Shown here in pieces: positions 1-64,000 of a stretch of 64,000 nt of DNA. The DNA lies in IMG/VR virus record IMGVR_UViG_3300042922_000636; one strand, written 5' to 3'. Every line of letters starts with the position of its first letter. Positions within the stretch are counted from its first letter, which is position 1. This DNA is from an uncultured virus (IMG/VR IMGVR_UViG_3300042922_000636). Its lineage: Duplodnaviria > Heunggongvirae > Uroviricota > Caudoviricetes. The notes under the pieces are model-generated. The model saw only the letters and a program-made list of their open reading frames with translations, did not search any database and had not been told where the DNA came from. The position numbers and the translations under genes were made by a program.

Positions 1-3
1 ATC

Positions 4-255
4 ATGGCCGCCGAGGAACGCGAACCCGGCGTGTGGATCATGGTCGACCCGCTCGGGCAGGAGTACGGGCGCATCGAGATCCGCCGCACCCCGGACGGCA
101 TCCGCTACCGCGCCGAAGCGCTCGGCGAGCTCATCGGCTGGGGCACCTCGCTCCGCCAAGCCTGCGGGCGCGTGCACGACGTGTTCCTCCGGTCGATGGC
201 ACCTCACCGGGCGGCGCGCCCGGAATGGCCGTCCACCGGTCAGCGTGCACCGTGA
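4..255 (+). CDS. Hypothetical protein, 5'-truncated copy of 37799..38071
   Basis: Identical to the C-terminal 83 aa of the 90-aa ORF at 37799. Confidence 0.75.
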   Translation: MAAEEREPGVWIMVDPLGQEYGRIEIRRTPDGIRYRAEALGELIGWGTSLRQACGRVHDVFLRSMAPHRAARPEWPSTGQRAP

Positions 256-324
256 GAATCCGGTAACGACTGGACTGGGTGTCCGAACGGCGGAGTAGTC
301 TCATCGTCTCCCGAAGATGGGAGC

Positions 325-356
325 GCCCCCGCAGCTGCGTCAACAGCTACGAGGGC
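325..356 (+). promoter_or_regulatory. 5'-UTR RNA hairpin upstream of tyrosine recombinase
   Basis: GCCCCCGCAGCTG-CGTCAA-CAGCTACGAGGGC; covaries with the copy at 38141-38172. Confidence 0.65.
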
Positions 357-387
357 TGACGACACCAAGTCTCAGTTGGAGATCGCC

Positions 388-1293
388 ATGCAGAACGATA
401 CTGCGCGCACGCCCGCGCCCGACACCACCCTCGCCGACATCGCAGCCTCCGGGTTTCTCGCCCGCTACCGCGGCGAAACCATCACCCTCTACTCCGGGGA
501 CCTTCGCATCTTCTACGCCTGGTGCCGACGCCAGGACATCGACCCCCTGCAAGTCATGCGGTACCACCTCGAAGAGTTCCGCCGACACCTCGAAGACGAC
601 CGCGGCAACAGTCCTAGATCCGTCCGCCGGCGCCTGCAGACCCTCCGGACCTTCTACCGCCTCGCTGTCGCCGACGAGTACATCGACCGCGACCCCACCG
701 TCATGCTCCGCCTGCCCGAGAACCGGGCCATGAAGGAACCGCTCTGGCTCGACCGGTTCCAGGTCGGCACACTCCTCCGCGCAGCAGAGGCCGAGTCGCC
801 AGCGCATCACGCGTTGATCGCCCTGATGGTCATGCTCGGGCTCCGGGTGTCCGAGGCGTGCAACGTGCAGATCGAGGACTTCGCCGCCGACAAGCTCGGG
901 TACCGCGTCCTGCGCCTGATCGGGAAGGGCGGGAAGCCCGCAGCCATGCCCGTTCCGGTACCGCTGCTCCGCATCCTCGAGACTGCGCGCGGCGACCGCA
1001 CCTCGGGGCCGCTCATTCTTCGCCGCGACCGCCGTGCCCAGGACCGCAACGGCGCGTACGCGTGGGTGAAGATCCTCGCTCGCAAGGCTGGCCTGCCTGA
1101 GGACACCCACCCGCACTCTCTCCGGCACGCCGCCGTGACCGCAGTGATCGATTCGGGCGCCGATCTCCGCGAAGCACAGGAGTTCGCGCGGCACGCTGAC
1201 CCCGGTATGACGGTGCACTACTACCGCCGCGCCGGGAACCTCGACGCGCATGCAGCGCACGTCGCCGCGCGGGTATTCGCGTCGGCGGTCTAG
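388..1293 (+). CDS. Tyrosine recombinase (XerC/D-like)
   Basis: GLRVSE, GKGGK, HSLRH, RHAD and TVHYY catalytic motifs; GGAG RBS before ATG 388. Confidence 0.93.
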   Translation: MQNDTARTPAPDTTLADIAASGFLARYRGETITLYSGDLRIFYAWCRRQDIDPLQVMRYHLEEFRRHLEDDRGNSPRSVRRRLQTLRTFYRLAVADEYIDRDPTVMLRLPENRAMKEPLWLDRFQVGTLLRAAEAESPAHHALIALMVMLGLRVSEACNVQIEDFAADKLGYRVLRLIGKGGKPAAMPVPVPLLRILETARGDRTSGPLILRRDRRAQDRNGAYAWVKILARKAGLPEDTHPHSLRHAAVTAVIDSGADLREAQEFARHADPGMTVHYYRRAGNLDAHAAHVAARVFASAV

Positions 1294-1409
1294 ACGTCAA
1301 TCACGACTACGTCGCAGCCGCCGCACCACAGCCCATGACCGGCGGGACGCAGCACGGTCCCGCAGGTCGTGCAGCGTGGCTGCTGAACGTCGTCGAGGGG
1401 ATCAACCAT
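1290..1409 (-). CDS. 39-aa zinc-ribbon microprotein
   Basis: MVDPLDDVQQPRCTTCGTVLRPAGHGLWCGGCDVVVIDV with two CxxC; TACCCT-N6-ATG leaderless -10. Confidence 0.5.
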   Translation of the reverse strand: MVDPLDDVQQPRCTTCGTVLRPAGHGLWCGGCDVVVIDV

Positions 1410-1428
1410 CTCCGCAGGGTAGCCGCGA

Positions 1429-1450
1429 TGTCGGTGCCACACCGGAGACT
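1429..1450 (+). promoter_or_regulatory. PafBC/RecA-NDp-like leaderless promoter
   Basis: TGTCGG-N10-GAGACT-N6-ATG. Confidence 0.55.
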
Positions 1451-1456
1451 GTTCAC

Positions 1457-1693
1457 ATGCTCTCGACCGCCGACCTCCTCGCATTCGAGGACAGATGGGG
1501 CCAGCGGCACACGGGCGACAAGGAGGAAGCGATCCGCCGCGAGCTCGGCGAGACCCCGGCGAGGTATTACCAGCTGCTCGGCCGAGCGATTGACGACCCT
1601 GCAGCGCTGGCCGCTGACCCGCCGCTCGTGCACCGGCTGCAGCGTATCCGCGACGTGCGACGGGCGCAGCGCTCGGCCCGCCGCGCGGCCTGA
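1457..1693 (+). CDS. DUF3263-family protein
   Basis: LLAFEDRW...KEEAIRRELG..PARYYQLL...PLVHRL signature. Confidence 0.85.
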   Translation: MLSTADLLAFEDRWGQRHTGDKEEAIRRELGETPARYYQLLGRAIDDPAALAADPPLVHRLQRIRDVRRAQRSARRAA

Positions 1694-1709
1694 TCGCTAC
1701 ACTGCCCCC

Positions 1710-1985
1710 ATGAGCATCAGTGCGGAGCAGAAGCGGAAGATCGTCGAGTCGGAGATCACTCGCGCCGTGTCGAAGGGGGCTCGCGTCGAGCTCCAGACGG
1801 AGGAGTCCGCGGTCGTCGTTTTCGGGCACCGCGTGAACCACGTCCTTCACCTCATCCTCACGCTCGTCACCGCAGGCCTTTGGGCGATCGTCTGGATCAT
1901 CGGAGCGATCGCCGGCGGAGAGCGTCGTCAGACCCTGACGGTCAGCGACTCCGGCAAGCCGACATGGAGCAACCCGCGTCGCTGA
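1710..1985 (+). CDS. Small membrane protein (moron)
   Basis: NHVLHLILTLVTAGLWAIVWII hydrophobic hairpin; TACACT-N6-ATG leaderless promoter. Confidence 0.75.
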   Translation: MSISAEQKRKIVESEITRAVSKGARVELQTEESAVVVFGHRVNHVLHLILTLVTAGLWAIVWIIGAIAGGERRQTLTVSDSGKPTWSNPRR

Positions 1986-1992
1986 AGGCCGA

Positions 1993-2029
1993 AACGCCCC
2001 CACCGCGAGTCGTCAGCGGTGGGGGCGTT
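1993..2029. terminator. Intrinsic terminator hairpin, probably bidirectional
   Basis: AACGCCCCCACCGC / GCGGTGGGGGCGTT 14-bp stem. Confidence 0.75.
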
Positions 2030-2164
2030 GTTCGTTGTCGGGGACGTCGTCGTCCAGGTGTTGCGGGAGGTGCAAGCTTGCCGTTTTGGTCTACGCCCAG
2101 ACGTCGTTGTCTGGGCGGGTCATCTTCTGGCTGCCACCTCGCCCCACCGGCCTGGGCTCACTGA

Positions 2165-2182
2165 GTTATCCATATGGATAAC
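2165..2182. promoter_or_regulatory. Phage A repressor operator, distal copy
   Basis: Perfect palindrome GTTATCC-ATAT-GGATAAC matching the operators at 4086-4171. Confidence 0.75.
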
Positions 2183-2292
2183 GATAGGGGGAGGATGGGC
2201 GGAATGCAAGCGCATCGCGCCGGGTCCGTCCCGGTAGGCTCGGAACCCTATGTCCCAGTTATCAATAGGCATCGTCCAATGGGTGTGTCTAA

Positions 2293-3723
2293 CTACGGTG
2301 TGAGTGGCGAATCGACGCTGATTCTCGGACTCGCGCCGGCGGGGTGAATTCGGATGCGATCTACCAGCAGTCGTAACGACTCACGCTTCCGTTCGACGGG
2401 GATGTCTTGCCACCGCGACGCTAGGTCGCCGACGAAGGCGACGGGTCGCACGGTGGCCTGTGCGGCGACCCGGTTCAACTCGGCGGTCAGAGCCGCGCGC
2501 TCCGCCTCGAGCTTGACCCGCACGCGCTGGTAGGCGTCGTGCGGGATGGAATCGTCGAGGTACTTCAGCGTGGCGGCGTCAAGGCGTTCGTTCGCTGCGG
2601 CGAGGCGCCGGGCAATGAGCTTCGCCGGGTCCTCGACCAACTGCGGACGGCGGGGCGCTCGCTTCGCTGCTTCGTCCAGGTCGGTGCGGATCCTGGCGAG
2701 CCATTCAATGACGCCCGCCTCGATGACGTGCTCGGCGAGGGAGGCGCTGCCGTGAGACTCATAGTGCGCCGAGCGGACGCACATGTATCGCCGCACGCCG
2801 TGGTCCGTCCGGCCAGACATGGGGCCACCGCAGTGGCAGACGAGTAGGCCGGAATAGGCGTAGGGGGAGCGCTCTGCGCGCGGGCGCCGCCGGCGAGCTT
2901 CACGGGCGTGGGTGAACCGAGCCCAATCGTCCGGGGTGATGACCGGCGGGTGGGTACCCGGGTGGAGCTCCTTTCGGAACAGGATGAAGCCAGCGCCGAA
3001 ACCGGAGTCGAGGACGCGGAGCACCGCGGGGGTGTTCCAGCGAGTGTGTGGTGGGTAGACGCCGTTCTCGTCGGGGGTGGCGTCGGGGTCGCTCAGTCGC
3101 GTCGATAGGTTCTGCGCGGACTCGCCCGCCGCGTAGGAGCGGTACATGTCGGCAAGGATGGGCCCCTCGACCGGGTCGATCTCGTATCCAGTCGACCTCG
3201 AGTACGTGTAGCCGTAGTGCCGTTGCCCGTTCGGTGTGAGACCGAGGCGGACGCGCCGCTCCTGCGTCTCCTTCCACGTCGCCCCGATGGACTCCGCCAT
3301 GAAGGCGGCGTGCTCGGCCATCATGCCGCGGCCGAAGCGCCCGGCTGGCGATCGGTCGTTCGGCTCGGTGGCCGACTCGATGTAGCCCCCAGCGCTCTCG
3401 ATCCTGTCGGAGGCGATCGCCCACTTCAGCCTGTTGCGGGCGGTGCGGTCGATGCGCCAGACGAGCAGGACGTCAGCGTTGCGGGACTCGATCTGCTCGA
3501 TGCCGCGGTCGAGGCGCGGCCACCAGGCCGAGGTCTTCCGAGACCCGGACTCGTCGATGCCCTCGATCCACTCGATGACATCGATGTTCGATCGGTCGGC
3601 GTACTGCTGGATGGCGTAGCGCTGGTTCTCGGGGCTGATCATCCCCTCGCGCTCCTTGGAGACGCGGATCATCGCGACGCCGCGGCGGCGTGCGGGCCGC
3701 GGTGTGGCTGTCAGGTGATTCAC
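2293..3723 (-). CDS. Large serine integrase
   Basis: N-terminal IRVS and WRIDRTAR resolvase motifs, recombinase domain, CHCG..C zinc ribbon and coiled coil; AGGAG RBS. Confidence 0.95.
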   Translation of the reverse strand: MNHLTATPRPARRRGVAMIRVSKEREGMISPENQRYAIQQYADRSNIDVIEWIEGIDESGSRKTSAWWPRLDRGIEQIESRNADVLLVWRIDRTARNRLKWAIASDRIESAGGYIESATEPNDRSPAGRFGRGMMAEHAAFMAESIGATWKETQERRVRLGLTPNGQRHYGYTYSRSTGYEIDPVEGPILADMYRSYAAGESAQNLSTRLSDPDATPDENGVYPPHTRWNTPAVLRVLDSGFGAGFILFRKELHPGTHPPVITPDDWARFTHAREARRRRPRAERSPYAYSGLLVCHCGGPMSGRTDHGVRRYMCVRSAHYESHGSASLAEHVIEAGVIEWLARIRTDLDEAAKRAPRRPQLVEDPAKLIARRLAAANERLDAATLKYLDDSIPHDAYQRVRVKLEAERAALTAELNRVAAQATVRPVAFVGDLASRWQDIPVERKRESLRLLVDRIRIHPAGASPRISVDSPLTP

Positions 3724-3732
3724 GATTGCTCC

Positions 3733-3754
3733 TGTCGGACGTCTCGCATACCGT
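3733..3754 (+). promoter_or_regulatory. PafBC/RecA-NDp-type DNA-damage promoter
   Basis: Exact TGTCGG-N10-TACCGT (TA-N3-T). Confidence 0.65.
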
Positions 3755-3769
3755 CGAACATAGGTTCGA
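3754..3769. promoter_or_regulatory. LexA (SOS) box
   Basis: TCGAAC-ATAG-GTTCGA, exact match to the actinobacterial consensus TCGAAC-N4-GTTCGA. Confidence 0.8.
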
Positions 3770-3785
3770 ATAAAGGGGAAATCTA

Positions 3786-3911
3786 GTGTGCGAGTACGAC
3801 ACTGTCGCTCAGGTCAACGAGGAGGCGCGGAGGTGTGGAGTGCCGCCCTCAGCCATCTACTCCCGCATCGTCCAGGACGGTACGTGCCTCGATGTCGAGC
3901 GCGTCGCATAG
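3786..3911 (+). CDS. Putative SOS-inducible 41-aa protein
   Basis: GTG start after AAGGGGAA; MCEYDTVAQVNEEARRCGVPPSAIYSRIVQDGTCLDVERVA. Too short to appear in the ORF track. Confidence 0.5.
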   Translation: MCEYDTVAQVNEEARRCGVPPSAIYSRIVQDGTCLDVERVA

Positions 3912-4094
3912 CAGGCGCAGGTACATGAGGTTGATGTGACGCTCGCCGGCGAGTAGTCGCACGACCGTCGCTCGTCCGAGTCCCGTCTCGGCGGCGAGGC
4001 CATCGAAGCTGATGCCTTTCCGCTTCTTGGCTTCGGTCAGGATGCGGGCAACGGCCCGTGTGTAGTCGTCTACAGGCGCTTTATCGTTATCCAC
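3849..4094 (-). CDS. XRE-family HTH immunity repressor (A)
   Basis: ISFDGLAAETGLGRATVVRLLAGER HTH; divergent from the Cro-like gene. Confidence 0.85.
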   Translation of the reverse strand: MDNDKAPVDDYTRAVARILTEAKKRKGISFDGLAAETGLGRATVVRLLAGERHINLMYLRLLCDALDIEARTVLDDAGVDG

Positions 4095-4171
4095 CCGGAT
4101 AACTTTACGGGATCACAGATCGGAGGTTGTGATCCAAACGGATAACAGCTAACGTGCTCCGTATGGATAAC
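4086..4171. promoter_or_regulatory. Three operators of the phage A genetic switch
   Basis: GTTATCC-N4-GGATAAC (4086), GTGATCC-N4-GGATAAC (4129), GTGCTCC-N4-GGATAAC (4154). Confidence 0.8.
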
Positions 4172-4399
4172 GCACCCTTCGACCACAGAGTGGCGGAGCT
4201 CGTCGAGAAGGCGATCAAGGACTCGGGAGAGTCCGTGAACGCCATCGCGAAGGCCGCCGCCGTGCCGTACGCGACGCTCGACCGGAAGCTCAAAGGAGCG
4301 ACCCCGTTCAACGTCTCCGAGCTCAACAGACTCGCGAGAGCGACGGGCAAGACCGCTAGCGAATTCCTGCCGGCGGACGACCCCAAGGCGGTGGCGTGA
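4163..4399 (+). CDS. Cro-like HTH regulator
   Basis: SVNAIAKAAAVPYATLDRKLKG HTH; first gene of the lytic operon; TAACGT -10, leaderless. Confidence 0.85.
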   Translation: MDNAPFDHRVAELVEKAIKDSGESVNAIAKAAAVPYATLDRKLKGATPFNVSELNRLARATGKTASEFLPADDPKAVA

Positions 4400-4530
4400 T
4401 GTCGCCCCGCGAGCGGCTCATGGCAGCCGCCATCATCATCCGCGACGCCGTCGAGGAGCAGGACGCGATCTCTGCGACATCCGGCGCCCGGGAAGACTCC
4501 GCCGAGCACTTCGCGGAGCGCGCGGCATGA
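4399..4530 (+). CDS. Hypothetical 43-aa protein
   Basis: Start and stop overlap both neighbours. Confidence 0.55.
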   Translation: MSPRERLMAAAIIIRDAVEEQDAISATSGAREDSAEHFAERAA

Positions 4531-5279
4531 GCGCGCTCGAGCGGTTCGACTTCGGCACGCACGGCGTCCGCGTCGTCATGATCGACGGCGAACCATGGTT
4601 CGTCGCGGTCGACGTCGCCGCCGTGCTCGGCTACTCCGCCACTTCCGCGATGACGCGGACCCTCGACTCCGACGAGAAGGGTGTGCGGAATCTGCACACC
4701 CCTGGGGGGCAGCAGGAGATGGTCGTCATCTCCGAGCCCGGCCTCTTCTCCGCCATCATGCGCTCGCGGATTCCGGAAGCCCGCGACTTCAAGCGCTGGG
4801 TGACGCACGACGTCCTGCCCGCGGTCCGCCGCACCGGCGTCTACGCCGCGCCCGAGACACCCGAGATGCTGATGGCGCGGGCGCTCATCCAGGCGCAGGA
4901 CATCGTCGAACGCCGCGACACCCAGATTCGCGAACTCACCCCCCGCGCTGAAGCGTGGGACGAGATGGCGTCGGCGGAGGGTGACTACTCGGTGGGCGAC
5001 GCTTCGAAGGTCCTGGTCCGCGCTGGCGTCCCGACCGGTCCGCAGCGGCTGTTCGAGCAGCTCGCGAGCCTCGGCTGGGTCTTCCGCGGACACGATCGCC
5101 GGTGGCGCGCGTACGCGTCGGCCGTCGACTCCGGCTACCTCACCGAGAAGCTCAGCCCGCCCAGACGCGATCGCGTCACGGACGAACTGATCGCGGTTCC
5201 GCCGCAGGTGCGTGTCACCGCGAAGGGCCTTGAGCGACTCCGCGTCCGCCTCGGCGTCCTGAAGGCGGTGTCGGCATGA
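4527..5279 (+). CDS. Phage antirepressor (BRO-N + KilAC/ANT)
   Basis: DGEPWFVAVDVAAVLGY, FKRWVTHDVLP and C-terminal VTAKG motifs. Confidence 0.9.
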   Translation: MSALERFDFGTHGVRVVMIDGEPWFVAVDVAAVLGYSATSAMTRTLDSDEKGVRNLHTPGGQQEMVVISEPGLFSAIMRSRIPEARDFKRWVTHDVLPAVRRTGVYAAPETPEMLMARALIQAQDIVERRDTQIRELTPRAEAWDEMASAEGDYSVGDASKVLVRAGVPTGPQRLFEQLASLGWVFRGHDRRWRAYASAVDSGYLTEKLSPPRRDRVTDELIAVPPQVRVTAKGLERLRVRLGVLKAVSA

Positions 5280-5533
5280 GCGCCTTGCTGCGCTGGCTCG
5301 CGTTCCTGATCTTCGCGATCTGCTGCGCCGTCTCCTGGGACGGCACCCGCTCCTGGGTGCTCGTCCTTCTGATGACCGCGTCGATCCTCGTGTTCTTCGG
5401 CACGTACGGCGCCTTCCGAAAGTCGACCTGGATCGGCACTCCCGAAGACGACGCCACGTACTGCGAACTCGACGCGCAGATCCGCGCTCACGAGACGTGG
5501 CGGGAGGAACGGCTCCGCCGCGTCATCACCTGA
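5276..5533 (+). CDS. Small membrane protein
   Basis: Two hydrophobic segments; ATGA coupling. Confidence 0.65.
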   Translation: MSALLRWLAFLIFAICCAVSWDGTRSWVLVLLMTASILVFFGTYGAFRKSTWIGTPEDDATYCELDAQIRAHETWREERLRRVIT

Positions 5534-5571
5534 CCACCCATTCATCCGTCGAACGAAGGGCACACATCGAC

Positions 5572-5868
5572 ATGACGGACCCGAAACTCCTCGACGCCGT
5601 CGAGGAACTGCTGGAACTCACTCACGGCGGTGAGGTGGAGATCACCTCCACCACCCTTTACGGCACCCCCGCTCTGCACATGCACGTGGAGACCAACTGC
5701 AACGACCTCACCGCCGTCGAAGCCGTGGACCTCGCTCAGCGGCTCCTCCGCGGCGTCGACGCGATCGGCTGGCCGGACCAGCCCGACCCCGTCGAAGCAC
5801 CCGCACCCGTCGTCGTCACCCGGGTCCTCCCGTCCGACGACCTGATCTTCGTGGGGATGCCCAGATGA
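5572..5868 (+). CDS. Hypothetical protein
   Basis: RBS, GC-rich third positions, operon position. Confidence 0.65.
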   Translation: MTDPKLLDAVEELLELTHGGEVEITSTTLYGTPALHMHVETNCNDLTAVEAVDLAQRLLRGVDAIGWPDQPDPVEAPAPVVVTRVLPSDDLIFVGMPR

Positions 5869-5972
5869 ACGTCCTCCTGTACATCCCCGCACCCTGGGTG
5901 CCCTGGATCGCAGTCGCCGTGATCATCCTCCTGACGGTCGCGATCGTCGGCATCAGCCAGGTGGGCAAGTGA
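5865..5972 (+). CDS. 35-aa single-TM protein
   Basis: ATGA and GTGA overlaps; hydrophobic. Confidence 0.55.
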   Translation: MNVLLYIPAPWVPWIAVAVIILLTVAIVGISQVGK

Positions 5973-6916
5973 ACGCCCTGGTGATCGTCCCGGACGGCGC
6001 GCCCGAGGACGAATGGCAGGACGGCCGCGCCGGCGGGCCCACCGCCTCCAAGATCCACGACATCGCGTTCGGAAGCCGGAAGACCTGGCGCCGGATCCTC
6101 GACGAGATGCTGAACGGCTCCACGTTCAAGGGCAACGAGCACACCCGCCGCGGGCACGAGTGGGAACCCCGCATCATCGCGGAACTCTCCGACCTGCCCG
6201 GCGTCGTCACCGTGACCCCGTCCTCGGCGCTGTACGGCAACCTCGAGAACCCGAAGCATCGCGCCACCCCCGACGCCCTCGGCCTCGATGCCGGCGGCAC
6301 GCAGTTCGGCGTCGAGGTCAAGCACCACGCCTCCAACTGGACCAGCACGACGATCCCGGTCGCGCACATGGATCAGATGCTCTGGGGCATGCACGTCCTC
6401 GGACTCGACCTGTGGCTCTACGCCTGGGCCGTCGACGGCGAGGACGGCATACAGCACCGCTGGGTCGTCCGCGACGACGACCGCATCGCGTTCCTCGTCA
6501 AGCAGGCGAACACGTTCATCGAATGGCGTGCCGCCGGAGCCCCGGAACTCGACGACATCCCCGACGAGGTCGACGACGCGCTCACCGACTACGCCCGCGG
6601 CCTCGCGCTGACCAGCGAGGGCGACGCGCTCAAGAAGTCGGCCCGCAAGGTCATCGACGAGTACGCGACCACCGCGGCCGTCGAAGGCGAACCGCTCCGC
6701 GCCGGCGGATCCCGCGCCGCCCTGTTCTTCCAGCCGAAGACCGTGCAGGTCCTCGACGAGGACGCATGGGCCGCAGCGGAACCCGAGACGTACGCGGAAT
6801 TCGCGTCGATGCGCGAACGCGTGAAGGCGACCGAGATCGCGGCCGCACAGCTGTACACGAAGACGAAGACGACGGCACCCACGTTCCGCGTCACCAGGAA
6901 CGGAGAGACCGCATGA
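5969..6916 (+). CDS. YqaJ/lambda-exonuclease-like (RecE-like) protein
   Basis: RGHEWEP, ATPDAL, VEVK and QMLWGM PD-(D/E)xK motifs. Confidence 0.85.
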   Translation: MNALVIVPDGAPEDEWQDGRAGGPTASKIHDIAFGSRKTWRRILDEMLNGSTFKGNEHTRRGHEWEPRIIAELSDLPGVVTVTPSSALYGNLENPKHRATPDALGLDAGGTQFGVEVKHHASNWTSTTIPVAHMDQMLWGMHVLGLDLWLYAWAVDGEDGIQHRWVVRDDDRIAFLVKQANTFIEWRAAGAPELDDIPDEVDDALTDYARGLALTSEGDALKKSARKVIDEYATTAAVEGEPLRAGGSRAALFFQPKTVQVLDEDAWAAAEPETYAEFASMRERVKATEIAAAQLYTKTKTTAPTFRVTRNGETA

Positions 6917-7104
6917 CCGTCACCACCCCGCCCCGCAAGAAGTCCGCCGTCTGGGAGGTCGGCGACCCCGTGAACATCGGCCCGATGCGCTGGGTGATCC
7001 GCACGATCAACGGCGAGAACGTCGAGCTCGAGTCCATGAACCAGCCGAACGCGAGCATCTGGTGGACCACCACGCTGCTCAACCTGCCCCGGAAGGACGC
7101 GTGA
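6913..7104 (+). CDS. Hypothetical protein
   Basis: Coupled start/stop overlaps. Confidence 0.6.
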   Translation: MTVTTPPRKKSAVWEVGDPVNIGPMRWVIRTINGENVELESMNQPNASIWWTTTLLNLPRKDA

Positions 7105-7832
7105 TGACCGAGATCGCCACCGCCTACGCGGAATTGCCGCAGACCGCGCCGACCGAGGAGGACGTCGCCAAGACGATCGCGGAGTACGAGACCATCGCGA
7201 TCGGAACGGGCGCCCGCTGCGAGTTCGAGGCTCCCTCGTTCTCCGCTGACGGCGTGACGTGGACGAAGGCGTGGCTCGCTGAGCAGCCGCCGGTGGCCGC
7301 TATGGCTCGTGTGCGTCGTGACGGTGCGGAGTCCGAGGTGGTCGTGCTCTGGCGCGACGTCGTGCCCGCGGATGAGGAATGGCGGAAGCTCTGGGAGCGC
7401 CGCCCGTCCCCGCTGTTCGGTGCATACGCCCGCCGCGCGGTCATCCTGCACGCCTTCCGAGACGTCTTCGGTGAACGGCGCGAACCCGGCGACAACCCGC
7501 GGACGCTGGCGGTCGAGGAGCCGCCGAAGCGCGACTGGGACGCCGAACTCGAAGCGGCGACGTCGTCGGAGCACCTGATGCTCATCTGGGCCGAAGCCCG
7601 CAACCAGCGCGAGCGCACCGCACCCCGCGAAGTCATCTACGAGCGCCGGCTCGCCGAGCTCGAAGCGGCAGAGGCCGACGCCTGGGGCGCTCCGGGAGAA
7701 GCAGCCGCCGAGTCGCGGACGTCGACCGGCGCTCTGCGGCAGACCGTGGCTGATCGCACGCGCGGCATGCCGCGGGACTACCTGAAGCCCTCGTCGCCGA
7801 AGAAGCGGAACCGGAAGCGGGGTCGGCGATGA
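7104..7832 (+). CDS. Bet/RecT-like single-strand annealing protein, divergent
   Basis: DGVTWTKAWL..PP.AA..V.RDG...W..RP..LF...A....HAF resembles the Bet core; follows the exonuclease. Confidence 0.55.
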   Translation: MTEIATAYAELPQTAPTEEDVAKTIAEYETIAIGTGARCEFEAPSFSADGVTWTKAWLAEQPPVAAMARVRRDGAESEVVVLWRDVVPADEEWRKLWERRPSPLFGAYARRAVILHAFRDVFGERREPGDNPRTLAVEEPPKRDWDAELEAATSSEHLMLIWAEARNQRERTAPREVIYERRLAELEAAEADAWGAPGEAAAESRTSTGALRQTVADRTRGMPRDYLKPSSPKKRNRKRGRR

Positions 7833-8284
7833 TCCTCGTCGAGAACGAGCGCACCGGAGAGGTCCACGACCTCGACGAGGAATGGGCGCAGCTGCGAGCA
7901 CGTGCGGAGACGCTTCGCCCGCGACGCCCCGAGACACCGCTCGAGCTGGACCACCTGCTGCGGGACCTCGAAGACATGGGCTTCGCGATCGCGGACTTCC
8001 TCCGCGAGGTGAACGACGCACGCTACGACGCCGAGGTCGCGTACTCGAAGGCGCAGAACGCCGCCCTCGCACGGCACGCGGAGAAGGTTCGCGTCGTCGC
8101 CGTCGCACGGGCACTCGCCGAGATCGACGCCTCCGACGAGCATGCCGCGCTGCTGCACACGAAGGCCGTCTTTCACCACGCCGAGGACATCAACCGCGCT
8201 CTCGGGCGGAAGCACTTCGGCCTGATGAACACGAACAAGGGCATCCAGGGGATGACCACGAACTGGCACCGGAGGACACCATGA
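7829..8284 (+). CDS. Hypothetical coiled-coil protein
   Basis: Coupled ORF, helical composition. Confidence 0.7.
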   Translation: MILVENERTGEVHDLDEEWAQLRARAETLRPRRPETPLELDHLLRDLEDMGFAIADFLREVNDARYDAEVAYSKAQNAALARHAEKVRVVAVARALAEIDASDEHAALLHTKAVFHHAEDINRALGRKHFGLMNTNKGIQGMTTNWHRRTP

Positions 8285-9060
8285 GCATGCTCTTCGACCT
8301 CGAACAGGATGCGGCGCAGAAAGCCACCGGCTCGGCGGAACTCGTCTACCAGTCGGAGTTCGCCACGGTGTGGCACGGAGACGCTCGCGATGTGCTCGCG
8401 ACGGTCCCCAAAGAGTCCACCCACCTGATCCTGACCGACCCGCCCTACGGTGTGGAGTGGAGATCCAACCAGCGCACGGAACGATTCGAGCAGCTGGTCG
8501 GAGATGGATCCGGGGATGACGAGCGCGCAATCGTGCGTGACGTGCTCGCGCACTGTGTGCGCATCGTCGGCCAAAATCGGCACCTCTACGTCTTCGGGCC
8601 CACCGACGTGCTCGACGGGCAGAAGGTCTCCGAAGTAGTCGAACTCATCTGGGACAAGGGCGTGCTCGGATCGGGCGACGTGACCTCGTCCTGGGGCCCG
8701 CAGCACGAGCGAATCAGCTTCTGCACCTCCAAGTTCCGGCACGCGGGCCAAACCGGAGCGCCCGGCATCCCCACTCGCATGCGGAAGGGATCGGTGCTGG
8801 AGTTCATGCGTCCGACCGGTCGCAAGGTCCGGCACCCGTCCGAGAAGCCGTGGCCGCTGCTCGCCGAGCTCGTCGAGTCATCGTCGCGTCGAGGTGACGT
8901 CGTCGTGGACCCGTTCGCGGGAACCGGAGCGACCGGAGTCGCCGCCATCCTCACAGGTCGGCGCGCGCTCCTCGTCGAGAAGGACGCTCAATGGGTCCCG
9001 CTGATGGTCGAGCGCGTCAAGAACGCCGAAGCGATCATCCGCGAGGCGGTGTCCGCATGA
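8281..9060 (+). CDS. N6A/N4C DNA methyltransferase (beta class)
   Basis: LTDPPY, HPSEKP and VVDPFAGTG motifs. Confidence 0.92.
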   Translation: MSMLFDLEQDAAQKATGSAELVYQSEFATVWHGDARDVLATVPKESTHLILTDPPYGVEWRSNQRTERFEQLVGDGSGDDERAIVRDVLAHCVRIVGQNRHLYVFGPTDVLDGQKVSEVVELIWDKGVLGSGDVTSSWGPQHERISFCTSKFRHAGQTGAPGIPTRMRKGSVLEFMRPTGRKVRHPSEKPWPLLAELVESSSRRGDVVVDPFAGTGATGVAAILTGRRALLVEKDAQWVPLMVERVKNAEAIIREAVSA

Positions 9061-9461
9061 CCGTCACAGCAGCAGACAAGACGGCCGTCATCGACCGCGA
9101 CGGCGGCTTCTGTCTCCTCATGCTCCGCAACTGCACTGGCGAGGCGCAGACCGCCGACCACCGCGCGAACCGCGGTCAGGGCGGAGCGGGCAGCGCTCTC
9201 GACGGTGGCGAGAACCTGATCGCCGCGTGCTCGCTCTGCAACGGCGAGAAGGAGACCGTCACCGGTCTCGTCCGCCTGGACCTCATCGAGCGCGGCCTCC
9301 GCGTCGTCCCCGACTCCACCCACCGCAAGACCCTGCTGCGCGTGCAGCACACGCCCGTGCAGGGGATCGACGGCGAGTGGTGGATGCTCCTGGACACCAA
9401 GACCCGCCGGCACGCGACGCGCCTCGAGGTCGTCCGTCACCTGAGGTCGGTGGCCGCATGA
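9057..9461 (+). CDS. HNH-like endonuclease
   Basis: RDGGFC..C...ADHRANRG..NLIAACSLCN. Confidence 0.75.
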   Translation: MTVTAADKTAVIDRDGGFCLLMLRNCTGEAQTADHRANRGQGGAGSALDGGENLIAACSLCNGEKETVTGLVRLDLIERGLRVVPDSTHRKTLLRVQHTPVQGIDGEWWMLLDTKTRRHATRLEVVRHLRSVAA

Positions 9462-9598
9462 CTGCGCCCAAGCCGTTGACGCACGAGGAACTCGATGCTC
9501 GGGTCCGCTCGCTCGCCGCTGTTGGCGGAATCTACGAGGCCGTGGCGGAGATCGTCGAGCACTACGAGCGCCCGCGATGCATCGAGGCGCGGTCATGA
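9458..9598 (+). CDS. 46-aa conserved phage protein
   Basis: Homologous to 48640..48813 (VRSLA.VGGIYE.VA.IVEHYERPRC). Confidence 0.8.
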   Translation: MTAPKPLTHEELDARVRSLAAVGGIYEAVAEIVEHYERPRCIEARS

Positions 9599-10572
9599 GC
9601 GCCATGCCCACGTACGCAATGACGTACGTCGTCTACTGGCCCCACGCCGGCGTCCTGAAAGTCGGCCGCGCCTGGCGCTTCCACCGGGTGCAGATGATGG
9701 TCCGCTCCGGCGGACAGGTCCTCGTCCTCGCCCGCGGCACCGACGCCACATGGGAAGCCGAAGCACTCCGCGAACTGCGCCGCTGGTTCCCGCCCGCATT
9801 CCGGAACGAGACCGAAGCGACCGGCGTGCTGTTCATGGGCCGCGGCTGGACCGAATGCTTCCAGGTCAGCGAGCACCACCTGCGGCTCGCACGGGACCTC
9901 TGTTTCAAGGGATTTGCGAGAGGGAATGACCAGGGTGTCAACGAAGCAGCGGATGATCTCCGCACAGGATCTGGAGTCCCCGGGGTATCTGAGGTGCCCG
10001 GACGAAGCGAAGCCGACGGCACTGGGCCTGTGGCTGCACACGGACATCGACGGGCGCCGGGAACTCGTCCCGGAACTGATCGCGGCCGCCCTGTACCCGG
10101 GGAGAGCAGCGACCGAGCTGATCGTCGAGCACCTGCTGATGCTGGACGAGGCCGGGTTCCTGACGATCTACACGACGCCGGACGGCCGGGAGTGGATCGC
10201 ACTCGCGAGACCGCTGAAGGCGGACCGTCGCGGTGCGATTTCCGACTGCCCGCCGCCCCCGCATGGAGCTTCACGGAGGTCCGTGGCTGTGGGGGGAGCG
10301 AGGGAGAGAGCCGAAGCGAGGGTGCTGGCCGAGGGTGCCGAGCGAGCGGGCGTGTGGGACGTGTGGGCGAGCGAGCAGGAGCGGGCACACCGACCGCCGG
10401 CACGACCTCTGCTGCTGGACGCTCCTCCCATCGGTTGCCCCGATCACCCGCACGGCGCTTTCGAGAACTGCGGTCCCTGCGGCACGGCCCGCCGAAGACA
10501 CGACAGGTGGGTGCAGCAGCAGCGCTACACGGACCAGCTCGCGAAGCACGACACCGAGGAGGACCCCGATGA
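9595..10572 (+). CDS. GIY-YIG/T5orf172-like protein with long C-terminal overlap of the rep gene
   Basis: TYVVYW..VLKVGRA...GWTECF N-terminal domain; after ~aa 110 the frame shadows 9926..10582. Confidence 0.5.
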   Translation: MSAMPTYAMTYVVYWPHAGVLKVGRAWRFHRVQMMVRSGGQVLVLARGTDATWEAEALRELRRWFPPAFRNETEATGVLFMGRGWTECFQVSEHHLRLARDLCFKGFARGNDQGVNEAADDLRTGSGVPGVSEVPGRSEADGTGPVAAHGHRRAPGTRPGTDRGRPVPGESSDRADRRAPADAGRGRVPDDLHDAGRPGVDRTRETAEGGPSRCDFRLPAAPAWSFTEVRGCGGSEGESRSEGAGRGCRASGRVGRVGERAGAGTPTAGTTSAAGRSSHRLPRSPARRFRELRSLRHGPPKTRQVGAAAALHGPAREARHRGGPR

Positions 10573-10582
10573 ACCGTTCTGA
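9926..10582 (+). CDS. Putative replication initiator
   Basis: LGLWLHTDIDGRRE wHTH-like N-terminus; C-terminal CPDHPHG...CGPC as in phage B rep (CRRHPDG..CAAC). Confidence 0.7.
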   Translation: MTRVSTKQRMISAQDLESPGYLRCPDEAKPTALGLWLHTDIDGRRELVPELIAAALYPGRAATELIVEHLLMLDEAGFLTIYTTPDGREWIALARPLKADRRGAISDCPPPPHGASRRSVAVGGARERAEARVLAEGAERAGVWDVWASEQERAHRPPARPLLLDAPPIGCPDHPHGAFENCGPCGTARRRHDRWVQQQRYTDQLAKHDTEEDPDEPF

Positions 10583-10790
10583 CCGCATGGCTCTGGCGAA
10601 GCTCGACACCACGCTCGACAAGATCGATGCCGCTGAGAAGCAGGCGCTGATGGATCTGAGCAAGGCCGGCTACTGGTTCCAGAGCATCGACGAAGCCCGA
10701 GCATTCCGAGAGCGCCGGCGGAAAGAAGCACGGCTCCTGGCTGCAGGAGTCGACGAGATGAGCATGCTGCGGGCGAGGAGATCAGCATGA
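10569..10790 (+). CDS. Hypothetical protein
   Basis: GGAGGA RBS, coupled. Confidence 0.6.
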   Translation: MNRSDRMALAKLDTTLDKIDAAEKQALMDLSKAGYWFQSIDEARAFRERRRKEARLLAAGVDEMSMLRARRSA

Positions 10791-11290
10791 GCGCCGAGAC
10801 GCAGCTCGCAGTGCGCGTGACGCTCTTCTGGGTATCCGTAGACCAAGCCGGACCGGATGAGTGCTGGCCGTGGGTCGGATACAGCGACGCAGACGGATAC
10901 GGGCAGTTCTTCTTCGAGGGCCGAATGCGGCCAGCGCACGAACTGGCCTTGACGTTCACGACCGGAGAACGCCGGGGGACAGGGCTAGACACCTGCCACT
11001 CCTGCAATAACCCGCCGTGCTGCAACCCCGCGCATCTCCGGTTCGACACCCGAGCCTCCAACGTGGCCGATTCCATCAGCGCGGGAACCCACAAGGCGGG
11101 GCCCGGAAAGCTCACGCCAGACGTCGTGCGGATCATCCGCGAGCGGAGAGCGAACGGAGCTCGACAACAAGACCTCGCTGACCAGTACGGAGTGACCAAC
11201 GGCATGGTCAGCCAGATCGTCCGCGGACTCCGGTGGCCCAGCGCCCCCGGCCCGATCCAGAACGAAAGGACCACCTCTCATGGTGAATGA
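10787..11290 (+). CDS. HNH endonuclease (HNH_3 type) with C-terminal HTH
   Basis: CWPW.G...GYG...AHE...[33 protein letters not shown]. Confidence 0.85.
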
Positions 11291-11768
11291 GACCGTCATC
11301 ACCGTCGTCGGGAACCTGACCGACGCGCCCGAGCTCCGATACACGCAGAGCGGCCTTCCCGTCGCGAACTTCACGATCGCGTCAACGCCGCGCAGCCTCG
11401 ATCGCGCGAGCGGGGAGTGGAAGGACGGCGACCCGCTGTTCCTCCGCGCGTCGGTGTGGCGTGAGTTCGCGGAGCATGTGGCCGGCTCGCTGAAGAAGGG
11501 CTCACGTGTCATCGCGACTGGTCGTCTGAAGCAGCGCACCTACCAGGACCGTGAAGGCCAGAACCGGACGGCCATCGAGCTCGAGATCGAGGAGATCGGC
11601 CCGAGCCTCCGCTACGCGACCGCCGAGGTCGTCCGAGCCGCCCGCACGGACAACGGCCAGGGGCAGGCGGCGCAGCCGTCGAAAGATCAGTGGGCTCAGC
11701 CCGAGACGACGTCGTGGGACGCATCGCAGCCGGGAGGTGGGTCCTATGGCGACGACACTCCTTTCTGA
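11280..11768 (+). CDS. ssb: Single-stranded DNA-binding protein
   Basis: [14 protein letters not shown]...IGPSLRYA with acidic DDTPF tail. Confidence 0.97.
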
Positions 11769-12498
11769 GCCGGACACCCGCATCGACCTGCTGAACGCGG
11801 TGGATGCTCTCACGGTCGGAACCCGCACGAAGGTCATCCACCATTCGTCGGACGGGGACGTGCACTGCACCTCGGAATGCGTCGAGGGCCAGCACACGCA
11901 CATCTCCACCGCCGTGCAGGCGCCGCTGCTCACTCAGCTGAACGACGCGATCCGAGAGACCATGTCGGCCCGTCCCGGAGGCGGCGCATCCCTCGCTCAC
12001 ACCCGAGGCATGCTCGACTCCGACGCGCTGTACCTGTTCTCCCGCATCGCGTCCACGATCTCCGACTGGGCCTACCAGCTCGACGTCCCGCACCGAGCGA
12101 CTCCGGTCGAGATGCTGCGGGCCTGGTACGTGAAGCGGAACGAGTCCGAGCACGACGACGCGAGCGACCGGTTCCTCACGAAGGTTCTCCGCGGGTGGGA
12201 AGGGCAGATCAACGCCACCCTCGACCCGTCGGAGGAGCAGACGCTCGAGGAACCGTGCCCGAACCCCGACTGCCCCCAGGGCGTCGACGAGCACACCGGC
12301 CGACCCATCTGGTGGAACCGACAGACCCGCACCTCGCAGACGAATCCGCTCATCGTCTCGTACCGCAAGGACGAGCCCGCGAAGCTCGTAGACAACGCCA
12401 GAGCGCGCTGCAGGGCATGCGGAACCGAGTGGTCCGCCCGAGCCCTCGCATGGGAACTCGAGCGGGCCGCCGTCCCGGAACAACAGGACGGGGCTTGA
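11746..12498 (+). CDS. Zinc-ribbon phage protein, possible late regulator
   Basis: CPNPDC...CRAC; same position after ssb as 47873..48643. Confidence 0.7.
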
Positions 12499-12513
12499 CG
12501 TATGTCAACTAGT

Positions 12514-12687
12514 TCAGCGCTTGCGTTTGGCTGCGGCGACGGCCTTCTCGCGGATCCAGACGCCGACGGTCTGCCCTTCGGCGGCTTCGGTGATGAGCGC
12601 GTGTTCGTCGTCGGTGAGGTTCACCATGACGCGCTTGTTGCGGGGGTTCTCGACGGGTGGGCGTCCGCCCTTGTTCGGTTCGGCCAT
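12514..12687 (-). CDS. Ribbon-helix-helix-like regulator
   Basis: GGRPP..NPRNKRVMVNLTDDEHALITEAA...VGVWIRE. Confidence 0.6.
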   Translation of the reverse strand: MAEPNKGGRPPVENPRNKRVMVNLTDDEHALITEAAEGQTVGVWIREKAVAAAKRKR

Positions 12688-12750
12688 TCCTTGAGGATAG
12701 CAGCAACGTTTAAAGTTGCGCGAAAGCGGGTTATGCGTTACGCTAAACCT

Positions 12751-12939
12751 ATGACGAACCACACCGCAGCCCAGGTCCTCGCGAAAAACACCATCGCCGC
12801 TCAGCAGGTCCTGGGGATCGACCGGGGAACCGCATTCGACCTCACCATCGCGGCAATGATCGCCGAGGACCCCGACGCGATGCGCGCCTTCCTCGCCGCC
12901 GCAAAGAGCCAGTACGAGAAAGAGGCGGCAGGTGCCTGA
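12751..12939 (+). CDS. Hypothetical protein
   Basis: TACGCT-N6-ATG leaderless; divergent from the RHH gene. Confidence 0.65.
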   Translation: MTNHTAAQVLAKNTIAAQQVLGIDRGTAFDLTIAAMIAEDPDAMRAFLAAAKSQYEKEAAGA

Positions 12940-13192
12940 GGCGCTTTGGGGTGAGCCCGTAGGGGAGTCTCCGGTACGGGCAGGGCTCGCGGCCGCACGC
13001 GAGATCAACCGGACCAGAGTCTCCTACCTTGAGGATCTCGACAAGCTGCGCCGAGTCCTGGCTGGCGGTGGGACCTTCCCGGAGATGCGGGCCGCCGTGA
13101 ACGCCTTCCAGGTCATCGACAACATCATCGGCGAACTGGAAACGGCCGCAAAGCGAGCGGCGGATCGCGTCGGAGAGGAGCAAGCAGTATGA
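12932..13192 (+). CDS. Hypothetical protein
   Basis: Coupled ORF in small-gene array. Confidence 0.6.
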   Translation: MPEALWGEPVGESPVRAGLAAAREINRTRVSYLEDLDKLRRVLAGGGTFPEMRAAVNAFQVIDNIIGELETAAKRAADRVGEEQAV

Positions 13193-13488
13193 GCGACTCG
13201 CCCCCGATCTATCTCGCTCTCGACCTATGGATTGCGCTCGGGTTGGACTCACGCGAGTTCGACGCCTACTACGGCCGCAACGGCTGGGAGGATACGTGGT
13301 CCAACTTGCTCGGCGAAGTTCGGACCATGCGCGTTCCGTACTGCCTCGCGATGACCGACGAGGGGCCATGCGTCCTACACCGCCACACGGTCGGGCCGCA
13401 CATGGCGGAAGGCGGCGTCGGCCACTTTGAGCCGCTGCCCTTCACCAGCGTCGATAGCCCGAATCAGGAGAACAGGAGTACGAAATGA
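13189..13488 (+). CDS. Hypothetical protein
   Basis: Coupled; ends in boundary linker R1. Confidence 0.65.
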   Translation: MSDSPPIYLALDLWIALGLDSREFDAYYGRNGWEDTWSNLLGEVRTMRVPYCLAMTDEGPCVLHRHTVGPHMAEGGVGHFEPLPFTSVDSPNQENRSTK

Positions 13489-13793
13489 AGTTCACAAACG
13501 GCCAACGGGTGACCCTCACCCACGCTCAGTACGGACAGATCACGGGGACAGTTCACGTTCTCGGCAACGCCAACCCGTACATCCCGCTCGGGTTCACGCA
13601 CCTCACGCTCGGAAAGGGACTCGAGCGCGCCGGCTGGAAGATCACAGACGGCTGGCAGGGAAGCGACCGGTCACGCATCATCGCCATCCTCGACGGTTGG
13701 GACACGGAGACATACGAGGCGAATCAGGGGGCGCTCGTTGATGCCGTGCGAGCCGTTCTGGACCCGTCCAGTGCACAGGGAGGCACAACTTGA
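13485..13793 (+). CDS. Hypothetical protein
   Basis: Lies between linkers R1 and R2. Confidence 0.7.
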   Translation: MKFTNGQRVTLTHAQYGQITGTVHVLGNANPYIPLGFTHLTLGKGLERAGWKITDGWQGSDRSRIIAILDGWDTETYEANQGALVDAVRAVLDPSSAQGGTT

Positions 13794-14275
13794 GCGGTTT
13801 CTATCTGGTCCAGCGCCTTCAGGCGAAGCGCGCACCGCACAGCCCTGCGAAGGGATTCGACGGGTACTTCTCGCTGGACTACATGGGCTCGTCGGAGTTT
13901 GAGTGGGGCGCGATCCCGAAGGCCCTCAAGGCCATGCGCGAACGCCCGGTCGTCGTCGAGCCGCAGACGGTCAGCATCGACGGCCTCGACTGGGACATCC
14001 ATTTCGTCGGACACGAGGGCGTCAGCGCCGCAGGAGAAGCCATGGAGGCGTGGGCGGGTGGCAGCGAACGCCGTCGACCGTTCTACGGCAAGGAGTGGCC
14101 CCAGTTCCACGAAGTGCTCACAGGGCAGCAGTCGGATTACGTCCGCACGAACGCGTGGTGGGACATCGAGAACAACGTCGCCTGGGCCATCGACCCTGCA
14201 GTCGCGGACCTGCTGCGCTCCGCGTTCAACGCTCGCCGGCACACGGATCACACGAACGGTGACCGCGATGACTGA
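13790..14275 (+). CDS. Hypothetical protein
   Basis: TTG start after GGAGG; LDYMGSSEFEWGAIP motif. Confidence 0.7.
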   Translation: MSGFYLVQRLQAKRAPHSPAKGFDGYFSLDYMGSSEFEWGAIPKALKAMRERPVVVEPQTVSIDGLDWDIHFVGHEGVSAAGEAMEAWAGGSERRRPFYGKEWPQFHEVLTGQQSDYVRTNAWWDIENNVAWAIDPAVADLLRSAFNARRHTDHTNGDRDD

Positions 14276-14396
14276 GCTCGTCCTCTGCATCGCCGTCGCG
14301 GCATGTGCAGTCGCCTTCGGTTTCCTTGCCATCGCTGCTGTCGCAGGCGGCGAGGACTCATACGAACAGACCATCAGAGAGCAGGAGGAGCGATGA
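14268..14396 (+). CDS. Small single-TM protein
   Basis: Hydrophobic N-terminus, coupled. Confidence 0.55.
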   Translation: MTELVLCIAVAACAVAFGFLAIAAVAGGEDSYEQTIREQEER

Positions 14397-14926
14397 GCGC
14401 TCGAGCAATGGGTTCGCACCAGTCGGCGCGAGCAAAGACGACGACGTGGCTCACGCCGCCCGAACTGATCGAGGCTCTCGGGCCGTTCGATCTCGACCCG
14501 TGTGCCGCACCCTCGCCACGCCCGTGGCCGACCGCCGCACGGCACATCGAACTCCCGCAGGACGGCCTCGCGGCCGAGTGGGCCGGTCATGTGTGGCTGA
14601 ACCCGCCGTACAGCTTCGAGGCGTGGACGTGGCTCGACAAGCTCGCGAAGCATGGCGACGGAATCGCGCTGATCTTTGCTCGCACGGAGACCGCCGGATT
14701 CGTTGAACAGGTGTGGAAGAAGGCGACCGGCGTCCTGTTCCTGCATGGCCGACTGTACTTCCACCACGCTGACGGCACGCGAGCTGGCGCGAACTCGGGG
14801 GCACCGTCCTGCCTCGTCGCATACGGCGACCGGGCCGCAGAGCGACTCATGACGACGGGCCTGCCTGGCACGTACGTCCCGCTCGCCGCCGAGGCGGGTG
14901 AGAGGAATGAACGCGCCGATGTCTGA
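14393..14926 (+). CDS. Phage Dam-like N6-adenine methyltransferase
   Basis: WLTPP..LGPFDLDPCA...VWLNPPY...FARTET. Confidence 0.9.
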   Translation: MSARAMGSHQSARAKTTTWLTPPELIEALGPFDLDPCAAPSPRPWPTAARHIELPQDGLAAEWAGHVWLNPPYSFEAWTWLDKLAKHGDGIALIFARTETAGFVEQVWKKATGVLFLHGRLYFHHADGTRAGANSGAPSCLVAYGDRAAERLMTTGLPGTYVPLAAEAGERNERADV

Positions 14927-15110
14927 CGCAGCACGCATCGAACTTGCTCGCGGCAACTCAGTCCCGGGCGGACGAATAAGTTCGCTCGGCGCACGCGGAG
15001 TTTCGTTGCTACCGCATTCAGCCAGTAGCTCTATCCAGAGCAATGGCAGGCGGTCATGGGTGGGGCGATGCCGATTCTCAGCTGGGCCGACCGGGGAGGA
15101 GAACCCGTGA
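14919..15110 (+). CDS. Hypothetical protein
   Basis: Ends in linker R4; atypical codon use. Confidence 0.4.
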   Translation: MSDAARIELARGNSVPGGRISSLGARGVSLLPHSASSSIQSNGRRSWVGRCRFSAGPTGEENP

Positions 15111-15280
15111 CCTATACCGATGCGAACCCGGCACCTCGCTTGCATCAGACGGGCTGCACGGACTGGTGCAACCACTGCGCGCTCTGCGGTGTCGGCATCG
15201 CGTTCGGCGCGCGCTGCGCTGAGCACTACGGGGTATACCCGGAAAACTCCCATCCGACCGATTCGGGGCCCGCCGCGTGA
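15107..15280 (+). CDS. Cys-rich hypothetical protein
   Basis: GGAGGA RBS; CTDWCNHCALC..CAEH. Confidence 0.55.
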   Translation: MTYTDANPAPRLHQTGCTDWCNHCALCGVGIAFGARCAEHYGVYPENSHPTDSGPAA

Positions 15281-15591
15281 GGGGGAAGCGTGTGTGCTCC
15301 GTCGACGGGTGCGCGCAGAAGCACAAGGGGCGCGGTTACTGCCAGGTCCACTACCGACGGATCGTGCTGGGGCACAAGCCCCGACCGCAGAGCAAAGCGC
15401 TGATGCGTAGTGACCCCACCGACGAACGGCACGGAACGGTCAATGGGTACTCGAACTGCGACTGTCGCTGCCCGGAGTGCACTCGGGCGCACGCGGACGG
15501 CATCAAGGCCTACTTGGACGCAGACCCGCAGAGGCGCAGAAAGTGGAACGAGCGGCAGCTCGATCGATTGGAGAGGTTGCGGAATGGATGA
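15277..15591 (+). CDS. Zinc-binding hypothetical protein
   Basis: CSVDGC..GYCQVHY and HGT..GY..CDCRCPEC motifs. Confidence 0.7.
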   Translation: MRGKRVCSVDGCAQKHKGRGYCQVHYRRIVLGHKPRPQSKALMRSDPTDERHGTVNGYSNCDCRCPECTRAHADGIKAYLDADPQRRRKWNERQLDRLERLRNG

Positions 15592-15820
15592 GAACAGCCA
15601 AGAGGCATTGCAGGAGGCGGGGCGCGCAGTCGAGGACTACGCGGCGCTGGATCGGGCGATCGGCGGGGTCCTGTTCAACGCCTCCAACTTCCCCGAGCGA
15701 GTCCAGTCTCGGCTACTCGGTCAAAACATGCGGCCGCTGACCGAGAAGATCGCTGACGCGGTGATCGCAGCGGGCTTCGAGCGACGTCAGCAGGCAAGCG
15801 GGGAGGCGCATGCTGAATGA
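15584..15820 (+). CDS. Conserved phage protein
   Basis: Homologous to the N-terminus of 50544..50942. Confidence 0.8.
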   Translation: MDENSQEALQEAGRAVEDYAALDRAIGGVLFNASNFPERVQSRLLGQNMRPLTEKIADAVIAAGFERRQQASGEAHAE

Positions 15821-16625
15821 CGATTGGCGGGCCGCGATTCGTGGGTTCCTTCGCACTGAGCGTGCGGGTGGGAAACCGGAGACCACGGTCACGGCCCGCC
15901 GCTACCACCTGCAGCACCTCGCGAAACGCACCACCCAGGGCCCGTACACGCTCACCGGCGACGACCTCCTCGAGTACACCTCGAAGCAGCCGTGGGGTCA
16001 GGACACGAGACGCGGCCGCCGCACCACCCTGATCCGCTTCTACGAATGGGCGATCGCTGAGGGCCACACCACCGACAACCCGGCACTGGTCCTCCCGAAA
16101 ATCCGCATGCAAGCCGCGACTGCCCGCCCATGCCCCGACCACATCTACCGGCAAGCCCTCACCAGGGCAGCACCCCGCGAACAACTCATGCTCCGCCTCG
16201 CCGGCGACGTCGGACTCCGCCGCGCCGAGATCGCCGGCATCCACACCGACGACCTCATGCACGACCCCGACGGGTGGACTCTCGTCGTCCACGGGAAGGG
16301 CAACAAGGACCGCGTCGTCCCCGTCCCCGACGACCTCGGGCAGCAGCTGGGCGCTAAGCCACGCGGGTACGTGTTCCCCGGCGACGAGAACGGACACCTC
16401 GCACCCCGCACCGTCGGCGTCCTCGTCCGCGACCTCCTGCCCGGACCGTACACGTGCCATCAGCTGCGACACAGGTTCGCGACCCGCCTCTACGCCCGCA
16501 CGCAGGACATCCTTCTCGTCCAGGCCATGCTCGGGCACGCGTCCGTCGGCACCACCCAGCGGTACGTCGCCTTCGACCGCACGACGATGCGAGCCGCCGT
16601 GCAGGCGATGTCCGACGCCGCCTGA
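15810..16625 (+). CDS. Tyrosine recombinase (second family)
   Basis: GLRRAE, GKGNK, HQLRH, LGHAS, TTQRY; close homologue of 52246..53061. Confidence 0.93.
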   Translation: MLNDDWRAAIRGFLRTERAGGKPETTVTARRYHLQHLAKRTTQGPYTLTGDDLLEYTSKQPWGQDTRRGRRTTLIRFYEWAIAEGHTTDNPALVLPKIRMQAATARPCPDHIYRQALTRAAPREQLMLRLAGDVGLRRAEIAGIHTDDLMHDPDGWTLVVHGKGNKDRVVPVPDDLGQQLGAKPRGYVFPGDENGHLAPRTVGVLVRDLLPGPYTCHQLRHRFATRLYARTQDILLVQAMLGHASVGTTQRYVAFDRTTMRAAVQAMSDAA

Positions 16626-16649
16626 CCTTGCTCTGAAAGGATTGCTCCC

Positions 16650-17090
16650 ATGATCATCACCGACCCACTCACGGCTCGGGTGGCACTCGACTACCATCAC
16701 GCCGAGATACCAGAGGCGTACGAAGCGGCAGCTGAACAATGCGCACGCCAGATCATCGCGGCGGGTGAGGACGTGGGCGCGTTCATCCGCCGCGAGAGCA
16801 TCTGGGCCGTCAAGCGCCGCCTTCCGGAGTGGAGGAACGGCGAAGTAGCTGACGTCATCGCGCTGTGGGCGCCAGATCCCGCGGCCGGCGTTCACCTCCG
16901 CGGAGGGCCCCTCGACGGCGAGATCATCGCGCTCCGACGTGAGGACGACGGGCGGCCCATGGACCGAGTGCGCGTTCCCGTGCCCGGTGGCGACGCGGTC
17001 GCTGAGTACGGTCGCGATGGCATCGACAGCGAGAGCGACGTCTGGGTGTACGCATACCGGAGTCAGACGCAGGGACCTGATATTCCCTAG
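16650..17090 (+). CDS. Hypothetical protein
   Basis: AAAGGA RBS; GGPLDG motif. Confidence 0.7.
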   Translation: MIITDPLTARVALDYHHAEIPEAYEAAAEQCARQIIAAGEDVGAFIRRESIWAVKRRLPEWRNGEVADVIALWAPDPAAGVHLRGGPLDGEIIALRREDDGRPMDRVRVPVPGGDAVAEYGRDGIDSESDVWVYAYRSQTQGPDIP

Positions 17091-17154
17091 GTATGAGCGA
17101 AACGCTTATTCTGGGTTCTCGCGCGCACGCGCGCGCGTGTGTTATGCTCGTCGC

Positions 17155-17532
17155 ATCCCGCTGGACTGTGCAAAAAAACAGGCAGCGGGATTTGTGCTTC
17201 CCGGAGTTGGTGCTCTTCGCCGGGAACCTCGTCCCGCCGCCACACGCTCTCACTTCCCCAGCTGAGCGACCGCGCCGCCATGACGTCCCCTCGTGCCGTA
17301 CCGGCCTGGGATCGAGCGCGCATCGGATCGCACGCGCCCAGAGCGGTGATGCGCGGCGGGACCCGGTCTTCCCTGCTGTGGTCGCCTGACAAGCGGCGCG
17401 AGTAGGTCGAAGGAGGTCGCTCACGTCACACGAGCGGTCGCCCATACCAGCGGGACCGCACCCGCAGGGTCAGCGGGACGGGGACGAACACACGGCCTGC
17501 CAGCGCGCAGGGTCCGTACGCCCCGTCCCGCT
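17155..17532 (+). ncRNA. Candidate structured RNA / late leader
   Basis: Five consecutive stem-closed domains after an extended -10 (TGTTATGCT, 17140-17148); no credible CDS. Confidence 0.5.
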
Positions 17533-17551
17533 CAAACCACGGAGGGTGAGC

Positions 17552-17884
17552 ATGAGCGCGAACAACAAGCTCGCCGCGACGTTCTACCCGGACGAACCCG
17601 CAAGCCGCCCCAGCATCCGGAACGGCAAGGGCAAGGCAGCGTTCAAGCGCAAGCGGGAGCAGCTACTGCGCCGGGTACAGCGAGACGAACTGCCGTGCCA
17701 CATCTGCGGCCTACCGTTCGACCTGACACTCCCACCCCAGCACGCCATGTCGTTCACCGCTGACCACGTCGAACCGCTCGCTCTCGGCGGACACCTCGTC
17801 CGCAACGAACTCTTACCCGCCCACCGATCGTGCAACGCCCGACGCGGCGCCCACGGAGACCCCGAGATCTGGGAAGCCAGCTGA
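17552..17884 (+). CDS. Terminase-associated HNH endonuclease
   Basis: CHICG...TADHVEP...PAHRSCNARRG, directly before the terminase. Confidence 0.85.
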   Translation: MSANNKLAATFYPDEPASRPSIRNGKGKAAFKRKREQLLRRVQRDELPCHICGLPFDLTLPPQHAMSFTADHVEPLALGGHLVRNELLPAHRSCNARRGAHGDPEIWEAS

Positions 17885-17885
17885 C

Positions 17886-17960
17886 AGGGGTGGGGAGGTA
17901 CCCCGGACTCATCCCAGCCGGACACCTCCCGCCCGGTCGCTCCGCTTCTCTCTCCACGCG
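17886..17960. other. Candidate cos/packaging region
   Basis: Intergenic between HNH and TerS; GGGGTGGGGAGGTACCCC and CTTCTCTCTCC tracts. Assignment inferred from position. Confidence 0.4.
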
Positions 17961-18001
17961 AATCTGCCCGAGTGGGTCGAAATCCACGGAGGTGAGCCAC
18001 C

Positions 18002-18583
18002 ATGCCGAAGCCTGAGGCTCCCTGCGGCACGTACACGGCCTTTCTGAGGCACCGTCGGCGCGGCGAACCGATCGATGACGCATGCGATCAGGCTCGCGAG
18101 GAGCGAAACGAGGAACGTCGCCGCTCCCGGGGCTCGACGAGGGTCACTTTCCGGCCCGAACCCCACGAAACGACTGGGCTCGGCCCGCGAGGGCAGGAGT
18201 TCTACGAGGCGTTGACGGTGGGCGTGCAGGTTCCCGCTGAGCGGCGTGCTCTGGTCATGGAAGCGGCCCGGATGGCGGATCGCCTCGAGGAACTGAACGA
18301 CGTGATTGCCGGCAAAGGCGTGCTCAAGCTCATGCATTTCCGCGTCCCGCACGCTCTCAACCCAGAAACGGGTGTGATCCGGGTCGAAATGAGCGTGGAT
18401 CACGTCATGGGCGAGGTCCGGCAGCTGCAACTGGCCTTCGAGCGGCTCGCCCGCAGCGTGTTCAAGGACATCGACGCCCTCCGAGCCAAGAGCGGCGGGG
18501 AGAGCGACGGTTTCGATGCATTCTTCGGCGGCGCTCCTAACGTTGTCGGGATCTCAACGGCCGCGTCTCGAAAACAGGCCTGA
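18002..18583 (+). CDS. Terminase small subunit
   Basis: EAARMADRLEEL...EVRQLQLAF; precedes TerL. Confidence 0.75.
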   Translation: MPKPEAPCGTYTAFLRHRRRGEPIDDACDQAREERNEERRRSRGSTRVTFRPEPHETTGLGPRGQEFYEALTVGVQVPAERRALVMEAARMADRLEELNDVIAGKGVLKLMHFRVPHALNPETGVIRVEMSVDHVMGEVRQLQLAFERLARSVFKDIDALRAKSGGESDGFDAFFGGAPNVVGISTAASRKQA

Positions 18584-20036
18584 GGCGGTCGGTTCGCACG
18601 GCGATCACGTTCTCCGGTTCCTGCAGGCGTGCGGCCTGACCCTCGACGAGTGGCAGGCGTACGTCATCGGCGGCCTGTTCGACGTCGGGCCCGATCAGAC
18701 GTGGGCGGCGACCGAGTTCGGCGCCCTGGTGAGTCGGCAGAACGGCAAGGGCGAGTTCCTCGTCGGGTACGACCTCGCGCACCTGTTCCTGTTCCCGCGG
18801 CTCGACAACCGCCGGAAGACGATCCTGCACACCGCTCATGAGATGAAGACCGCGATCGACGGCTTCCAGCGGCTCGTCGGTGTGATCGAGGCGAACCCGA
18901 AGCTCATGGCGCGGGTCGAGAACATCTACACCGCGAATGGGCAAGAGGGCATCGTTCTGAAGAAACGCGCCGGCCAGCAGCTCGCCGACCGGATCCGGTT
19001 CATCGCTCGCTCGAAGAGTTCCGGACGTGGTTTCACCGCCGACGTGCTGGTGTACGACGAGGCGCAGGAGCTCAGCCTGCAGGCGCAGCGCGCGCTGACG
19101 TACACGCAGTCGCAGATCGCGAACCGGCAGGAGCTGTTCACCGGCACCGTGCCCGAGGAGGGCGTCAACGACTCCGAGGTGTGGCAGGGCGTCCGCGATC
19201 GCGGCCGGTCGAAGCGCGGCCGGCGCACGGGGTGGATGGAATGGACCCCGGAAGGGTCCGAGGACCCGGAGATCGCCGACAGCATCGACTTCGGCGACCC
19301 GCAGGTGTGGTGCGACTCGAACCCGAGCCTCGGGATCCGGATGCCGCTGCAGTCGGTGGTGGATCAGTACGAGCGCGCGATGGAGACGGACCCTGACGGG
19401 TTCGCCCGGGAGCGACTATCGATCTGGCCGAACCCGCGTCCCGCCGTCGAGGCGAAACTCTCCGACCTGGACCTGGGGCAGTGGCGCAGCCACGTGGACC
19501 CCGAAGCGTCCGTGCGCGGTGACGGCGCGGTCATCTCCCTCGCCCTCGGGCGCGGCGGCGGGTTCGCGACGATCGGCAAGGCCATCCGGATTGACGCCGA
19601 CCACATCGCCGTCGAGCACCACAAGACCGCGGCGCAGACCCGCTGGGTCGCCGAGGAACTCGGGACGCTGAAGGCGGAGCTCGGGAACGCGCTGATCGTC
19701 GTCGACCCGAAGAACGCGGCGCCCGTGCTGTCGTCGCTGGATCAGGCGGGCATCAAATACCTGTCGATGAACCTCGACGAGATAGCCGCCGCGCACTCGC
19801 TGTTCATCGAGTACGTGAACGCCGGACTCGTGCCGCACCGCGACCAGGACGAGGTCACAAAGAGCCTCGCGCTCGCCACGACCCGCCCCCTAGGCCGCGC
19901 CGGCTCTACCTGGGAGCCCTCCGACCCGCGGAAGCCGATCTCACAAGCTCAGGCGGTCACGTGGGCGCTGTGGGGCGTTCTGAAGTCCGAGGCGACACCG
20001 AAGAAGAAGCCCGCGCGAGTGCGTGGTTACGCGTGA
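18516..20036 (+). CDS. Terminase large subunit
   Basis: Walker A SRQNGKG, Walker B LVYDEAQ, GTVP, SNPSLG. Confidence 0.93.
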   Translation: MHSSAALLTLSGSQRPRLENRPEAVGSHGDHVLRFLQACGLTLDEWQAYVIGGLFDVGPDQTWAATEFGALVSRQNGKGEFLVGYDLAHLFLFPRLDNRRKTILHTAHEMKTAIDGFQRLVGVIEANPKLMARVENIYTANGQEGIVLKKRAGQQLADRIRFIARSKSSGRGFTADVLVYDEAQELSLQAQRALTYTQSQIANRQELFTGTVPEEGVNDSEVWQGVRDRGRSKRGRRTGWMEWTPEGSEDPEIADSIDFGDPQVWCDSNPSLGIRMPLQSVVDQYERAMETDPDGFARERLSIWPNPRPAVEAKLSDLDLGQWRSHVDPEASVRGDGAVISLALGRGGGFATIGKAIRIDADHIAVEHHKTAAQTRWVAEELGTLKAELGNALIVVDPKNAAPVLSSLDQAGIKYLSMNLDEIAAAHSLFIEYVNAGLVPHRDQDEVTKSLALATTRPLGRAGSTWEPSDPRKPISQAQAVTWALWGVLKSEATPKKKPARVRGYA

Positions 20037-20048
20037 TGGGGGTGACAG

Positions 20049-21347
20049 ATGGATGCTGCCGGCATCGGTGAGCTGATCACCTCGAAGACGACGGAGATCC
20101 GCGCGGAGTGGGCTCGGCTCGCGACCCTGCAGAAGCGCATCGACGGAGCTCTCGTCCGAACTTGGATGCCGGACAACGCCGACGCCGAGTACCGGGATCT
20201 GTTTCGGAAGGCGTCGTCGCCGTGGCTCGCATTCGTCCGCGACTGCATCGCGCAGGGCCTGCTCATCGACGGGTACACGTCAGAGCGGGTCTGGGAGCTC
20301 GGCTGGCAGGCGAACGGCATGGACGGCCGCCAGGGCGCAGTGAACCGGGAGATCGTCGGGCTCGGCAAGGCCTTCGGGCTTTCCCTCCCCGCCGCCGGCG
20401 ACGGTGTCGTCATGCGGCCGCTGTCCGCGCAGCGCACGTTCGCGTCGTTCGCGACCCCGTGGGACGAGTACCCGCAGTGGGTCCTCACCCGTCTGGGGAA
20501 GCTCACCGCGTCGTTCTGGGACTCCGACTGGCTGCTCGTCGACGCCGAAGCCGCGCACTACTTCAGCGGCGACCCCCGCACACCCCAGGGACTCCGAGTC
20601 GACGAACACAACCTCGGCTTCACGCCCGTCGTGCAGCTGTCGAACACCCTCTCGATGGCCGGCGAACCACAGTCCTCCGTGGCATCGGCAGTACCGATCT
20701 ACCAGCGGATCGTCGACGCGACCTTCACCCTGCAGATGGTGCAGCGCTACGGCGCCTTCCCACAGAAGTGGATGGCTGGCGGCGAACTCGCGACCGACGC
20801 GAACGGGCAACCGCTCGTCCGGATCTCATCCGACAGCCTCCTACACGCCTCGGGCGAGGGTGGCGAGACGGCGCGCTTCGGCACGTTCGAGCCCGCGGAC
20901 CTGAACCAGGTCGTCGCGGCTCTCGACGCGCACATCAAGCACCTGTCCGCGGTGTGCCAGGTGCCGCCGCACTACCTGCTCGGCGCGGTCGTGAACATGT
21001 CCGCTGAGGGCATCGCGGCCGCCGAGTCCGGGTACTTCCGGAACGTCGCCGACCGTCAGATGGCGATCGGCGAGGGCTACGAGCTCTGGATGCGGACGGC
21101 CGCGGCAATCCTCGAGGACACCGAGGCAGCGCAGGCGACGTCGTCGCAGGTGCACTGGGCCGACGTGTCGTCCCGGTCGCTCGGCCAGATCTCGGACGCG
21201 GTTCTCAAGCTCTCCACCGTGGGAGCGCCGCTCGAGCTGCTGTTCGCGATGGTCCCCGGCTGGTCGAAGACGGATGTCCTCGAAGCGGCCGCGGCGGTGC
21301 GCGAGCAGCGTCAGGCGCAGGCGGTTCTTCCGCCCGCGTCCCAGTAA
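20049..21347 (+). CDS. Portal protein
   Basis: WQANGMD and VPPHYL..NMSAE motifs; synteny. Confidence 0.9.
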   Translation: MDAAGIGELITSKTTEIRAEWARLATLQKRIDGALVRTWMPDNADAEYRDLFRKASSPWLAFVRDCIAQGLLIDGYTSERVWELGWQANGMDGRQGAVNREIVGLGKAFGLSLPAAGDGVVMRPLSAQRTFASFATPWDEYPQWVLTRLGKLTASFWDSDWLLVDAEAAHYFSGDPRTPQGLRVDEHNLGFTPVVQLSNTLSMAGEPQSSVASAVPIYQRIVDATFTLQMVQRYGAFPQKWMAGGELATDANGQPLVRISSDSLLHASGEGGETARFGTFEPADLNQVVAALDAHIKHLSAVCQVPPHYLLGAVVNMSAEGIAAAESGYFRNVADRQMAIGEGYELWMRTAAAILEDTEAAQATSSQVHWADVSSRSLGQISDAVLKLSTVGAPLELLFAMVPGWSKTDVLEAAAAVREQRQAQAVLPPASQ

Positions 21348-21420
21348 CTCACCCGCGTCTGCGGGGTCAGGTACGCCAGCTGTCTCTGGCGGCATATCGA
21401 CGGATCTACGGAGGTCACCC

Positions 21421-22011
21421 ATGTCCATCCCCGCACCCACCGAACCGGCACCCCAGCCGACCGACCCGGCCCCGACGCCCGAACCGCCCGCCTACACGGC
21501 GCCTGCGAGTCAGGCCGAGCTCGACCGGATCGTCGAGGCGCGACTCGCCCGCGAGCGCGAGAAGTACAAGGGGCACGACGACTACAAGTCGAAGGCCGAG
21601 AAGTGGGATCAGCTCGAGGAAGAGAAGAAGACGCCGAGCGAGAAAGCGATCGAGGAAGCGACTCAGCGAGTCGCCGGCGAGACCGCGGCCAAGTACGAGC
21701 GTCGCATCGCCACGACCGAGATCAAGGCGCTGGCGGCTTCCGCCGGTTTCCTCGACCCGGCCGACGCGGTGCTCGTGGTCCTGGGGGATGGCGACATCCC
21801 GAAGAAGGACGACGACCTCGACGTCGACGAGCTCAAGCAGCGCGTCGAGAAGCTGGCGCAGGACAAGCCCTACCTGGTGAAGGAGCCGTCGCGGACCCCG
21901 CGCACGCGCCCCCAGCCTCGGCCGGGTGACAAGCAGGACGAGACCGCGAAGAGCGGGAAGAGCAAGGCTGCGGCCGCGCTCCGGCAGCTGGGCGCCAAGC
22001 GCCTGCAGTAG
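21421..22011 (+). CDS. Capsid scaffolding protein
   Basis: SQAELDRIVEARLARER...KPYL; GGAGG RBS. Confidence 0.85.
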   Translation: MSIPAPTEPAPQPTDPAPTPEPPAYTAPASQAELDRIVEARLAREREKYKGHDDYKSKAEKWDQLEEEKKTPSEKAIEEATQRVAGETAAKYERRIATTEIKALAASAGFLDPADAVLVVLGDGDIPKKDDDLDVDELKQRVEKLAQDKPYLVKEPSRTPRTRPQPRPGDKQDETAKSGKSKAAAALRQLGAKRLQ

Positions 22012-22064
22012 CCACCCTCCACCACTCACGCGCCGGCCAGGCGCTTTCATCGTCAGGAGACGAA

Positions 22065-22994
22065 ATGGCAGACATCTCGCGCGCCGAAGTGGCGACGCTC
22101 ATCCAGGAGGAGTACAGCAACGCGCTCCTCGACAACGTCGCGGTCAGCTCCGCAGCGATCGCCGCGTTCGGGACCGTGCCTCTCGGCACGAAGATCACGA
22201 ACGCCCCGGTCCTGACGACCCTCCCCGAAGCGGGCTGGGTATCGGAGTCCGCGACCGCCGCCGAGGGCGTCAAGCCGACCTCGCAGGTCGTCTGGGCCAA
22301 CAAGCAGTTCGTCGTCGAAGAGGTCGCGGTCATCATCCCGATCCACGAGGACACCCTCGAGGACGCGACCGAGGACCTCCTCGCGAACATCACCCTCCTC
22401 GGCGGTCAGGCGATCGGCAAGAAGCTCGACCAGGCCATCTTCTTCGGCGTGCAGAAGCCGGCGACGTGGCTCAGCCCCGACCTGCTGGCCGCCGCGACCG
22501 CCGCGGGCAACATCTTCCAGGTGTCGGCCACGCCCGGTGAGGACGACCTCGCGGGGTCGATCTTCCAGGCCGCCGGCGCGGTCGCCGACTCCGGCGCGAA
22601 CCCGACCGACATCGTGTCGTCCGCGGGTCTGCGCTTCCGTCTCGCGAACCTCCGCGCGACGGACGGCACGGCGATCCTGTCGCGCACGATGGGTGGCGAT
22701 GGCACGTTCTCGGACGACATCGCCGGTCTCGACGCGCAGTTCGTGAAGAACGGAGCCTGGGACAACGCCCTCGCGACCGCGATCATCGCGGACGGTGACC
22801 GGGTGAAGATCGGCGTCCGTCAGGACATCACGGTGAAGTTCCTCGATCAGGCCACGGTCGGCGGCATCAACCTCGCCGAGCGTGACATGGTCGCGCTGCG
22901 CTTCAAGGCCCGGTACGCGTACGTGCTCGGCAACACCATTACCACGCAGGGCACCGCCTCGGAGCCCGTCGCCGCTGTCACCCCGGCAGCCTGA
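22065..22994 (+). CDS. Major capsid protein (HK97 fold)
   Basis: AGWVSE..EG.KP, AVIIP, NLAERDMVALR motifs. Confidence 0.93.
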   Translation: MADISRAEVATLIQEEYSNALLDNVAVSSAAIAAFGTVPLGTKITNAPVLTTLPEAGWVSESATAAEGVKPTSQVVWANKQFVVEEVAVIIPIHEDTLEDATEDLLANITLLGGQAIGKKLDQAIFFGVQKPATWLSPDLLAAATAAGNIFQVSATPGEDDLAGSIFQAAGAVADSGANPTDIVSSAGLRFRLANLRATDGTAILSRTMGGDGTFSDDIAGLDAQFVKNGAWDNALATAIIADGDRVKIGVRQDITVKFLDQATVGGINLAERDMVALRFKARYAYVLGNTITTQGTASEPVAAVTPAA

Positions 22995-23008
22995 GCGAAG
23001 GAGCGGAC

Positions 23009-23269
23009 ATGGCAACGCTGACGCACCCGAAGGGGCGCACGGTCGTCGTTCCCGACGAGACCGTGGACTACTACACCTCGAAGGGGTGGGTGGTTCCCGG
23101 GAAGGCCGAGAAGAACGAGGCCGAGACGGTCGAGATCCCCGACGGCGAGCCGTCCGAGGACTGGTCCGCAAAGCAGCTGGACGCGTTCGCGGAGCGCGCC
23201 GGCATCGATCTCGGCGGCGCAACGAAGAAGGCCGACAAGGTCGCAGCGATCGCCTCGGCGAAGGCCTAA
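23009..23269 (+). CDS. HeH/LEM-like virion protein
   Basis: PSEDWSAKQLDAFAERAGIDL..TKKAD. Confidence 0.7.
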   Translation: MATLTHPKGRTVVVPDETVDYYTSKGWVVPGKAEKNEAETVEIPDGEPSEDWSAKQLDAFAERAGIDLGGATKKADKVAAIASAKA

Positions 23270-23287
23270 CGGGAAGGGGGAGGAGCG

Positions 23288-23728
23288 GTGGCTCTGAATC
23301 TGACGATCGAGGATGTGACTCCGTTCCTCCCCACTCTCGACCCAGCCCACACCGTCCGGGTCGGGGCATGGATCCCCGTGCTGTCGATGCTGCTGGACAA
23401 GCGGTACGGCGACCGGATCACGACCGACGACCGGGTGCTGTTCGTGTCCGCGTCGGCTGACGCACTCGAGCGGCGACTCTCCAAGCCCGCCGGCTTGATC
23501 GACTCGCAGAGCATCGGCTCAGCGGGCGTGAAGTACAACCCCCGCGCGGCTCTCGCGCGCTGGTTCCTGCCCGAGGAACTCGACCAACTTGACGACGCCT
23601 GCGGGCTCGGGGGCAGCATCCGTTCCGTCCGAGCCGCCGCACCCGACGGGGTCCGCTTCGGCAACTCCGAAGCCCCGTACATGGCGGCCGTCATCGCCGC
23701 CGGCATCCCGATCGCCGAGGAGAACTGA
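23288..23728 (+). CDS. Head-to-tail adaptor
   Basis: Synteny; SQSIGS..V.Y...FLPEEL. Confidence 0.7.
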   Translation: MALNLTIEDVTPFLPTLDPAHTVRVGAWIPVLSMLLDKRYGDRITTDDRVLFVSASADALERRLSKPAGLIDSQSIGSAGVKYNPRAALARWFLPEELDQLDDACGLGGSIRSVRAAAPDGVRFGNSEAPYMAAVIAAGIPIAEEN

Positions 23729-24090
23729 TGATCTTCCCGCACGGACGCACCGTCTACCGGATCCGCGGCGGGCTCATGCCGGACCCGTACAACCCCGACG
23801 CGCAGATCCCCGAAGACTGGGACAACCCCGACGTTCTGGATATCCCTGGGTCGTTCATCGCCCAGTCATCCACCTCGCTGCTCGGCAGTGCGACGCGCGA
23901 GCAAGCGGTCGAGTCAAAGTCGCTCTTCTGCGACGGTGAGCACGACGTGCAGAAGGGCGACCGGATCCGCGATGGCGGAGAAGGTGCACCGGTCTACACG
24001 ATCGACGGGATCCCGCCCGCGGCGGACTCGAACCCGTGGACGGGCTGGACGCCGCCGCGAGAGATCCCGCTGACGCGCTATGTCGGCTGA
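23728..24090 (+). CDS. Head-to-tail stopper
   Basis: DPY...DW...GDRI...YTIDG.P...NPWTG. Confidence 0.75.
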   Translation: MIFPHGRTVYRIRGGLMPDPYNPDAQIPEDWDNPDVLDIPGSFIAQSSTSLLGSATREQAVESKSLFCDGEHDVQKGDRIRDGGEGAPVYTIDGIPPAADSNPWTGWTPPREIPLTRYVG

Positions 24091-24104
24091 GAGGAGTGTG
24101 CCGG

Positions 24105-24383
24105 ATGGCTGTGGACTTCAACTCCGCATTCTTCGAGGCGCTGGGCCGCTCGCCGGGTGTGGTCGGGCTGGTCGACGCGGCCGCCGAGAAGATCGCCGCG
24201 ACTGCGCGCAGCACGGCCCCTGTTGACTCGGGCGACTACAAGCGTGGCATCGAGACGAGCGGCAAGTATCAGGACCGGTACGTGGGCCTGGTGGTCGGCA
24301 CTGACCCGAAGACGATGCTCATCGAGAGCAAGACCGGGAATCTGGCCCGCGCGGTCCGGCAGAACGTGAAGCGCCGTGGCTGA
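24105..24383 (+). CDS. Neck protein (HK97 gp10-like)
   Basis: APVDSGDY...IESKTGNLARA. Confidence 0.7.
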   Translation: MAVDFNSAFFEALGRSPGVVGLVDAAAEKIAATARSTAPVDSGDYKRGIETSGKYQDRYVGLVVGTDPKTMLIESKTGNLARAVRQNVKRRG

Positions 24384-24804
24384 CCCGGCGGTGATCTACC
24401 CGGACCTCGAGGACTACCTCATCGGCTGGTACCGGGCGGCGCTCGCAGCGCGTCCGGAGGCTGTGTGCGCCAGCGTCGTGGTCGCGCGGACGGAGTCGGA
24501 AGCGACGACGCCACCGAAGAAGCAACTCATCATCCGCGACGACGGCACCACCCGAGAGACGTTCGTCACCGGGCATGCGTCGATCGGGCTGACTGTCCTG
24601 GCGGGCACAAAGGCGAACCCGAAGGACGCCAAGGCGCTGGCGGCCATCGTGCTCGCGCTGGCGTCGCAGATTCCATCGGCCGACGCCGACAACCCCTTCG
24701 CGTCGCTCGATGCCGCCACAGGGCCGTACATGGTCCCGGAGGCGGCATCGCTCGCCCGGGTCTACTCGACCGCGACGTTCTCCGTCGCCGGCCGGCCCCT
24801 CTGA
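24376..24804 (+). CDS. Tail terminator
   Basis: IIRDDG motif; synteny. Confidence 0.7.
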   Translation: MADPAVIYPDLEDYLIGWYRAALAARPEAVCASVVVARTESEATTPPKKQLIIRDDGTTRETFVTGHASIGLTVLAGTKANPKDAKALAAIVLALASQIPSADADNPFASLDAATGPYMVPEAASLARVYSTATFSVAGRPL

Positions 24805-24896
24805 ACTTCACCCACTGGCGGACGACCTGTCTGCCGCCCACCCATCAACCGCGCCCCGGCACCGTCCGGGGCGTCTGCATATCAAGGAGATGATCC

Positions 24897-25490
24897 ATGG
24901 CTGCCGACAGCTCCGGCAACGACATCCTGGCGGTCGGCGTCCCGGTCACGGGATCCATCGGCTTCGCCCCGTTCGGGACCGACATCCCGACGTCCACGGA
25001 GGGTGCAGCGGACTCGCTGGTCCTCGACCCCGCGTTCGTGAAGATCGGCCTCCTGAAGGAGGACGGTGGTCCGCAGTTCGCGTGGGCCGCGGACGGAGAC
25101 CCGATCCGCTTCTGGCAGGAGGGTTACTCGATCCCCTCCGGTCTCGCGAACGTCACCCTGGCGATCACGGCTGCTGAGATCCTCGCGGAGCACGTGCGCG
25201 AGATCATCGCGGGCATCGCGCCAGACGCGAACGGCTACGTCGAGGTCGACGGCGGTGGGCACGCGACGCAATGGGTCGTGTTCACCGAGGAGATCTTCAA
25301 GAACGGTGCGATCCGCCGGCGTGTGGCCCCGCTCGTGACCCTCGCGTCCTCCACCGAGGACCGGTCGGAGCGTGGCGGCGTCATGGGCAACGCGCTGCTG
25401 TTCAACATCGGCCGGCACGCGTCGGTCGGCATGAAGCACTTCGGCGAGTGGGTGCTGCTCCCCGAAGACGCCGCGCCCGTCACGCCCTGA
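24897..25490 (+). CDS. Major tail protein
   Basis: AP.GT..P...GLLKEDGG...FWQ; AAGGAG RBS. Confidence 0.85.
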   Translation: MAADSSGNDILAVGVPVTGSIGFAPFGTDIPTSTEGAADSLVLDPAFVKIGLLKEDGGPQFAWAADGDPIRFWQEGYSIPSGLANVTLAITAAEILAEHVREIIAGIAPDANGYVEVDGGGHATQWVVFTEEIFKNGAIRRRVAPLVTLASSTEDRSERGGVMGNALLFNIGRHASVGMKHFGEWVLLPEDAAPVTP

Positions 25491-25576
25491 GCTGAGCCGG
25501 GCGGCGGTGCTCGTGGGTGACGCCGCCGCCCGACTCTCCACATCACCCGCATCACCCACGAAAGGACTCACCCACC

Positions 25577-25936
25577 ATGAGCGACACAGAGAAGCCGAAG
25601 CCGGACCCGATCCCCGTTCTCCTCGCGGAGCCCGGCGCTGACGAGCGCCCCACGTTCTACGTGATCGGTGACAACTTCCACGCGGTCACAAGCGACGGGA
25701 TGATCGTCGTTCCGCTGCGGTTCAAGACTGGCCTGTTCAAGAAGGTCATGGCGGCCCAGGGCGACAACCTCGAGCTGTTCCTCCTCCTCGTGGACGGCAT
25801 CGGCAACGAGGACACGATCGCGCAGCTCGACGAACTCGACATCTACGAGTCGATGCCCATCGCGATCGCGTACTTCCGCGCGTGGAAGGAACGCCAGGAC
25901 GCCTCCATGGGGGAAGCGCAGCGCTCCTCGAACTGA
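25577..25936 (+). CDS. Tail assembly chaperone (G)
   Basis: Between major tail and tape measure genes. Confidence 0.8.
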   Translation: MSDTEKPKPDPIPVLLAEPGADERPTFYVIGDNFHAVTSDGMIVVPLRFKTGLFKKVMAAQGDNLELFLLLVDGIGNEDTIAQLDELDIYESMPIAIAYFRAWKERQDASMGEAQRSSN

Positions 25937-26295
25937 TCGAGGAGCACCGCCCCGAGCTCACCTTTGACTTCCGCCGCTACTTCGGGCTCTCGCTGCGAGA
26001 CATCGGCGAGTCGATCACTTACGGCGAAGCGCTCCACCTGGTGTTCGAGCTCCGGAAGGAGTCCGGGTCGCACACACACATGGCCCGGTGGCACCTCTCG
26101 GAGACGGCCTCGCTCGCGGATCTCGCGACGATCCGGCACGCCGAGTGGTACATGAACGGCCACAAGAAGGAAAACACCCCCGAGATCGAGCTGCCGCGGC
26201 CGTGGCAGGCGCCCGATCCGAACGCCGACGTTACGCCCGAACGCCGGGCGGAGCTGAAGGCACAGCTGCAGCGACGCTCCGCGTTCGCCGCCTGA
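25577..26295 (+). CDS. Tail assembly chaperone G-T via -1 frameshift at G-GGG-GAA (25909-25915)
   Basis: Slippery run ATG GGG GAA; -1 frame open to 26295 (DFRRYFGLSLRD). Confidence 0.8.
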
Positions 26296-26319
26296 CCCAC
26301 AGGATCGAGGTGGTCGGCC

Positions 26320-28824
26320 GTGTCGATGCCTCAGGTCGGTGCCGGTGCGGTCGCCGTCGTCCCCACGTTCAAGGGCTTCCGCCGCGCCGTCGATTCTGAG
26401 GTCGACGGCGCGGCGAAGTCCGCTGACCGCGGGTTCCGTCGCGTCCTGTCCAAGACCGGCGACGACTCCGGCAAGGAAGCGGGACGGGGCTTTAAGCGCT
26501 CGTTCGAGTCCCAGTCGACCGGGTTCGCGAACAAGGGCGCGCGTGAGCTGGAGCAGGCCATCGCGAAGTCCGCGCGGGCGCTGTCCCAGTCTCGCCTGCA
26601 GGAGCAGGACGCCGCCGGCAAGGTGCGTCTCGCGGAAGTTCAGCTTGCCGAGGCGCGGAAGAAGTACGCCGCCGACTCGTCGCAGGTGGTGCGCGCTGAG
26701 GAGCGTCTCGCGACCGCGAACCGTCAGGTGCAGTCCGCGCAGGAGAAGACCAAGGCTTCCACCCAGGATCTCCGCGCAGCGCAGACCCGCCTGGCCGAGG
26801 CTGCAGACGACGCTGGCGACAAGTTCGTCTCTTCATGGCGTCGAGCCAACGATCGAGTCGGCGACGTGTTCAAGGGCTCGTTCCTCGGAACGGCCGCCGC
26901 GAACCTCGTCACGGGGCTCGGAGCCAACCTCGGGCGGGCCATAGGCGACGGCCTGCGGCAGGGTCTCGACTTCGCGCTCGGGACCATCGACATCGCGTCG
27001 GACCTGAACGAGTCCGTCAACGCCGTGCGCGTGTCATACGGCGACGTAGCGGATCAGGTGCTCCGGCTCGGCGACGACAGCGTGAACGCTTTCGGTCTGT
27101 CGAAGCGCAACCTGAACGGATTCGCCACGCAGTTCTCCGCCTTCGCGCGGACCATCCGCTCCGACAACCCTGCGGGGTTCCTCGAGGAGCTGATCACGCG
27201 CGGTGCAGACTTCGCGTCGGTCTACAACCTCGAAGTCGGCGACGCACTTTCCCTCTTCCAGTCCGGCATCGCGGGTGAGACGGAGCCGCTTCGCCGCTTC
27301 GGTATCGACCTGTCTGCGGCCGCCGTCGAGGCGTACGCCTACGCGTCCGGGATGGCGGAGACGGGCACCGAGCTCACCGAAGCGCAGAAGCAGCAAGCGC
27401 GCTACGCGTACCTCCTGGCGCAAACGGACGGTGTCGCTGGCGACTGGATCAACACGTTCGACTCGTTCGCGAACACCCAGAAGCGCAACGCGGAGACGTG
27501 GGACGACCTGCAGGCGAAGATCGGCGACGGGTTCCTCCCGATCGCCTCCGCGGTGGCTTCGATCCTCGCAGACGAAGTCTTCCCGGCCATTTCGGAACTC
27601 GTGGACAAGCACGGGCCCGAACTGACGGCGGTGTTTCAGGATGCGATCCCCGCGTTCTCGGAACTGGCTGAAGAGCTGCTGCCCAAGCTGCCCGGTCTGT
27701 TCGAGTCCGTAGCGGAGTCGCTGCCGGGCATCCTCGACTTCCTGACGACAGCCGTGCCTCCGTTCATCGACTTCATCGGGTCGCTGAGTAACGGTGCGCT
27801 GCAGATCAAGGAATTCATCGACGGAGCGGTAGCCAACTTCCAGAACGGTGCGGAGCAGTGGGGAGCGTTCCTCGAGCCATTCGCTGATCCCGAGGTGTGG
27901 TCGAACTGGGCAAACGGCGCGGACCAGATCAACGACTTCTTCACAGGGCTCGGCGAGAACCTGGAGAACGGGTCGGGTCAGCTCGACACGTTCTTCGAGG
28001 ACATGGGCATGAAGCTCGAGAACGGCGGCACCCAGTGGGGTGACTTCTTCGAGGGCTTCGGAGCGAACCTCTCGAATGGCGCCGACCAGTGGGCCGGATT
28101 CGGGCAGTGGGTCGCTGATGTCTGGAACGGACTCATCGCCAACTTCGCGAACGGCGGCTCGCAGATCGGGAGCTTCTTCGGCTTCTTCGGCGGCGCGCTC
28201 GCCAACGGGGCCAGCCAGATCAGCTCGTTCTTCGGGTTCGTCGGGGCCGCGTTCTCTAACGGTGCCGGCCAGATCGGGTCCTTCGCGGCCACGGTCGGGC
28301 AGAAGATCAACGAGGCCGTGGGTTTCGTCGGCAGCCTGCCGAGCCGAGCGACCGAGGCGCTGACGGGGCTGGGGACTCTGCTCCTCTCCTCTGGGCGTGC
28401 GCTGATTCAGGGCTTCATCGACGGCATCACCGACCGCATCGGCGACGTCGGGGACGCGGTCGGCAGTGTCGTGGACTGGGCGCGCGGGTTCTTCCCGAAC
28501 TCGCCCGCCAAGCGCGGCCCGCTCTCGGGTGCCGGCTGGACTTCCCTGAAGGAGTCCGGTGGCGCTGTGCTCGAGCAGTGGACGTCTGGCTTTGGGCGCC
28601 CGGATCTCACGGGAGTGCTCGCGCCGGCGTTCTCCCTCGTTGGTGCGCCGTCTGTGGCTACTTCCGCAGGCTCGCCCGGTGGGGGTGCGATGCCGACCAG
28701 CTTCGTGCTGGTTGACAAGGACGGCCAGTTCATCAGCCGGGTACGTGTCGAGGCGAGCCAGGTGGTGCGGGACTCGCAGCAGCAGACGGCTGTGAGCTTG
28801 TCGAACGGGGAGGCTTCGCGTTGA
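26320..28824 (+). CDS. Tape measure protein
   Basis: 834 aa, Ala-rich, ASDLNES and GETEPLRRFG motifs, repeated NG(A/G)xQ units. Confidence 0.93.
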   Translation: MSMPQVGAGAVAVVPTFKGFRRAVDSEVDGAAKSADRGFRRVLSKTGDDSGKEAGRGFKRSFESQSTGFANKGARELEQAIAKSARALSQSRLQEQDAAGKVRLAEVQLAEARKKYAADSSQVVRAEERLATANRQVQSAQEKTKASTQDLRAAQTRLAEAADDAGDKFVSSWRRANDRVGDVFKGSFLGTAAANLVTGLGANLGRAIGDGLRQGLDFALGTIDIASDLNESVNAVRVSYGDVADQVLRLGDDSVNAFGLSKRNLNGFATQFSAFARTIRSDNPAGFLEELITRGADFASVYNLEVGDALSLFQSGIAGETEPLRRFGIDLSAAAVEAYAYASGMAETGTELTEAQKQQARYAYLLAQTDGVAGDWINTFDSFANTQKRNAETWDDLQAKIGDGFLPIASAVASILADEVFPAISELVDKHGPELTAVFQDAIPAFSELAEELLPKLPGLFESVAESLPGILDFLTTAVPPFIDFIGSLSNGALQIKEFIDGAVANFQNGAEQWGAFLEPFADPEVWSNWANGADQINDFFTGLGENLENGSGQLDTFFEDMGMKLENGGTQWGDFFEGFGANLSNGADQWAGFGQWVADVWNGLIANFANGGSQIGSFFGFFGGALANGASQISSFFGFVGAAFSNGAGQIGSFAATVGQKINEAVGFVGSLPSRATEALTGLGTLLLSSGRALIQGFIDGITDRIGDVGDAVGSVVDWARGFFPNSPAKRGPLSGAGWTSLKESGGAVLEQWTSGFGRPDLTGVLAPAFSLVGAPSVATSAGSPGGGAMPTSFVLVDKDGQFISRVRVEASQVVRDSQQQTAVSLSNGEASR

Positions 28825-29777
28825 TCGTTTCCCTGACCCCGCTTCCGGACATGGCACCGGTGCCGCGTGTGAACGTGGCACTGCAGCCGCTTGAGGCGTA
28901 CGACGGCGGCTCGCCGGCGGCTGCGGGTGTGACGCCGTTGGACGGTGGATCGGCCGCGACGGCGGGTCCTGCGGCCGATGGTGGCAGTCCTGCAATGGTC
29001 GCGGTCGAGCTCCCGGCCGACGTCGACAGGGTCACTCTGTGGCGGACGACGAAGGGACGCCGGATCAAGGTCCGCGGTGTCGTGGACAGGGTGTACTCGG
29101 GGACGCTGAACGTCCTGGATCAGGAGCCGGGACGCGGTGTCGCGGACGCATACGACCTCGAGTGGTCGTCGGAGTCAGGGGCGATCGGGACCGTCTCGCT
29201 CGGTTCGGTGGTGATGCCGGCACCTGAGCGGATCATCGAGACGGTCATCCAGCAGCCGCTGAATCCGAACCTGGCGGTGGTGGTGGAGGAGCTGCAGGCC
29301 TCCGTCTCGGGGATCACCCGGGAGGCGCCGGGCGAGCTTGTATACACGGAGAGTTCCGGCTACCCGCGGTTGGTGGGGTTCGGTCCACGCCGTGGCATCA
29401 GCGACGTCACGGTCGAGTTCCTCGTGCGCACGCGTGCGGCCGCGGATGCGGTGTGGGCGATGCTCGGAGATGAAGCGAACCCGCAGTTGCCGGTGTGGTT
29501 GATCCGGTCTATGCATCCGCTTCTGCCTCCCGTGTTCTTCTGCGAGGTCCGCGGACTGCGCGAGTCGCCAGTGAACTTCTACGCCGGCGGCGAGTTCTCG
29601 CAGTTCACATGCACGGTCACGGAGATCGAGTCGCCCGCTCCGGGTCTGGTCGTTCCGTCGATCCGGTACTCGGATCTGTCGGCGGTGCTCGGCGGGACGT
29701 ACTCGGGGATCGCTTCGGCACTGCCGCGGTACTCCCAGTGGGGGTCCGCGTGGGAGTTCTCGGGAGCAGCCGGGTAA
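28821..29777 (+). CDS. Minor tail protein
   Basis: Synteny after TMP; short YDGGSP/DGGS repeats. Confidence 0.75.
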   Translation: MIVSLTPLPDMAPVPRVNVALQPLEAYDGGSPAAAGVTPLDGGSAATAGPAADGGSPAMVAVELPADVDRVTLWRTTKGRRIKVRGVVDRVYSGTLNVLDQEPGRGVADAYDLEWSSESGAIGTVSLGSVVMPAPERIIETVIQQPLNPNLAVVVEELQASVSGITREAPGELVYTESSGYPRLVGFGPRRGISDVTVEFLVRTRAAADAVWAMLGDEANPQLPVWLIRSMHPLLPPVFFCEVRGLRESPVNFYAGGEFSQFTCTVTEIESPAPGLVVPSIRYSDLSAVLGGTYSGIASALPRYSQWGSAWEFSGAAG

Positions 29778-29787
29778 GGGGGAGCGG

Positions 29788-30897
29788 ATGCGTACGGTCA
29801 ACCAGCGCACCGCCCGGACTATCGCTGACGGTGGCTTCAACACCGCATGGGTATTCGATCTCATGTACGACGGCGACCGCCGCCTGGCGAACGTGGGAAT
29901 CGAGAACGGGCCCTCGCTGGCCTGGGATGGGGGCCAGTTCGTAACCGCGTCCGGGAACGCTCGAGTGGTGTGGTCCGACGATCACGCGACGTCGCTGATC
30001 CCGCGGCAGGTGGGGGACTGGTTCTCGCCGTTTGGCGCGGAGATGCAGGTCGATTGCCTCATCGGTGGTGGCGTTTTCACGGAGCGGATCCCGATGAGCC
30101 GGCTCGTCGTGACGGACGTGCCGAACGCGACCGAGGCGCGGATGCTGTGGGAGGGTCGGCTGATCCACCCGGGCGAGGCGTTCACTGTAACGCTGAAGGA
30201 CCGCCTCGCGAAGATCCAGCGCGACGACTTCCCGTTCCCCACCGCACCGCAGTCGACGTCAGCGTGGGGTGAGATCCAGTCGATCACGGGCATGCCGGTG
30301 ATCCGGAACACCCCGGACGCCACGCTCCCCACAATCGCCTACGAGGGGTCGCGTGAGGATGCGCTGAAAGCGCTGTTCGACGTGCTGGATGCTTGGCCGC
30401 ACATGGAATCCTCGGGGGCGTTGACGAGCCGTCCGAAGACGTGGTCGGTGCCTGTCGGCGAGCTCGTGAACGTGACGGCCGCGCCGCCCTCGATGACTTC
30501 GGAGTACACGTACAACCGTGTCGTGGTCGTGGGGAAGAGCCCCGACGGTGACCCGCTGTACGGGGTCCGGTCGGTCAATGATGGCTTCCTGCGGGCGCAG
30601 AACCCTGACGGGACGCAGTCGCCATTCGGTGGCTCGACGTACCGGTACTCCGACAACCTCGGGGTGTTGGACACGCAGGCGAAGGTCGATGCGTACGCGA
30701 ACGAGCTGCTACCGCGCGTCGCCCGGATCCGTTCGGTGACCCGCGAGGTGTCGGAGATGTTCAACCCGCTCCGCGAGGTCGGGGACGTGCTCACGTTCCG
30801 CGATGGTCGCCGGTACGGGCCGGCACCGGTTCGGGTGCAGCGCGTGTCCCATGCCGGCGCGATCACCAATCTGACCGTTGAGGTCCCGGACGCGTAG
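29788..30897 (+). CDS. Minor tail protein (hub-like)
   Basis: YNRVVV.G...SPFG...NPLREVGDV. Confidence 0.8.
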   Translation: MRTVNQRTARTIADGGFNTAWVFDLMYDGDRRLANVGIENGPSLAWDGGQFVTASGNARVVWSDDHATSLIPRQVGDWFSPFGAEMQVDCLIGGGVFTERIPMSRLVVTDVPNATEARMLWEGRLIHPGEAFTVTLKDRLAKIQRDDFPFPTAPQSTSAWGEIQSITGMPVIRNTPDATLPTIAYEGSREDALKALFDVLDAWPHMESSGALTSRPKTWSVPVGELVNVTAAPPSMTSEYTYNRVVVVGKSPDGDPLYGVRSVNDGFLRAQNPDGTQSPFGGSTYRYSDNLGVLDTQAKVDAYANELLPRVARIRSVTREVSEMFNPLREVGDVLTFRDGRRYGPAPVRVQRVSHAGAITNLTVEVPDA

Positions 30898-30906
30898 GAG
30901 GCTGCG

Positions 30907-31800
30907 GTGCTCGATGACGCAGCGGTCCGCCGCCTACTGAACGGGAAGACTCGAGTAACGACCTACCCCGGCCGGTACGTCGGCAACGACGGCCCGCTGG
31001 CGCTCGTCGATCTCGGCGATCAGCGCATCCCGATTCCGTTTCTGTCGAGCCTCGTGCCCGAGGTGAACGAGCCCGTGCACGTCTGGTCCATCGACGGATC
31101 CCTGTTCATGATGGGGCCCGCCGCGCCGAAGCCCGGCATGGGCGTTGTGGCGACGGTCACCGGCGACTTCGCGAGCGTGGTCACCGACTTCGGGACGTTC
31201 GAGATGCCGTTCGGTGCCGCGGACCCGCCGACGTCAGGCGATGCGGTGGCGATCAACTGGTCGACGTCGCCGTCGTGCGTGAAGCTCTCGACATCACCGG
31301 ACCCTGTGCCGCCGCCTCCCGCGCCCGGCGGCGGAGGTGGCACGCAGGTGCGCACCGCCGAGTTCCGTGCGATCGACGCAGGTTCCACGGACCGCGGCGC
31401 TGCCCGATGGTGGACCGACCGCCCCTACGCGTCGAACACCACCTACGGTGCGTGGTTCTACGGGTCCCAGATCAAGGACACGATCTCCGCGTCTGCTGAG
31501 TATGTGCGGCTCGAGCTGTTCATCGCCTACCAGCAGCGGCAGGGTGGCGCTCCGCGCTTCACGCTTCATTCCGACCAGTTCAAGGGCGGGGTGCCGTCGA
31601 TGACGGGCTTCTGGGAGTGGGCGCCGGCCGCTGGCTATCAGGTCCCGGTGAATGACGCGACCGCGGCGGCATGGTTCAACGCGCTGAAGGCCGGCGGTGA
31701 CCGTTCCGGTGTGGGACTCAATCAGGGCGGCTTCAACATCTTCAAGTCCCTCGCGCAGGACGGCATGTCCGGTGCGCTCAAGATCACATGGAGGTCCTGA
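30907..31800 (+). CDS. Minor tail protein
   Basis: GAWFYG and C-terminal SGALKITW; synteny. Confidence 0.75.
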   Translation: MLDDAAVRRLLNGKTRVTTYPGRYVGNDGPLALVDLGDQRIPIPFLSSLVPEVNEPVHVWSIDGSLFMMGPAAPKPGMGVVATVTGDFASVVTDFGTFEMPFGAADPPTSGDAVAINWSTSPSCVKLSTSPDPVPPPPAPGGGGGTQVRTAEFRAIDAGSTDRGAARWWTDRPYASNTTYGAWFYGSQIKDTISASAEYVRLELFIAYQQRQGGAPRFTLHSDQFKGGVPSMTGFWEWAPAAGYQVPVNDATAAAWFNALKAGGDRSGVGLNQGGFNIFKSLAQDGMSGALKITWRS

Positions 31801-32447
31801 TGGGTCACACCATCCAGCCCGACGGCTCGCTGCTGTTCGACGACGACGCATCCAACCCGGTCGACGACTTCCAGGCCGGGCACGACTACGCGAAGCGGTT
31901 CGCGATGTTCCGCGACGGGACGTCGACGGAGCGCACGAACCTCCCGCCCGCGCAGCTGCGGGACGGCATGGAGTGGTACGAGACGGACACGAAGACGCGC
32001 TGGCAGCGCATCGACGGGACGTGGCGTCAGGTGCGGTCGACGACGACGCGGACGCGGACGACGGCTCAAAACATCAACAACGGGTCGGGCACGCTCGACT
32101 TCAATACGGCGACGCTCGTGCCGGACGTGCCCGACTTCAACTACTCGGCCGGTGTCTTCACGTGCCAGATTCCCGGAGTGTTTCTGGTGACGGGCCTGTT
32201 CAGCCTGCAGCTGGCGGGCGCATCCGTGGGGTACACGGCCCGGATCCAGAAGAACGGCACGAACGTGTCGGAGGGGGCGAACGTGACCTCGACGCTCGGG
32301 TCGACGTGTGTCCCGCTGCTCGCCTCCGTCGACCTGGAAGCGGGTGACACGGTGCGGGTGCTGTGGTTCGCGAACATCGCGCCGGCGGGTGTTGGGATGG
32401 ACGTGGGTCTCGGGAAGACGTACGTCACGCTCACGCGGGTCGGCTGA
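31800..32447 (+). CDS. Minor tail / receptor-binding protein
   Basis: GTSTER...GMEWYETDT N-terminus; C1q-like beta C-terminus (GVFTCQIPGVF, LEAGDTV). Confidence 0.7.
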   Translation: MGHTIQPDGSLLFDDDASNPVDDFQAGHDYAKRFAMFRDGTSTERTNLPPAQLRDGMEWYETDTKTRWQRIDGTWRQVRSTTTRTRTTAQNINNGSGTLDFNTATLVPDVPDFNYSAGVFTCQIPGVFLVTGLFSLQLAGASVGYTARIQKNGTNVSEGANVTSTLGSTCVPLLASVDLEAGDTVRVLWFANIAPAGVGMDVGLGKTYVTLTRVG

Positions 32448-33214
32448 TGGGCATCGGGTTCAAGGCGGGCGAGTACAACCGTGCCGCCGGCACTCGGGAC
32501 GCGTTCGGTGCGCTCTCCGATGACCTCGTTCGTGAGGGGCATCCGCCGATGGTGTCGATCTCCGGGGACCGTGAGATCGAGGGGCAGCTCGTCATTTGGT
32601 ACCAGCGCATGGTGCCGGTCGGGCAGGAGAACGGCCGGCGAGTCTACGCGCGCGTTAAGTGGAACGGCATCACGTGGTCGCGCATCCACCCCGACACCGT
32701 CGCGATCCCGGACGCTTCGAATCACGTGAAGCGCCGAGCGAACGACCTCGCATGGCCGTACAACTCGGTCACGACCGCGCACCTGCGGGCGCGTGAGCTC
32801 GCGAAGCGCCACAACATCACCTGTGAGGGCCTCGGGTTCCGGGAGCCCTGGCACTGGACGTACTGGGGACCGCTCGGTTCCGTGGGTGCCGCGGCGTCCG
32901 CCTCTGTATCTCGACCGGCCGCTGCGGCGGCCCCGACCCCCAAGGGGAGCAAGATGACCGCTTACGCACGCCGCGACACAGACGGAAAGGTAATGGCCTT
33001 CCCGGAGGGCGGCAAGGTGAAGCACTTCATCTCGCCCGAGGAATACAACCGGCACCGCAACAACATCGCCATCCTCAACGGCGTGAATGCCGCGATCGGG
33101 GCGCCGCTGCTGGCCCTGCCGCCGGCACTCGATGGTCCGATCACCACCCGCATCGTCACGATGAACCAGGCGAACATCAGCCTGCTGCAGGAGGCGCAGG
33201 GGGCGTTCAACTGA
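32447..33214 (+). CDS. Endolysin, M15-family peptidase
   Basis: SNHVKRRAND (SxH-x6-D) and EPWH zinc motifs. Confidence 0.85.
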   Translation: MGIGFKAGEYNRAAGTRDAFGALSDDLVREGHPPMVSISGDREIEGQLVIWYQRMVPVGQENGRRVYARVKWNGITWSRIHPDTVAIPDASNHVKRRANDLAWPYNSVTTAHLRARELAKRHNITCEGLGFREPWHWTYWGPLGSVGAAASASVSRPAAAAAPTPKGSKMTAYARRDTDGKVMAFPEGGKVKHFISPEEYNRHRNNIAILNGVNAAIGAPLLALPPALDGPITTRIVTMNQANISLLQEAQGAFN

Positions 33215-33702
33215 TGGACCGCTTCCCCGTCCCGCAGGAGAAGCGGCGGATCCTCGAGGCGATCATCCGGATCATCGACATCGTGGCGTACTTCATCATT
33301 TTCGTCGGCGGCTGCCTCGCGATGTTCTTCACACCCGACAGTGTCATCCGAGAACTCGGGTCCGTGGACTGGCTGATACCGATGTGGGCAACGTTCCTGC
33401 TCATCGGGGGCGGGCTGGGCATGGTCGGGCGGATTTCGCGGATCTGGATCCTCGAACCGCCGGCCGATGTCGCGGCTATCGCGGGGGCGGCAATCTACTT
33501 CGTCGTCCTCGGTAACACGATGTTCCAGTCCGTCACTGCAGGCGTGGCGACCACGCTCGTCTTCTACGCGATGATCCAGATGTTCCGCCGCTACATCGAG
33601 CTGCAGATCTTCGGCACCGACCCGAACGTGCATGGGTTCGTCGACCGCATGGCTGAGGCGTGGCGGAGGCGAACGGGGAACGTCGCTCCCGGAGAGGAGT
33701 AG
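33214..33702 (+). CDS. Multi-TM lysis-cassette membrane protein
   Basis: About four TM segments, after the endolysin. Confidence 0.75.
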   Translation: MDRFPVPQEKRRILEAIIRIIDIVAYFIIFVGGCLAMFFTPDSVIRELGSVDWLIPMWATFLLIGGGLGMVGRISRIWILEPPADVAAIAGAAIYFVVLGNTMFQSVTAGVATTLVFYAMIQMFRRYIELQIFGTDPNVHGFVDRMAEAWRRRTGNVAPGEE

Positions 33703-33704
33703 GC

Positions 33705-34013
33705 GTGGGGGAAGTCAACGTCGTCGCGATCCTCGTCGCTGTGCTGGGCGCTGGCGGTGCGGGCGCCTTCGCCCGCGAGGTCGTCGACATCGTCTCCAAG
33801 GTCCGTCGGGGCGTCTCCACTCGGGAGTCGAACCGGAAGAACGACATCATCGCGCAGCGCGACGCGGCCGTCCGCGCTGCGGAGGAGGAGCGCCGCCAGC
33901 GCATCGCGTGGCAGGAGTACTCCGGTGCTCTCCGTTACCAGCTTCGCGAGAACGGCCACAACCCGAACCCGCTCCCCGACGACGTCGAGGACACCTTGAA
34001 TCCCCGTTCCTGA
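33705..34013 (+). CDS. Single-TM coiled-coil lysis protein
   Basis: ILVAVLGAGG N-terminal TM plus coiled coil. Confidence 0.7.
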   Translation: MGEVNVVAILVAVLGAGGAGAFAREVVDIVSKVRRGVSTRESNRKNDIIAQRDAAVRAAEEERRQRIAWQEYSGALRYQLRENGHNPNPLPDDVEDTLNPRS

Positions 34014-34023
34014 GGAGGAACCC

Positions 34024-34473
34024 ATGCTCTCCAACGCCCGTTCCTGGCTCACCGATCAGCGTCGCAAAGCCCTGCATGCTGCGGTCGGTTCCCTCGCCGC
34101 CCTGCTCGTCGCCGCCGGCTACGTGAACGACGCCCAGCAGACCGCGCTCGTCGGTCTCGTCGGCTCCGGTCTCGTGCTGGTGCAGGCGCTCCTCGGGCTG
34201 TCGCTGCTGCGTCCATCGGAGGCGGCGGTGTGGTTCGACACGGTCGGCCGCGGGCTGGTCTACGGTCTCGCAGCCGCGGCTGGTGCGTTCGGTGTCGCGT
34301 TCTCCTGGTGGACGCCGGACGTGGTGACGTACTGGGCGGGCCTCATCTCCCTCGGTCTCACGGTGGTCTCGTCGTTCGTCGCTGTCGTCAACGTGCAGAC
34401 CGTCACCGATGCGCGTGGCGCCCCGACTGCACCCCGGATCACCGCCCTCGGCGCTCACAACATGGAGAGCTGA
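34024..34473 (+). CDS. Holin
   Basis: Four TM segments with an internal duplication; GAGGAGG RBS. Confidence 0.75.
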   Translation: MLSNARSWLTDQRRKALHAAVGSLAALLVAAGYVNDAQQTALVGLVGSGLVLVQALLGLSLLRPSEAAVWFDTVGRGLVYGLAAAAGAFGVAFSWWTPDVVTYWAGLISLGLTVVSSFVAVVNVQTVTDARGAPTAPRITALGAHNMES

Positions 34474-36410
34474 TGGCACTCGCACAGATCCTGTTCCGCC
34501 GCGGCACGGCCGCGGAGTGGACGGCGGCGAACCCGATCCTGGCCGCTGGTGAGCCGGGCCTCGACACGACTGCGAACCGGTGGAAGCTCGGCGACGGGTC
34601 GACCCCGTTCCTCGCGCTCCCGTGGGCTGTGCTGTCCGACACTGACGTCGCGAGGCTCGAGGCTGCGGCGGAGGCTCTCGTCGGTGCTGTGACGCCCACA
34701 GATGCTGTGATGGCAACGGTCGCGGCCAACCCGGATAGCCAGTTCGCGACCCAGCAAAGGACCGCCATTGCTGGCTTCGACGTCCCCGCCTACGCAGGCG
34801 CGCGATCGAACCGGTACGAGCCGACGCTTGGTCGCTACAACTTCAAGCAGTCCAACCTCCGTCGCTTCACGAACGCTCTTGCGGCGGCAGCCGCGGGCAC
34901 CGGGTTCGCACGCATCAACTGCATCGGCGACAGCATCACCCTCGGGTTCCCGGGCAACGGGTCCGGCACGTACGAGCAGGTGTCGTGGGTGCATGCACTC
35001 GCAGACAAGTTCGGCGAGCTCTACGGGCCCGCGGGAACCGGCGTGGTGTGGGCGAACGGTGGCGAGACCGATGCCCGCTGGGTAACCAGCGGAACGTGGG
35101 CCGCCGCCACCGCAGGGTACGGACCCTTCGGTGACCGCTTCCTCGTGGCATCCTCTGCGGGTGCGCAGAAGGAATTCACGCCGCGGCAGCAGGTTGACCG
35201 GTTCCGGGTGTACTTCTGGGGCTACGCGGGTTCCGGAAACCTCGCGCTCAGCGTCGACGGTGGCGCGGTCACGAACGTGGCGACGGCGTCCTCGCCGGGG
35301 GCGCTTCAGCACGCCGACATCAGCGCCGGATCGATGGGCATCCACACCCTGCGGCTCGTCGCCGCAGCAGGCGTGCTCATTGCGGGCGCGGAAGGTCTCG
35401 CCGGGCCCTCGGGTGTGCGCGTGTCCCGCATCGGCAAGGGCGGTGCCAAGGCGGGTGACTTCGTCAACCCGACCGGGACGACTGCGGCCGGCGTCGGCGA
35501 TTCGCTGCACTCCGCACTCGACATGATCCCTCCCGACCTCACCGTCATCGCGTTCGGTCACAACGAGTACATCCAGCACGAATCCGTCGCCACCTTCAAG
35601 ACCAACGTGCAGGCGATCATCACCCGCGCGAAGAGCTTCGGCGACGTGCTCCTGCTCACGCAGGTACCGAACGGCACGACGTCGTGGACACCAAGCCAGG
35701 ACGCGTACAACGACGCCGTCTACGACCTCGCGGACGAGAACGGTGTCGCCCTCCTCGATGTCGCCGACCTTTGGGGCCCGTACGCGGCGAACAACACATC
35801 TCTGATGTACGACGACCCCACCCACCCGAGCCCGGAAGGGTACAAGGCGATCGCATCCGCGATCTTCGACGCTCTGCCATCCGGATCAGGATCTGGACTC
35901 GGTACTCGCGTCGCTTCCCTCGAGGGGGACCGGCTGCTCACGTTCGGCTTCCCGCACACGATCGATCCCCGCACTGTCTCTGGCAATCGAGCGGTCGACG
36001 CGGCGAACAAGTGCGTGTTCGGTCGAGTGCGTGAGGGTGGAAAGGTCAGCAAGATCGGCCTGTTCGTAGGTGCGGCGTCAGGAGCGATCTCCGTCGCCGT
36101 CTACCGAAACACGGGCGTCGGACGAGGTGCAGCCCCAGGCGAGCGTGTCGCTACATCGGGCGCTGTGGCATGCCCGGCGGTCGGGTACGCCGAGGTGGCT
36201 CTTGACAGTGCGGTGTGGGTGCGGCCGGGAGACTGGATCGCGCTGTCCGTGGACAACGTGACCGCGACGTTCGCGAACGCGAGCAGCCTGGGCGGCTATG
36301 CGCTCCCTCTCGGGATCGGGACCGCGCAGGCGACCGCGCACCCCGCCCCGGCATCCGCGACTCCTTCTGGGGGGTACGGCGGAGTGCCGTGCCTCATCGG
36401 CGTCCCGTAA
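34473..36410 (+). CDS. SGNH/GDSL hydrolase with tail-protein-type N-terminal domain
   Basis: RRGTAAEWTAANPILAAGEPG..KLGDG N-terminus; GDS, GHNE and DPTHP SGNH blocks. Confidence 0.8.
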   Translation: MALAQILFRRGTAAEWTAANPILAAGEPGLDTTANRWKLGDGSTPFLALPWAVLSDTDVARLEAAAEALVGAVTPTDAVMATVAANPDSQFATQQRTAIAGFDVPAYAGARSNRYEPTLGRYNFKQSNLRRFTNALAAAAAGTGFARINCIGDSITLGFPGNGSGTYEQVSWVHALADKFGELYGPAGTGVVWANGGETDARWVTSGTWAAATAGYGPFGDRFLVASSAGAQKEFTPRQQVDRFRVYFWGYAGSGNLALSVDGGAVTNVATASSPGALQHADISAGSMGIHTLRLVAAAGVLIAGAEGLAGPSGVRVSRIGKGGAKAGDFVNPTGTTAAGVGDSLHSALDMIPPDLTVIAFGHNEYIQHESVATFKTNVQAIITRAKSFGDVLLLTQVPNGTTSWTPSQDAYNDAVYDLADENGVALLDVADLWGPYAANNTSLMYDDPTHPSPEGYKAIASAIFDALPSGSGSGLGTRVASLEGDRLLTFGFPHTIDPRTVSGNRAVDAANKCVFGRVREGGKVSKIGLFVGAASGAISVAVYRNTGVGRGAAPGERVATSGAVACPAVGYAEVALDSAVWVRPGDWIALSVDNVTATFANASSLGGYALPLGIGTAQATAHPAPASATPSGGYGGVPCLIGVP

Positions 36411-36419
36411 GGTGTCGAC

Positions 36420-36848
36420 ATGCGAAAACTCGGGGGTGCGGCGGTAGCCGGTGTCGTGATGCTGTTGCTCGCTGGATGCGGATCGCCGGCAACGTCGGCG
36501 CTCGCGGAAGCACCGGCCACTGCCTCCGCGACCCCATCCGCTACCCCGAGTGAAGCTGTCACCACTTCCGAGACGCCAGCAGCGTCGACGGAGCGGATGA
36601 CGTCGGGTAATCCTCTACCCGCGGTTCAGGAGCTGACGGGTTCGGAAGCGATCACGGCAGCTCTCGAAGACGCCCCAGGAGAATTTCGCATCTACACGAA
36701 CCTCACCGAGGACGAGGGTGACGAAGCGCTCAACATCTGCGAGTCGCTCATCGCAGGGGGCGCAGTGAACGTTAACGTCTACGACATTGACGACTCCACA
36801 TTCGTGATTGATGACGCTGGGGCATGTGCGCTGCTGGGTGCGTCCTGA
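36420..36848 (+). CDS. Lipoprotein (moron)
   Basis: Signal peptide with LLAGC lipobox; TAAGGT-N6-ATG leaderless promoter. Confidence 0.8.
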   Translation: MRKLGGAAVAGVVMLLLAGCGSPATSALAEAPATASATPSATPSEAVTTSETPAASTERMTSGNPLPAVQELTGSEAITAALEDAPGEFRIYTNLTEDEGDEALNICESLIAGGAVNVNVYDIDDSTFVIDDAGACALLGAS

Positions 36849-36863
36849 ACCAACGACGGCCGT

Positions 36864-37640
36864 CTATTCAAAGGTGAGGTTGTCGCGGTGTGCGCCGGTC
36901 ACCACACGCCGGATCGCATTGGTGCGCCATACGATGCCGAGATCTGATTGCTCGGACACGCGGCCTGAATAGATCCCGAGTAGGTACGTCTGTGGGGCCG
37001 AGTAGATAGCCATTCCGCCGTCGGCGCTTGGGACTTGACTCGAGTGGAACAGCACGGGTGAGCCAGATTGGCCGGGCCTCGTGCGACTGTCCACTAGAAA
37101 TGTCGGCTTGCCATCGAAATCAAAGTCGGGTTCGCTGGCGACGGTTCCCCTGCTCCATACCCCGATGCCGCCAGCGGTTCGCAAACCGAATGGGAAACCG
37201 ACGATGCTGACGTCGGTTGTGGGCGTTACCAGCACGGCCGGGTCGGTCACGTCGTACGGATAGAGGTCTACCGACGGGTCGTCGGCGAGCGGCAGCGCCG
37301 CAATGTCAAAGGCGCCTCCATCGTGAGGATCGACCAACCACAGTGCAGCGCCGGCTTGATCGTAAAGGGAGTAGACGACCTGCACCCATGTGCCGAGCTG
37401 TGAAGCCGCGTTCTGCCAGACAACCAAGTGCGACGGGAGGGCTGCGCTGCTGCCCGCTGGTAGCTCTGATCCTGGTATGCGCCCGGTAGTTACGTGCCAA
37501 TTGGTGACGAGGAAGCGGCGGCCCCCATCCGCCGCGACAAATGCAGTGCCCGTGCTGAGCGTGACTGGCGCATCCCCGCCAATTGGGTAGCGGACAGCTT
37601 CGACGTAGAGCGACTGCACAGACGGCTGCAAGATGGGCAT
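36864..37640 (-). CDS. Trypsin-like serine protease
   Basis: GTAF, VTNWHV (His), DIAAL (Asp), GFPFG and GQSGSPV (Ser). Confidence 0.88.
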   Translation of the reverse strand: MPILQPSVQSLYVEAVRYPIGGDAPVTLSTGTAFVAADGGRRFLVTNWHVTTGRIPGSELPAGSSAALPSHLVVWQNAASQLGTWVQVVYSLYDQAGAALWLVDPHDGGAFDIAALPLADDPSVDLYPYDVTDPAVLVTPTTDVSIVGFPFGLRTAGGIGVWSRGTVASEPDFDFDGKPTFLVDSRTRPGQSGSPVLFHSSQVPSADGGMAIYSAPQTYLLGIYSGRVSEQSDLGIVWRTNAIRRVVTGAHRDNLTFE

Positions 37641-37723
37641 GCCGTTGACGTTATCGGACGCGTGCGGGGAGGCCTCGGGCCTCGGACTCCCACTCGTCCC
37701 AAGCAAAGCAGGAAATACTCTCA

Positions 37724-37765
37724 GCCCCTCGGGCTCGCCAACACGGCGGGCTCGAGGGGTTCTTT
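37724..37765 (+). terminator. Intrinsic terminator
   Basis: CCCCTCGGGCTCGCC-AACAC-GGCGGGCTCGAGGGG followed by TTCTTT. Confidence 0.7.
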
Positions 37766-37770
37766 CGTCA

Positions 37771-37792
37771 TGTCCGGAGTGCATGCGATCAT
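37771..37792 (+). promoter_or_regulatory. PafBC-like leaderless promoter
   Basis: TGTCCG-N10-GATCAT-N6-ATG. Confidence 0.45.
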
Positions 37793-37798
37793 CCCGGC

Positions 37799-38071
37799 AT
37801 GCCCGACTGGCACCCGATCATGGCCGCCGAGGAACGCGAACCCGGCGTGTGGATCATGGTCGACCCGCTCGGGCAGGAGTACGGGCGCATCGAGATCCGC
37901 CGCACCCCGGACGGCATCCGCTACCGCGCCGAAGCGCTCGGCGAGCTCATCGGCTGGGGCACCTCGCTCCGCCAAGCCTGCGGGCGCGTGCACGACGTGT
38001 TCCTCCGGTCGATGGCACCTCACCGGGCGGCGCGCCCGGAATGGCCGTCCACCGGTCAGCGTGCACCGTGA
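37799..38071 (+). CDS. 90-aa hypothetical protein
   Basis: Duplicated at the window start; leaderless geometry. Confidence 0.8.
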   Translation: MPDWHPIMAAEEREPGVWIMVDPLGQEYGRIEIRRTPDGIRYRAEALGELIGWGTSLRQACGRVHDVFLRSMAPHRAARPEWPSTGQRAP

Positions 38072-39110
38072 GAATCCGGTAACGACTGGACTGGAAGTCC
38101 GAACGGCGGAGTAGTCTCATCGTCTCCCGAAGATGGGAGCGCCCCGACAGGTGCTGTAACACCGGCCGGGGCTGACGACACCAAGTCTCAGTTGGAGATC
38201 GCCATGCAGAACGATACTGCGCGCACGCCCGCGCCCGACACCACCCTCGCCGACATCGCAGCATCCGGGTTCCTCGCCCGCTACCGCGGCGAAACCGTCA
38301 CCCTTTACTCAGGCGACCTTCGCATCTTCTACGCCTGGTGCCGACGCCAGGACATTGACCCGCTGCAGGTCAAGCGGTACCACCTCGAAGAGTTCCGCCG
38401 ACACCTCGAAGACGACCGCGGCAACAGTCCTAGATCCGTCCGCCGGCGCCTGCAGACCCTCCGCACCTTCTACCGCCTCGCTGTCGCCGACGAGTACATC
38501 GACCGCGACCCCACCCTCATGCTCCGCCTGCCCGAGAACCGGGCCCTGAAGGAGCCGCTCTGGCTCGACCGGTTCCAGGTCGGCGCGCTCCTCCGCGCAG
38601 CAGAGGCCGAGTCGCCCGCGCATCACGCGTTGATCGCCCTGATGGTCATGCTCGGGCTCCGGGTGTCCGAGGCGTGCAACGTGCAGATTGAGGACTTCGC
38701 CGCCGACAAGCTCGGGTACCGCGTCCTGCGCCTGATCGGGAAGGGCGGGAAGCCCGCAGCCATGCCCGTTCCGGTACCGCTGCTCCGGATCCTCGAGACT
38801 GCGCGCGGCGACCGCACCTCGGGGCCGCTCATCCTCCGCCGCGACGGCCGCGCGCAGGACCGCAACGGCGCATACGCGTGGGTGAAGATCCTCGCTCGCA
38901 AGGCTGGCCTGCCTGAGGACACGCACCCGCACTCTCTCCGGCACGCGGCCGTGACCGCAGTGATCGACTCGGGCGCAGATCTCCGCGAAGCCCAGGAGTT
39001 CGCGCGGCACGCTGACCCCGGTATGACGGTCCACTACTACCGTCGTGCCGGGAACCTCGACCGTCACGCTGCACACGTCGCCGCGCGCGTGTTCGCATCT
39101 GCGGTCTAGA
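37817..39110 (+). repeat. Direct repeat copy 2
   Basis: Matches 1-1294. Confidence 0.97.
38204..39109 (+). CDS. Tyrosine recombinase, near-identical to 388..1293
   Basis: Same catalytic motifs; few amino-acid changes. Confidence 0.93.
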   Translation: MQNDTARTPAPDTTLADIAASGFLARYRGETVTLYSGDLRIFYAWCRRQDIDPLQVKRYHLEEFRRHLEDDRGNSPRSVRRRLQTLRTFYRLAVADEYIDRDPTLMLRLPENRALKEPLWLDRFQVGALLRAAEAESPAHHALIALMVMLGLRVSEACNVQIEDFAADKLGYRVLRLIGKGGKPAAMPVPVPLLRILETARGDRTSGPLILRRDGRAQDRNGAYAWVKILARKAGLPEDTHPHSLRHAAVTAVIDSGADLREAQEFARHADPGMTVHYYRRAGNLDRHAAHVAARVFASAV

Positions 39111-39120
39111 ATCCGAGCGA

Positions 39121-39142
39121 TGTCGGTGGCCGACCGCATGAT
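39121..39142 (+). promoter_or_regulatory. PafBC/RecA-NDp-like leaderless promoter
   Basis: TGTCGG-N10-CATGAT-N6-ATG. Confidence 0.6.
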
Positions 39143-39148
39143 GGGGAC

Positions 39149-39370
39149 ATGCTGTCGGCCACCGCGCTCCTCGACTTCGAGCAGAAGTGGGGCAAGCACT
39201 CGGGATGGAAGGAAGAGGCCATCCGCCGGGAGCTCGATATCGCGCCGGCTCGCTACTACCAGCTACTGGATCGCGTCATCGACAGCGAGGAGGCGCTTGC
39301 GCTGCAGCCGATCCTCGTTCACCGGCTGCAGGACCGGCGGACCGCCGCGCGCGCTAGTCGGCGTGGGTGA
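39149..39370 (+). CDS. DUF3263-family protein
   Basis: Homologue of 1457..1693. Confidence 0.85.
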   Translation: MLSATALLDFEQKWGKHSGWKEEAIRRELDIAPARYYQLLDRVIDSEEALALQPILVHRLQDRRTAARASRRG

Positions 39371-39869
39371 TCAGGACGCTCGCACCGTCGTCCGGGTGGT
39401 AGGTCCAGTCGGCCTCGTATCCGTCCCATGACTCGCTCTGCCGCCCGTCGAGCGCACGAGTCTGTCCGATCTGTGCGCTGATCGACTCGGGCGCTTCGAG
39501 GTGCGTGAGGATGCACTCGAGGGTGTTGTACGGGATGCCGTCGTACTTCGTGACGCGCAGTAGTTCGACCGATTCGCCCCCGTCGAGGATGTCGACGTGG
39601 GCGTCCGGTGATTCGTCGACTCCGCAGCGGGACAGCGCGGCCCGGAAGGTGTCGAGACGCTTCTCCTCAGCCTCCGCGGCTTCCTCAGCGGCGGTGGCGG
39701 CGGCCTGCTTCTCGGCCTCCTGCTGTGCTGCGGAGATGCTGAGCGGGATGGCGACAGCTGCGACGATCACGACGACGGCGATCACCGCGACTACCCAGGG
39801 CCAGATGAGGCGCTTGTGGCGCGGCTCCTCGGGCGTGGGCTGCGGTGCTGGTGTGGCTTCGGTGCTCAT
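39354..39869 (-). CDS. Membrane-anchored protein
   Basis: N-terminal TM; TRALDGRQ..W...WTYHPDDG motif. Confidence 0.8.
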   Translation of the reverse strand: MSTEATPAPQPTPEEPRHKRLIWPWVVAVIAVVVIVAAVAIPLSISAAQQEAEKQAAATAAEEAAEAEEKRLDTFRAALSRCGVDESPDAHVDILDGGESVELLRVTKYDGIPYNTLECILTHLEAPESISAQIGQTRALDGRQSESWDGYEADWTYHPDDGASVLITHAD

Positions 39870-39921
39870 GTGTTCCCCCGGTGTGATGCTCTGGTGAGTG
39901 TACCGAGCAACCGGGGGAGCA

Positions 39922-41148
39922 CTACTGCTCTAGGTAAGCGGTGAGTTGCATCATCGCGCCGCGCATCCGGTCCTGGTTGCCCTTGGTCTTGTAACCGCGG
40001 GTCATGGACCTTGTGGAGTGTCCGACGATCTCCTGGAGAATGTCTTCCGGGACGCCGGCAAGGTAGAGCAGGTCTACCGCTGTGTGCCGGAGGTCGTGCA
40101 GGCGGACGCTGCGGTTCTCGCCGAACACGGACCGCATGAGATTGCCCCATTCGGCGGTGTCCTGGTCGGGGTCGATCGGGCGCCCGCCGTCCCGCGTGAA
40201 CACGAGCCCGTGGGGCCCGGGTTCGAGGGTGCTGATGTGCCGCTCGAGCAGCGTACGGAGGGGGTCGACGAGTGGGATGATGCGCCAGCCCGCGAGGGAC
40301 TTCGGGCGGGTCCAGTACAGGCCGCCTTCGATGCGGCGGTACTCGAAGTCGCTGCGTGTGCGGAGGATCCGGTCGGGGCAGTATCCGCCCTTGACCATCC
40401 CGCACCCGCCGCCGCAGCCGTGTTCCCACGGGAGGCGGCGCAGCTGCCACGACAGATCGAGGGTGTCGGTGACGCGGTCGAGCTCGAGGCCGATGACTTC
40501 GCCGCGGCGCGCCCCAGTGAGGAGGCTCGTCGCGCGCCGGGTGCCGTCTGCTCGGCCGGCGCACACCTGCAGCAGCTGCAGCGACTCCTCGGGCGTGAGG
40601 ACGTCGAGTTTCACGGCTGCCTTGCGCGGTGCCTTCACGAGTTGTGTCGGGTTCCGCGGGATCTTCCCCTCCCGCATGGCCGCGGTGAGGGCGCTCGACA
40701 GGATCCGGTGCGCGTTGAGCGCGTAGGTGGACGACAGGCCCAACCCGGTCATGCGGTCGTGCATCCGCCGGATGGAGGCGGCGTTCAGCTTTTCGAGCTT
40801 CGTCTTCGCGCCGAGGCCCGGGGAGATGTGCGTCTTTACCATGGACCGGTAGCCGGCGAGGGTGCCGGGCGCGACGTCGTGGATGGCGATGTGGTCGAGC
40901 CAGTACTCGAGCCACTGCTCGACCGTAGGTGAGGACGTCGCAAGGTCTCCGCTGCGGCGCAGGTCTTCCTTCACCTCAGCGAGCCGGGTTAGCAGGGTCG
41001 TCTTGTCGCGGGACCGGATGGTCTTCCGCCGGCGGTCCTTTGCGAGTCCTGTCGGGTTCGGGAGTTCGACGTACGCCTGCCAGTACTTGAGGGGCTGCGT
41101 CCGATCGGCTGGCACCCGGAACAGTGCGCCTTCGCCCTTTCCCCTCAC
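39922..41148 (-). CDS. Tyrosine integrase (phage B)
   Basis: GEG arm-binding N-terminus, TVEQWL..W, GARRGE, HDLRH, VGHS, MTRGY; next to the att core. Confidence 0.95.
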   Translation of the reverse strand: MRGKGEGALFRVPADRTQPLKYWQAYVELPNPTGLAKDRRRKTIRSRDKTTLLTRLAEVKEDLRRSGDLATSSPTVEQWLEYWLDHIAIHDVAPGTLAGYRSMVKTHISPGLGAKTKLEKLNAASIRRMHDRMTGLGLSSTYALNAHRILSSALTAAMREGKIPRNPTQLVKAPRKAAVKLDVLTPEESLQLLQVCAGRADGTRRATSLLTGARRGEVIGLELDRVTDTLDLSWQLRRLPWEHGCGGGCGMVKGGYCPDRILRTRSDFEYRRIEGGLYWTRPKSLAGWRIIPLVDPLRTLLERHISTLEPGPHGLVFTRDGGRPIDPDQDTAEWGNLMRSVFGENRSVRLHDLRHTAVDLLYLAGVPEDILQEIVGHSTRSMTRGYKTKGNQDRMRGAMMQLTAYLEQ

Positions 41149-41372
41149 AGGCGGTTTCCCGTGCTGGCGGTGGGGGCGGTGGTCATCTGCTGTGTCCTTC
41201 TGCTGGGTCGGGTGTGGTGCTCTCCCCTATGACGGGGTGGCGGGTCTTCTGAGGGTCATTCCGGAGCCGTTCACTGGTGCTGGTCTCGGGTGGTGTCGCG
41301 GGCGTCGTTGACCGCGGGCCCTCTTCTTTTGCGCACGAACCTGGTCACCGCTGTTCCTTCCGGCCTGGATGG

Positions 41373-41393
41373 GGTGTATCCGATGGTGTATCC
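41373..41393 (+). repeat. Integrase arm-type sites, left of core
   Basis: GGTGTATCCGAT-GGTGTATCC tandem. Confidence 0.75.
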
Positions 41394-41484
41394 ATCGCGG
41401 ACTGTCGCTGACAACCGCTGACGTCTGTTTGGACAGGCTAGCAGTCCTCAGCGACGCTGAGCAAGTCTCACCGGACAGGAACTT

Positions 41485-41530
41485 ACGACTGAAAATCGTG
41501 AGGTCACGGGATCGACGCCCGTCGGAGCCA
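41485..41530 (+). other. att common core = 3' half of tRNA-Phe(GAA)
   Basis: ACGA-CT-GAA-AA-TCGT anticodon arm, ACGGG-ATCGACG-CCCGT T arm, CGGAGCCA acceptor strand; 5' half absent. Confidence 0.88.
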
Positions 41531-41532
41531 CT

Positions 41533-41570
41533 GGCCCTTTCCTAGGCTTCTACTGGGAAGGGGCCTTTTT
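41533..41570 (+). terminator. Terminator downstream of the att core
   Basis: GGCCCTTTCCTAG / CTGGGAAGGGGCC followed by TTTTT. Confidence 0.8.
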
Positions 41571-41585
41571 AATGCCCTCCGAGGG

Positions 41586-42017
41586 CTACCCGAAAAGCCG
41601 CGGTGTATCCGATGGTGTACCCGATCTCTTGGCATCCAGAACGTAGGCGCGAAACAGCCGCGTGGTGACGCCGAGCTCGGACACCAGCCGGCCCTCGTCA
41701 GGGCACCAGCGGTACAGATCCTCGAGCTCAGCCGGGTCGATCAGGTGGTGCGCAGCGAAGCGGTCCGCCTGGTGCTCATGCTTCGGCCGGTCGTCTTCAT
41801 GCTCGAGCGCCGCGTGCCCGACGCCGTGCGCGAGCGCGTTCCGCTGATGGACGGCGCGGAGCTTTGAGTGCACGACGAGCGTGCGGTACTCCGGCAGCCA
41901 GAGCTCGTGTGCGGTGCGGAGTGGCCGCACGATGACCTGCAGCCCTAGCTCGTCCGCGTGCTCCCACGGGTCGTAGGCACGGCCTCTACGACGGTTCGTC
42001 GGATTCCAGTTCGTCAT
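41586..42017 (-). CDS. ImmA/IrrE-family protein with degenerate HExxH
   Basis: YDPWEHA..LG...RNALAHGVGH...HEHQADRFAA..LI...ELGVT. Confidence 0.8.
   Translation of the reverse strand: MTNWNPTNRRRGRAYDPWEHADELGLQVIVRPLRTAHELWLPEYRTLVVHSKLRAVHQRNALAHGVGHAALEHEDDRPKHEHQADRFAAHHLIDPAELEDLYRWCPDEGRLVSELGVTTRLFRAYVLDAKRSGTPSDTPRLFG
41602..41625 (+). repeat. Integrase arm-type sites, right of core
   Basis: GGTGTATCCGAT-GGTGTACCCGAT. Confidence 0.75.
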
Positions 42018-42381
42018 CGGTGATCGCTGCGCGGCGTTCCTGCTCTTCTAGCTCCTGCGGGGACATGCGCGCGGCCTCTTCCTGCTTCCGCCGGCGCGTG
42101 TCGTCGAGGCTAAGTGGAGCTTCCGACACGGGCTCCCCTGCGGCGTCGACTTCCTCGATCGCTTCGCGCAACACCTTCTCTGGGTCGACGCCGATCGCGT
42201 TCGACAGCACGACGAGATCGGTGGCCGTGATGGGCGCCTTCGCCTTGAGCTTCTTCTGCAGCGTGACGACCGACATGTCCGCGCGTTCCGCGACCTGTTC
42301 CTGGGTCAGCCGTTTCCGTCCGTAGTACCCCGTGAGGACGTCGCTGATCGCACGGCTGATGGGGGTCTGTTCGGCAGGCAC
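41986..42381 (-). CDS. XRE-family immunity repressor (B)
   Basis: LTQEQVAERADMSVVTLQKKL HTH. Confidence 0.85.
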   Translation of the reverse strand: MPAEQTPISRAISDVLTGYYGRKRLTQEQVAERADMSVVTLQKKLKAKAPITATDLVVLSNAIGVDPEKVLREAIEEVDAAGEPVSEAPLSLDDTRRRKQEEAARMSPQELEEQERRAAITDDELESDEPS

Positions 42382-42402
42382 ATCTCAGTGTAGGACGGCT
42401 CA

Positions 42403-42481
42403 CCTGTCGAAATCGAAAGGAAATCTGTCTCAACGTCTTCCATCTGTCGTTACCGACAGGTAGGCTGTCGATATGGACAGG
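42403..42481. promoter_or_regulatory. Three operators of the phage B switch
   Basis: CCTGTCG-N4-CGAAAGG (42403), TCTGTCG-N4-CGACAGG (42443), GCTGTCG-N4-GGACAGG (42464). Confidence 0.75.
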
Positions 42482-42688
42482 AGAAGAGTCACCTCTCGCA
42501 TCGCCGGCAACGTGCGCTCGGCAATCGACGCCGCGGGCGTCTCCGTCCACACCGTCGCAGAAGCCGCCGACATCACCAGCACTGACCTCATCGATCGCCT
42601 TGACGGGCGCGTCGAGTTCGAGGTCGACGTGTTGCGTGGTGTCGGCGGCTTTTTGCGTGTGCCCGTGACCCAGCTACTGGAGGCGTAA
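42473..42688 (+). CDS. Cro-like HTH regulator
   Basis: HTH; TAGGCT-N6-ATG leaderless. Confidence 0.8.
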   Translation: MDRRRVTSRIAGNVRSAIDAAGVSVHTVAEAADITSTDLIDRLDGRVEFEVDVLRGVGGFLRVPVTQLLEA

Positions 42689-42691
42689 CCC

Positions 42692-42883
42692 ATGACCAGC
42701 ACTGCCCCACCCCACAAGCTCGCGTACTCGATCCCGGAACTCGCGGAGGCGACCGGCCTGTCGAAGGACTCGATCTACAAGGCGATCAAGAACGAGGAGC
42801 TCGTGAAGTCGATGTTCGGCACGAAGCCGATCATCCTCCGAGCCGAGGCCGAGAGATGGCTGTCGACCCTCTCGACCGACTGA
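42692..42883 (+). CDS. Excisionase-like HTH protein
   Basis: LAYSIPELAEATGLSKDSIYKAIK..EL...G....I......RWL. Confidence 0.8.
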   Translation: MTSTAPPHKLAYSIPELAEATGLSKDSIYKAIKNEELVKSMFGTKPIILRAEAERWLSTLSTD

Positions 42884-42945
42884 CCCCATCAGAAACGCCG
42901 CCCGCGGCAACGGACGGCGTCTCACAAGCAGAAAGGGACAGGCAA

Positions 42946-43104
42946 TTGCCCTCTCCGACGACTTTACCGCAGGTGCAGATGACTGCAGCTGTCACATCAC
43001 TGGAACTCGCGAGGCTCTGGAACCAGTCCGGCAGCCCCCGCAAAGCGCAGCGCGAACTCGACCACGCGCTCGATCTGCTCGGAGAGGTGCGTGCATCGCT
43101 GTGA
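42946..43104 (+). CDS. Hypothetical protein
   Basis: GAAAGGGA RBS, TTG start. Confidence 0.5.
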   Translation: MPSPTTLPQVQMTAAVTSLELARLWNQSGSPRKAQRELDHALDLLGEVRASL

Positions 43105-43298
43105 ACATCACGCCGCACACCCTCACCGCCGCGGAGGAGTTCGAGGCTGTCCTCGCGCAGCCGGTCCACCCCGTCGACCTCCCCATGGGGAAGCTCTCCC
43201 TGCGGGACCGCATCGACGCCGCGTGCAAGCGCGTCTTCCCGTTCGCGGCCGCCGTCCCCGTCGGCCTCCTGTTCGCCGCGGGGGTGCTGTACAGATGA
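43101..43298 (+). CDS. Hypothetical protein with C-terminal TM
   Basis: Coupled ORF. Confidence 0.6.
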   Translation: MNITPHTLTAAEEFEAVLAQPVHPVDLPMGKLSLRDRIDAACKRVFPFAAAVPVGLLFAAGVLYR

Positions 43299-43543
43299 CC
43301 GACACCCTCTGGGCGCCCGACTTCCGCGCCATCGAACTGCACGACCAGATCGTCCGCCAGATCGACACCGACCTGACCGTCGAGGACGTGCACGGAGCGA
43401 TCAACGCCGTCTGCGGCATGACGTACGACAACACCGGCCGCGAACTCGACCCATGGCGCGACGACCACTGGCACGACATCGTCGAGCCCGCGCTGCGCCA
43501 CCTCGGCTTCGACTACGACGAAGTGATCGAGGTGGTCGTATGA
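43295..43543 (+). CDS. Hypothetical protein
   Basis: Coupled ORF. Confidence 0.65.
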   Translation: MTDTLWAPDFRAIELHDQIVRQIDTDLTVEDVHGAINAVCGMTYDNTGRELDPWRDDHWHDIVEPALRHLGFDYDEVIEVVV

Positions 43544-43629
43544 CCCCGTTCCTCGTCATCGCCGCCCTCATCGGCCTGTTCATCGTCGTCATGGAACTGG
43601 CCGGCGCACCGAAAGCAGGTGCCCGGTGA
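43540..43629 (+). CDS. 29-aa TM peptide
   Basis: ATGA and GTGA overlaps. Confidence 0.5.
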   Translation: MTPFLVIAALIGLFIVVMELAGAPKAGAR

Positions 43630-43790
43630 ACTCCATGGCCCTGTTCCTGCTGATCTTCGGCGCGGTTCTTCTCATGGGCGCCGCGCTCACCGAGTCCGGG
43701 TGGACCGTCGTCGGCTTCATCGGCATCACGTTCGTCGTTCTCGGGCTCATCATCCACTGGGCCACCGCCGGGACGGACGCGCTGAGATGA
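43626..43790 (+). CDS. Small two-TM protein
   Basis: Hydrophobic, coupled. Confidence 0.55.
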   Translation: MNSMALFLLIFGAVLLMGAALTESGWTVVGFIGITFVVLGLIIHWATAGTDALR

Positions 43791-44719
43791 CCTTCACCAT
43801 CGTCGAAGTCACGCCCGACACCCTCGAGTGGGAAGAGGAACGTCGTCGCAGCGTCGGCGCTTCCGAAGCCGCCGCCGTCATGGGGATGTCCTCGTACGGG
43901 AACACGGCCCTGGACATCTACCGACAGAAACACGGCATCGACCGCGCGTTCGACCCGCTGCTCGCATGGATCGGACACCAGTCCGAGCCGATCATGCACG
44001 CCTGGGTGGAGGACTTCTCCGGCCTGGGGCTGACGCTCCTCCCTGGGTTCATGGCGAGATCCGTCGAGCACCCGTTCCTGCACGCCACGTTCGACCGGTG
44101 CACCACGAGCGGCCTCAAGATCCAGATGAAGACCGCGCATCACTACACCGGCCACCACTGGGACGACGGAATCCCGACCGACATCCGTGTTCAGGTTCAG
44201 GCGGAGATGGCCGTCTCTGGCGACCCGAGAGAGCTCGTCGTCGTCTGGATCGGCGGGCGGGAGTTCCGGTACTTCTGGGAAGCCCGCGACGACCGGTTCA
44301 TCGACGAGTACCTGATCCCGCAGCTGCACGCGTTCTGGCACGGCAACGTCCTCGCCGGCGTCGCGCCGGATCCGTCCACCATGCGTGAGGTGAACGAGGT
44401 CCTCACCGACCAGAGACCAGTCGACCTCTCGGATACCGCATTCGACCTGCTCGAAGAGATCACGGTCCTTAATAGCGACATCCAGTCGATGACCGAAGAG
44501 CGGGACGCGAAGAAGGTCGCCCTCGCCCAGTACGTCGGGCCGGCCGACACCCTCCTCCACCGGGGCCGGAAGGTCGCCACCTGGCGCTCCCAGAAGGGGC
44601 GCGTCGGGTTCGACAAGGCCGGGTTCGCCGCCGAGCACCCCGACCTCCTCGCCGCTTTCACAACCGTTGGCGCCCCGTTCCGTGTGCTTCGCCGCACCAA
44701 GACCAAGGAGAACTCATGA
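43787..44719 (+). CDS. YqaJ-like exonuclease (RecE-like)
   Basis: W...RR.SVGASE, HPFLHATFD, QMKT, QVQ.EMAVSG. Confidence 0.9.
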   Translation: MTFTIVEVTPDTLEWEEERRRSVGASEAAAVMGMSSYGNTALDIYRQKHGIDRAFDPLLAWIGHQSEPIMHAWVEDFSGLGLTLLPGFMARSVEHPFLHATFDRCTTSGLKIQMKTAHHYTGHHWDDGIPTDIRVQVQAEMAVSGDPRELVVVWIGGREFRYFWEARDDRFIDEYLIPQLHAFWHGNVLAGVAPDPSTMREVNEVLTDQRPVDLSDTAFDLLEEITVLNSDIQSMTEERDAKKVALAQYVGPADTLLHRGRKVATWRSQKGRVGFDKAGFAAEHPDLLAAFTTVGAPFRVLRRTKTKENS

Positions 44720-45495
44720 GCGACCTCACTCAAGCGGCCGTCGCCGCGAAGAAGGACCCGACGATGAAGGAACTCGTCGAAGCCCAGATGCCGGCGATCG
44801 AGCGGCAGCTCGGCGGCGCGATGAACTCGGATGCGTTCGTCAGAGCGATCCTTTCCGAGATCGGAAAGTCCCCGGACCTGATGGCCGCGGACCCGAAGAC
44901 CCTGCTCGGCGGCGTGATGCTCGCCGCTCAGCTGCGCCTCGAGATCGGTTCCGGGCTCGGAGAGTTCTACCTCACCCCGCGCAAGGAGCGCGGGCGTCAG
45001 ATCTGCCTGCCGATCATCGGATACCAGGGCTTCATCAAGCTCGCGTTGCGCTCCGAGTTCGTGTCGAACGTGCAGGCGTTCCTCGTTCGGAAGGGCGACC
45101 AGTTCTCGTACGGCGCGAACGCTGAGCGAGGCATGTTCTACGACTGGGTCCCGCAGGACTTCGAGGAAACCCGCGACTGGATCGGCGTCGTCGCCACCGC
45201 GAAGATGCGCGCCGGCGGGACGACGTGGGTCTACCTCACCCGCACCCAGGTTCTCGATCGGCGCCCGTCGTACTGGCAGTCGACGCCGTGGAAGACGAAC
45301 GAGGACGAGATGGTCAAGAAGACCGCCGTCCGGGCACTCGCGAAGTTCTTGCCGAAGTCGACGGATCTGGGGCGCGCGCTCGAGGCCGACGAAGCGAAGG
45401 TGCAGACCCTCCGCGGAGTCGACGAGGTGCAGGTCACCCGCATCGACGAGCCGGAGACGATCACGGTCGAGGAGAACACGGGGGCCCAGTCATGA
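44716..45495 (+). CDS. recT: RecT recombinase
   Basis: AAQLRLE..LGEFYLTP..IIGYQG..LA.RS...PW....EM.KKT.VR.LAK.LPKS. Confidence 0.93.
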   Translation: MSDLTQAAVAAKKDPTMKELVEAQMPAIERQLGGAMNSDAFVRAILSEIGKSPDLMAADPKTLLGGVMLAAQLRLEIGSGLGEFYLTPRKERGRQICLPIIGYQGFIKLALRSEFVSNVQAFLVRKGDQFSYGANAERGMFYDWVPQDFEETRDWIGVVATAKMRAGGTTWVYLTRTQVLDRRPSYWQSTPWKTNEDEMVKKTAVRALAKFLPKSTDLGRALEADEAKVQTLRGVDEVQVTRIDEPETITVEENTGAQS

Positions 45496-45797
45496 GCGAA
45501 GCACACGCCAGAAACTCCGACCCGGTCACCTCCCACGAAGCGGCCGACGCGGCATCGCATCTGCTGTGGCCCTCACACCGTCTCGTGGAACGCATCCTCC
45601 GCGACCACCCGGACGGCATGACCGCGAAGGAACTCGAGCAGGCCGCGATCTTCCAGTACGGGTGGAAGCACTCGGAGTCGCGCATCAGGTCCGCGCCTGC
45701 CGAGATGAAGGAAGAGGGTCTGACGTTCGTCGCCGAGCTCGTCCGGCGCCCCGGAGACTCCCGCCGCCGGCAGCTGTGGAAGCTGGTGGACGCGTGA
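45492..45797 (+). CDS. wHTH-like hypothetical protein
   Basis: ARNSDPVTSHEAA motif. Confidence 0.75.
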   Translation: MSEAHARNSDPVTSHEAADAASHLLWPSHRLVERILRDHPDGMTAKELEQAAIFQYGWKHSESRIRSAPAEMKEEGLTFVAELVRRPGDSRRRQLWKLVDA

Positions 45798-46084
45798 AGA
45801 TCTCATCGCCCCTGTTCAGCCCCGAACCGAACAGCCCCGCCCCCGAGTGGACGGGCACCATGCCCCTCATCACGCCCGAGCCGTGGGCGCAGGACGCACT
45901 CTGCGCTCAGGTGGACCCGAACACGTTCTTCCCCGACAAGGGCGATACCGAGACGACGAAGCGGGCGAAGGCCGTCTGCGCACGGTGCAACGTCGTCGAG
46001 CAGTGCCTCGAGTACGCGCTGCGCACGAATCAGCGTCACGGCGTCTGGGGCGGACAGTCCATCGCCGTGCGGAGGAACGGCTGA
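45794..46084 (+). CDS. whiB: WhiB-family transcription factor
   Basis: W..DALCAQVDP..FFP...AK.VC.RC.V...CLEYAL....GVWGG. Confidence 0.92.
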   Translation: MKISSPLFSPEPNSPAPEWTGTMPLITPEPWAQDALCAQVDPNTFFPDKGDTETTKRAKAVCARCNVVEQCLEYALRTNQRHGVWGGQSIAVRRNG

Positions 46085-46521
46085 TGGCCGCGCCGACGGC
46101 GGCTGTGCGCCGCGACATGTACGTCCGCGACAATGGGCAGTGCTACACCTGCGGAGCGGTCGACGGCCTCTCCTTCCAGCACCGACGCGCGGACGGCATG
46201 GGGGGCTCGAAGATACAGCCCGGCGTGCCGGACGGTGTGACCGCCTGCGTCATCTGCAACGGCCGGTACGAGACCGACCTGCAGACGATCGCGCTCGGGT
46301 ACGGGTGGAAGGTCCGCAAGTGGGCCGACCCGCTGATGGTGCCGGCGTTCCACGCCCCGTCGTTCACCTGGTACCGGTTCGAGGGCATCTTCCGCCACGT
46401 CGTGACCGCGGTCGTCGCGTGGGACATGATGCACGCCGTCTACGGGGAGCAGTACCTCGGGTGGCGAGCCGAAGCCGACGACACCCTCCGCGCCCGCGTC
46501 CTCTACGAGCGGGGGACCTGA
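46084..46521 (+). CDS. HNH-like protein
   Basis: RD..CYTC...QHRR..GMGG....ACVICN; related to 9057..9461. Confidence 0.75.
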   Translation: MAAPTAAVRRDMYVRDNGQCYTCGAVDGLSFQHRRADGMGGSKIQPGVPDGVTACVICNGRYETDLQTIALGYGWKVRKWADPLMVPAFHAPSFTWYRFEGIFRHVVTAVVAWDMMHAVYGEQYLGWRAEADDTLRARVLYERGT

Positions 46522-47213
46522 TGCGTATTCGAGGAACGAAGCCGGAGTTCTGGCGATCGAAGCGCATCGCGTCGGTCTCCTGGGACGCGCGGCTCGTGCT
46601 GAAAGCGCTCGAGTCCTACGTCGATGACAACGGCGTGGGTGAGGACGACGTCAACGTCATCGTCGGCGACTGCTTCCTCCACGACCTCATTCGCGAGCCC
46701 TCGCGAACCCTCGCGAGGGTGTCCGAAGCGATTTCCGAGCTCGAAACGACCGGATTGATGTGGCGATACGGCGCGAACGGCAAGCGGCTGCTCTTCATCT
46801 CCTTCTGGGAGACCGTGCAGCGAGTCGATAAGCCTCAGCCCGGAAGAAACCCCAGGCCAGACGGGACTATGAACTACAAGGACTCGGTCATTCGCGAGTC
46901 GAACGGGAGTCCTCGCGAAGCCTCGCGAACCCTCGCGCCTGTAACAGGGGAACAGGGGAACAGAGGAACAGAGGAACAGGGGGGGTCACGCGACGAAACG
47001 TCGCCCCCCACCCCCACATGCCGAAGACACCCGGACGGCACCGACTCCCCCTGCGCAGCGTGCAAGAAGGCGCGGCAGGACTGGGAAGCCACCCAGCCGA
47101 AGAAGACGACCCCGATCCCCGCTCGCATCACTGACACCTCTGGCATGTGCGACATCCATTCCGGGTATCCGCTGCCGTGCCATCGGTGCGAGAACGAAAG
47201 CGAGGCGGCATGA
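46521..47213 (+). CDS. Replication initiator
   Basis: RIR..KPEFW.S...YVDDNG; internal iterons. Confidence 0.85.
46691..46982. repeat. Putative origin: TCGCGA iterons plus (AACAGRGG)x5
   Basis: TCGCGA at 46691/46701/46711 and 46892/46913/46923; 8-bp tandem at 46943-46982. Confidence 0.7.
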
Positions 47214-47341
47214 CTCCGGCCATGGCCTTCGCCGAGTTCCTCGACCGCTGCTGCCAGCGATACGTGAAGCAACCCTCCTACCGGCGGACGCTCGAGAACG
47301 AGCGACCCGACCACCGACCCGTCAAACGAAAGGCGGCCTGA
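47210..47341 (+). CDS. Hypothetical 43-aa protein
   Basis: Coupled. Confidence 0.5.
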
Positions 47342-47343
47342 CT

Positions 47344-47847
47344 ATGGCTGGCGAAACGATCATCACCGTCGTGGGGAACCTCACGGCCGACCCCGAGTTG
47401 CGGTACACGCAGAACGGACTGCCCGTCGCGAACTTCACCATCGCGTCAACCCCGCGGAACTTCGACAAGGCCTCCGGGGAGTACAAGGATGGCGACGCTC
47501 TCTTCCTCCGGGCGTCCGTGTGGCGTGAGTTCGCCGAGCACGTGGCCGGGTCGCTGACGAAGGGGTCCCGCGTCATCGCGACCGGTCGCCTCAAGCAGCG
47601 CACCTACCAGGACCGCGAAGGGCAGAACCGGACTGCCATCGAGCTCGAGGTCGACGAGATCGGCCCGAGCCTCCGCTACGCCACCGCGCAGGTCACCCGC
47701 GCCGCCGGCGGCACCGGTGGAACGTCCGCTCCCACGGCTCAGACCACCGCGGACGAGCCCTGGGCCACCCCGGGCGCCACCGCGAGCACGAGCGCGAACG
47801 ACACCTGGAACGGAGGCGGGACCTATGGAGACGACACCCCGTTCTGA
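47344..47847 (+). CDS. ssb: Single-stranded DNA-binding protein
   Basis: Canonical actinobacterial SSB; DDTPF tail. Confidence 0.97.
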
Positions 47848-47872
47848 CCACTCCACCCCCCGAGGGAACACC

Positions 47873-48643
47873 ATGCTCGAAACACTCATGCCCTGCGCGA
47901 ACGGATGCGCGCGCGCCGACGGCGCCCCGTACGCCGCCCGCCACGGCCGCTACTGCAACCGCTGCTGGGGACGCATCGACATCCCCCTCGGCATCGCCGG
48001 CGAACTCACCCACCACCTCCTCGGCAACGCGCTCAGCAGCAGCGGCAGCACCGACGACCGGGTCGACACGTCCAAGGACGCACCCGTCCCGTTCAACCAG
48101 GCCGCGTTCGACGACGCGAACGAGCTCTACGCGGGCATCGTCCACACCGTCGCCGTCTGGGCCGTGAACCTGGGACAGCAGGCGCCGCAGATCGACGCCT
48201 GGCGCAACGAACGAGGAACGGCCGTCGGACTCCCCACCGGGCTCACCCCGAAGGCTGCAGGGAACGTCGTGGCGGCCCTGGCGACGTGGATCCGGGTCCG
48301 CCTCGACGACATCCTCGACTCGGCGCACAGAGACGACATCGAAGCCCTCACCGAGACCGTCGGCGAGTTCTGGAAGATGAACGCCCGTTGGCCTCGAGTG
48401 GAGCGCGCCGACTACTCGTCGATGCCCTGCCCGATCGAGGACTGCAAGCGACGCATCGCGGTCTACCCGCCCGCGTTCGCTGGCGACACCCGCCGCATTG
48501 TCTGCACCGCTGGCCACTGGTTCCCGGAGGAGGAGTACGAGCACCTCATCCTCGTCTTCCAGCAGCAGGCGAAGGGCCAGAAGAAGACGAACCGGGTCGC
48601 GGCACACCTCGCGAAGAAGTTCGGGATCGGAGCCACGGCATGA
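47873..48643 (+). CDS. Zinc-binding phage protein, possible late regulator
   Basis: CANGC..CNRC N-terminus; CPIEDC..CTAGH C-terminus. Confidence 0.75.
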   Translation: MLETLMPCANGCARADGAPYAARHGRYCNRCWGRIDIPLGIAGELTHHLLGNALSSSGSTDDRVDTSKDAPVPFNQAAFDDANELYAGIVHTVAVWAVNLGQQAPQIDAWRNERGTAVGLPTGLTPKAAGNVVAALATWIRVRLDDILDSAHRDDIEALTETVGEFWKMNARWPRVERADYSSMPCPIEDCKRRIAVYPPAFAGDTRRIVCTAGHWFPEEEYEHLILVFQQQAKGQKKTNRVAAHLAKKFGIGATA

Positions 48644-48813
48644 CCGGTACTGCGGGCGCCCGCCTCACCAACGCTGAGCTCGACAACAAGGTCCGCTCAC
48701 TGGCCTCGGTCGGAGGCATCTACGAGGACGTCGCCCGGATCGTCGAGCACTACGAGCGCCCGCGGTGCACGGACGCTCATACCCCGGAACAACAGGATGG
48801 GACTACGCCATGA
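48640..48813 (+). CDS. Conserved phage protein
   Basis: Homologue of 9458..9598; ends in linker R0. Confidence 0.8.
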   Translation: MTGTAGARLTNAELDNKVRSLASVGGIYEDVARIVEHYERPRCTDAHTPEQQDGTTP

Positions 48814-50135
48814 GCCTCCGCAGTGGTGAGCTCTTCGCCGGCGTCGGTGGCCTTGGAATGGCGGTCGACGAGGTCTTCGGATCCGAACCCGCTTGGTTCG
48901 CCGAGTTCGACGCAGCACCGTCCAAGGTGCTCGCGCACCGCTACCCGCACGTCCCCAACTTCGGCGACGTGACGCAGCTGCGCGACGCCCCGAAGGTCGA
49001 CATCCTCGCCGGCGGTTTCCCCTGCCAGGACGTGTCCCTCGCCGGCGCACGCCGCGGCATGAAAGACGGCACCCGCTCCGGACTCTGGTCCGAGTACGCC
49101 CGCATCATCGACGAGGTCCGACCGGACTGGGTCGTCATCGAGAACGTGAGAGGACTGATCAGTGCCCGAGCCGATAGCGAGGTGGAACCCTGCCCGTGGT
49201 GTGTGGGAGACGGAGACGATGAGTATCATCTGCGGGCACTCGATGCCGTACTCGCCGACCTTTCCCGTCTCGGGTTCGATGCGGAGTGGACTGGCCTTCG
49301 AGCAGCAGACATCGGTGCCCCTCACGGACGATTCCGATTCTTCATCCTCGCCTGGCCGAACGAGCGCACTCTTCCCGACTCCCCAGGTGGCGGACGCAAC
49401 GGGTGGGCACGCGAGCCGATCCGGGAGCAGATCGAACGAACTACTTCTGCCGGGAGTGGCGGTGAGTCTCGCGCTCTGACGCTGCTGCCGACGCCTGTCG
49501 CGCAACCGTCGGGGAACACCCCTGAGGATCACCTCCGCAAGAAGCCGGGCCGGGAGGTGGTGACGGATCTCGCCATCATCGCCGAGAACGACCTGATCCG
49601 CACGGGCGGACGCTTGCTGCCGACCCCAGTCGTCACTGACGCGAAGGGCGCCAGAAACGCCACCTCCGGCCGGCGCGAAGGATCAGAGCATCACAGCGGC
49701 ACAACGCTGACCGACGCGGTGACCCTCATGCCCACCCCACGGGCCACGCGGGGCGGGTCGGCGACCGAGATGGCGTACGCGATGGGCGGAGAACGGTCCG
49801 ACGACGAACGCCCACAGGGTGTCGTCGTTCCCGGCACCGACTGGGGACCCTACGCGGCTGCGGTGAAGCGCTGGGAGGTCGGGACCGGACGCTCGGCTCC
49901 TTCGCCCGTTCGCAACGACGGGAAGGGTGGGAAGCCCCGCCTGAACCCCGAGCTGCCCGAGTGGATGATGGGCTGGCCCGCAGGCTGGGTGACCGACATG
50001 GCGATCGGTTTGACCCGCGCCGAGCAGCTCAAGGCCGCCGGGAACGGCGTCGTCCCGCAGCAGGCTGCCGCCGCGCTGCGCATTCTTCTCGCCCGCCCGG
50101 GCGTACCCGCTATCCGAGAGGAGCAAACAGCATGA
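48810..50135 (+). CDS. DNA (cytosine-5) methyltransferase
   Basis: LFAGVGG, GFPCQD, ENV, HGRFRFFI, EWMMGWP.GW and GNGVVPQ motifs. Confidence 0.93.
   Translation: MSLRSGELFAGVGGLGMAVDEVFGSEPAWFAEFDAAPSKVLAHRYPHVPNFGDVTQLRDAPKVDILAGGFPCQDVSLAGARRGMKDGTRSGLWSEYARIIDEVRPDWVVIENVRGLISARADSEVEPCPWCVGDGDDEYHLRALDAVLADLSRLGFDAEWTGLRAADIGAPHGRFRFFILAWPNERTLPDSPGGGRNGWAREPIREQIERTTSAGSGGESRALTLLPTPVAQPSGNTPEDHLRKKPGREVVTDLAIIAENDLIRTGGRLLPTPVVTDAKGARNATSGRREGSEHHSGTTLTDAVTLMPTPRATRGGSATEMAYAMGGERSDDERPQGVVVPGTDWGPYAAAVKRWEVGTGRSAPSPVRNDGKGGKPRLNPELPEWMMGWPAGWVTDMAIGLTRAEQLKAAGNGVVPQQAAAALRILLARPGVPAIREEQTA
49162..49479 (+). CDS. Overprinted +1-frame ORF inside the C5 methyltransferase
   Basis: AGAGGA RBS; MPEPIARWNPARGVWET...; contains an LFPTP module. 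Confidence 0.5.
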   Translation: MPEPIARWNPARGVWETETMSIICGHSMPYSPTFPVSGSMRSGLAFEQQTSVPLTDDSDSSSSPGRTSALFPTPQVADATGGHASRSGSRSNELLLPGVAVSLAL

Positions 50136-50299
50136 CCGTATCCATCCGTGATTTCGATGCCGCAGTTCAGACGTTCAAGGCCGCTTGGGAAGCGGCGGAC
50201 CAGGCAGGTCTTGTCGGTCACCGAGTCCAGTCCGGCGTGCAGGCGCTCATCAACGCCGGGTGGGGCCCCCATAGCCCGAATCAGGAGAACAGGAGTTAG
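50132..50299 (+). CDS. Hypothetical protein
   Basis: Ends in linker R1. Confidence 0.65.
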   Translation: MTVSIRDFDAAVQTFKAAWEAADQAGLVGHRVQSGVQALINAGWGPHSPNQENRS

Positions 50300-50301
50300 T
50301 C

Positions 50302-50547
50302 ATGGCAGTCATCGAAATCCAGACCATCGAGGGCGGGCGGCTGACTTGGGTCGGAATCTACCGCGACTCGAACAAGGCGCGCGCGATCGGGTGGGGAAAC
50401 ACGCTCATCAATGGGTTCGCGCGCTCCCACGAGCACCACGAACCCAACCTCCGCATCCTCGACAAGCCCGCGAGCGAGGGCGGAATCGTCATCGGCGCAT
50501 GGCAGTCGGAGGGCTACGAGTCCAGTGCACAGGGAGGCACAACATGA
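50302..50547 (+). CDS. Hypothetical protein
   Basis: Lies between linkers R1 and R2. Confidence 0.7.
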   Translation: MAVIEIQTIEGGRLTWVGIYRDSNKARAIGWGNTLINGFARSHEHHEPNLRILDKPASEGGIVIGAWQSEGYESSAQGGTT

Positions 50548-50942
50548 GCACCGCAGACGAAGCACTCGACGAAGCGGGCAAGACCGTCGAGGACTACGCG
50601 GCACTCGACCGAGCGATCGGGTCCGTGCTGTTCAATGTCTCGAACTTCCCGGAACGAGCGCAGGCCCGGCTTCTCGGGCAGAACATGCGTCCCCTGAACG
50701 AGAAGCTGGCAGACGCGATCCTCGCTGCGGGTTTCCGGCGCCCGTCCCCACCCACCGACAAGCAGCTTGAGGCGGCGGCGAAGGCGCTGTGGGTCGCTCA
50801 GCAGGATGTCGCGGGCTGGGCGCGTCAGGTGGTCGACGATGTGTTCTCGCCGGCCGACGACTGGCCGGACGAAGCACTGCGCTGCTACGAGCAGGCGCAG
50901 GAAGCGTTCGCGGCTGCTGCTCGGGTTGGGGGTGCGGCATGA
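50544..50942 (+). CDS. Conserved phage protein
   Basis: N-terminus homologous to 15584..15820. Confidence 0.8.
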   Translation: MSTADEALDEAGKTVEDYAALDRAIGSVLFNVSNFPERAQARLLGQNMRPLNEKLADAILAAGFRRPSPPTDKQLEAAAKALWVAQQDVAGWARQVVDDVFSPADDWPDEALRCYEQAQEAFAAAARVGGAA

Positions 50943-51241
50943 GCGACTACACGCCCACGACCGAGCAACTGCGCGACAAGTACGCCCAGCACGCTCTCAC
51001 ATCACGTGGATGGCCCGGCGGCTGGGTCGGCGAACGCGTGGACCGAGAAGCGCGGGAAGAGTTCGATCGATGGCTGGCAGAGCACGACGCGCAGGTCCGC
51101 GCCGACGCGCTCCGAGAAGCAGCAGCTGGGCTTGTGGAATCCGGCTGGATCGAGCGCGAAGAAGCCCGCATGGCGAGTTCGTGGCTGACCGCCGAAGCCG
51201 AGAAGCAGGCCCCAGATCACACGAATGGGAGTACGCGATGA
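50939..51241 (+). CDS. Hypothetical protein
   Basis: YTPTTE...EFDRWLAEHDA.VRA..LREAA motif; ends in R3. Confidence 0.75.
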   Translation: MSDYTPTTEQLRDKYAQHALTSRGWPGGWVGERVDREAREEFDRWLAEHDAQVRADALREAAAGLVESGWIEREEARMASSWLTAEAEKQAPDHTNGSTR

Positions 51242-51483
51242 AGGCAGTGCAGCTCGCCAAGAACCCGATGGACATCGTTCCCAGCGAGGTCATGCGCCTG
51301 CTCGCGACGCCCGAGGGGAAGACGTTCGGCTACGGCTACGGCCCCGGCTGGTCGCTCATGTTCGGCAGCGAGCACGGCGACATCCAGGTCGAGCCGGGTG
51401 AATGGGTGGTCCGCCACTCGAACGGCGCGATCACAGTTCAGGCAGTAGCGCCCGAGCCGACCGGGGAGGAGAACCATGTCTGA
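51238..51483 (+). CDS. Hypothetical protein
   Basis: PGEWVVR..NG; ends in R4. Confidence 0.7.
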   Translation: MKAVQLAKNPMDIVPSEVMRLLATPEGKTFGYGYGPGWSLMFGSEHGDIQVEPGEWVVRHSNGAITVQAVAPEPTGEENHV

Positions 51484-51658
51484 TCCGATCTTGCTGGAGA
51501 ACGAACGACGCGCGCTCGCGACCGTCATCCGCGATCACTTCTACGCGACCGGCAACGAGATGACCATCGAGTCGACCGCCGACGCAGTGCTCGCCGCCGG
51601 TTTCCATCTGCGCGACCTTGATCCCCCCGAGCCGACCGGGGAGGAGAACCATGCCTGA
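51476..51658 (+). CDS. 60-aa hypothetical protein flanked by 28-bp direct repeats
   Basis: GGAGGA RBS; ADAVLAAGF motif. Confidence 0.7.
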   Translation: MSDPILLENERRALATVIRDHFYATGNEMTIESTADAVLAAGFHLRDLDPPEPTGEENHA

Positions 51659-52028
51659 ACGCGCACCAGTACAGCCGGGACCGCTAGGGCCCGCCGGAAC
51701 GATCGCTTGGGACGAGCACGTGCGCGTGTGGAAGGCCTATCACGAGCGCTACCGCAACGATCAGAGCGCCGAGCGCATCGCCGAGCGCGGCGGCTTCGGA
51801 CACAGCGAGATCCTGCAGTTGACCGGAGGGCTCGCGCAGACCTTCACCCGCACCTACACCGGCCACGGACAAGGTGCGGTCCACTGGATCGGCGACGCGC
51901 CCACCAGCCTGCACGGCAACGGCGCATCGTCGTTCCGTCACACCTCGCGAGATGCGACCGAGGTGACATGCAAGCTATGCCTGGCACTGCTCGCTCGTCA
52001 CCATTCGACCGATCCGGGAGGCGGGTGA
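51651..52028 (+). CDS. Hypothetical protein
   Basis: QSAERIAERGGF motif; ends in R5. Confidence 0.7.
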   Translation: MPERAPVQPGPLGPAGTIAWDEHVRVWKAYHERYRNDQSAERIAERGGFGHSEILQLTGGLAQTFTRTYTGHGQGAVHWIGDAPTSLHGNGASSFRHTSRDATEVTCKLCLALLARHHSTDPGGG

Positions 52029-52252
52029 TGCGCTGCGACGAGGGGAAGACCCGCTACGCCACTCACCACGAAGCCATCAAGACGATCATCGCGTGGTCCT
52101 GGCACTACGCCTGGAAGAAGCGCCCCGGTCGCACCCCGAGCCGCGCCTACATGTGCCCGTTCTGTGGCACCTGGCACATCACCAGCCAGCGCAGGCGCGG
52201 CCGGCCCCAGAGGAACATCGACGAGCCGAAGGACGTGACACCCCAGTGCTGA
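52028..52252 (+). CDS. Small zinc-binding protein
   Basis: C..GK.RY...RAY.CPFC..WHITS. Confidence 0.7.
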   Translation: MRCDEGKTRYATHHEAIKTIIAWSWHYAWKKRPGRTPSRAYMCPFCGTWHITSQRRRGRPQRNIDEPKDVTPQC

Positions 52253-53061
52253 ACGACGAGTGGCACACCGCCATCCGCGGATTCCTCCGCACCGAGAGAG
52301 CCGGCGGCAAGCCTGAGACGACCGTGACCGCTCGCCGGTACCACCTGCAGCATCTCGCGAGACGGACAGACCTCGGCCCATACGAGCTCACGTCCGACGA
52401 CCTGCTCGAGTACACGGCCGAGCAGCCGTGGGGACAGGACACCCGGCGCGGACGCCGCACGACGCTGGTCCGGTTCTACGAGTGGGCGATCGCGCAAGGG
52501 CACACCGACGAGAACCCCGCCCTGGCGCTCCCGAAAGTGCGGATGCAGGCCGCAGTCGCCCGGCCCTGCCCCGAGCCCGTGTACCGCACCGCCCTGGCCC
52601 GCGCCGACGCCCGCGAACAGATCATGCTGCGCCTCGCCGGCGACGTCGGACTCAGGCGAGCCGAGATCGCCCAGATCCACACGGACGACCTCATGCATGA
52701 TCCGGACGGCTGGACTCTCGTCGTGCACGGGAAGGGGAACAAGGACCGTGTGGTGCCCGTCCCGAACGACCTCGGCTCGGCACTGGGAGACAAGCCCCGC
52801 GGCTACGTCTTCCCCGGCGACGAACAGGGACACCTCGCAGCACGCACAGTCGGCGTCCTCGTCCGAGACCTACTCCCCGGCGTCTACACCTGCCACCAGC
52901 TGCGGCACATGTTCGCGACCAAGCTCTACGCCCGCACCCAGGACATCCTGCTCGTCCAAGCGATGCTCGGTCACGCCTCAGTGGGGACAACGCAGCGGTA
53001 CGTCGCCTTCGACCGGGGAACCATGCGAGCCGCCGTCCAAGCCATGTCCGACGCCGCCTGA
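52246..53061 (+). CDS. Tyrosine recombinase (second family)
   Basis: Homologue of 15810..16625 with intact catalytic motifs. Confidence 0.93.
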   Translation: MLNDEWHTAIRGFLRTERAGGKPETTVTARRYHLQHLARRTDLGPYELTSDDLLEYTAEQPWGQDTRRGRRTTLVRFYEWAIAQGHTDENPALALPKVRMQAAVARPCPEPVYRTALARADAREQIMLRLAGDVGLRRAEIAQIHTDDLMHDPDGWTLVVHGKGNKDRVVPVPNDLGSALGDKPRGYVFPGDEQGHLAARTVGVLVRDLLPGVYTCHQLRHMFATKLYARTQDILLVQAMLGHASVGTTQRYVAFDRGTMRAAVQAMSDAA

Positions 53062-53169
53062 CCTGGATCGTGTTTCCAGCCACAGGTGCGGGGGCGCCTC
53101 GATAGAATTGAGAGACCCCCGCACCTGCTGGTAACAGGCCGGGGGCATGACCGACCGGAAGGGGTCGAT

Positions 53170-53646
53170 ATGAACCATGCTACTGAGTGCACGAACGTCA
53201 ACGAGCAGGGCGAGGATTGCCACCGCCCCCTCGACGTAGGGTCGCCCGTATCTCTCTGCCGCATCCACCTCGTCCTCGCGGCGCAATACATCGTCGACAT
53301 GCAGCGGGCGCGGAAGGAAGCCGCACGGAAGACTCCGGTCGGACGCCCGAAGCTGGGACGCCCGCAGGTCGTCTACTACCTGCGCCTCGGGAACCGCATC
53401 AAGATCGGCACATCGACGAACCTCCCGACGCGTCTCCTCGCTCTACCCCACGACGAGGTACTGGCGGTCGAGCCCGGCGGCAACGCAGTAGAGCACAACC
53501 GCCACCTCCAGTTCGCGAAGCACCGCAAGACCGGTGAGTGGTTCGCAAGTAGCCCTGAACTCCGAGAGCACATCGCGTCCGTCCGCCGTACCCACGGGGA
53601 ACCGATGCGCGTGTGGGAGCAGGTGAAAGCCAACACGCCAGGTTAG
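53170..53646 (+). CDS. GIY-YIG/T5orf172-family protein
   Basis: VVYYL....IKIGTS.N...R...EPGG...E...H.QF......GEWF. Confidence 0.8.
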   Translation: MNHATECTNVNEQGEDCHRPLDVGSPVSLCRIHLVLAAQYIVDMQRARKEAARKTPVGRPKLGRPQVVYYLRLGNRIKIGTSTNLPTRLLALPHDEVLAVEPGGNAVEHNRHLQFAKHRKTGEWFASSPELREHIASVRRTHGEPMRVWEQVKANTPG

Positions 53647-53841
53647 GGCGACCTTGCTTGACGCGGGACCTGCGCGATCTGTGTATGATTGTCGTGTCAG
53701 GTCGCGCCCACCACGGGTAGCGACCTCTTCTGCTTCCAGAGCCCCGCACACCACCACGTGCGGGGCTCTCCCCATTCCCCCAGCAAGAGGCCAGGCGCCC
53801 AGCTGAACGCGTACAGGCGACGCACTGATGAGGTGATCCCC

Positions 53842-54318
53842 GTGACACGAGGGAAAACATTCGATCAGGGCGAACGCGCACGCGAACTGTTCGACCAGGG
53901 GAAGTCGTGCAACGCCATCGCGAAGGAACTCGACGTCGCGCCGTCCACGATCAGCAACTGGGCGAAGCGTGAGGGTCTCTCGTTCGAGCGTGCGCAGACG
54001 GCGAAGGCTGTCACTGCGCACCGCATCGATCGGGCTGCTGCACGTGCGGACATCATCGACCGGTTGTACAAGCGTTCTCAGGCGATCCTGGACCGGCTTG
54101 AGGCCGACGTGTACGTGTACTACATCGCGGTCCCTGGTGAGGGCATGGAGCGTGTCGAGGACGACAACCCGCCGGCGATCGACGAGAAGAACCTTGCGTC
54201 GGCGATCGGGATCTACGTCGACAAGGCTTCCCGCCTCGAGCTCGTCGATGGTGATGCCGGTGAGGAATCGGCGCGGAGCATGCTGGCTGAACTCGGGACG
54301 TTCCTGGGTGTGTCGTGA
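53842..54318 (+). CDS. Terminase small subunit (HTH)
   Basis: GKSCNAIAKELDVAPSTISNWA; precedes TerL. Confidence 0.8.
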   Translation: MTRGKTFDQGERARELFDQGKSCNAIAKELDVAPSTISNWAKREGLSFERAQTAKAVTAHRIDRAAARADIIDRLYKRSQAILDRLEADVYVYYIAVPGEGMERVEDDNPPAIDEKNLASAIGIYVDKASRLELVDGDAGEESARSMLAELGTFLGVS

Positions 54319-55640
54319 CGGGTCACCTGCCGGGTGATTCGTTCCGCGCGCCGATGTCGGACAAGCAGCTGTGTTCGCTGCGTGAGTCGACGGCGCGCGT
54401 CAACATCTGGGAAGGGTCGGTCCGCTCCGGGAAGACGATCGCGTCGCTGATGCGGTGGCTCGTGTACGTCGCGACGAACACTGTCCGTGGGGAACTCGTC
54501 GTGGTGTCCCGCACCCGTGACTCTGCGGCCCGCAACGTGTTCGCCCCACTGATGGACCCTTCCCTGTTCGGGAACATCTCCCGCTACGTGCAGTACACCT
54601 CTGGTGCCGCGTACGGGACGATCCTCGGCCGCCGCGTGTGGGTCCTCGGGTCGTCGGATGTGCGGTCGGAGAACGTCCTCCGTGGTCTCACCTGTGCCGG
54701 CGCGTACGTGGACGAGATCACCCTCCTCAAGGAGGACTTCTTCACGCAGCTGCTCAACCGCCTCTGGGAGGGCGCGCAGCTGTTCGGGACCACGAACCCC
54801 GACTCCCCCGGTCACTGGTTCCGGAAGTTCCTCGACCGCTGCGAACCCGGACACCGACAGTTCCTCCCCGACTGGCGGGTGTGGAAGTTCCTCCTCGACG
54901 ACAACCCCATGCTGTCGGAGGAACGGAAAGCCGCGATCCGTCGCGAGAACACGGGCCTGTACTACCGGCGCAACGTGCTCGGCGAGTGGGTTGCCGCTGA
55001 GGGGTCCATCTTCGACACGTTCGACCCGAAGCCCGGCGGCGCTCACGTCATCGCCTGGGCCGATCTCCCCCCGATCACGGAACTCATCGCGGTCGGCATC
55101 GACTACGGCGTCACGAACCCCACCGCTGGTCTCCTCCTCGGCATGACGGAGGAGTACGACGAGTACGGGAACCTGACGCCGCGTCTCGCTGTCATCGACG
55201 AGTACTTCTTCGACTCGAAGATCGAACAGCGGAAGCTCGCACCGTCGGAGCTCGCGCACGAGTTGAAGACGTGGCTCGCTGAACCCCACCTCCCGCCTGG
55301 TGCACCGAAGCTCACACCCCGGTACCTGATCCTCGACCCGTCAGCGACCGGCCTGCGCGTCGAGATGGCGCAGCAGGGCATGAACTCCACGAACGCCGAC
55401 AACGAGGTCCTGTACGGCATCCGGACCCTGTCGTCACTCGTCGCCGGGAACCGTGTGGTCATCACCGACCGTTGCCCGAACCTAATCCGCGAACTCCCCG
55501 GTTACTCGTGGGACCCGAAAGCCACACTCCGTGGCGAAGACAAGCCCATGAAGGTCAACGACCACGCGACGGACGCGTTCCGGTACGCGGTCGTGACCAC
55601 CGAATCGATCTGGCGTCACCACGTGAAGCTGGCGGCCTGA
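54315..55640 (+). CDS. Terminase large subunit (PBSX type)
   Basis: GSVRSGKT, AYVDE, TTNP..P.HW, GIDYG, DHATDAFRY. Confidence 0.95.
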   Translation: MTGHLPGDSFRAPMSDKQLCSLRESTARVNIWEGSVRSGKTIASLMRWLVYVATNTVRGELVVVSRTRDSAARNVFAPLMDPSLFGNISRYVQYTSGAAYGTILGRRVWVLGSSDVRSENVLRGLTCAGAYVDEITLLKEDFFTQLLNRLWEGAQLFGTTNPDSPGHWFRKFLDRCEPGHRQFLPDWRVWKFLLDDNPMLSEERKAAIRRENTGLYYRRNVLGEWVAAEGSIFDTFDPKPGGAHVIAWADLPPITELIAVGIDYGVTNPTAGLLLGMTEEYDEYGNLTPRLAVIDEYFFDSKIEQRKLAPSELAHELKTWLAEPHLPPGAPKLTPRYLILDPSATGLRVEMAQQGMNSTNADNEVLYGIRTLSSLVAGNRVVITDRCPNLIRELPGYSWDPKATLRGEDKPMKVNDHATDAFRYAVVTTESIWRHHVKLAA

Positions 55641-55653
55641 GAGGACACATCAC

Positions 55654-57246
55654 ATGCCCTCGACGCCCTGGCCTCCCGCACCGCACGATGTCGCCCTGGC
55701 TCAGTTCGAGACGTGGGATGGCCTGTACTCCGGTATCGGCCGGGCGCCGGGTGTGTCCGCTGCGGCGACGCACGTGCACAACGGTGTCCCGCACACTGGC
55801 GGGCTCGTCGGTGCCGTGCAGCGCAGCGTGTTCGGTCGCCCCGTCGTCCCTGGTGAGAACCGCACGGACGTGCACATCCCGATCGCGGGCGACCTCGCAC
55901 AGCTGTCGTCGGAGCTTCTGTTCGCAGAGGCCCCGAAGATCCTGCTGCCCGACTGGGAGAAGACGAACAAGCAGGCTCAGGAACGCCTCGAGCTCATCGT
56001 CGCGTCCGACGAGGGCCACGCCGAACTCCTCCGCTCCGGTGAGTACGCGGCCGCGCACGGTGGCACGTACCTCGCTGTCGCGTGGGACTCGGAAGTCCGC
56101 GACCACGTCTGGTTCCGGTCCTACCGTGCCGACTGCGCGATCCCCGAGTTCCGGTACGGGATGCTGTTCGCCGTCACCGTGTGGACCGAGTACGAGGTCG
56201 GCGACAAGGTGTTCCGGCTGCTCGAGCGCCACAAGCCCGGGTCCATCACGTACTCGCTGTGGCGCGGCTCGGAGAAGGAGAAGGGCGAGCAGGTCCCCGT
56301 CACCGATCTCCCCGACACGGCGCATTACGCGGACATCAGCCCGAAGATCGACGCCGAACGCCTCCCCGAAGCTGCGCAGCTGGACATCGTCACCCCGACC
56401 GGTGTCGAGTGGCTGACGTGCGAGTACTACCCGAACATGCTCCCGAACCCCATGTGGGACCGGGCCGGCACGCTCGCGAACCTCGGACGCTCCGACTACT
56501 ACGGCATCGAGGAACTGTTCGAGACCGCTGACTTCCTCTGGTCCTCGCTGATCCGCGATTTCGTCAACGGTCAGGGCCGCCTCGTCGTCCCCGAGTCGTA
56601 CCTGACGGTCAGCGGCCCCGGTAAGGGCGCCGAGTTCGACATGTTCCGTCAGGTGTTCGCCGCGACCGGCGCGCTCGACAAGGGCGAGTCGAAGCCGATC
56701 GATCAGGTGCAGTTCGCGATCCGCGTCGAGGAGCACATCAAGGGCATCGAGGCCGTGAAACGTCAGGTCGCTCAGTCCGCCGGCTACTCGGTGTCGCACT
56801 TCGGTATCCACGACCAGATCACCCGCACGGCCACCGAGGTCACGGACGACAAGGCCGACTCGGAACGCACCCGCGACAAGAAGGCCCTGTACGTTCGGCC
56901 TGCCCTGTCGCGGCTCGCTCGGACCGCTCTCGCGATCGACGGCCTGCTGTTCCCCGGCAAGGGTGGCGCGACGATCGACGCTCTCCCGGAGGTCGTGTTC
57001 GCTGACGTGTCGCAGATCGACCCGGAGAAGAACGCTCGCACGATCCAGATGTTGGACGCCGCCCGCGCGGTCTCCACGGCGGTGAAGGTGCGGATGGCTC
57101 ACCCCGACTGGGCTGAGAAGCAGATCGGCGACGAGGTCACGGACATCGAACGTGAGCAGGGCATCCCGGCTCCTGAACCCACCACGTTCACCGGAGAGGC
57201 CCCAGCGCCGGCAGAACCCGTTCCCGCCGCGGACGCCGATGAGTGA
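55654..57246 (+). CDS. Portal protein (SPP1/A118-like)
   Basis: LGRSDY, QFAIRVEEH, TATEV motifs. Confidence 0.9.
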   Translation: MPSTPWPPAPHDVALAQFETWDGLYSGIGRAPGVSAAATHVHNGVPHTGGLVGAVQRSVFGRPVVPGENRTDVHIPIAGDLAQLSSELLFAEAPKILLPDWEKTNKQAQERLELIVASDEGHAELLRSGEYAAAHGGTYLAVAWDSEVRDHVWFRSYRADCAIPEFRYGMLFAVTVWTEYEVGDKVFRLLERHKPGSITYSLWRGSEKEKGEQVPVTDLPDTAHYADISPKIDAERLPEAAQLDIVTPTGVEWLTCEYYPNMLPNPMWDRAGTLANLGRSDYYGIEELFETADFLWSSLIRDFVNGQGRLVVPESYLTVSGPGKGAEFDMFRQVFAATGALDKGESKPIDQVQFAIRVEEHIKGIEAVKRQVAQSAGYSVSHFGIHDQITRTATEVTDDKADSERTRDKKALYVRPALSRLARTALAIDGLLFPGKGGATIDALPEVVFADVSQIDPEKNARTIQMLDAARAVSTAVKVRMAHPDWAEKQIGDEVTDIEREQGIPAPEPTTFTGEAPAPAEPVPAADADE

Positions 57247-57358
57247 CACCGACATCATCGAGGTCCACTGCGAATGGTGCGGGAAGCTCCTCTGGATCCG
57301 TCGTGTCGGTGTGACCGTCTGCTCATGCGGTGTCCGGCATACGTTCGTGCCCAGCTGA
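57239..57358 (+). CDS. 39-aa zinc-finger microprotein
   Basis: HCEWCGK...CSCG; fills the gap between portal and minor capsid. Confidence 0.5.
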   Translation: MSDTDIIEVHCEWCGKLLWIRRVGVTVCSCGVRHTFVPS

Positions 57359-57372
57359 GCAGGGGGTGACCC

Positions 57373-58617
57373 GTGGCGCTATACGTCCCGGACCCTGAAC
57401 GCACCATCGAGGACCTCGTCGAAGACCTCGCCGCGGAACTCGCAGACCGGTACCGGGAAGCGGAAGACGAACTGATCCGTCAGGTCGCGATCCGCGCCGT
57501 CCGTGACATGGCGCTGTCGAACGAACTCCCCACTGCGGGCGACGTGCTCACGCTCGAGCAGCTGCGCCGACAGAACCGGGTCCTCGCCGAGCTCGCCGCG
57601 CACCGTGCGCGTGCGACTCGGGAACTCACCACGCTCGCCGTGCAGATCGCGTCGAAGCTGCGCCCGCAGGAAGAAGCCGCCCGGCTAGTCCACGCGGCCG
57701 CAGCGGAGGGTGAAGCGTCGGCGGCGGCACGGCTCGGGTTCGCCCGGCGCCCGCCCGTCGGCAACGTCGGCATCCCGCTCATCGGTGGTGCGGCGTCGGT
57801 GTCGTCGACCACGCTTACCGGCACGGCCACGCAAGCGGTCGCAGCCCTGGTCCTGAACCTGCAGTCTCGGCTCGAGGTGCTGCAGCAGCGCATCACCCGG
57901 TACCCGCAGGACGCCTACCAGCGCATCGTTTCCCTCTACTCCCCGAACACGCTCCTCGGCATCACGACGTCGCGGGAGATGCAGGCGCGGGCCGTGCAAC
58001 GGTTCCTCGCTGAGGGCATCACCGGGTTCGTGGACCAGGCGAGCCGACGGTGGACGATCGGCGCGTACGCCGAGATGGCAGGCCGCACATCAGTCGCACG
58101 GGCGTACAACGACGCCGGCGTATGGCGAATGCGGCAGTCGGGCCTCAACCTCGGCACAATCACCGGATCCCTCGACGCCTGCAAACGCTGCGCACCGTGG
58201 ATCGGGAAGATCGTGTCCCTCGACGGCACACCCGCCGGCGACGCCACCGTCCCGCACGCGACCCTCAACCAGTCGGTCACCGTGCATGTCGAAGGAACAC
58301 TCGACGAGGCGCGCGCTGCGGGCTGGGGTCACCCGAACGACCGGTGCAAGGTCGTCTCGTACGCTCCCGGCCTCGCGATCCCGCAGGCCGACTTCGAGTA
58401 CAACGAGCGGGCCGAGAAGCAACGCGCCGAACAGCGCCGCCTCGAACGCGAACTGCGCGCCGCCCGCCGCCGCGAAGTGTCCGCGATGAACGACACCGAC
58501 CGCCGGAAAGCAGCAGGCGCGGTCCGTGACGCACAAGCCGAGCTCCGCGAGTTCACCCGCGACACCGGCCGACGCCGCGACTACGCACGCGAACAGCTGC
58601 GGTTCGCCGACGGCTGA
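57373..58617 (+). CDS. Phage minor capsid protein (MuF-like)
   Basis: GITGFVD...RRW....YAEMA.RT, C..C.PW.GK, HPN.R. Confidence 0.85.
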   Translation: MALYVPDPERTIEDLVEDLAAELADRYREAEDELIRQVAIRAVRDMALSNELPTAGDVLTLEQLRRQNRVLAELAAHRARATRELTTLAVQIASKLRPQEEAARLVHAAAAEGEASAAARLGFARRPPVGNVGIPLIGGAASVSSTTLTGTATQAVAALVLNLQSRLEVLQQRITRYPQDAYQRIVSLYSPNTLLGITTSREMQARAVQRFLAEGITGFVDQASRRWTIGAYAEMAGRTSVARAYNDAGVWRMRQSGLNLGTITGSLDACKRCAPWIGKIVSLDGTPAGDATVPHATLNQSVTVHVEGTLDEARAAGWGHPNDRCKVVSYAPGLAIPQADFEYNERAEKQRAEQRRLERELRAARRREVSAMNDTDRRKAAGAVRDAQAELREFTRDTGRRRDYAREQLRFADG

Positions 58618-58759
58618 TAAGCCCACGGCTGATCTCTCGCCGATATAAGCCCCTCGCCGCGGCCGGCCCTGCACGTCACCGCGGCGAGGCCCCCACGTTC
58701 CAGCGCAGGGCTGGACGGACGCCAGGCGCGTCACCCTCAGGAACCCAGGAGGCTCCACC

Positions 58760-59392
58760 ATGACCGACCCCATCGACCCGCCCGTCGATCCCACGCCCGC
58801 ACCGCCCGCACCCGCTGGTACGCCGCCGTGGGGCAACGATCCGTCGAAGTACGACCCCGACACCGCCGCTCGCTTGATCGAGAACCTCCGGGCCGACAAG
58901 GCCACCGCCGATCAGCGTGAGAAAGACGCTGTCGCCGCAGCCGTGCGGAACGCGCAGGCCGACCTCGCGAAGACCGTCGGCAAGTCCCTCGGCCTCGTCG
59001 CCGACGACGCACCCGCCAGCGCCGAAGAACTGACCGCGTCGATCCGCGAGAAGGACGACACGATCGCCGCGCAGGCCACCCAGATCCAGGAGCTCACCGC
59101 AACGAACGCGGTCCTCCGCTTCGCCGACAAGCTCAACGCGAGCATCGACGAACTCACCGACTCCAGCAGCTTCCAGCGGAAGCTTCTGGCCCTCGACACC
59201 AGCGCCACCGACTACGACTCCCAGGTGGAGTCCCTCGTCAAGGACGCCGTCGACAAGAACCCCCGCTTCCGCAAGACCCAGGTGGCCTCCCGGAGCGGCG
59301 GAGCAACACCCCCCAGTGGAGGTACGCCGTCCGGCGACCCCGAAGACATCGACGCGATCCGCAAGAAGCGCGCCGAAGAGAAGCGCTCGTAA
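58760..59392 (+). CDS. Scaffolding protein
   Basis: AGGAGG RBS; DS.SF...NP motif; precedes the capsid gene. Confidence 0.8.
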   Translation: MTDPIDPPVDPTPAPPAPAGTPPWGNDPSKYDPDTAARLIENLRADKATADQREKDAVAAAVRNAQADLAKTVGKSLGLVADDAPASAEELTASIREKDDTIAAQATQIQELTATNAVLRFADKLNASIDELTDSSSFQRKLLALDTSATDYDSQVESLVKDAVDKNPRFRKTQVASRSGGATPPSGGTPSGDPEDIDAIRKKRAEEKRS

Positions 59393-59410
59393 GGGCGCAG
59401 AGAGGCCACC

Positions 59411-60328
59411 ATGGTCAACGCATTCATCACGCCCGACGTCATCGCGCGTCGTGCCCTCGCAGCGCTGTACGACCAGCTGGACGTCATGCCGCTGTACCAC
59501 ACCGACCTCACACAGGAGTTCACCTCCCAGAAGGTCGGCGACACCATCAACGTGCGCAAGCCCGCGACGTTCGAGGCGAAGATCTTTAACCGTGCGAACG
59601 GGATCGAGCTGCAGGACGTCGAGGAAGACACGATCCCGGTGAAGCTCGACAAGATCGCGGATGTCTCGTTCGCGGTCACCGCCGAGGACCTCACGCTCGA
59701 GATCGGCGCGTTCGACGAGCAGCTGATCACCCCGGCCACGCAGGCCCTCGCGAAGCACGTCAACGTCGCAGCCCTGTCGCTGCGCGGCGACATCACCCAG
59801 TCCGTCGGTGTCGCTGGCACCGGCAAGGCCGGCTGGGACACCCCCGAGGTCCTCGCCGACGCCGGCATGATCCTCGACACGCACGACGTGCCGCTCCAGG
59901 ATCGCGCCGCGATCATCGGACCGCGCATGTACAACGCGTGGCTCAAGAACGAGCTCATCAAGCAGGCCGACAAGTCCGGTTCCACCGCGGCGCTCCGTCA
60001 GGGGTCCGTCGGCCGCGACGTGTTCGGCTTCGAGACGTTCAAGTCGAACCTGATCGAGGGTCCCGCCGCCAACCCGGCGACCGGTCAGCCCACCACCGAG
60101 GTCGGCATGGCGTTCCACAAGAGCGCCTTCGCCTACGCGTCGGCTCCCCTCGCGGTCAGCCCCGGCTCGAACGGTGCGGTGGTCTCGTACCGCGGCATCT
60201 CGATCCGCGTGGTCTACGACTACGACATCAAGTACAAGCAGACCGTCGTCTCCCTCGACACGCTGTACGGCGTGAAGACGCTCGACCCGAACCGGGCCGT
60301 GCTCATCAAGGGCGCGAACAAGGCCTGA
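59411..60328 (+). CDS. Major capsid protein (P22 coat-like)
   Basis: N.F.TP..IAR.AL, GDTI.VRKP, AFHK.AF, SLD.LYGVK.LDP. Confidence 0.92.
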   Translation: MVNAFITPDVIARRALAALYDQLDVMPLYHTDLTQEFTSQKVGDTINVRKPATFEAKIFNRANGIELQDVEEDTIPVKLDKIADVSFAVTAEDLTLEIGAFDEQLITPATQALAKHVNVAALSLRGDITQSVGVAGTGKAGWDTPEVLADAGMILDTHDVPLQDRAAIIGPRMYNAWLKNELIKQADKSGSTAALRQGSVGRDVFGFETFKSNLIEGPAANPATGQPTTEVGMAFHKSAFAYASAPLAVSPGSNGAVVSYRGISIRVVYDYDIKYKQTVVSLDTLYGVKTLDPNRAVLIKGANKA

Positions 60329-60330
60329 TC

Positions 60331-60483
60331 GTGGCTGTGAAGTCGAAGGCGAAGACGTCGCGTACCGCGAAGGACGCACCGTCGTCGTCGGAGGGCAAGT
60401 TCCCTCCGGTCGACAACGGGCCGTCCACGGAGGGCAAGGAGCAGTCCTTCCCGAAGCCGGGGACCCCGGCGCCCAAGGAGTAA
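60331..60483 (+). CDS. Hypothetical 50-aa protein
   Basis: ORF after capsid with phage-like codon use. Confidence 0.5.
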   Translation: MAVKSKAKTSRTAKDAPSSSEGKFPPVDNGPSTEGKEQSFPKPGTPAPKE

Positions 60484-60531
60484 CCCAGTGGCCCCGCCAG
60501 GCTGAGCAATCGTCTGGCGGGGCTGCACCAA

Positions 60532-60604
60532 TGCCGCGTAGCTCAGCAGGCAGAGCGCCCGACTGTTAATCGGGAGCGCGCTGGTTCGACCCCAGCCGCG
60601 GCAG
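60532..60604 (+). tRNA. tRNA-Asn (GTT)
   Basis: Cloverleaf TGCCGCG/CGCGGCA, GCTC/GAGC, CCCGA-CTGTTAA-TCGGG, GCTGG-TTCGACC-CCAGC; G discriminator; no encoded CCA. Confidence 0.9.
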
Positions 60605-60625
60605 CAACGACCCCCAGGAGGCATC

Positions 60626-61150
60626 ATGCGCATCATCCACCCGCGTCCCGAACTGGGCCGTCAGACCATGTTCGACGTCGACTTCATCGACGGTGTCGCG
60701 AACGTCGACTCGCTGCACCCCGAACGTGAGCTCGCGTTCCGTCAGCACGGCTTCGCCATCGAGGCGGATCTGGGTGTGGAGGCACCGTTCCAGGAGGATC
60801 TCGGCGAGCCGATCGTCGATCTCGCGGCGCTCACGAAGACGCAGCTGCGCGACATGCTCCCCGAGGACGCCGACATCTCCGCCCGGGCGAGCAAGGCCGA
60901 CCTGATCGACGCCGTGTCCCGGCAGCCCGCCGAACCGATCCCCGGCAGCATCGAGATCGGGCAGGGCGTGTTCATCGGCACCGCCACGGACAACATCGCG
61001 CCCGGGGGCCTCGTCCTCGGCGACGTGGCCGCGTTCGCCGAGCCGGACGCGGTCGGCGAGGCTTACGTCCCGACCAGCGACGAGATCTCCGCCCGCAACG
61101 CCGCGATCGTCGCCGACATGGCCGCCGAACCGCCCGCGTCGGAGTCCTGA
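60626..61150 (+). CDS. Virion-associated protein with HeH-like motif
   Basis: LTKTQLRD...ASKADLIDA; AGGAGG RBS. Confidence 0.7.
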   Translation: MRIIHPRPELGRQTMFDVDFIDGVANVDSLHPERELAFRQHGFAIEADLGVEAPFQEDLGEPIVDLAALTKTQLRDMLPEDADISARASKADLIDAVSRQPAEPIPGSIEIGQGVFIGTATDNIAPGGLVLGDVAAFAEPDAVGEAYVPTSDEISARNAAIVADMAAEPPASES

Positions 61151-61569
61151 TGCCACAGCGCGTCTACGCCACCGCCGGCCAGTACGACGAGTTCGCAGAG
61201 GAACCCTGGGGCGGAACACCCGAACTCCTCGAGAAGCGTCTCCGGGCCGCATCCATCGAGGTCGAGAAGCTCCTCCGCACCGCCGTGTACGCCACCGACG
61301 ACGACGGGTACCCGCTCGACGCCGACACCGGCGACGTGTTCGCTGAGGCGACGTGCGCGGTCGTGGAGTACTGGCAGTTCACCGACGACCCGTACGGCGT
61401 CGAGGCCACGCAGGGCGCCGTGAAGATCGGGTCCGTGTCCCTCGGTACCACTTCATCCGGTGCGGACAACTCGTCCGCCCGCGAGAAGCTCGCCCGCCGC
61501 ATCGGCGAGAAGGCGATCGACATCCTCACGAACGCCGGCTTCATCGGCTACAGCGTCTCCCACACGTAG
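61150..61569 (+). CDS. Head-to-tail adaptor
   Basis: VYAT...ATCA.VEYW...VKIGSVSL. Confidence 0.75.
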   Translation: MPQRVYATAGQYDEFAEEPWGGTPELLEKRLRAASIEVEKLLRTAVYATDDDGYPLDADTGDVFAEATCAVVEYWQFTDDPYGVEATQGAVKIGSVSLGTTSSGADNSSAREKLARRIGEKAIDILTNAGFIGYSVSHT

Positions 61570-61577
61570 GAGGAACC

Positions 61578-61922
61578 GTGGCCCGCCTCCGCGCGAAGCA
61601 CCTGCAGCACCGGGTCGACATCCAGCCCCTCAAGGGTGAAGGCGCAGAGGGCGACATCTGGGACAACGTCCGCGCCGATCGGCCGGCGTACGTTGAGCAG
61701 AAGTCCCGCCTCGTCGTCGACCGCCGCTCCACCTCCCCCACGTTCGGCCAGGAGGTCACCGCGCGGTCGTTCGTGGTGCTGCTGCCCGAGGATGACACCC
61801 TCCCACGCTCCCGGGTGACGGTTTGGAAGGGAACGTCCCGGGCACGCACGTCCGAGGTGATCGACTCCGCGTACTTCGAGTACAAGGGCACCCCGTCCCA
61901 CGTCGAGCTCTACCTCGAGTAG
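61578..61922 (+). CDS. Head-closure/stopper protein
   Basis: RLV...G.EV...P.SRVT...PSH.EL. Confidence 0.7.
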   Translation: MARLRAKHLQHRVDIQPLKGEGAEGDIWDNVRADRPAYVEQKSRLVVDRRSTSPTFGQEVTARSFVVLLPEDDTLPRSRVTVWKGTSRARTSEVIDSAYFEYKGTPSHVELYLE

Positions 61923-61931
61923 GAGGCCACC

Positions 61932-62285
61932 GTGGGTGTTCGCGCGACCGTCTCCATGAGCAACAACGTCGACCGCTCCACAGGCGAGATCCTCGAGGGT
62001 CTCGTGCGGGGCGAAACCCTCGCCGCCGAACGTCTCCTCACGCTGTCTGCCGCGGTCGCCCCGTTCGACATCGGAACGCTCGTCGGGTCCGGGCAGGTCG
62101 AACCCGCTACGGACGCCGAAGAGGGCTCCGCGGTCGTCTACGACACCCCGTACGCCGCACGCCTCCACGAGCACCCGGAGTTCAACTTCCAGGGCGGCCG
62201 GCAGGGGAAGTACGTCGAGGAGCCCGCAGTGCAGAACCGCAAGGAGCTCGGCGACATCATCCGCAAGGAGGCGCGCGGTGGCTGA
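61932..62285 (+). CDS. Neck / minor capsid protein
   Basis: P.D.GTL..SG...YDTPYA.R.HE...KY.E. Confidence 0.75.
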   Translation: MGVRATVSMSNNVDRSTGEILEGLVRGETLAAERLLTLSAAVAPFDIGTLVGSGQVEPATDAEEGSAVVYDTPYAARLHEHPEFNFQGGRQGKYVEEPAVQNRKELGDIIRKEARGG

Positions 62286-62691
62286 CGCTCCCGAGATCGT
62301 CCTGAACCGCGCGATCGCCGTCCTGCTCCAGTCCGAAGGCCTCGCGGTCTACGCGCCGACCGGCCCCATCCCGAACAAGGGCATCCGCCTCGACGGGGTC
62401 ATGCCGACCACGGTCAACGAGTTCACCCTCCTCACTCCCCTCCGCCCCGTCCCCGACGGGCGCTCGGACATGGAGTACCGGACGCAGATCTACACCCGCC
62501 GCGTCGGCTCGCTCCTCGTCGCTCGACAGTGGGCGTCGGACCTGCGCGAGCTCCTCGACCAGCAGGAGTACCCGCTCAACGTCCTCGGGATCTCGTGGGC
62601 GTACGAGTTCTCCGCCACCGACTTCGAACCCGACTCGCAGGGACGCTCGGCCGTCGCCTGCACCTACTACTTCCGCGGCCGCCGGCCGTAG
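62278..62691 (+). CDS. Tail terminator
   Basis: Synteny; C-terminal D..GR....YY. Confidence 0.7.
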   Translation: MADAPEIVLNRAIAVLLQSEGLAVYAPTGPIPNKGIRLDGVMPTTVNEFTLLTPLRPVPDGRSDMEYRTQIYTRRVGSLLVARQWASDLRELLDQQEYPLNVLGISWAYEFSATDFEPDSQGRSAVACTYYFRGRRP

Positions 62692-62738
62692 GACCGCCGG
62701 AAGCGCCGGCAACCACCCACCCAGAAGGAGGCGGACGC

Positions 62739-63491
62739 ATGTCCGACACGACTCTCTACGACACGACGGCGCCCTCCGCAGGGTCCCTCGCGCTCGCCCA
62801 CCAGAAGCTCATCCGCGTCAAGCTGCAGGGCGTGTTCCGGAACATCACCGGCGACGTCAACAACCTGGCGCTGAACCCGACCCCGGTGACCGTCGCCCGC
62901 GAGGTGTACGGCACGAAGGGCAGCACCTCCGCCGACACGATCGCGCACAACTTCGCGCCGTCGTTCCAGGTCGAGGTCGTCCGCGACCCGGTCACGAAGC
63001 AGATCGCGCAGGCGCAGGACTGGTTCATCGACCTGTACAAGGCGTCCTTCGCGAAGGGCTCCGACAACAAGCGTGAGTTCCAGCTGTTCACCGACGCGCT
63101 CGACGAGCGGATGCCGGTGTTCCAGGGCATCTTCTCCGTGTCCGTCGCCGAGGCGAACACCGGATTCGCGGACAAGGCGATCTTCACCTTCACGCTCACC
63201 AGCAACGGTGTCGTCCCCGAGGTCGCCTCGCCGCTCGCCGGGACCGGCGTCCCGATCCTCGAGTCCGCCACCCCCGCGGGTCAGGCGCCCGGCGACCTGA
63301 TCGTCGTCCGCGGCTACAACCTGGACTCGTTCGTGTCCGCGACGATCGACGGTGCGAACGTCCTCGAGTTCCGGAAGGTCGACGACCACGCGGTCGTCCT
63401 CCTGATCCCCGCGACCGTGTCGGGCTCCGCCCCGATCGTCGTCACGAACGACAAGGGCGCGTCCACGGCGCTCCCGTACGCCGCGGTCTGA
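62739..63491 (+). CDS. Major tail protein with C-terminal IPT/Ig-like domain
   Basis: GAAGGAGG RBS; P.L.S.TP....G..I.V.G....VTN..G.S. Confidence 0.8.
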   Translation: MSDTTLYDTTAPSAGSLALAHQKLIRVKLQGVFRNITGDVNNLALNPTPVTVAREVYGTKGSTSADTIAHNFAPSFQVEVVRDPVTKQIAQAQDWFIDLYKASFAKGSDNKREFQLFTDALDERMPVFQGIFSVSVAEANTGFADKAIFTFTLTSNGVVPEVASPLAGTGVPILESATPAGQAPGDLIVVRGYNLDSFVSATIDGANVLEFRKVDDHAVVLLIPATVSGSAPIVVTNDKGASTALPYAAV

Positions 63492-63510
63492 TCGGACTGG
63501 TGCAGGGACC

Positions 63511-63972
63511 ATGACGATCACCGCTGACAAGGTCGGCCGCAACCTCCACATCACGCTCGAGGGGGTGCCGGATCCGTTTGTGATCCGGCCCCTCCCGGGC
63601 CGTGCAGGCATCCAGGTAACCGACACATACCTCACGTACTCCGGCGGCGACACGACCGTCGACATGTTGTCCGCCCTCACGATGGCGGTCGACGGTGCCC
63701 GACAGAACGCGATCACCGGCCTGTGGGAACCCCTCCCCGAAGCCGAGCAGATCAACATGAACCGCATCGGCCTCGAGCTCTCCCAGGAGGAGGGCAACGA
63801 CGTCATCATGCCGGCATTGTTCTGGCAGACGATCCTCGGACTCGACGGTGTGAAGCAGTACATCGAGGGCGGTGAGGGTCTCGCCGGCACCCTAAAAGCG
63901 GCGGGGGCGTTGGCCGCGCGTTTGGGTCGCTTGGCCCCGCGGACATCGCCCAGGGAATCCGCGACGGACTGA
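63511..63972 (+). CDS. Tail assembly chaperone
   Basis: Follows the major tail gene. Confidence 0.7.
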   Translation: MTITADKVGRNLHITLEGVPDPFVIRPLPGRAGIQVTDTYLTYSGGDTTVDMLSALTMAVDGARQNAITGLWEPLPEAEQINMNRIGLELSQEEGNDVIMPALFWQTILGLDGVKQYIEGGEGLAGTLKAAGALAARLGRLAPRTSPRESATD

Positions 63973-64000
63973 TCATCGGCGTCGGCCGGCCCGACGCAAA

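Follow-up and report, generated by a model that had tools for sequence, protein, structure and literature searches.

The 64,000-nucleotide window analysed here, a stretch of the IMG/VR record IMGVR_UViG_3300042922_000636, carries two related yet different temperate siphophages of a high-GC soil bacterium. They lie head to tail in the record and are called A and B below (Table 1). Unit A spans 37,816 bases. Its genes, identified mainly by Pfam and PHROG matches, encode a serine integrase, a repressor/cro pair, an antirepressor, an exonuclease, methylases, a single-strand binding protein (SSB) and an HNH protein, together with both terminase subunits, the portal, scaffold, capsid, connector and tail proteins, the tape measure and a holin. 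No recognisable endolysin was found in unit A at the thresholds used. A palindrome, TTATCC-N4-GGATAA, lies at 4087-4102, with a second copy at 2166-2181. The first-pass annotation had claimed that positions 1-1294 are repeated at 37817-39110 and enclose a complete phage genome of 37.8 kb. This was confirmed by BLAST, by an ungapped comparison and by the full siphophage gene set. It had also stated that host DNA is absent, which agrees with our results: throughout the 64 kb, all ORFs with a Pfam or PHROG match are phage-like (ORFs lacking a match cannot be judged), and no host DNA was seen among them. Searches of phage-collection DNA returned no close cultured relative, only short matches of 72-83% to phages of Mycobacterium, Gordonia and Microbacterium.

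Table 1. Features of phages A and B and of the shared module, in window coordinates. R denotes the longest perfect run within the repeat.
Feature	Position	Strand	Remarks
R, copy 1	1..278	+	base-for-base identical to 37817-38094; window starts at its first base
Shared module copy 1, A allele	1..1294	+	small ORF and Xer-like tyrosine recombinase
83-aa ORF	4..255	+	no family match; wholly inside R
Tyrosine recombinase, A allele, 305 aa	376..1293	+	Pfam PF00589 (5.8e-23) and SAM-like N domain
Large serine integrase of A, 476 aa	2293..3723	-	Resolvase, Recombinase, Zn_ribbon_recom; phrog_95 1.6e-76
Repressor-like ORF of A, 81 aa	3849..4094	-	HTH character by eye only; divergent from cro-like gene
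cro-like gene of A	4154-4399		BetR/HTH match
Second small tyrosine recombinase of A, 271 aa	15810..16625	+	upstream of packaging genes
Packaging/head/tail block of A	18002..28824	+	TerS, TerL, portal, scaffold, capsid, connectors, tail, tape measure
TerL of A	18516-20036	+	
Capsid of A	22065-22994	+	
Tape measure of A	26320-28824	+	
Trypsin-like peptidase gene	36864..37784	-	last A-specific gene ahead of the join
A-type left flank of module	37696..37816	+	homologous to left flank of B in G001; 7 mismatches, last at 37816
R, copy 2	37817..38094	+	sole possible switch point of the path between A and B
Shared module copy 2, B allele	37817..39110	+	identical to G001
Tyrosine recombinase, B allele, 305 aa	38192..39109	+	PF00589 (3e-23)
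Tyrosine integrase of B, 408 aa	39922..41148	-	PF00589 and Phage_int_SAM_3; phrog_1 9.7e-60
P-arm pair of arm-type sites	41373..41393	+	GGTGTATCC GAT GGTGTATCC
att core of B, 49 bases	41485..41533	+	3' part of tRNA-Phe(GAA), anticodon stem to 3 bases past discriminator
IrrE-like metalloprotease and HTH repressor of B	41586..42381	-	
P'-arm pair of arm-type sites	41602..41622	+	
Gap between the two ends of G001 on the window	43438..43554	.	117 bases; X2 contigs break here too
Early and late genes of B	43619..64000	+	RecE/RecT, replication initiator, SSB, C5 methylase, TerS, portal, connector and tail genes
Second tyrosine recombinase of B	52093-53061	+	
TerL of B	54315-55640	+	
P22-type coat of B	59411-60328	+	
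tRNA-Asn	60532-60605		only tRNA found by ARAGORN

When the window was compared with itself without gaps, the two copies of the repeat showed 56 mismatches over 1294 positions (95.7% identity); BLAST gave 95.8% over 1296 columns. The longest perfect run, R, measures 278 bases and the next longest 98. At the mean divergence, a run of this length amid flanks of 94-95% identity has a chance of ~5e-6. Outside the module, similarity between A and B is short and weaker, at 79-85% by BLAST (SSB, the second tyrosine recombinase and a few others). The description of a 1.3-kb shared module holds for the repeat, but comparison with G001, an IMG/VR record of phage B, shows that homology at copy 2 starts 121 bases further left, at 37696, with 7 mismatches over these 121 bases. 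G001 equals the window from 37817 rightwards and differs from it at 37816, 37741, 37711 and at more positions further left. The A-type left flank is marked by G at 37816 and A at 37741, and the B allele by AA at 38095-38096. Base 1 of the window aligns to 37817, the first base beyond the last mismatch between the left flanks of A and B. Base 1 was also considered as a physical genome end (cos) and rejected, since the terminase and HNH genes lie 18 kb and 16 kb, respectively, downstream of both R copies.

The module holds two genes. The product of the small ORF has a relative with 88% amino acid identity in the viral record G002. By its sequence, the 305-aa protein is a tyrosine recombinase of the Xer/Cre/integrase superfamily. 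Residues R157, K184, H247, R250, H273 and Y282 are invariant in all four aligned sequences, and we take these to be the R-K-H-R-H/W-Y catalytic residues of the motif. The A and B alleles align at 98% amino acid identity, and homologues at ~49% identity are annotated as tyrosine integrases of Arthrobacter phages. Among genome contigs, the recombinase alignment matched only Cryobacterium sp. Y11 (51% amino acid identity) and, weakly, a planctomycete, both too distant to reveal an integrated layout. Alignment of five upstream and four downstream loci showed that conservation in the flanks of the recombinase gene is limited to A, B and G003, which are close relatives, with no convincing recombination site and no shared inverted-repeat site beside the gene.

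Past copy 2, the first-pass annotation had placed another phage with arm repeats and an att core made of the 3' part of tRNA-Phe, and the 49-base core and four 9-mers found here bear this out. Read by eye, 41485-41530 comprises the anticodon stem and loop (GAA), the variable loop, the T arm and the 3' acceptor strand of tRNA-Phe. ARAGORN reported no whole tRNA at the core, and an Rfam search of 37000-44000 at a permissive threshold gave no tRNA-like match there, only chance hits (E at least 1). In both of the two soil runs, contigs that match only 41485-41533/4 continue leftwards into ...GGCTCTGTAGCTCAGTTGGTAGAGCGC, which fits the 5' half of tRNA-Phe. The 9-mer GGTGTA[T/C]CC has four copies on both strands of the 64 kb, at 41373, 41385, 41602 and 41614, where composition predicts ~1.1. 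The attP of B (41373-41622) is intact. An attP of a tyrosine integrase that overlaps the 3' part of a tRNA gene is common in temperate actinophages. The attP of B resembles such sites in its core, which covers tRNA-Phe between the anticodon stem and the 3' end, in its paired arm-type sites on both sides and in the adjacent integrase, and there is nothing unusual about it. Among 401 genomes sampled from the class to which Cryobacterium belongs, the 49-mer occurred exactly in one and with one mismatch in one more. In these two genomes (G390 and G232), the best match to the B integrase was 38% over part of the protein; they hold no B-like integrase, only XerC/D-like genes at 31-35%.

The whole-looking attP of B might be explained by a tandem poly-lysogen, in which A and B occupy a single attB of a host chromosome as neighbours and the junction in the middle restores a site like attP. 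Tandem prophages of this kind are known from lambdoid lysogens and CTX-phi/RS1 arrays. The record is similar to these in its two head-to-tail phage genomes with an intact-looking attP inside, and both A and B carry integrases. However, the join at 37817-38094 lies 3.4-3.7 kb from the core of B, and neither phage is permuted at an att site. The join itself extends over 1.3-1.4 kb of homologous sequence, includes a perfect run of 278 bases and contains a whole phage ORF, which is unlike an att core. Moreover, the integrases belong to different families, serine in A and tyrosine in B, which implies that there is no common attB, and host flanks are lacking in the 64 kb. A tandem poly-lysogen is therefore rejected as extremely improbable.

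Alternatively, the record might be a provirus cut-out with its left edge at base 1, where the Xer-like recombinase works as another integrase whose att site begins R and through which A and B were integrated in tandem. The integrase annotation of the Arthrobacter phage homologues points in this direction. So do the position of base 1, only 3 bases before the ATG of the small ORF, and the provirus record G003, which stops 3 bases past the recombinase gene. Yet, the host side in G003 lies 3' of this gene and not 5' of R. Furthermore, the homology between the left flanks of A and B runs 121 bases to the left of 37817, which is not expected at the boundary of an att core. The module is internal and unbroken in G001 and in soil run X2, and no host sequence backs a cut-out. 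We regard this explanation as very unlikely.

Phage B also occurs by itself. Positions 1-5741 of G001 equal window positions 43437-37696, and positions 16346-36791 equal 64000-43555, with 100% identity over 43555-64000; between 5741 and 16346, G001 carries 10.6 kb of B's own late genes. Its two ends are only 117 bases apart on the window. Hence, G001 closes into a circle of ~36.9 kb that leads from B-late through the module to B-early. Soil run X2 holds B without A: a contig of 8,773 letters starts in B-late, passes through the module and reaches 41511, with 4 of its letters differing, and A-specific DNA has a depth of 0-5. The recombinase query found three loci among viral contigs, and G001, G003 and G004 each hold one copy only, placed between the late genes and the integrase. 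For phage A, three protein queries revealed no viral-contig record with the A allele or the A late flank. The serine-integrase query matched six loci in five viral-contig records, and the module was absent from the three of these that were checked (G005-G007); the peptidase query gave no matches among viral contigs. An exact 43-base piece of R had two viral-contig matches (G001 and G002) and none among metagenome contigs, which added nothing to the phasing.

These results point to a join between A and B that was probably made by the assembler. A and B would be separate, related temperate siphophages in one soil sample, both with the identical R, which opens a homologous 1.4-kb module made up of the 83-aa ORF and the Xer-like tyrosine recombinase. 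R would collapse to one graph edge with two entries (A-late and B-late) and two exits (the A allele and the B allele), forming a figure-8 graph, and a de Bruijn-graph assembler could print R, a, R, b as a single contig. No molecule, or at most a minor one, would then contain the A-to-B join. In the same interpretation, A (~37.8 kb) and B (~36.9 kb) are real phages, both in an unintegrated circular gene order.

We infer the misjoin and the type of assembler in part from where the record begins. It starts at R's first base, as expected if a de Bruijn graph edge begins there, and therefore reads as a walk R-a-R-b; a random start would fall on the base equivalent to 37817 about once in 37,816. R is the sole identical run of more than 98 bases and would thus be the sole unresolved repeat at k=127, a presumed value taken from the terminal repeat of G005. 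In G005, a related IMG/VR record, this repeat is exactly 127 bases long, which shows that k=127 assemblies are in use for such samples. Circular contigs of the SPAdes type end in a k-base overlap.

When short reads of a metagenome or virome are assembled, two circles that share a repeat longer than k may be printed as one path, and such inter-genome chimeric contigs are described in PMC5610896 and PMC4247695. In a benchmark reported in PMC5610896, their share is below 5% of contigs of at least 10 kb, with ~1% for metaSPAdes and fewer for MEGAHIT. The record resembles such contigs in that an exact shared stretch exceeds the likely k, the start falls on a graph-edge boundary, one partner stands alone elsewhere, and two complete gene sets of different phages follow in series. 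It differs in that A and B have nearly equal depth in the run that is probably its source. Also in favour of a join by the assembler, a 74.7-kb fusion would presumably not fit a head sized for ~37 kb, and the packaging genes of A and B differ.

Several points argue against a join by the assembler. A was not found alone in the collections searched, and two independent phages would be this equal in depth only by luck, even though a misjoin by the assembler is more likely when genomes have equal depth. An unresolved repeat should bring assemblers that use read pairs to a halt, and they should not cross it. The record does cross from a to b, and hence, if assemblers behave in this way, read pairs may have supported the crossing.

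An alternative explanation is a real co-integrate. In cells that harbour A and B together, one crossover in R would join the two circles into a 74.7-kb molecule in which the module stands as a direct repeat at either join, and the assembler would have reported this molecule correctly. Homologous recombination aided by the phages' own RecE/RecT-type genes could bring about the crossover, as could site-specific recombination through the shared tyrosine recombinase. Campbell-type co-integrates of two replicons arise through shared homology, and Xer/dif or Cre/lox-type tyrosine recombinases resolve them. The record is similar to a Campbell-type product, as it has a direct repeat at the joins, its crossover would fall in the longest perfect homology, and the repeat holds the gene of a tyrosine recombinase. 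In contrast to these systems, the partners are two different phages instead of one replicon's dimer. The perfect patch within its more divergent flanks records a recent exchange between A and B, which suggests that they share a host. Recombination genes are at hand as well, with a YqaJ/RecE-like exonuclease in A and B and RecT in B.

Coverage of A versus B had been suggested earlier as a check, and it came out near equal in run X1, with the shared part at about double depth. This fits a co-integrate, yet X1 is the probable source of the record and therefore not independent. In long error-free contigs of X1, k-mer depth was 59.4 for A (28480-37771) and 59.4 and 62.2 for B (39001-41406 and 41512-46972, respectively); the shared part reached 169.8 and 126.8 in its bins, and R with the B allele 101.3. 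These depths are one figure per contig and thus soft evidence. Both X1 and X2 were read as k=31 contigs. Logan contigs of X1 break at 37771, 37831, 38262, 38618, 38922 and 39001 and speak neither for nor against the A-to-B link. No contig of X1 or X2 spans R or bridges 37771-38262 together with both flanks, and k=31 contigs cannot phase over 278 bases.

A co-integrate and two separate circles yield the same assembly graph, and therefore the structure of the record is no argument for a co-integrate, although the assembler did cross the repeat. Moreover, B lives alone elsewhere (G001, X2), and the surroundings of the recombinase gene showed no recombination site that distant relatives conserve. 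A fusion of about twice the size of either genome implies a purely intracellular form, yet it would be needed as the main form at ~60x in soil. Hence, we consider a co-integrate formed by crossover in R rather unlikely, though well worth weighing. It is doubtful that the A-B fusion is a real intracellular molecule with its crossover beside the recombinase, kept at 1:1 in the soil population. Of the three readings offered by the first-pass annotation, the assembly chimera is thus best supported, the tandem poly-lysogen fails because the join lies off the att core, and the co-integrate draws some plausibility from the equal depth.

Should the join prove to be an artefact, the two phage genomes in the record would need to be separated before they enter statistics of size, completeness, host or diversity. 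A 75-kb 'circular' genome with two packaging and two integration sets would mislead these statistics. Such records could be recognised by a reusable rule, namely a start that coincides with the opening base of the longest perfect repeat, plus one partner that closes on itself elsewhere. If the co-integrate were true, the recombinase module would be a portable site for fusion and resolution between unrelated phage genomes. The record would then offer a direct snapshot of how mosaic phages originate, and a heterologous phage co-integrate would have been seen directly in nature, which is rare. Real and modestly useful are the two new temperate actinophages themselves, with three recombinase genes each, the 278-base perfect patch that marks their recent exchange, and a well-defined tRNA-Phe attP.

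Both phages in the window, A (37.8 kb, window 1-37816) and B (from 37817 onward), are new temperate siphophages whose host is a high-G+C actinobacterium, and in both of them the gene order is that of an unintegrated phage. G+C content stays at 65–69% along the entire window. ORFs were chosen by third-position G+C, after which 89 were scanned against Pfam and 84 against PHROGs. The first-pass annotation had reported an absence of host DNA, and indeed nothing with a Pfam or PHROG family match in the window looks host-like. Packaging and head genes differ between A and B, and the best DNA matches of the window are short stretches of 72–83% identity in Mycobacterium, Gordonia and Microbacterium phages. 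In A, the Pfam and PHROG scans recognised no endolysin at the thresholds used.

Features of phages A and B in the window
Phage	Feature	Position	Strand	Remark
A	83-aa ORF	4-255
A	305-aa tyrosine recombinase	376-1293
A	Large serine integrase	2293-3723	minus
A	81-aa repressor-like ORF	3849-4094	minus	faces cro-like gene
A	cro-like gene	4154-4399
A	Antirepressor, RecE-like exonuclease, methylases, SSB	within 1-37816
A	Second small tyrosine recombinase	15810-16625
A	HNH gene	within 1-37816
A	Both terminase subunits, portal, scaffold	within 1-37816
A	Capsid	22065-22994
A	Connector and tail genes	within 1-37816
A	Tape measure	26320-28824
A	Tail proteins and holin	within 1-37816
A	GDSL/Mtd_N protein	within 1-37816
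A	Divergent trypsin-like peptidase	36864-37784	minus
B	Copy of the 83-aa small ORF of A	from 37817 on
B	305-aa recombinase	38192-39109
B	DUF3263 and membrane protein	after the 38192-39109 recombinase
B	408-aa tyrosine integrase	39922-41148	minus
B	IrrE-like protease and HTH repressor		minus
B	cro, RecE/RecT, replication initiator, SSB, C5 methylase	37817 onward
B	Second small tyrosine recombinase	52093-53061
B	TerS, TerL, portal, minor head protein, P22-type coat	37817 onward
B	tRNA-Asn (GTT)	60532-60605		inside structural operon, between coat gene and next head gene
B	Connector and tail genes	to end of window

The hexamer TTATCC has only two copies in the 64 kb, each as the palindrome TTATCC-N4-GGATAA. 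One palindrome (4087-4102) lies between the repressor-like and cro-like genes of A, with half-sites at 4140 and 4165, and the other (2166-2181) lies immediately 3' of the serine integrase of A; they are probably operators. Two pairs of short direct repeats also stand out: a nearly perfect 33-nt pair (97%) at 51451-51483 and 51626-51658, and a 30-nt pair (97%) at 13766-13795 and 50520-50549, which A and B share at otherwise unlike places. Both pairs terminate in GGAGG-N-ATG-like start regions, and may represent conserved translation or transcription signals.

BLAST of the window against itself recovered the proposed repeat of 1-1294 at 37817-39110 (95.8% identity) as the sole strong one; the remaining A/B similarities are short, at 79–85% (SSB, the second tyrosine recombinase and others). 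An ungapped comparison of the two copies gave 56 mismatches in 1294 bases, the first at 279/38095, so that 1-278 is identical to 37817-38094. This stretch, R, comprises the whole 83-aa ORF, while the flanks (37696-37816 and 279-1294) differ by 5–6%. The second-longest identical run between the copies is 98 bases, and at the mean divergence a mismatch-free run of 278 bases has a chance of ~5 × 10−6. Such a patch can signal recent gene conversion or exchange, or an element under very strong constraint.

A three-way alignment of copy 1, copy 2 (left flank included) and the nearest IMG/VR record (G001) located the A-to-B junction. From 37817 rightwards G001 is identical to the window, the two differ at 37816, 37741, 37711, 37707, 37701, 37698 and 37697, and left of 37696 they are unrelated. 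Hence, the flank left of 37817 is that of A and the allele to its right is that of B. The A-type flank reads G at 37816 and A at 37741, where B has C at both positions, and the B allele has AA at 38095-38096 against GT in the A allele. Base 1 of the window aligns exactly to 37817, the first base of the sole perfectly shared A/B stretch, whereas a random start on the equivalent base has odds of about 1 in 37,816. This base is where a de Bruijn graph edge starts, since the first shared k-mer begins just past the last differing base. We take the window start to be the record start, and the record to be the graph path R, a, R, b, in which a and b are the parts of A and B. R is longer than a presumed k of 127, and every other identical A/B run is shorter than 127. 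SPAdes-type circular contigs carry k-base end overlaps. The terminal repeat of G005, a circular relative of A, is exactly 127 bases, which indicates that k = 127-type assemblies exist for sister samples.

Two separate circles and a co-integrate yield an identical assembly graph, and structure alone therefore cannot decide between them. Under either reading the full record would measure ~74.7 kb (37,816 + 36,908), close with B late genes as in G001 5742-16345, and then repeat its first k (or 278) bases. Nevertheless, the A–B join was probably made by assembly from two separate circles, because the record starts exactly at R, B occurs alone in two other data sets, and every relative has a single module copy. 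A further argument is that a fusion would be twice a head-full. In addition, chimeras have a known rate: one study puts inter-genome chimeras at <5% of contigs of at least 10 kb, with ~1% for metaSPAdes and fewer for MEGAHIT (PMC5610896), and chimeric contigs are also treated in PMC4247695.

The occurrence of B alone is apparent from G001 (36,791 bases, labelled 'linear', CheckV 92%), of which 1-5741 correspond to window 43437-37696 (99.9%) and 16346-36791 to window 64000-43555 (100%). The 10.6 kb in between hold late genes missing from the window, including a 481-base stretch that is 86% like the holin region of A. The order in G001 is thus B-late, module, B-early, and protein matches agree. 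Its ends lie 117 bases apart on the window (43438-43554), which implies a permuted, closed B genome of ~36.9 kb. Contigs of X2, one of two soil metagenome runs, also break at this place (43420/43554), the other run, X1, covers it unbroken, and the sequence looks ordinary. G003 and G004, which are less closely related, support this order too, with a single recombinase copy per record located after the late genes.

The k = 31 contigs of the two runs were placed on 27001-47000 at 90% likeness. Of the words sampled from 33001-43000, 98% occur in X1, possibly the source run, and 52% in X2. X2 has B without A, with a depth of 0–5 in A-specific bins versus ~8–15 over B, and one of its contigs (8,773 letters) links late DNA of the B type, by way of the module, to 41511 and has 4 differing letters. 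In X1, the long error-free contigs have depths of 59.4 over A (28480-37771) and of 59.4 (39001-41406) and 62.2 (41512-46972) over B, compared to 101.3 for the piece 37831-38262 and 169.8 and 126.8 for the module bins. This suggests A:B at ~1:1 and R at ~2x, as soft evidence, with one depth figure per contig and X1 not being independent. X1 contigs break around R, and hence k = 31 contigs give no pairing of flank to allele.

That A and B have almost the same depth would fit a real linkage, by co-integration or fusion, which we consider rather unlikely. Assemblers that use read pairs normally halt at an unresolved repeat, and yet R was crossed, which also speaks for such a linkage. Part of this equality is a selection effect, because an assembler cannot separate genomes of equal depth.

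A and B carry three recombinase genes each. A has the large serine integrase and two small tyrosine recombinases, and B has an arm-type tyrosine integrase and the same two small enzymes. The second small recombinase (81% A/B DNA identity) adjoins the packaging genes on their upstream side, and shares ~45–49% protein identity with integrases of Curtobacterium phage Barebow and mycobacteriophages Grizzly, Sneeze and Typha. The shared 305-aa enzyme has a tyrosine-recombinase domain with R157, K184, H247, R250, H273 and Y282 invariant, and is ~49% identical to an annotated tyrosine integrase of Arthrobacter phages. In the provirus record G003, A-like tail genes are followed by the Xer-like gene (87% aa identity), and the record stops 3 bases past it. 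That the window stems from a provirus trimmed at an att site of this enzyme is very improbable. In A and B the 305-aa recombinase may act as a second integrase, as a resolvase or in another role, and no conserved recombination site was found beside its gene.

The attP of B is whole, as had been proposed, with only the 3' half of tRNA-Phe and matching arm repeats on both sides. Between the integrase and IrrE genes, 41485-41530 correspond to the anticodon stem and loop (GAA), variable loop, T arm and 3' acceptor strand, for which ARAGORN and Rfam gave no call; no matching 5' half occurs upstream of 41485. Certain contigs of two soil runs match the window only over 41485-41533/4, which sets the att core at ~49 bases. 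Leftward they continue as GGCTCTGTAGCTCAGTTGGTAGAGCGC, which is the corresponding tRNA 5' half, and rightward they enter unrelated DNA. GGTGTA[T/C]CC has four copies in the window versus ~1.1 expected from composition, as tandem pairs at 41373/41385 and 41602/41614, one on each side of the core. The earlier suggestion of a tandem poly-lysogen fares poorly here, as the join lies 3.4–3.7 kb from this core and the integrase families differ; we give it hardly any credence. The join itself is a long homology containing a phage ORF, and was rejected as such a junction.

Among 401 sampled genomes of the class containing Cryobacterium, the 49-base core was exact in one and present with one mismatch in one more, and a B-like integrase was absent from both. 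This rarity points to a narrow host group. The perfect 278-base patch in flanks of 94–95% identity shows a recent exchange between A and B, and therefore a common host. Across related soil phages the module is present or absent: G005 (40,287 bases, serine integrase 93% identical) is without it, and G002 (42.5 kb) has the 83-aa small ORF and the DUF3263 gene without the recombinase. The module thus behaves as a mosaic unit. Its Xer-like 305-aa enzyme may be a working integrase in relatives, in which case A and B may each have two integration modules.

Follow-up and report, generated by a model that had tools for sequence, protein, structure and literature searches.

Two neighbouring prophages, A and B, in one window (the whole 64,000-nucleotide stretch that was analysed) carry between their replication and packaging genes a hyperplastic set of small, translationally coupled accessory genes, and the genes meet at short junction sequences that recur in the same order in both prophages and in at least four other soil phages. 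These junctions share one anatomy, keep their order, are found on unrelated phage backbones, and coincide with the breakpoints of mosaicism. On balance, we favor the view that they act as Botstein-type linkers for short-homology recombination in this accessory-gene region; recombination within the linkers and the identity of the enzymes responsible are what we infer from the sequence. The array phages are temperate actinophages whose hosts are high-GC Actinobacteria, and five further IMG/VR phages (C, D, E, F, and G) carry linkers.

Anatomy of the junctions in prophages A and B

The array region of A runs from R0 at 12474 through the end of a recombinase gene at 16625, and that of B from R0 at 48783 through 53061, both on the plus strand, as are all linkers. 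A first-pass annotation had described six linkers, each covering the last codons of one gene and usually the ribosome-binding site of the next; all 13 copies lie where it placed them, and neither strand of the window has any other copy. Its positions and matches hold for R0 (12474 and 48783), R1 (13454 and 50271, 26/26), R2 (13766 and 50520, 24/24, extending to 29/30), R3 (14246 and 51215), R4 (15086, 51456, and 51631, 20/20), and R5 (15250 and 52001, 16/18). To these six we add three junction islands: R0.5, Ry, and Rx. Each linker consists of the final 6-9 codons of one gene together with the Shine-Dalgarno sequence (SD), the spacer, and the start codon of the next. In all copies of the six annotated linkers, the 3' end of the upstream ORF uses the same reading frame, with PEQQDG, SPNQENRS, SSAQGGTT, DHTNG, PTGEEN, and H(P/S)TD(S/P)G as the encoded tails. 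The SD lies 5-9 nt ahead of the start codon, which usually overlaps the stop (ATGA, GTGA, or TTGA). The linkers comprise at least six mutually unrelated sequences with nothing in common except the SD.

In A, R0 (12474..12501) encodes the C-terminal tail ..VPEQQDGA of the DUF7341 gene 11746-12498 and carries a vestigial SD and ATG, after which there is no plus-strand gene. R0.5 (13173..13192; GAGAGGAGCA..ATGA) encodes the C-terminal ..GEEQAV of an 86-aa ORF (12932-13192) and starts 13189-13488. R1 (13454..13479), 26/26 identical to its B copy, supplies the tail SPNQENRS of 13189-13488 and the SD for 13485-13793, whose own tail, SSAQGGTT, lies in R2 (13766..13795; 24/24, or 29/30 when extended, against B and C) together with the TTGA start of 13790-14275. 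R3 (14246..14270; ATCACACGAACGG..) encodes the C-terminal ..DHTNGDRDD and the start of 14268-14396. R4 (15084..15109) matches B and C over 20/20 and D over 22/22 and contains the GTG start of 15107-15280; because the preceding stretch, 14927-15106, has no coding signal, the R4 tail is probably untranslated in A. R5 (15248..15279) encodes the C-terminal ..HPTDSGPAA of 15107-15280 and the start of 15277-15591.

In B, R0 (48783..48813) encodes the C-terminal ..TPEQQDGTTP of a small gene (48640-48813) and carries the ATGA start of a C5 methyltransferase gene (48810-50135), whose C-terminal ..REEQTA lies in R0.5 (50116..50135) together with the start of 50132-50299. R1 (50271..50296) is followed by R2 (50517..50549), which is identical to its C counterpart (31/31) and bears the ATGA start of 50544-50942. 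Inside this last gene, where its A-like N-terminal part ends, lies Ry (50730..50759), a 26-nt island perfectly matched by F at B positions 50730-50755 and by G at 50734-50759. Rx (50927..50945; TGGGGGTGCGGCATGAGCG) is common to C, E, F, and G, and R3 (51215..51240) encodes the C-terminal ..DHTNGSTR and the start of 51238-51483. Two R4 copies (51451..51483 and 51626..51658) form the left and right arms of a 33-nt direct repeat (32/33) enclosing a 60-aa gene (51476-51658). The second copy starts 51651-52028, and R5 (51996..52030) encodes the C-terminal ..RHHSTDPGGG and the start of 52028-52252.

Folding as single-stranded DNA gives z > 0 for the top strand in 13 of 16 linker windows, and 14 of them have a minimum free energy less negative than the -9.4 kcal/mol averaged over the array; no hairpin or inverted-repeat structure was found in the 16 windows, where the best arms measure 3-7 nt. 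The linkers are thus less structured than their surroundings, as expected for ribosome-loading sites. This poor structure, the SD set 5-9 nt before the start at every linker, and the retention of R4 in A even though the upstream 'gene' lacks a coding signal fit an explanation by selection only, in which junctions are kept as translation-initiation or coupling signals or as the sites of an unknown regulator. Gene bodies would then be replaced by illegitimate or microhomology recombination near gene ends, survivors would keep both junctions, and the linkers would mark places where exchange is tolerated, not catalyzed. However, an SD requires 5-8 nt, not 24-31 identical nt that include codon third positions, and the 33-nt repeat around one gene in B also speaks against selection only, which we regard as unlikely.

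Order, spread, and mosaicism across phages

The genes between the linkers of A and B are mostly unrelated, as annotated: blastn of A against B returns only 9 HSPs, and when 21 ORFs of A are compared by blastp with 14 of B, the only pairs are the SSBs (74% aa), the recombinases (86% aa), and the tails. A Pfam scan leaves 12 of 15 array-region ORFs without a family. R1, R2, and R4 stand out as exact islands of 20-26 nt in otherwise dissimilar DNA, and exact forward matches of at least 20 nt between non-homologous phages are linkers; reverse-complement control matches reach a maximum of 16-17 nt, plus one 20-mer. Ungapped matches with a score of at least 16 number 31 in the forward comparison versus 2 in the control. 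Taken singly, the A-B matches at R0, R3, and R5 are close to what chance would give, and they gain weight only through same-order recurrence in more phages. Shared gene bodies can differ in position or tail: by blastn, A 15629-15778 and B 50586-50735 share a body whose position breaks the order, A 9502-9581 and B 48690-48769 share one that occupies different slots, and one gene body has other tails in other slots (A 9458-9598 versus B 48640-48813).

Neither confined to the two prophages nor always flanked by the same genes, the linkers recur with different flanks in C-G, whose backbones are partly unrelated to those of A and B. The order is R0-R0.5-R1-R2-R3-R4-R5 in A, R0-R0.5-R1-R2-Ry-Rx-R3-R4-R4-R5 in B, R0.5-R1-R2-Rx-R4-R5 (plus R0-like and R3-like junctions) in C, R0-R1-Rx-R3-R4 in E, and R0.5-R1-R2-Ry-Rx-R3-R4-R5 in F; G has only Ry-Rx-R3, and D only R4. 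B and C have almost no other nucleotide similarity, yet R2 matches over 31/31 and R4 over 24/24, and 107 nt of linkers are identical despite unrelated backbones. Across the seven phages, no two of the eight R4 copies have the same upstream flank or the same downstream flank; one copy is appended to a WhiB gene, and downstream genes differ at every shared linker.

Could such junctions be a product of chance or pure convergence, expected wherever genes of high-GC phages meet at a G-rich SD, a spacer, and ATGA, and accidental in their order? Rx fits this idea, as it is exact in 17 distinct viral contexts with a GC content of 48 to 72% and behaves as a generic junction word in unrelated phages; so does the R3 15-mer, whose 105 matches, mostly non-junction, are about the chance frequency, and so does the R4 20-mer, which falls within an unrelated gene in 7 of the 9 metagenome contigs. 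The Rx contexts and the R3 frequency imply that certain junction words appear or are kept in the absence of linker-mediated exchange. Against chance, R1 (as a 26-mer and a 17-mer), R2, and R4 are restricted within IMG/VR to this phage group, A and B share the order of seven elements, which recurs in C, E, and F, and the reverse-complement controls give far fewer and shorter matches. Chance is already refuted for R1, R2, R4, and the order and may apply to Rx alone; as an account of the whole it is very improbable.

The same comparisons bear on selection only. The presence of Rx, and partly of R3, in unrelated phages of very different GC content points to functional convergence. Among the close relatives C, E, and F, linkers are conserved at 90-96% versus 85-93% for the backbone, a comparison biased because linkers are defined through their identity; linker and backbone identity are thus roughly equal, and simple inheritance is possible there. 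The R2-R3 slot of A, moreover, holds a body from another genomic context. On the other side stand the 107 nt of identical linkers in B and C and the 3-5 independent replacements per slot that would be required, each ending at the same point, 8 codons before the stop codon.

Mosaic breakpoints coincide with linkers. A block shared by B and F (92% over 508 nt) begins at R1 (B 50270), the C/E and C/F homology blocks begin at R5, and the methyltransferase body of C and G extends from the R0 junction to R0.5. A counterpart of the A gene 13791-14238 lies in F at a distance of about 8 kb, with homology bounded by R2 and R3; the F homologue of 13790-14275 has other junctions, so a new body must sometimes enter a slot by means other than linker homology. 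Block ends fall within 25 nt of a linker in 25 of 42 cases, compared with about 20% of the array length, a rough figure that includes reciprocal double counting. Two sets of soil contigs show assembly breaks at R2 and Rx along with new flanks, and linker-bin depth is 3-11x that of phage B.

At least eight junction elements keep a fixed order in several phage lineages, with changing gene bodies in between. Under the linker-mediated exchange that we propose, the linkers would stay put because translation of the next gene depends on them and, being identical between phages over 17-33 nt, could serve as short-homology crossover points for phage RecE/RecT-type enzymes or host RecA, with co-infecting phages or co-resident prophages as partners. 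An exchange resolved inside a linker would automatically be in frame and expression-ready. The annotation had named RecET as one route. Candidate short-homology recombination genes on the plus strand are a RecE-like exonuclease (5969-6916) and a weak RecT-like ORF (7062-7832) in A, and a RecE-like exonuclease (43619-44719) and RecT (44716-45495) in B; with RecE/RecT-like genes in D as well and a RecE-like fragment in C, the route is available, and its use at the linkers is what we infer. RecET genes are common among temperate actinophages and are non-specific evidence for linker exchange. Isolated islands with unrelated flanks would need several events each or a large unsampled pool of linker phages, which counts against such exchange.

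The neighboring tyrosine recombinase

The annotation had read the arrays as ordered slots for modular exchange, either by RecET or by an adjacent recombinase acting in an integron-like way. The same linker order, the different genes, and the blocks ending at linkers support the slots; the recombinase route fell away. A Xer-like tyrosine recombinase of 271 aa (15810..16625, plus strand) lies downstream of the A array and on its strand, and B has a counterpart (52246..53061, plus strand; 86% aa identity). Both are intact, with R138, K163, H217, R220, H243, and Y252 invariant in 44/44 aligned relatives, and both are distinct from the phage integrases (serine type in A, 2293-3723; tyrosine type in B, 39922-41148), as the annotation held. 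The protein has the catalytic set R-K-HxxR-H-Y and a PF00589 domain without an arm-binding domain, and its nearest solved relatives are 4a8e (XerC-like) and 5vfz (Gp33). It is not XerC or XerD proper, since none of the NCBIfam Xer equivalogs reaches its cut-off.

An integron-like mechanism would have this recombinase recognize the linkers and insert or excise genes as cassettes. The resemblance lies in an ordered array of apparently promoterless single-gene cassettes adjoining a tyrosine recombinase, and an intact, conserved enzyme directly downstream of both arrays, additional to the integrases, is in its favor, as are R3-like/R5-like junctions upstream of related recombinases at 3 of 44 loci with at least 800 nt upstream (L009-L011). 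The co-occurrence of linkers and recombinase that the annotation proposed as a check was not found: R0, R1, R2, and R4 (up to 3 mismatches) are present at 0/79 independent recombinase loci, and a member of the recombinase family in 0/5 of the further linker phages, where the sole match (13.5 bits) falls in a 419-aa ORF of E, a presumed integrase. The linkers differ from one another without a common core or inverted repeats and fold more weakly than the background. The NCBIfam integron-integrase models TIGR02249 (57 bits, cut-off 265) and NF011946 (36-38 bits, cut-off 435) score far under threshold, with only about 40 C-terminal residues aligned, and the gene sits past the downstream end of the array in the same orientation. 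We give this mechanism almost no credence. We found no evidence that the A recombinase belongs to the linker system, a connection largely refuted by its distribution, and read it as not part of it. An integron as such was rejected, as the region is without an IntI-type integrase, attC-like folded sites, an attI/Pc arrangement, and recombinase-linker co-occurrence.

Relation to known modular systems

The ordered series in these actinophages would be a new form of a known linker-type modular exchange. The short boundary sequences of lambdoid phages belong with the Botstein/Campbell linker model, in which, as summarized in two later papers, short conserved sequences flank modules and are proposed sites of homologous exchange (PMC2839356, PMC3029335). 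Here, too, short conserved sequences lie at module boundaries in non-homologous DNA, in the same order and with alternative modules between them, and the linkers hold modules in the right place and regulatory context. What differs is that each linker in these arrays is a translation-initiation junction and at the same time codes for the C-terminus of the protein before it, that a module is one small gene, and that at least eight different linkers keep a fixed order within about 4 kb in phages of high-GC Actinobacteria. PeSLs of T4-type phages, reportedly treated as regulatory cassettes by Comeau et al. in 2014, invite a second comparison. In the account of Arbiol et al. 2010, these regulatory motifs flank hyperplastic-region ORFans, and recombination shuffles single genes; the PeSL is one repeated motif, an early promoter plus terminator stem-loop that isolates each gene transcriptionally, and a gene between two copies is a mini-circle substrate (PMC2839356). 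Our arrays likewise have ORFans flanked by motifs, including R4-gene-R4 in B, but they use many different sequences without hairpins, rather than one motif, and couple genes translationally.

Two mycobacteriophage cases come closer in anatomy. The SAS and ESAS of Cluster K phages are described as conserved words just upstream of starts, tied to translation initiation; SAS is one motif ahead of many genes per genome, and ESAS stays with a downstream gene family (Pope et al. 2011, PMC3203893). The linkers resemble them as conserved words a few nt before a start, including the SD, whereas the sequence differs from junction to junction and is not tied to the gene downstream; only R4 repeats (twice, in B). 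In gp67/gp68 of the Cluster I phage Island3, an inserted ORFan is reported to repeat the tail and DNA of the upstream gene, a repeat attributed to recombination between sequences of about 50 bp (Pope et al. 2011, PMC3029335). R4-gene-R4 in B shows the same pattern; Island3 is one case in one phage pair, whereas here the tail is common to seven phages in an ordered series.

Gene junctions common to two prophages

Two prophage-like genomes lie in the window, both on the plus strand: phage A (~2.3 to 34.5 kb), with a serine-type integrase gene on the minus strand at 2293-3723, and phage B (~39.9 kb to the window end), with a tyrosine-type integrase gene on the minus strand at 39922-41148. Their gene order is alike and runs from RecE/RecT-like genes through an SSB gene (79-83% nucleotide identity to the SSB gene of Microbacterium phage Min1) and an array of small genes that includes a DNA methyltransferase to a 271-aa tyrosine recombinase (15810-16625 in A, 52246-53061 in B) and the packaging genes. 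The first-pass annotation had described six short sequences, R0 to R5 (hereafter linkers), in a common order at the gene junctions of both arrays and had read the gene positions between them as slots for modular exchange. All 13 linker copies were recovered where it had placed them, with no others in the window, and the gene bodies flanking each linker are unrelated between A and B. Each linker covers the final 6-9 codons of the upstream ORF, in a reading frame common to A and B, and goes on through the SD and start codon of the next gene, confirming the description of a gene end joined to the following RBS; in our reworked gene models, start and stop codons overlap, in the form ATGA, GTGA or TTGA or by 8 nt.

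With word size 7, blastn between the A and B halves gave only nine HSPs: a 1.3-kb duplicate at the left extreme of each phage; a 69% match next to it on the right (1425-1642 with 39117-39331), where the B side has the DUF3263 gene; the SSB gene in two segments (85-86%); the recombinase (80% in nucleotides, 86% in amino acids); two short gene bodies whose positions differ between A and B; and R1 (26/26) and R2 (29/30), each an isolated island. The three copies of R4 (20/20) came from an exact-match scan, and R0 (18/19), R3 (13/14 in its core) and R5 (16/18) are individually weak, taking weight only from their ordered recurrence in further phages. Forward exact matches of at least 20 nt between otherwise dissimilar phages are linkers, and the reverse-complement comparison reaches a maximum of 16-17 nt, bar one 20-mer. 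Likewise, ungapped matches with a score of at least 16 among seven array regions number 31 in the forward direction vs 2 in the reverse-complement control. Blastn detected no linker among cultured phages (INPHARED), where the only matches are to the methyltransferase and a small Min1 match at 50939-51104.

The A array has two irregular stretches. After R0, a divergent pair (12509-12939) stands in place of a plus-strand gene: a 58-aa ORF on the minus strand (12509-12685), ribbon-helix-helix-like by eye and without a Pfam match, and a 62-aa ORF on the plus strand (12751-12939), separated by a more AT-rich spacer. The pair resembles an insertion that brought its own promoter region, and the ATG at 12502 appears vestigial. 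Further along, ~180 nt between the Dam-like methyltransferase and R4 (14927-15106, GC 63%) lack coding periodicity in any frame (GC3 <=0.68) and may be a decayed cassette; with no coding signal before it, the conservation of R4 there cannot be at the protein level.

Linker order in other phages and in soil contigs

Three linkers were added to the original six, namely R0.5 (GAGAGGAGCA..ATGA, at 13173 in A and 50116 in B), Ry (50730 in B) and Rx (50927 in B). Exact IMG/VR matches to R1, both as the 26-mer and as its first 17 nt, were found only in B and in phage C (IMGVR_UViG_3300042922_000673), those to R2 in B and C, and those to R4 in B, C and phage D (IMGVR_UViG_3300042922_000744). Rx matches exactly in 22 IMG/VR contigs, three of which are the related phages E (IMGVR_UViG_3300042922_000700), F (IMGVR_UViG_3300042923_000773) and G (IMGVR_UViG_3300042934_000727). 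C and D have almost no other nucleotide-level similarity to A and B, and GC content is 63% in C vs 67%. The linkers run R0-R0.5-R1-R2-R3-R4-R5 in A; R0-R0.5-R1-R2-Ry-Rx-R3-R4-R4-R5 in B; R0.5-R1-R2-Rx-R4-R5 in C, plus R0-like and R3-like junctions read separately; R0-R1-Rx-R3-R4 in E; R0.5-R1-R2-Ry-Rx-R3-R4-R5 in F; and Ry-Rx-R3 in G. In D only R4 is present, forming the C-terminal tail of a WhiB gene. All eight R4 copies differ from one another in both their left and their right flanks. A small-protein family with a common ..AD(A)(V/I)(L/I)AAGF.. motif sits in three different slots (15584-15820, 50544-50942 and 51476-51658), and its member at 50544-50942 in B is itself mosaic: Ry joins an N-terminal part like that of A to a different C-terminal part, at whose end lies Rx.

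Some of these words are less specific than others. Rx is a generic junction word, with exact matches in 17 distinct viral contexts that range in GC from 48 to 72%, so that convergence may account for its being identical in B and C. The 19-mer TGGGGGTGCGGCATGAGCG, made of an SD, a spacer, ATGA and GCG, lies exactly at gene junctions (L106-L127); its 17 contexts far exceed a composition-based estimate of about one match and may reflect convergence or spread. The R3 15-mer has 105 IMG/VR occurrences, roughly chance level by our estimate, with a start codon 4-9 nt downstream in 32 of the 82 matches examined. Nine metagenome contigs match the R4 20-mer; in seven of them it lies in a single unrelated context inside a gene, and in none is it followed by a start codon. 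An unrelated high-GC phage (IMGVR_UViG_3300037070_001552; L149 / L165) carries two copies of the R3-type word CCACACGAATGGGAG, 164 nt apart and each 5-8 nt before an ATG, forming another linker-gene-linker unit.

Phage B is present in two soil-metagenome contig sets (98% of sampled words), and the window may originate from either of them. Contigs aligned to B 50100-52300 break at R2 and Rx, leaving unitigs of 36 and 39 nt, and summed depths in set X2 are 596 (R2 bin), 720 (Rx bin) and 187 (second R4 bin), vs ~64-67 for B. Some loose contig ends have flanks unlike those seen for A-D and others have those of A, and contig joints mark other phages with two linkers. The excess depth and new flanks show several linker-bearing genomes, some commoner than B; the Rx excess may come partly from unrelated organisms. 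Assemblies at k=31 break at exact junction words of 19-31 nt, which can also mislead host or relatedness calls made from k-mers.

Breakpoints and a candidate route of exchange

Whether phage mosaicism arises by targeted exchange at conserved linkers or by random illegitimate joins filtered by selection is an old question, and clear linker cases are few. The array is an unusually clean one, with at least eight different short junctions in a fixed order, identical across unrelated backbones, and a different ORFan in almost every slot. Homology blocks between linker-bearing phages tend to begin or end at linkers. The B/F block (92% over 508 nt) starts at 50270, the first base of R1, with unrelated sequence upstream; R5 is the start of both the C/E block (85%, 1,075 nt) and the C/F block (92%); and a methyltransferase body common to C and G (87%, 681 nt) extends from the R0 junction to R0.5. 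The A gene at 13790-14275 has a 76% homologue in F, ~8 kb from the F array, and the homology begins immediately past R2 and stops 8 nt short of R3. A rough count, in which reciprocal comparisons are counted twice, places 25 of 42 block ends no more than 25 nt from a linker; zones this close to a linker cover ~20% of the arrays. One gene body also occurs with two tails: A 9458-9598 ends ..RPRCIEARS*, and the homologous B 48640-48813 ends in R0, as ..RPRCTDAHTPEQQDGTTP*. The same body with different tails in different slots indicates that the linker goes with the position, not with the gene.

The main rival explanation, which we consider unlikely, is that the junctions are kept by selection alone and the exchanges themselves are illegitimate. 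In C, E and F, conservation of the linkers does not exceed that of the backbone, and, as the A/F case suggests, a homology-poor event is probably needed when a new gene body first enters a slot. The idea of modular-exchange slots holds up on comparative grounds, through the ordered linkers, swapped bodies and breakpoints, and we somewhat favor a reading of these sequences in which translation-initiation junctions double as Botstein-type linkers. The junctions would persist because the downstream gene requires them, identities of 17-33 nt across phages would let short-homology recombination swap the gene between two linkers, and the swapped gene would always arrive translationally coupled and in the right frame. 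A phage-borne RecE/RecT-type route is plausible, given the RecE/RecT-like genes of A, B and D and the RecE-like fragment and RusA of C; host RecA would be an alternative agent. The minimal homology for RecT/Red-type or RecA recombination is ~20-30 nt.

A 33-nt direct repeat flanks one gene in B. This arrangement matches the case of Island3 gp67/gp68, for which the authors credit recombination between ~50-bp sequences (PMC3029335), and it is the kind of unit that gives mini-circles in the T4 PeSL system (PMC2839356). Linker-mediated modular exchange is known; in the favored reading, translational junctions would be its linkers here. Tentatively, and with some doubt, we extend the favored reading to a recombinase-independent, expression-ready, multi-slot cassette system common to one community of soil actinophages, in which single accessory genes would circulate between unrelated backbones as linker-bounded units, via RecT-type annealing at 20-30-nt identities and perhaps as linker-gene-linker circles, with the translation-initiation site as the recombination address. 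Such a system would be a translational counterpart of T4 PeSL and a functional analogue of integrons. If the linkers are crossover sites, the old question becomes directly testable in two co-resident prophages that both have RecET-like genes, and linker exchange would also explain how accessory genes such as methyltransferases, WhiB and ORFans pass between phages with frame and translational coupling intact.

The 271-aa recombinase and neighboring recombinase genes

As the agent of exchange, the first-pass annotation had proposed either RecET or, in an integron-like way, the recombinase next to each array. Both copies are intact, as it stated, with R138, K163, H217, R220, H243 and Y252 invariant in 44 of 44 aligned relatives. 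The protein is Xer-like and lacks an arm-binding domain, its nearest solved chains are 4a8e and 5vfz, and it falls far below the cut-offs of all NCBIfam Xer and integron models. The family is large (2,317 matches at E <=0.001), and its named members come from Microbacterium and other Microbacteriaceae. R0, R1, R2 and R4, allowing up to 3 mismatches, are missing from all 79 independent IMG/VR loci that have a family member; R3-like or R5-like junctions occur in 3 of the 44 loci with at least 800 nt upstream (L009-L011), and tblastx of L010 and L011 against the arrays gave composition noise only. The family is absent from C, D, E, F and G, where the sole match (13.5 bits) lies inside a 419-aa ORF of E that we take to be the integrase of that phage. 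The linkers have no common core beyond the SD, their inverted-repeat arms measure only 3-7 nt, and their single-strand folding is weaker than the array average. The lack of co-occurrence, of a core or repeats and of folded sites leaves the integron-like route unsupported.

The viral contig search with the recombinase protein had a sole match, IMGVR_UViG_3300042934_000459, which is 100% identical to B across 19,504 nt and is therefore not an independent relative; a contig scan gave, among the matches listed, only a 26%-identical Streptomyces protein. Tblastn with TerL and portal queries from A and B against the 79 recombinase loci returned only 2 matches, the packaging proteins being too diverged. 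Many IMG/VR provirus contigs, many of them ~15-17 kb long, begin 0-300 nt from the recombinase gene (including L017, L020, L026, L028, L031, L040, L042, L045, L049, L051, L055 and L057). The provirus boundary was probably called at this 'integrase' and the early region cut off, which would hide arrays like those of A and B. In three recombinase-bearing phages, a conserved stretch of 36-43 nt resembling part of a tRNA gene lies upstream of the arrays (L009 3020, L010 1050, L011 2372).

The duplicates left of the prophages (1-1294 and 37817-39110) are 95.7% identical and code for an 83-90-aa ORF and a 305-aa XerC/D-like tyrosine recombinase (PF00589 plus SAM-like N-terminal domains), so that each phage may have three recombinases. 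The DUF3263 gene (39149-39370) follows the B-side duplicate, a stretch 69% identical to it follows the A copy, and similar stretches lie near the phage D integrase and at the end of contig C. A tRNA-Asn (GTT) gene is located at 60532-60605, within the structural region of phage B.
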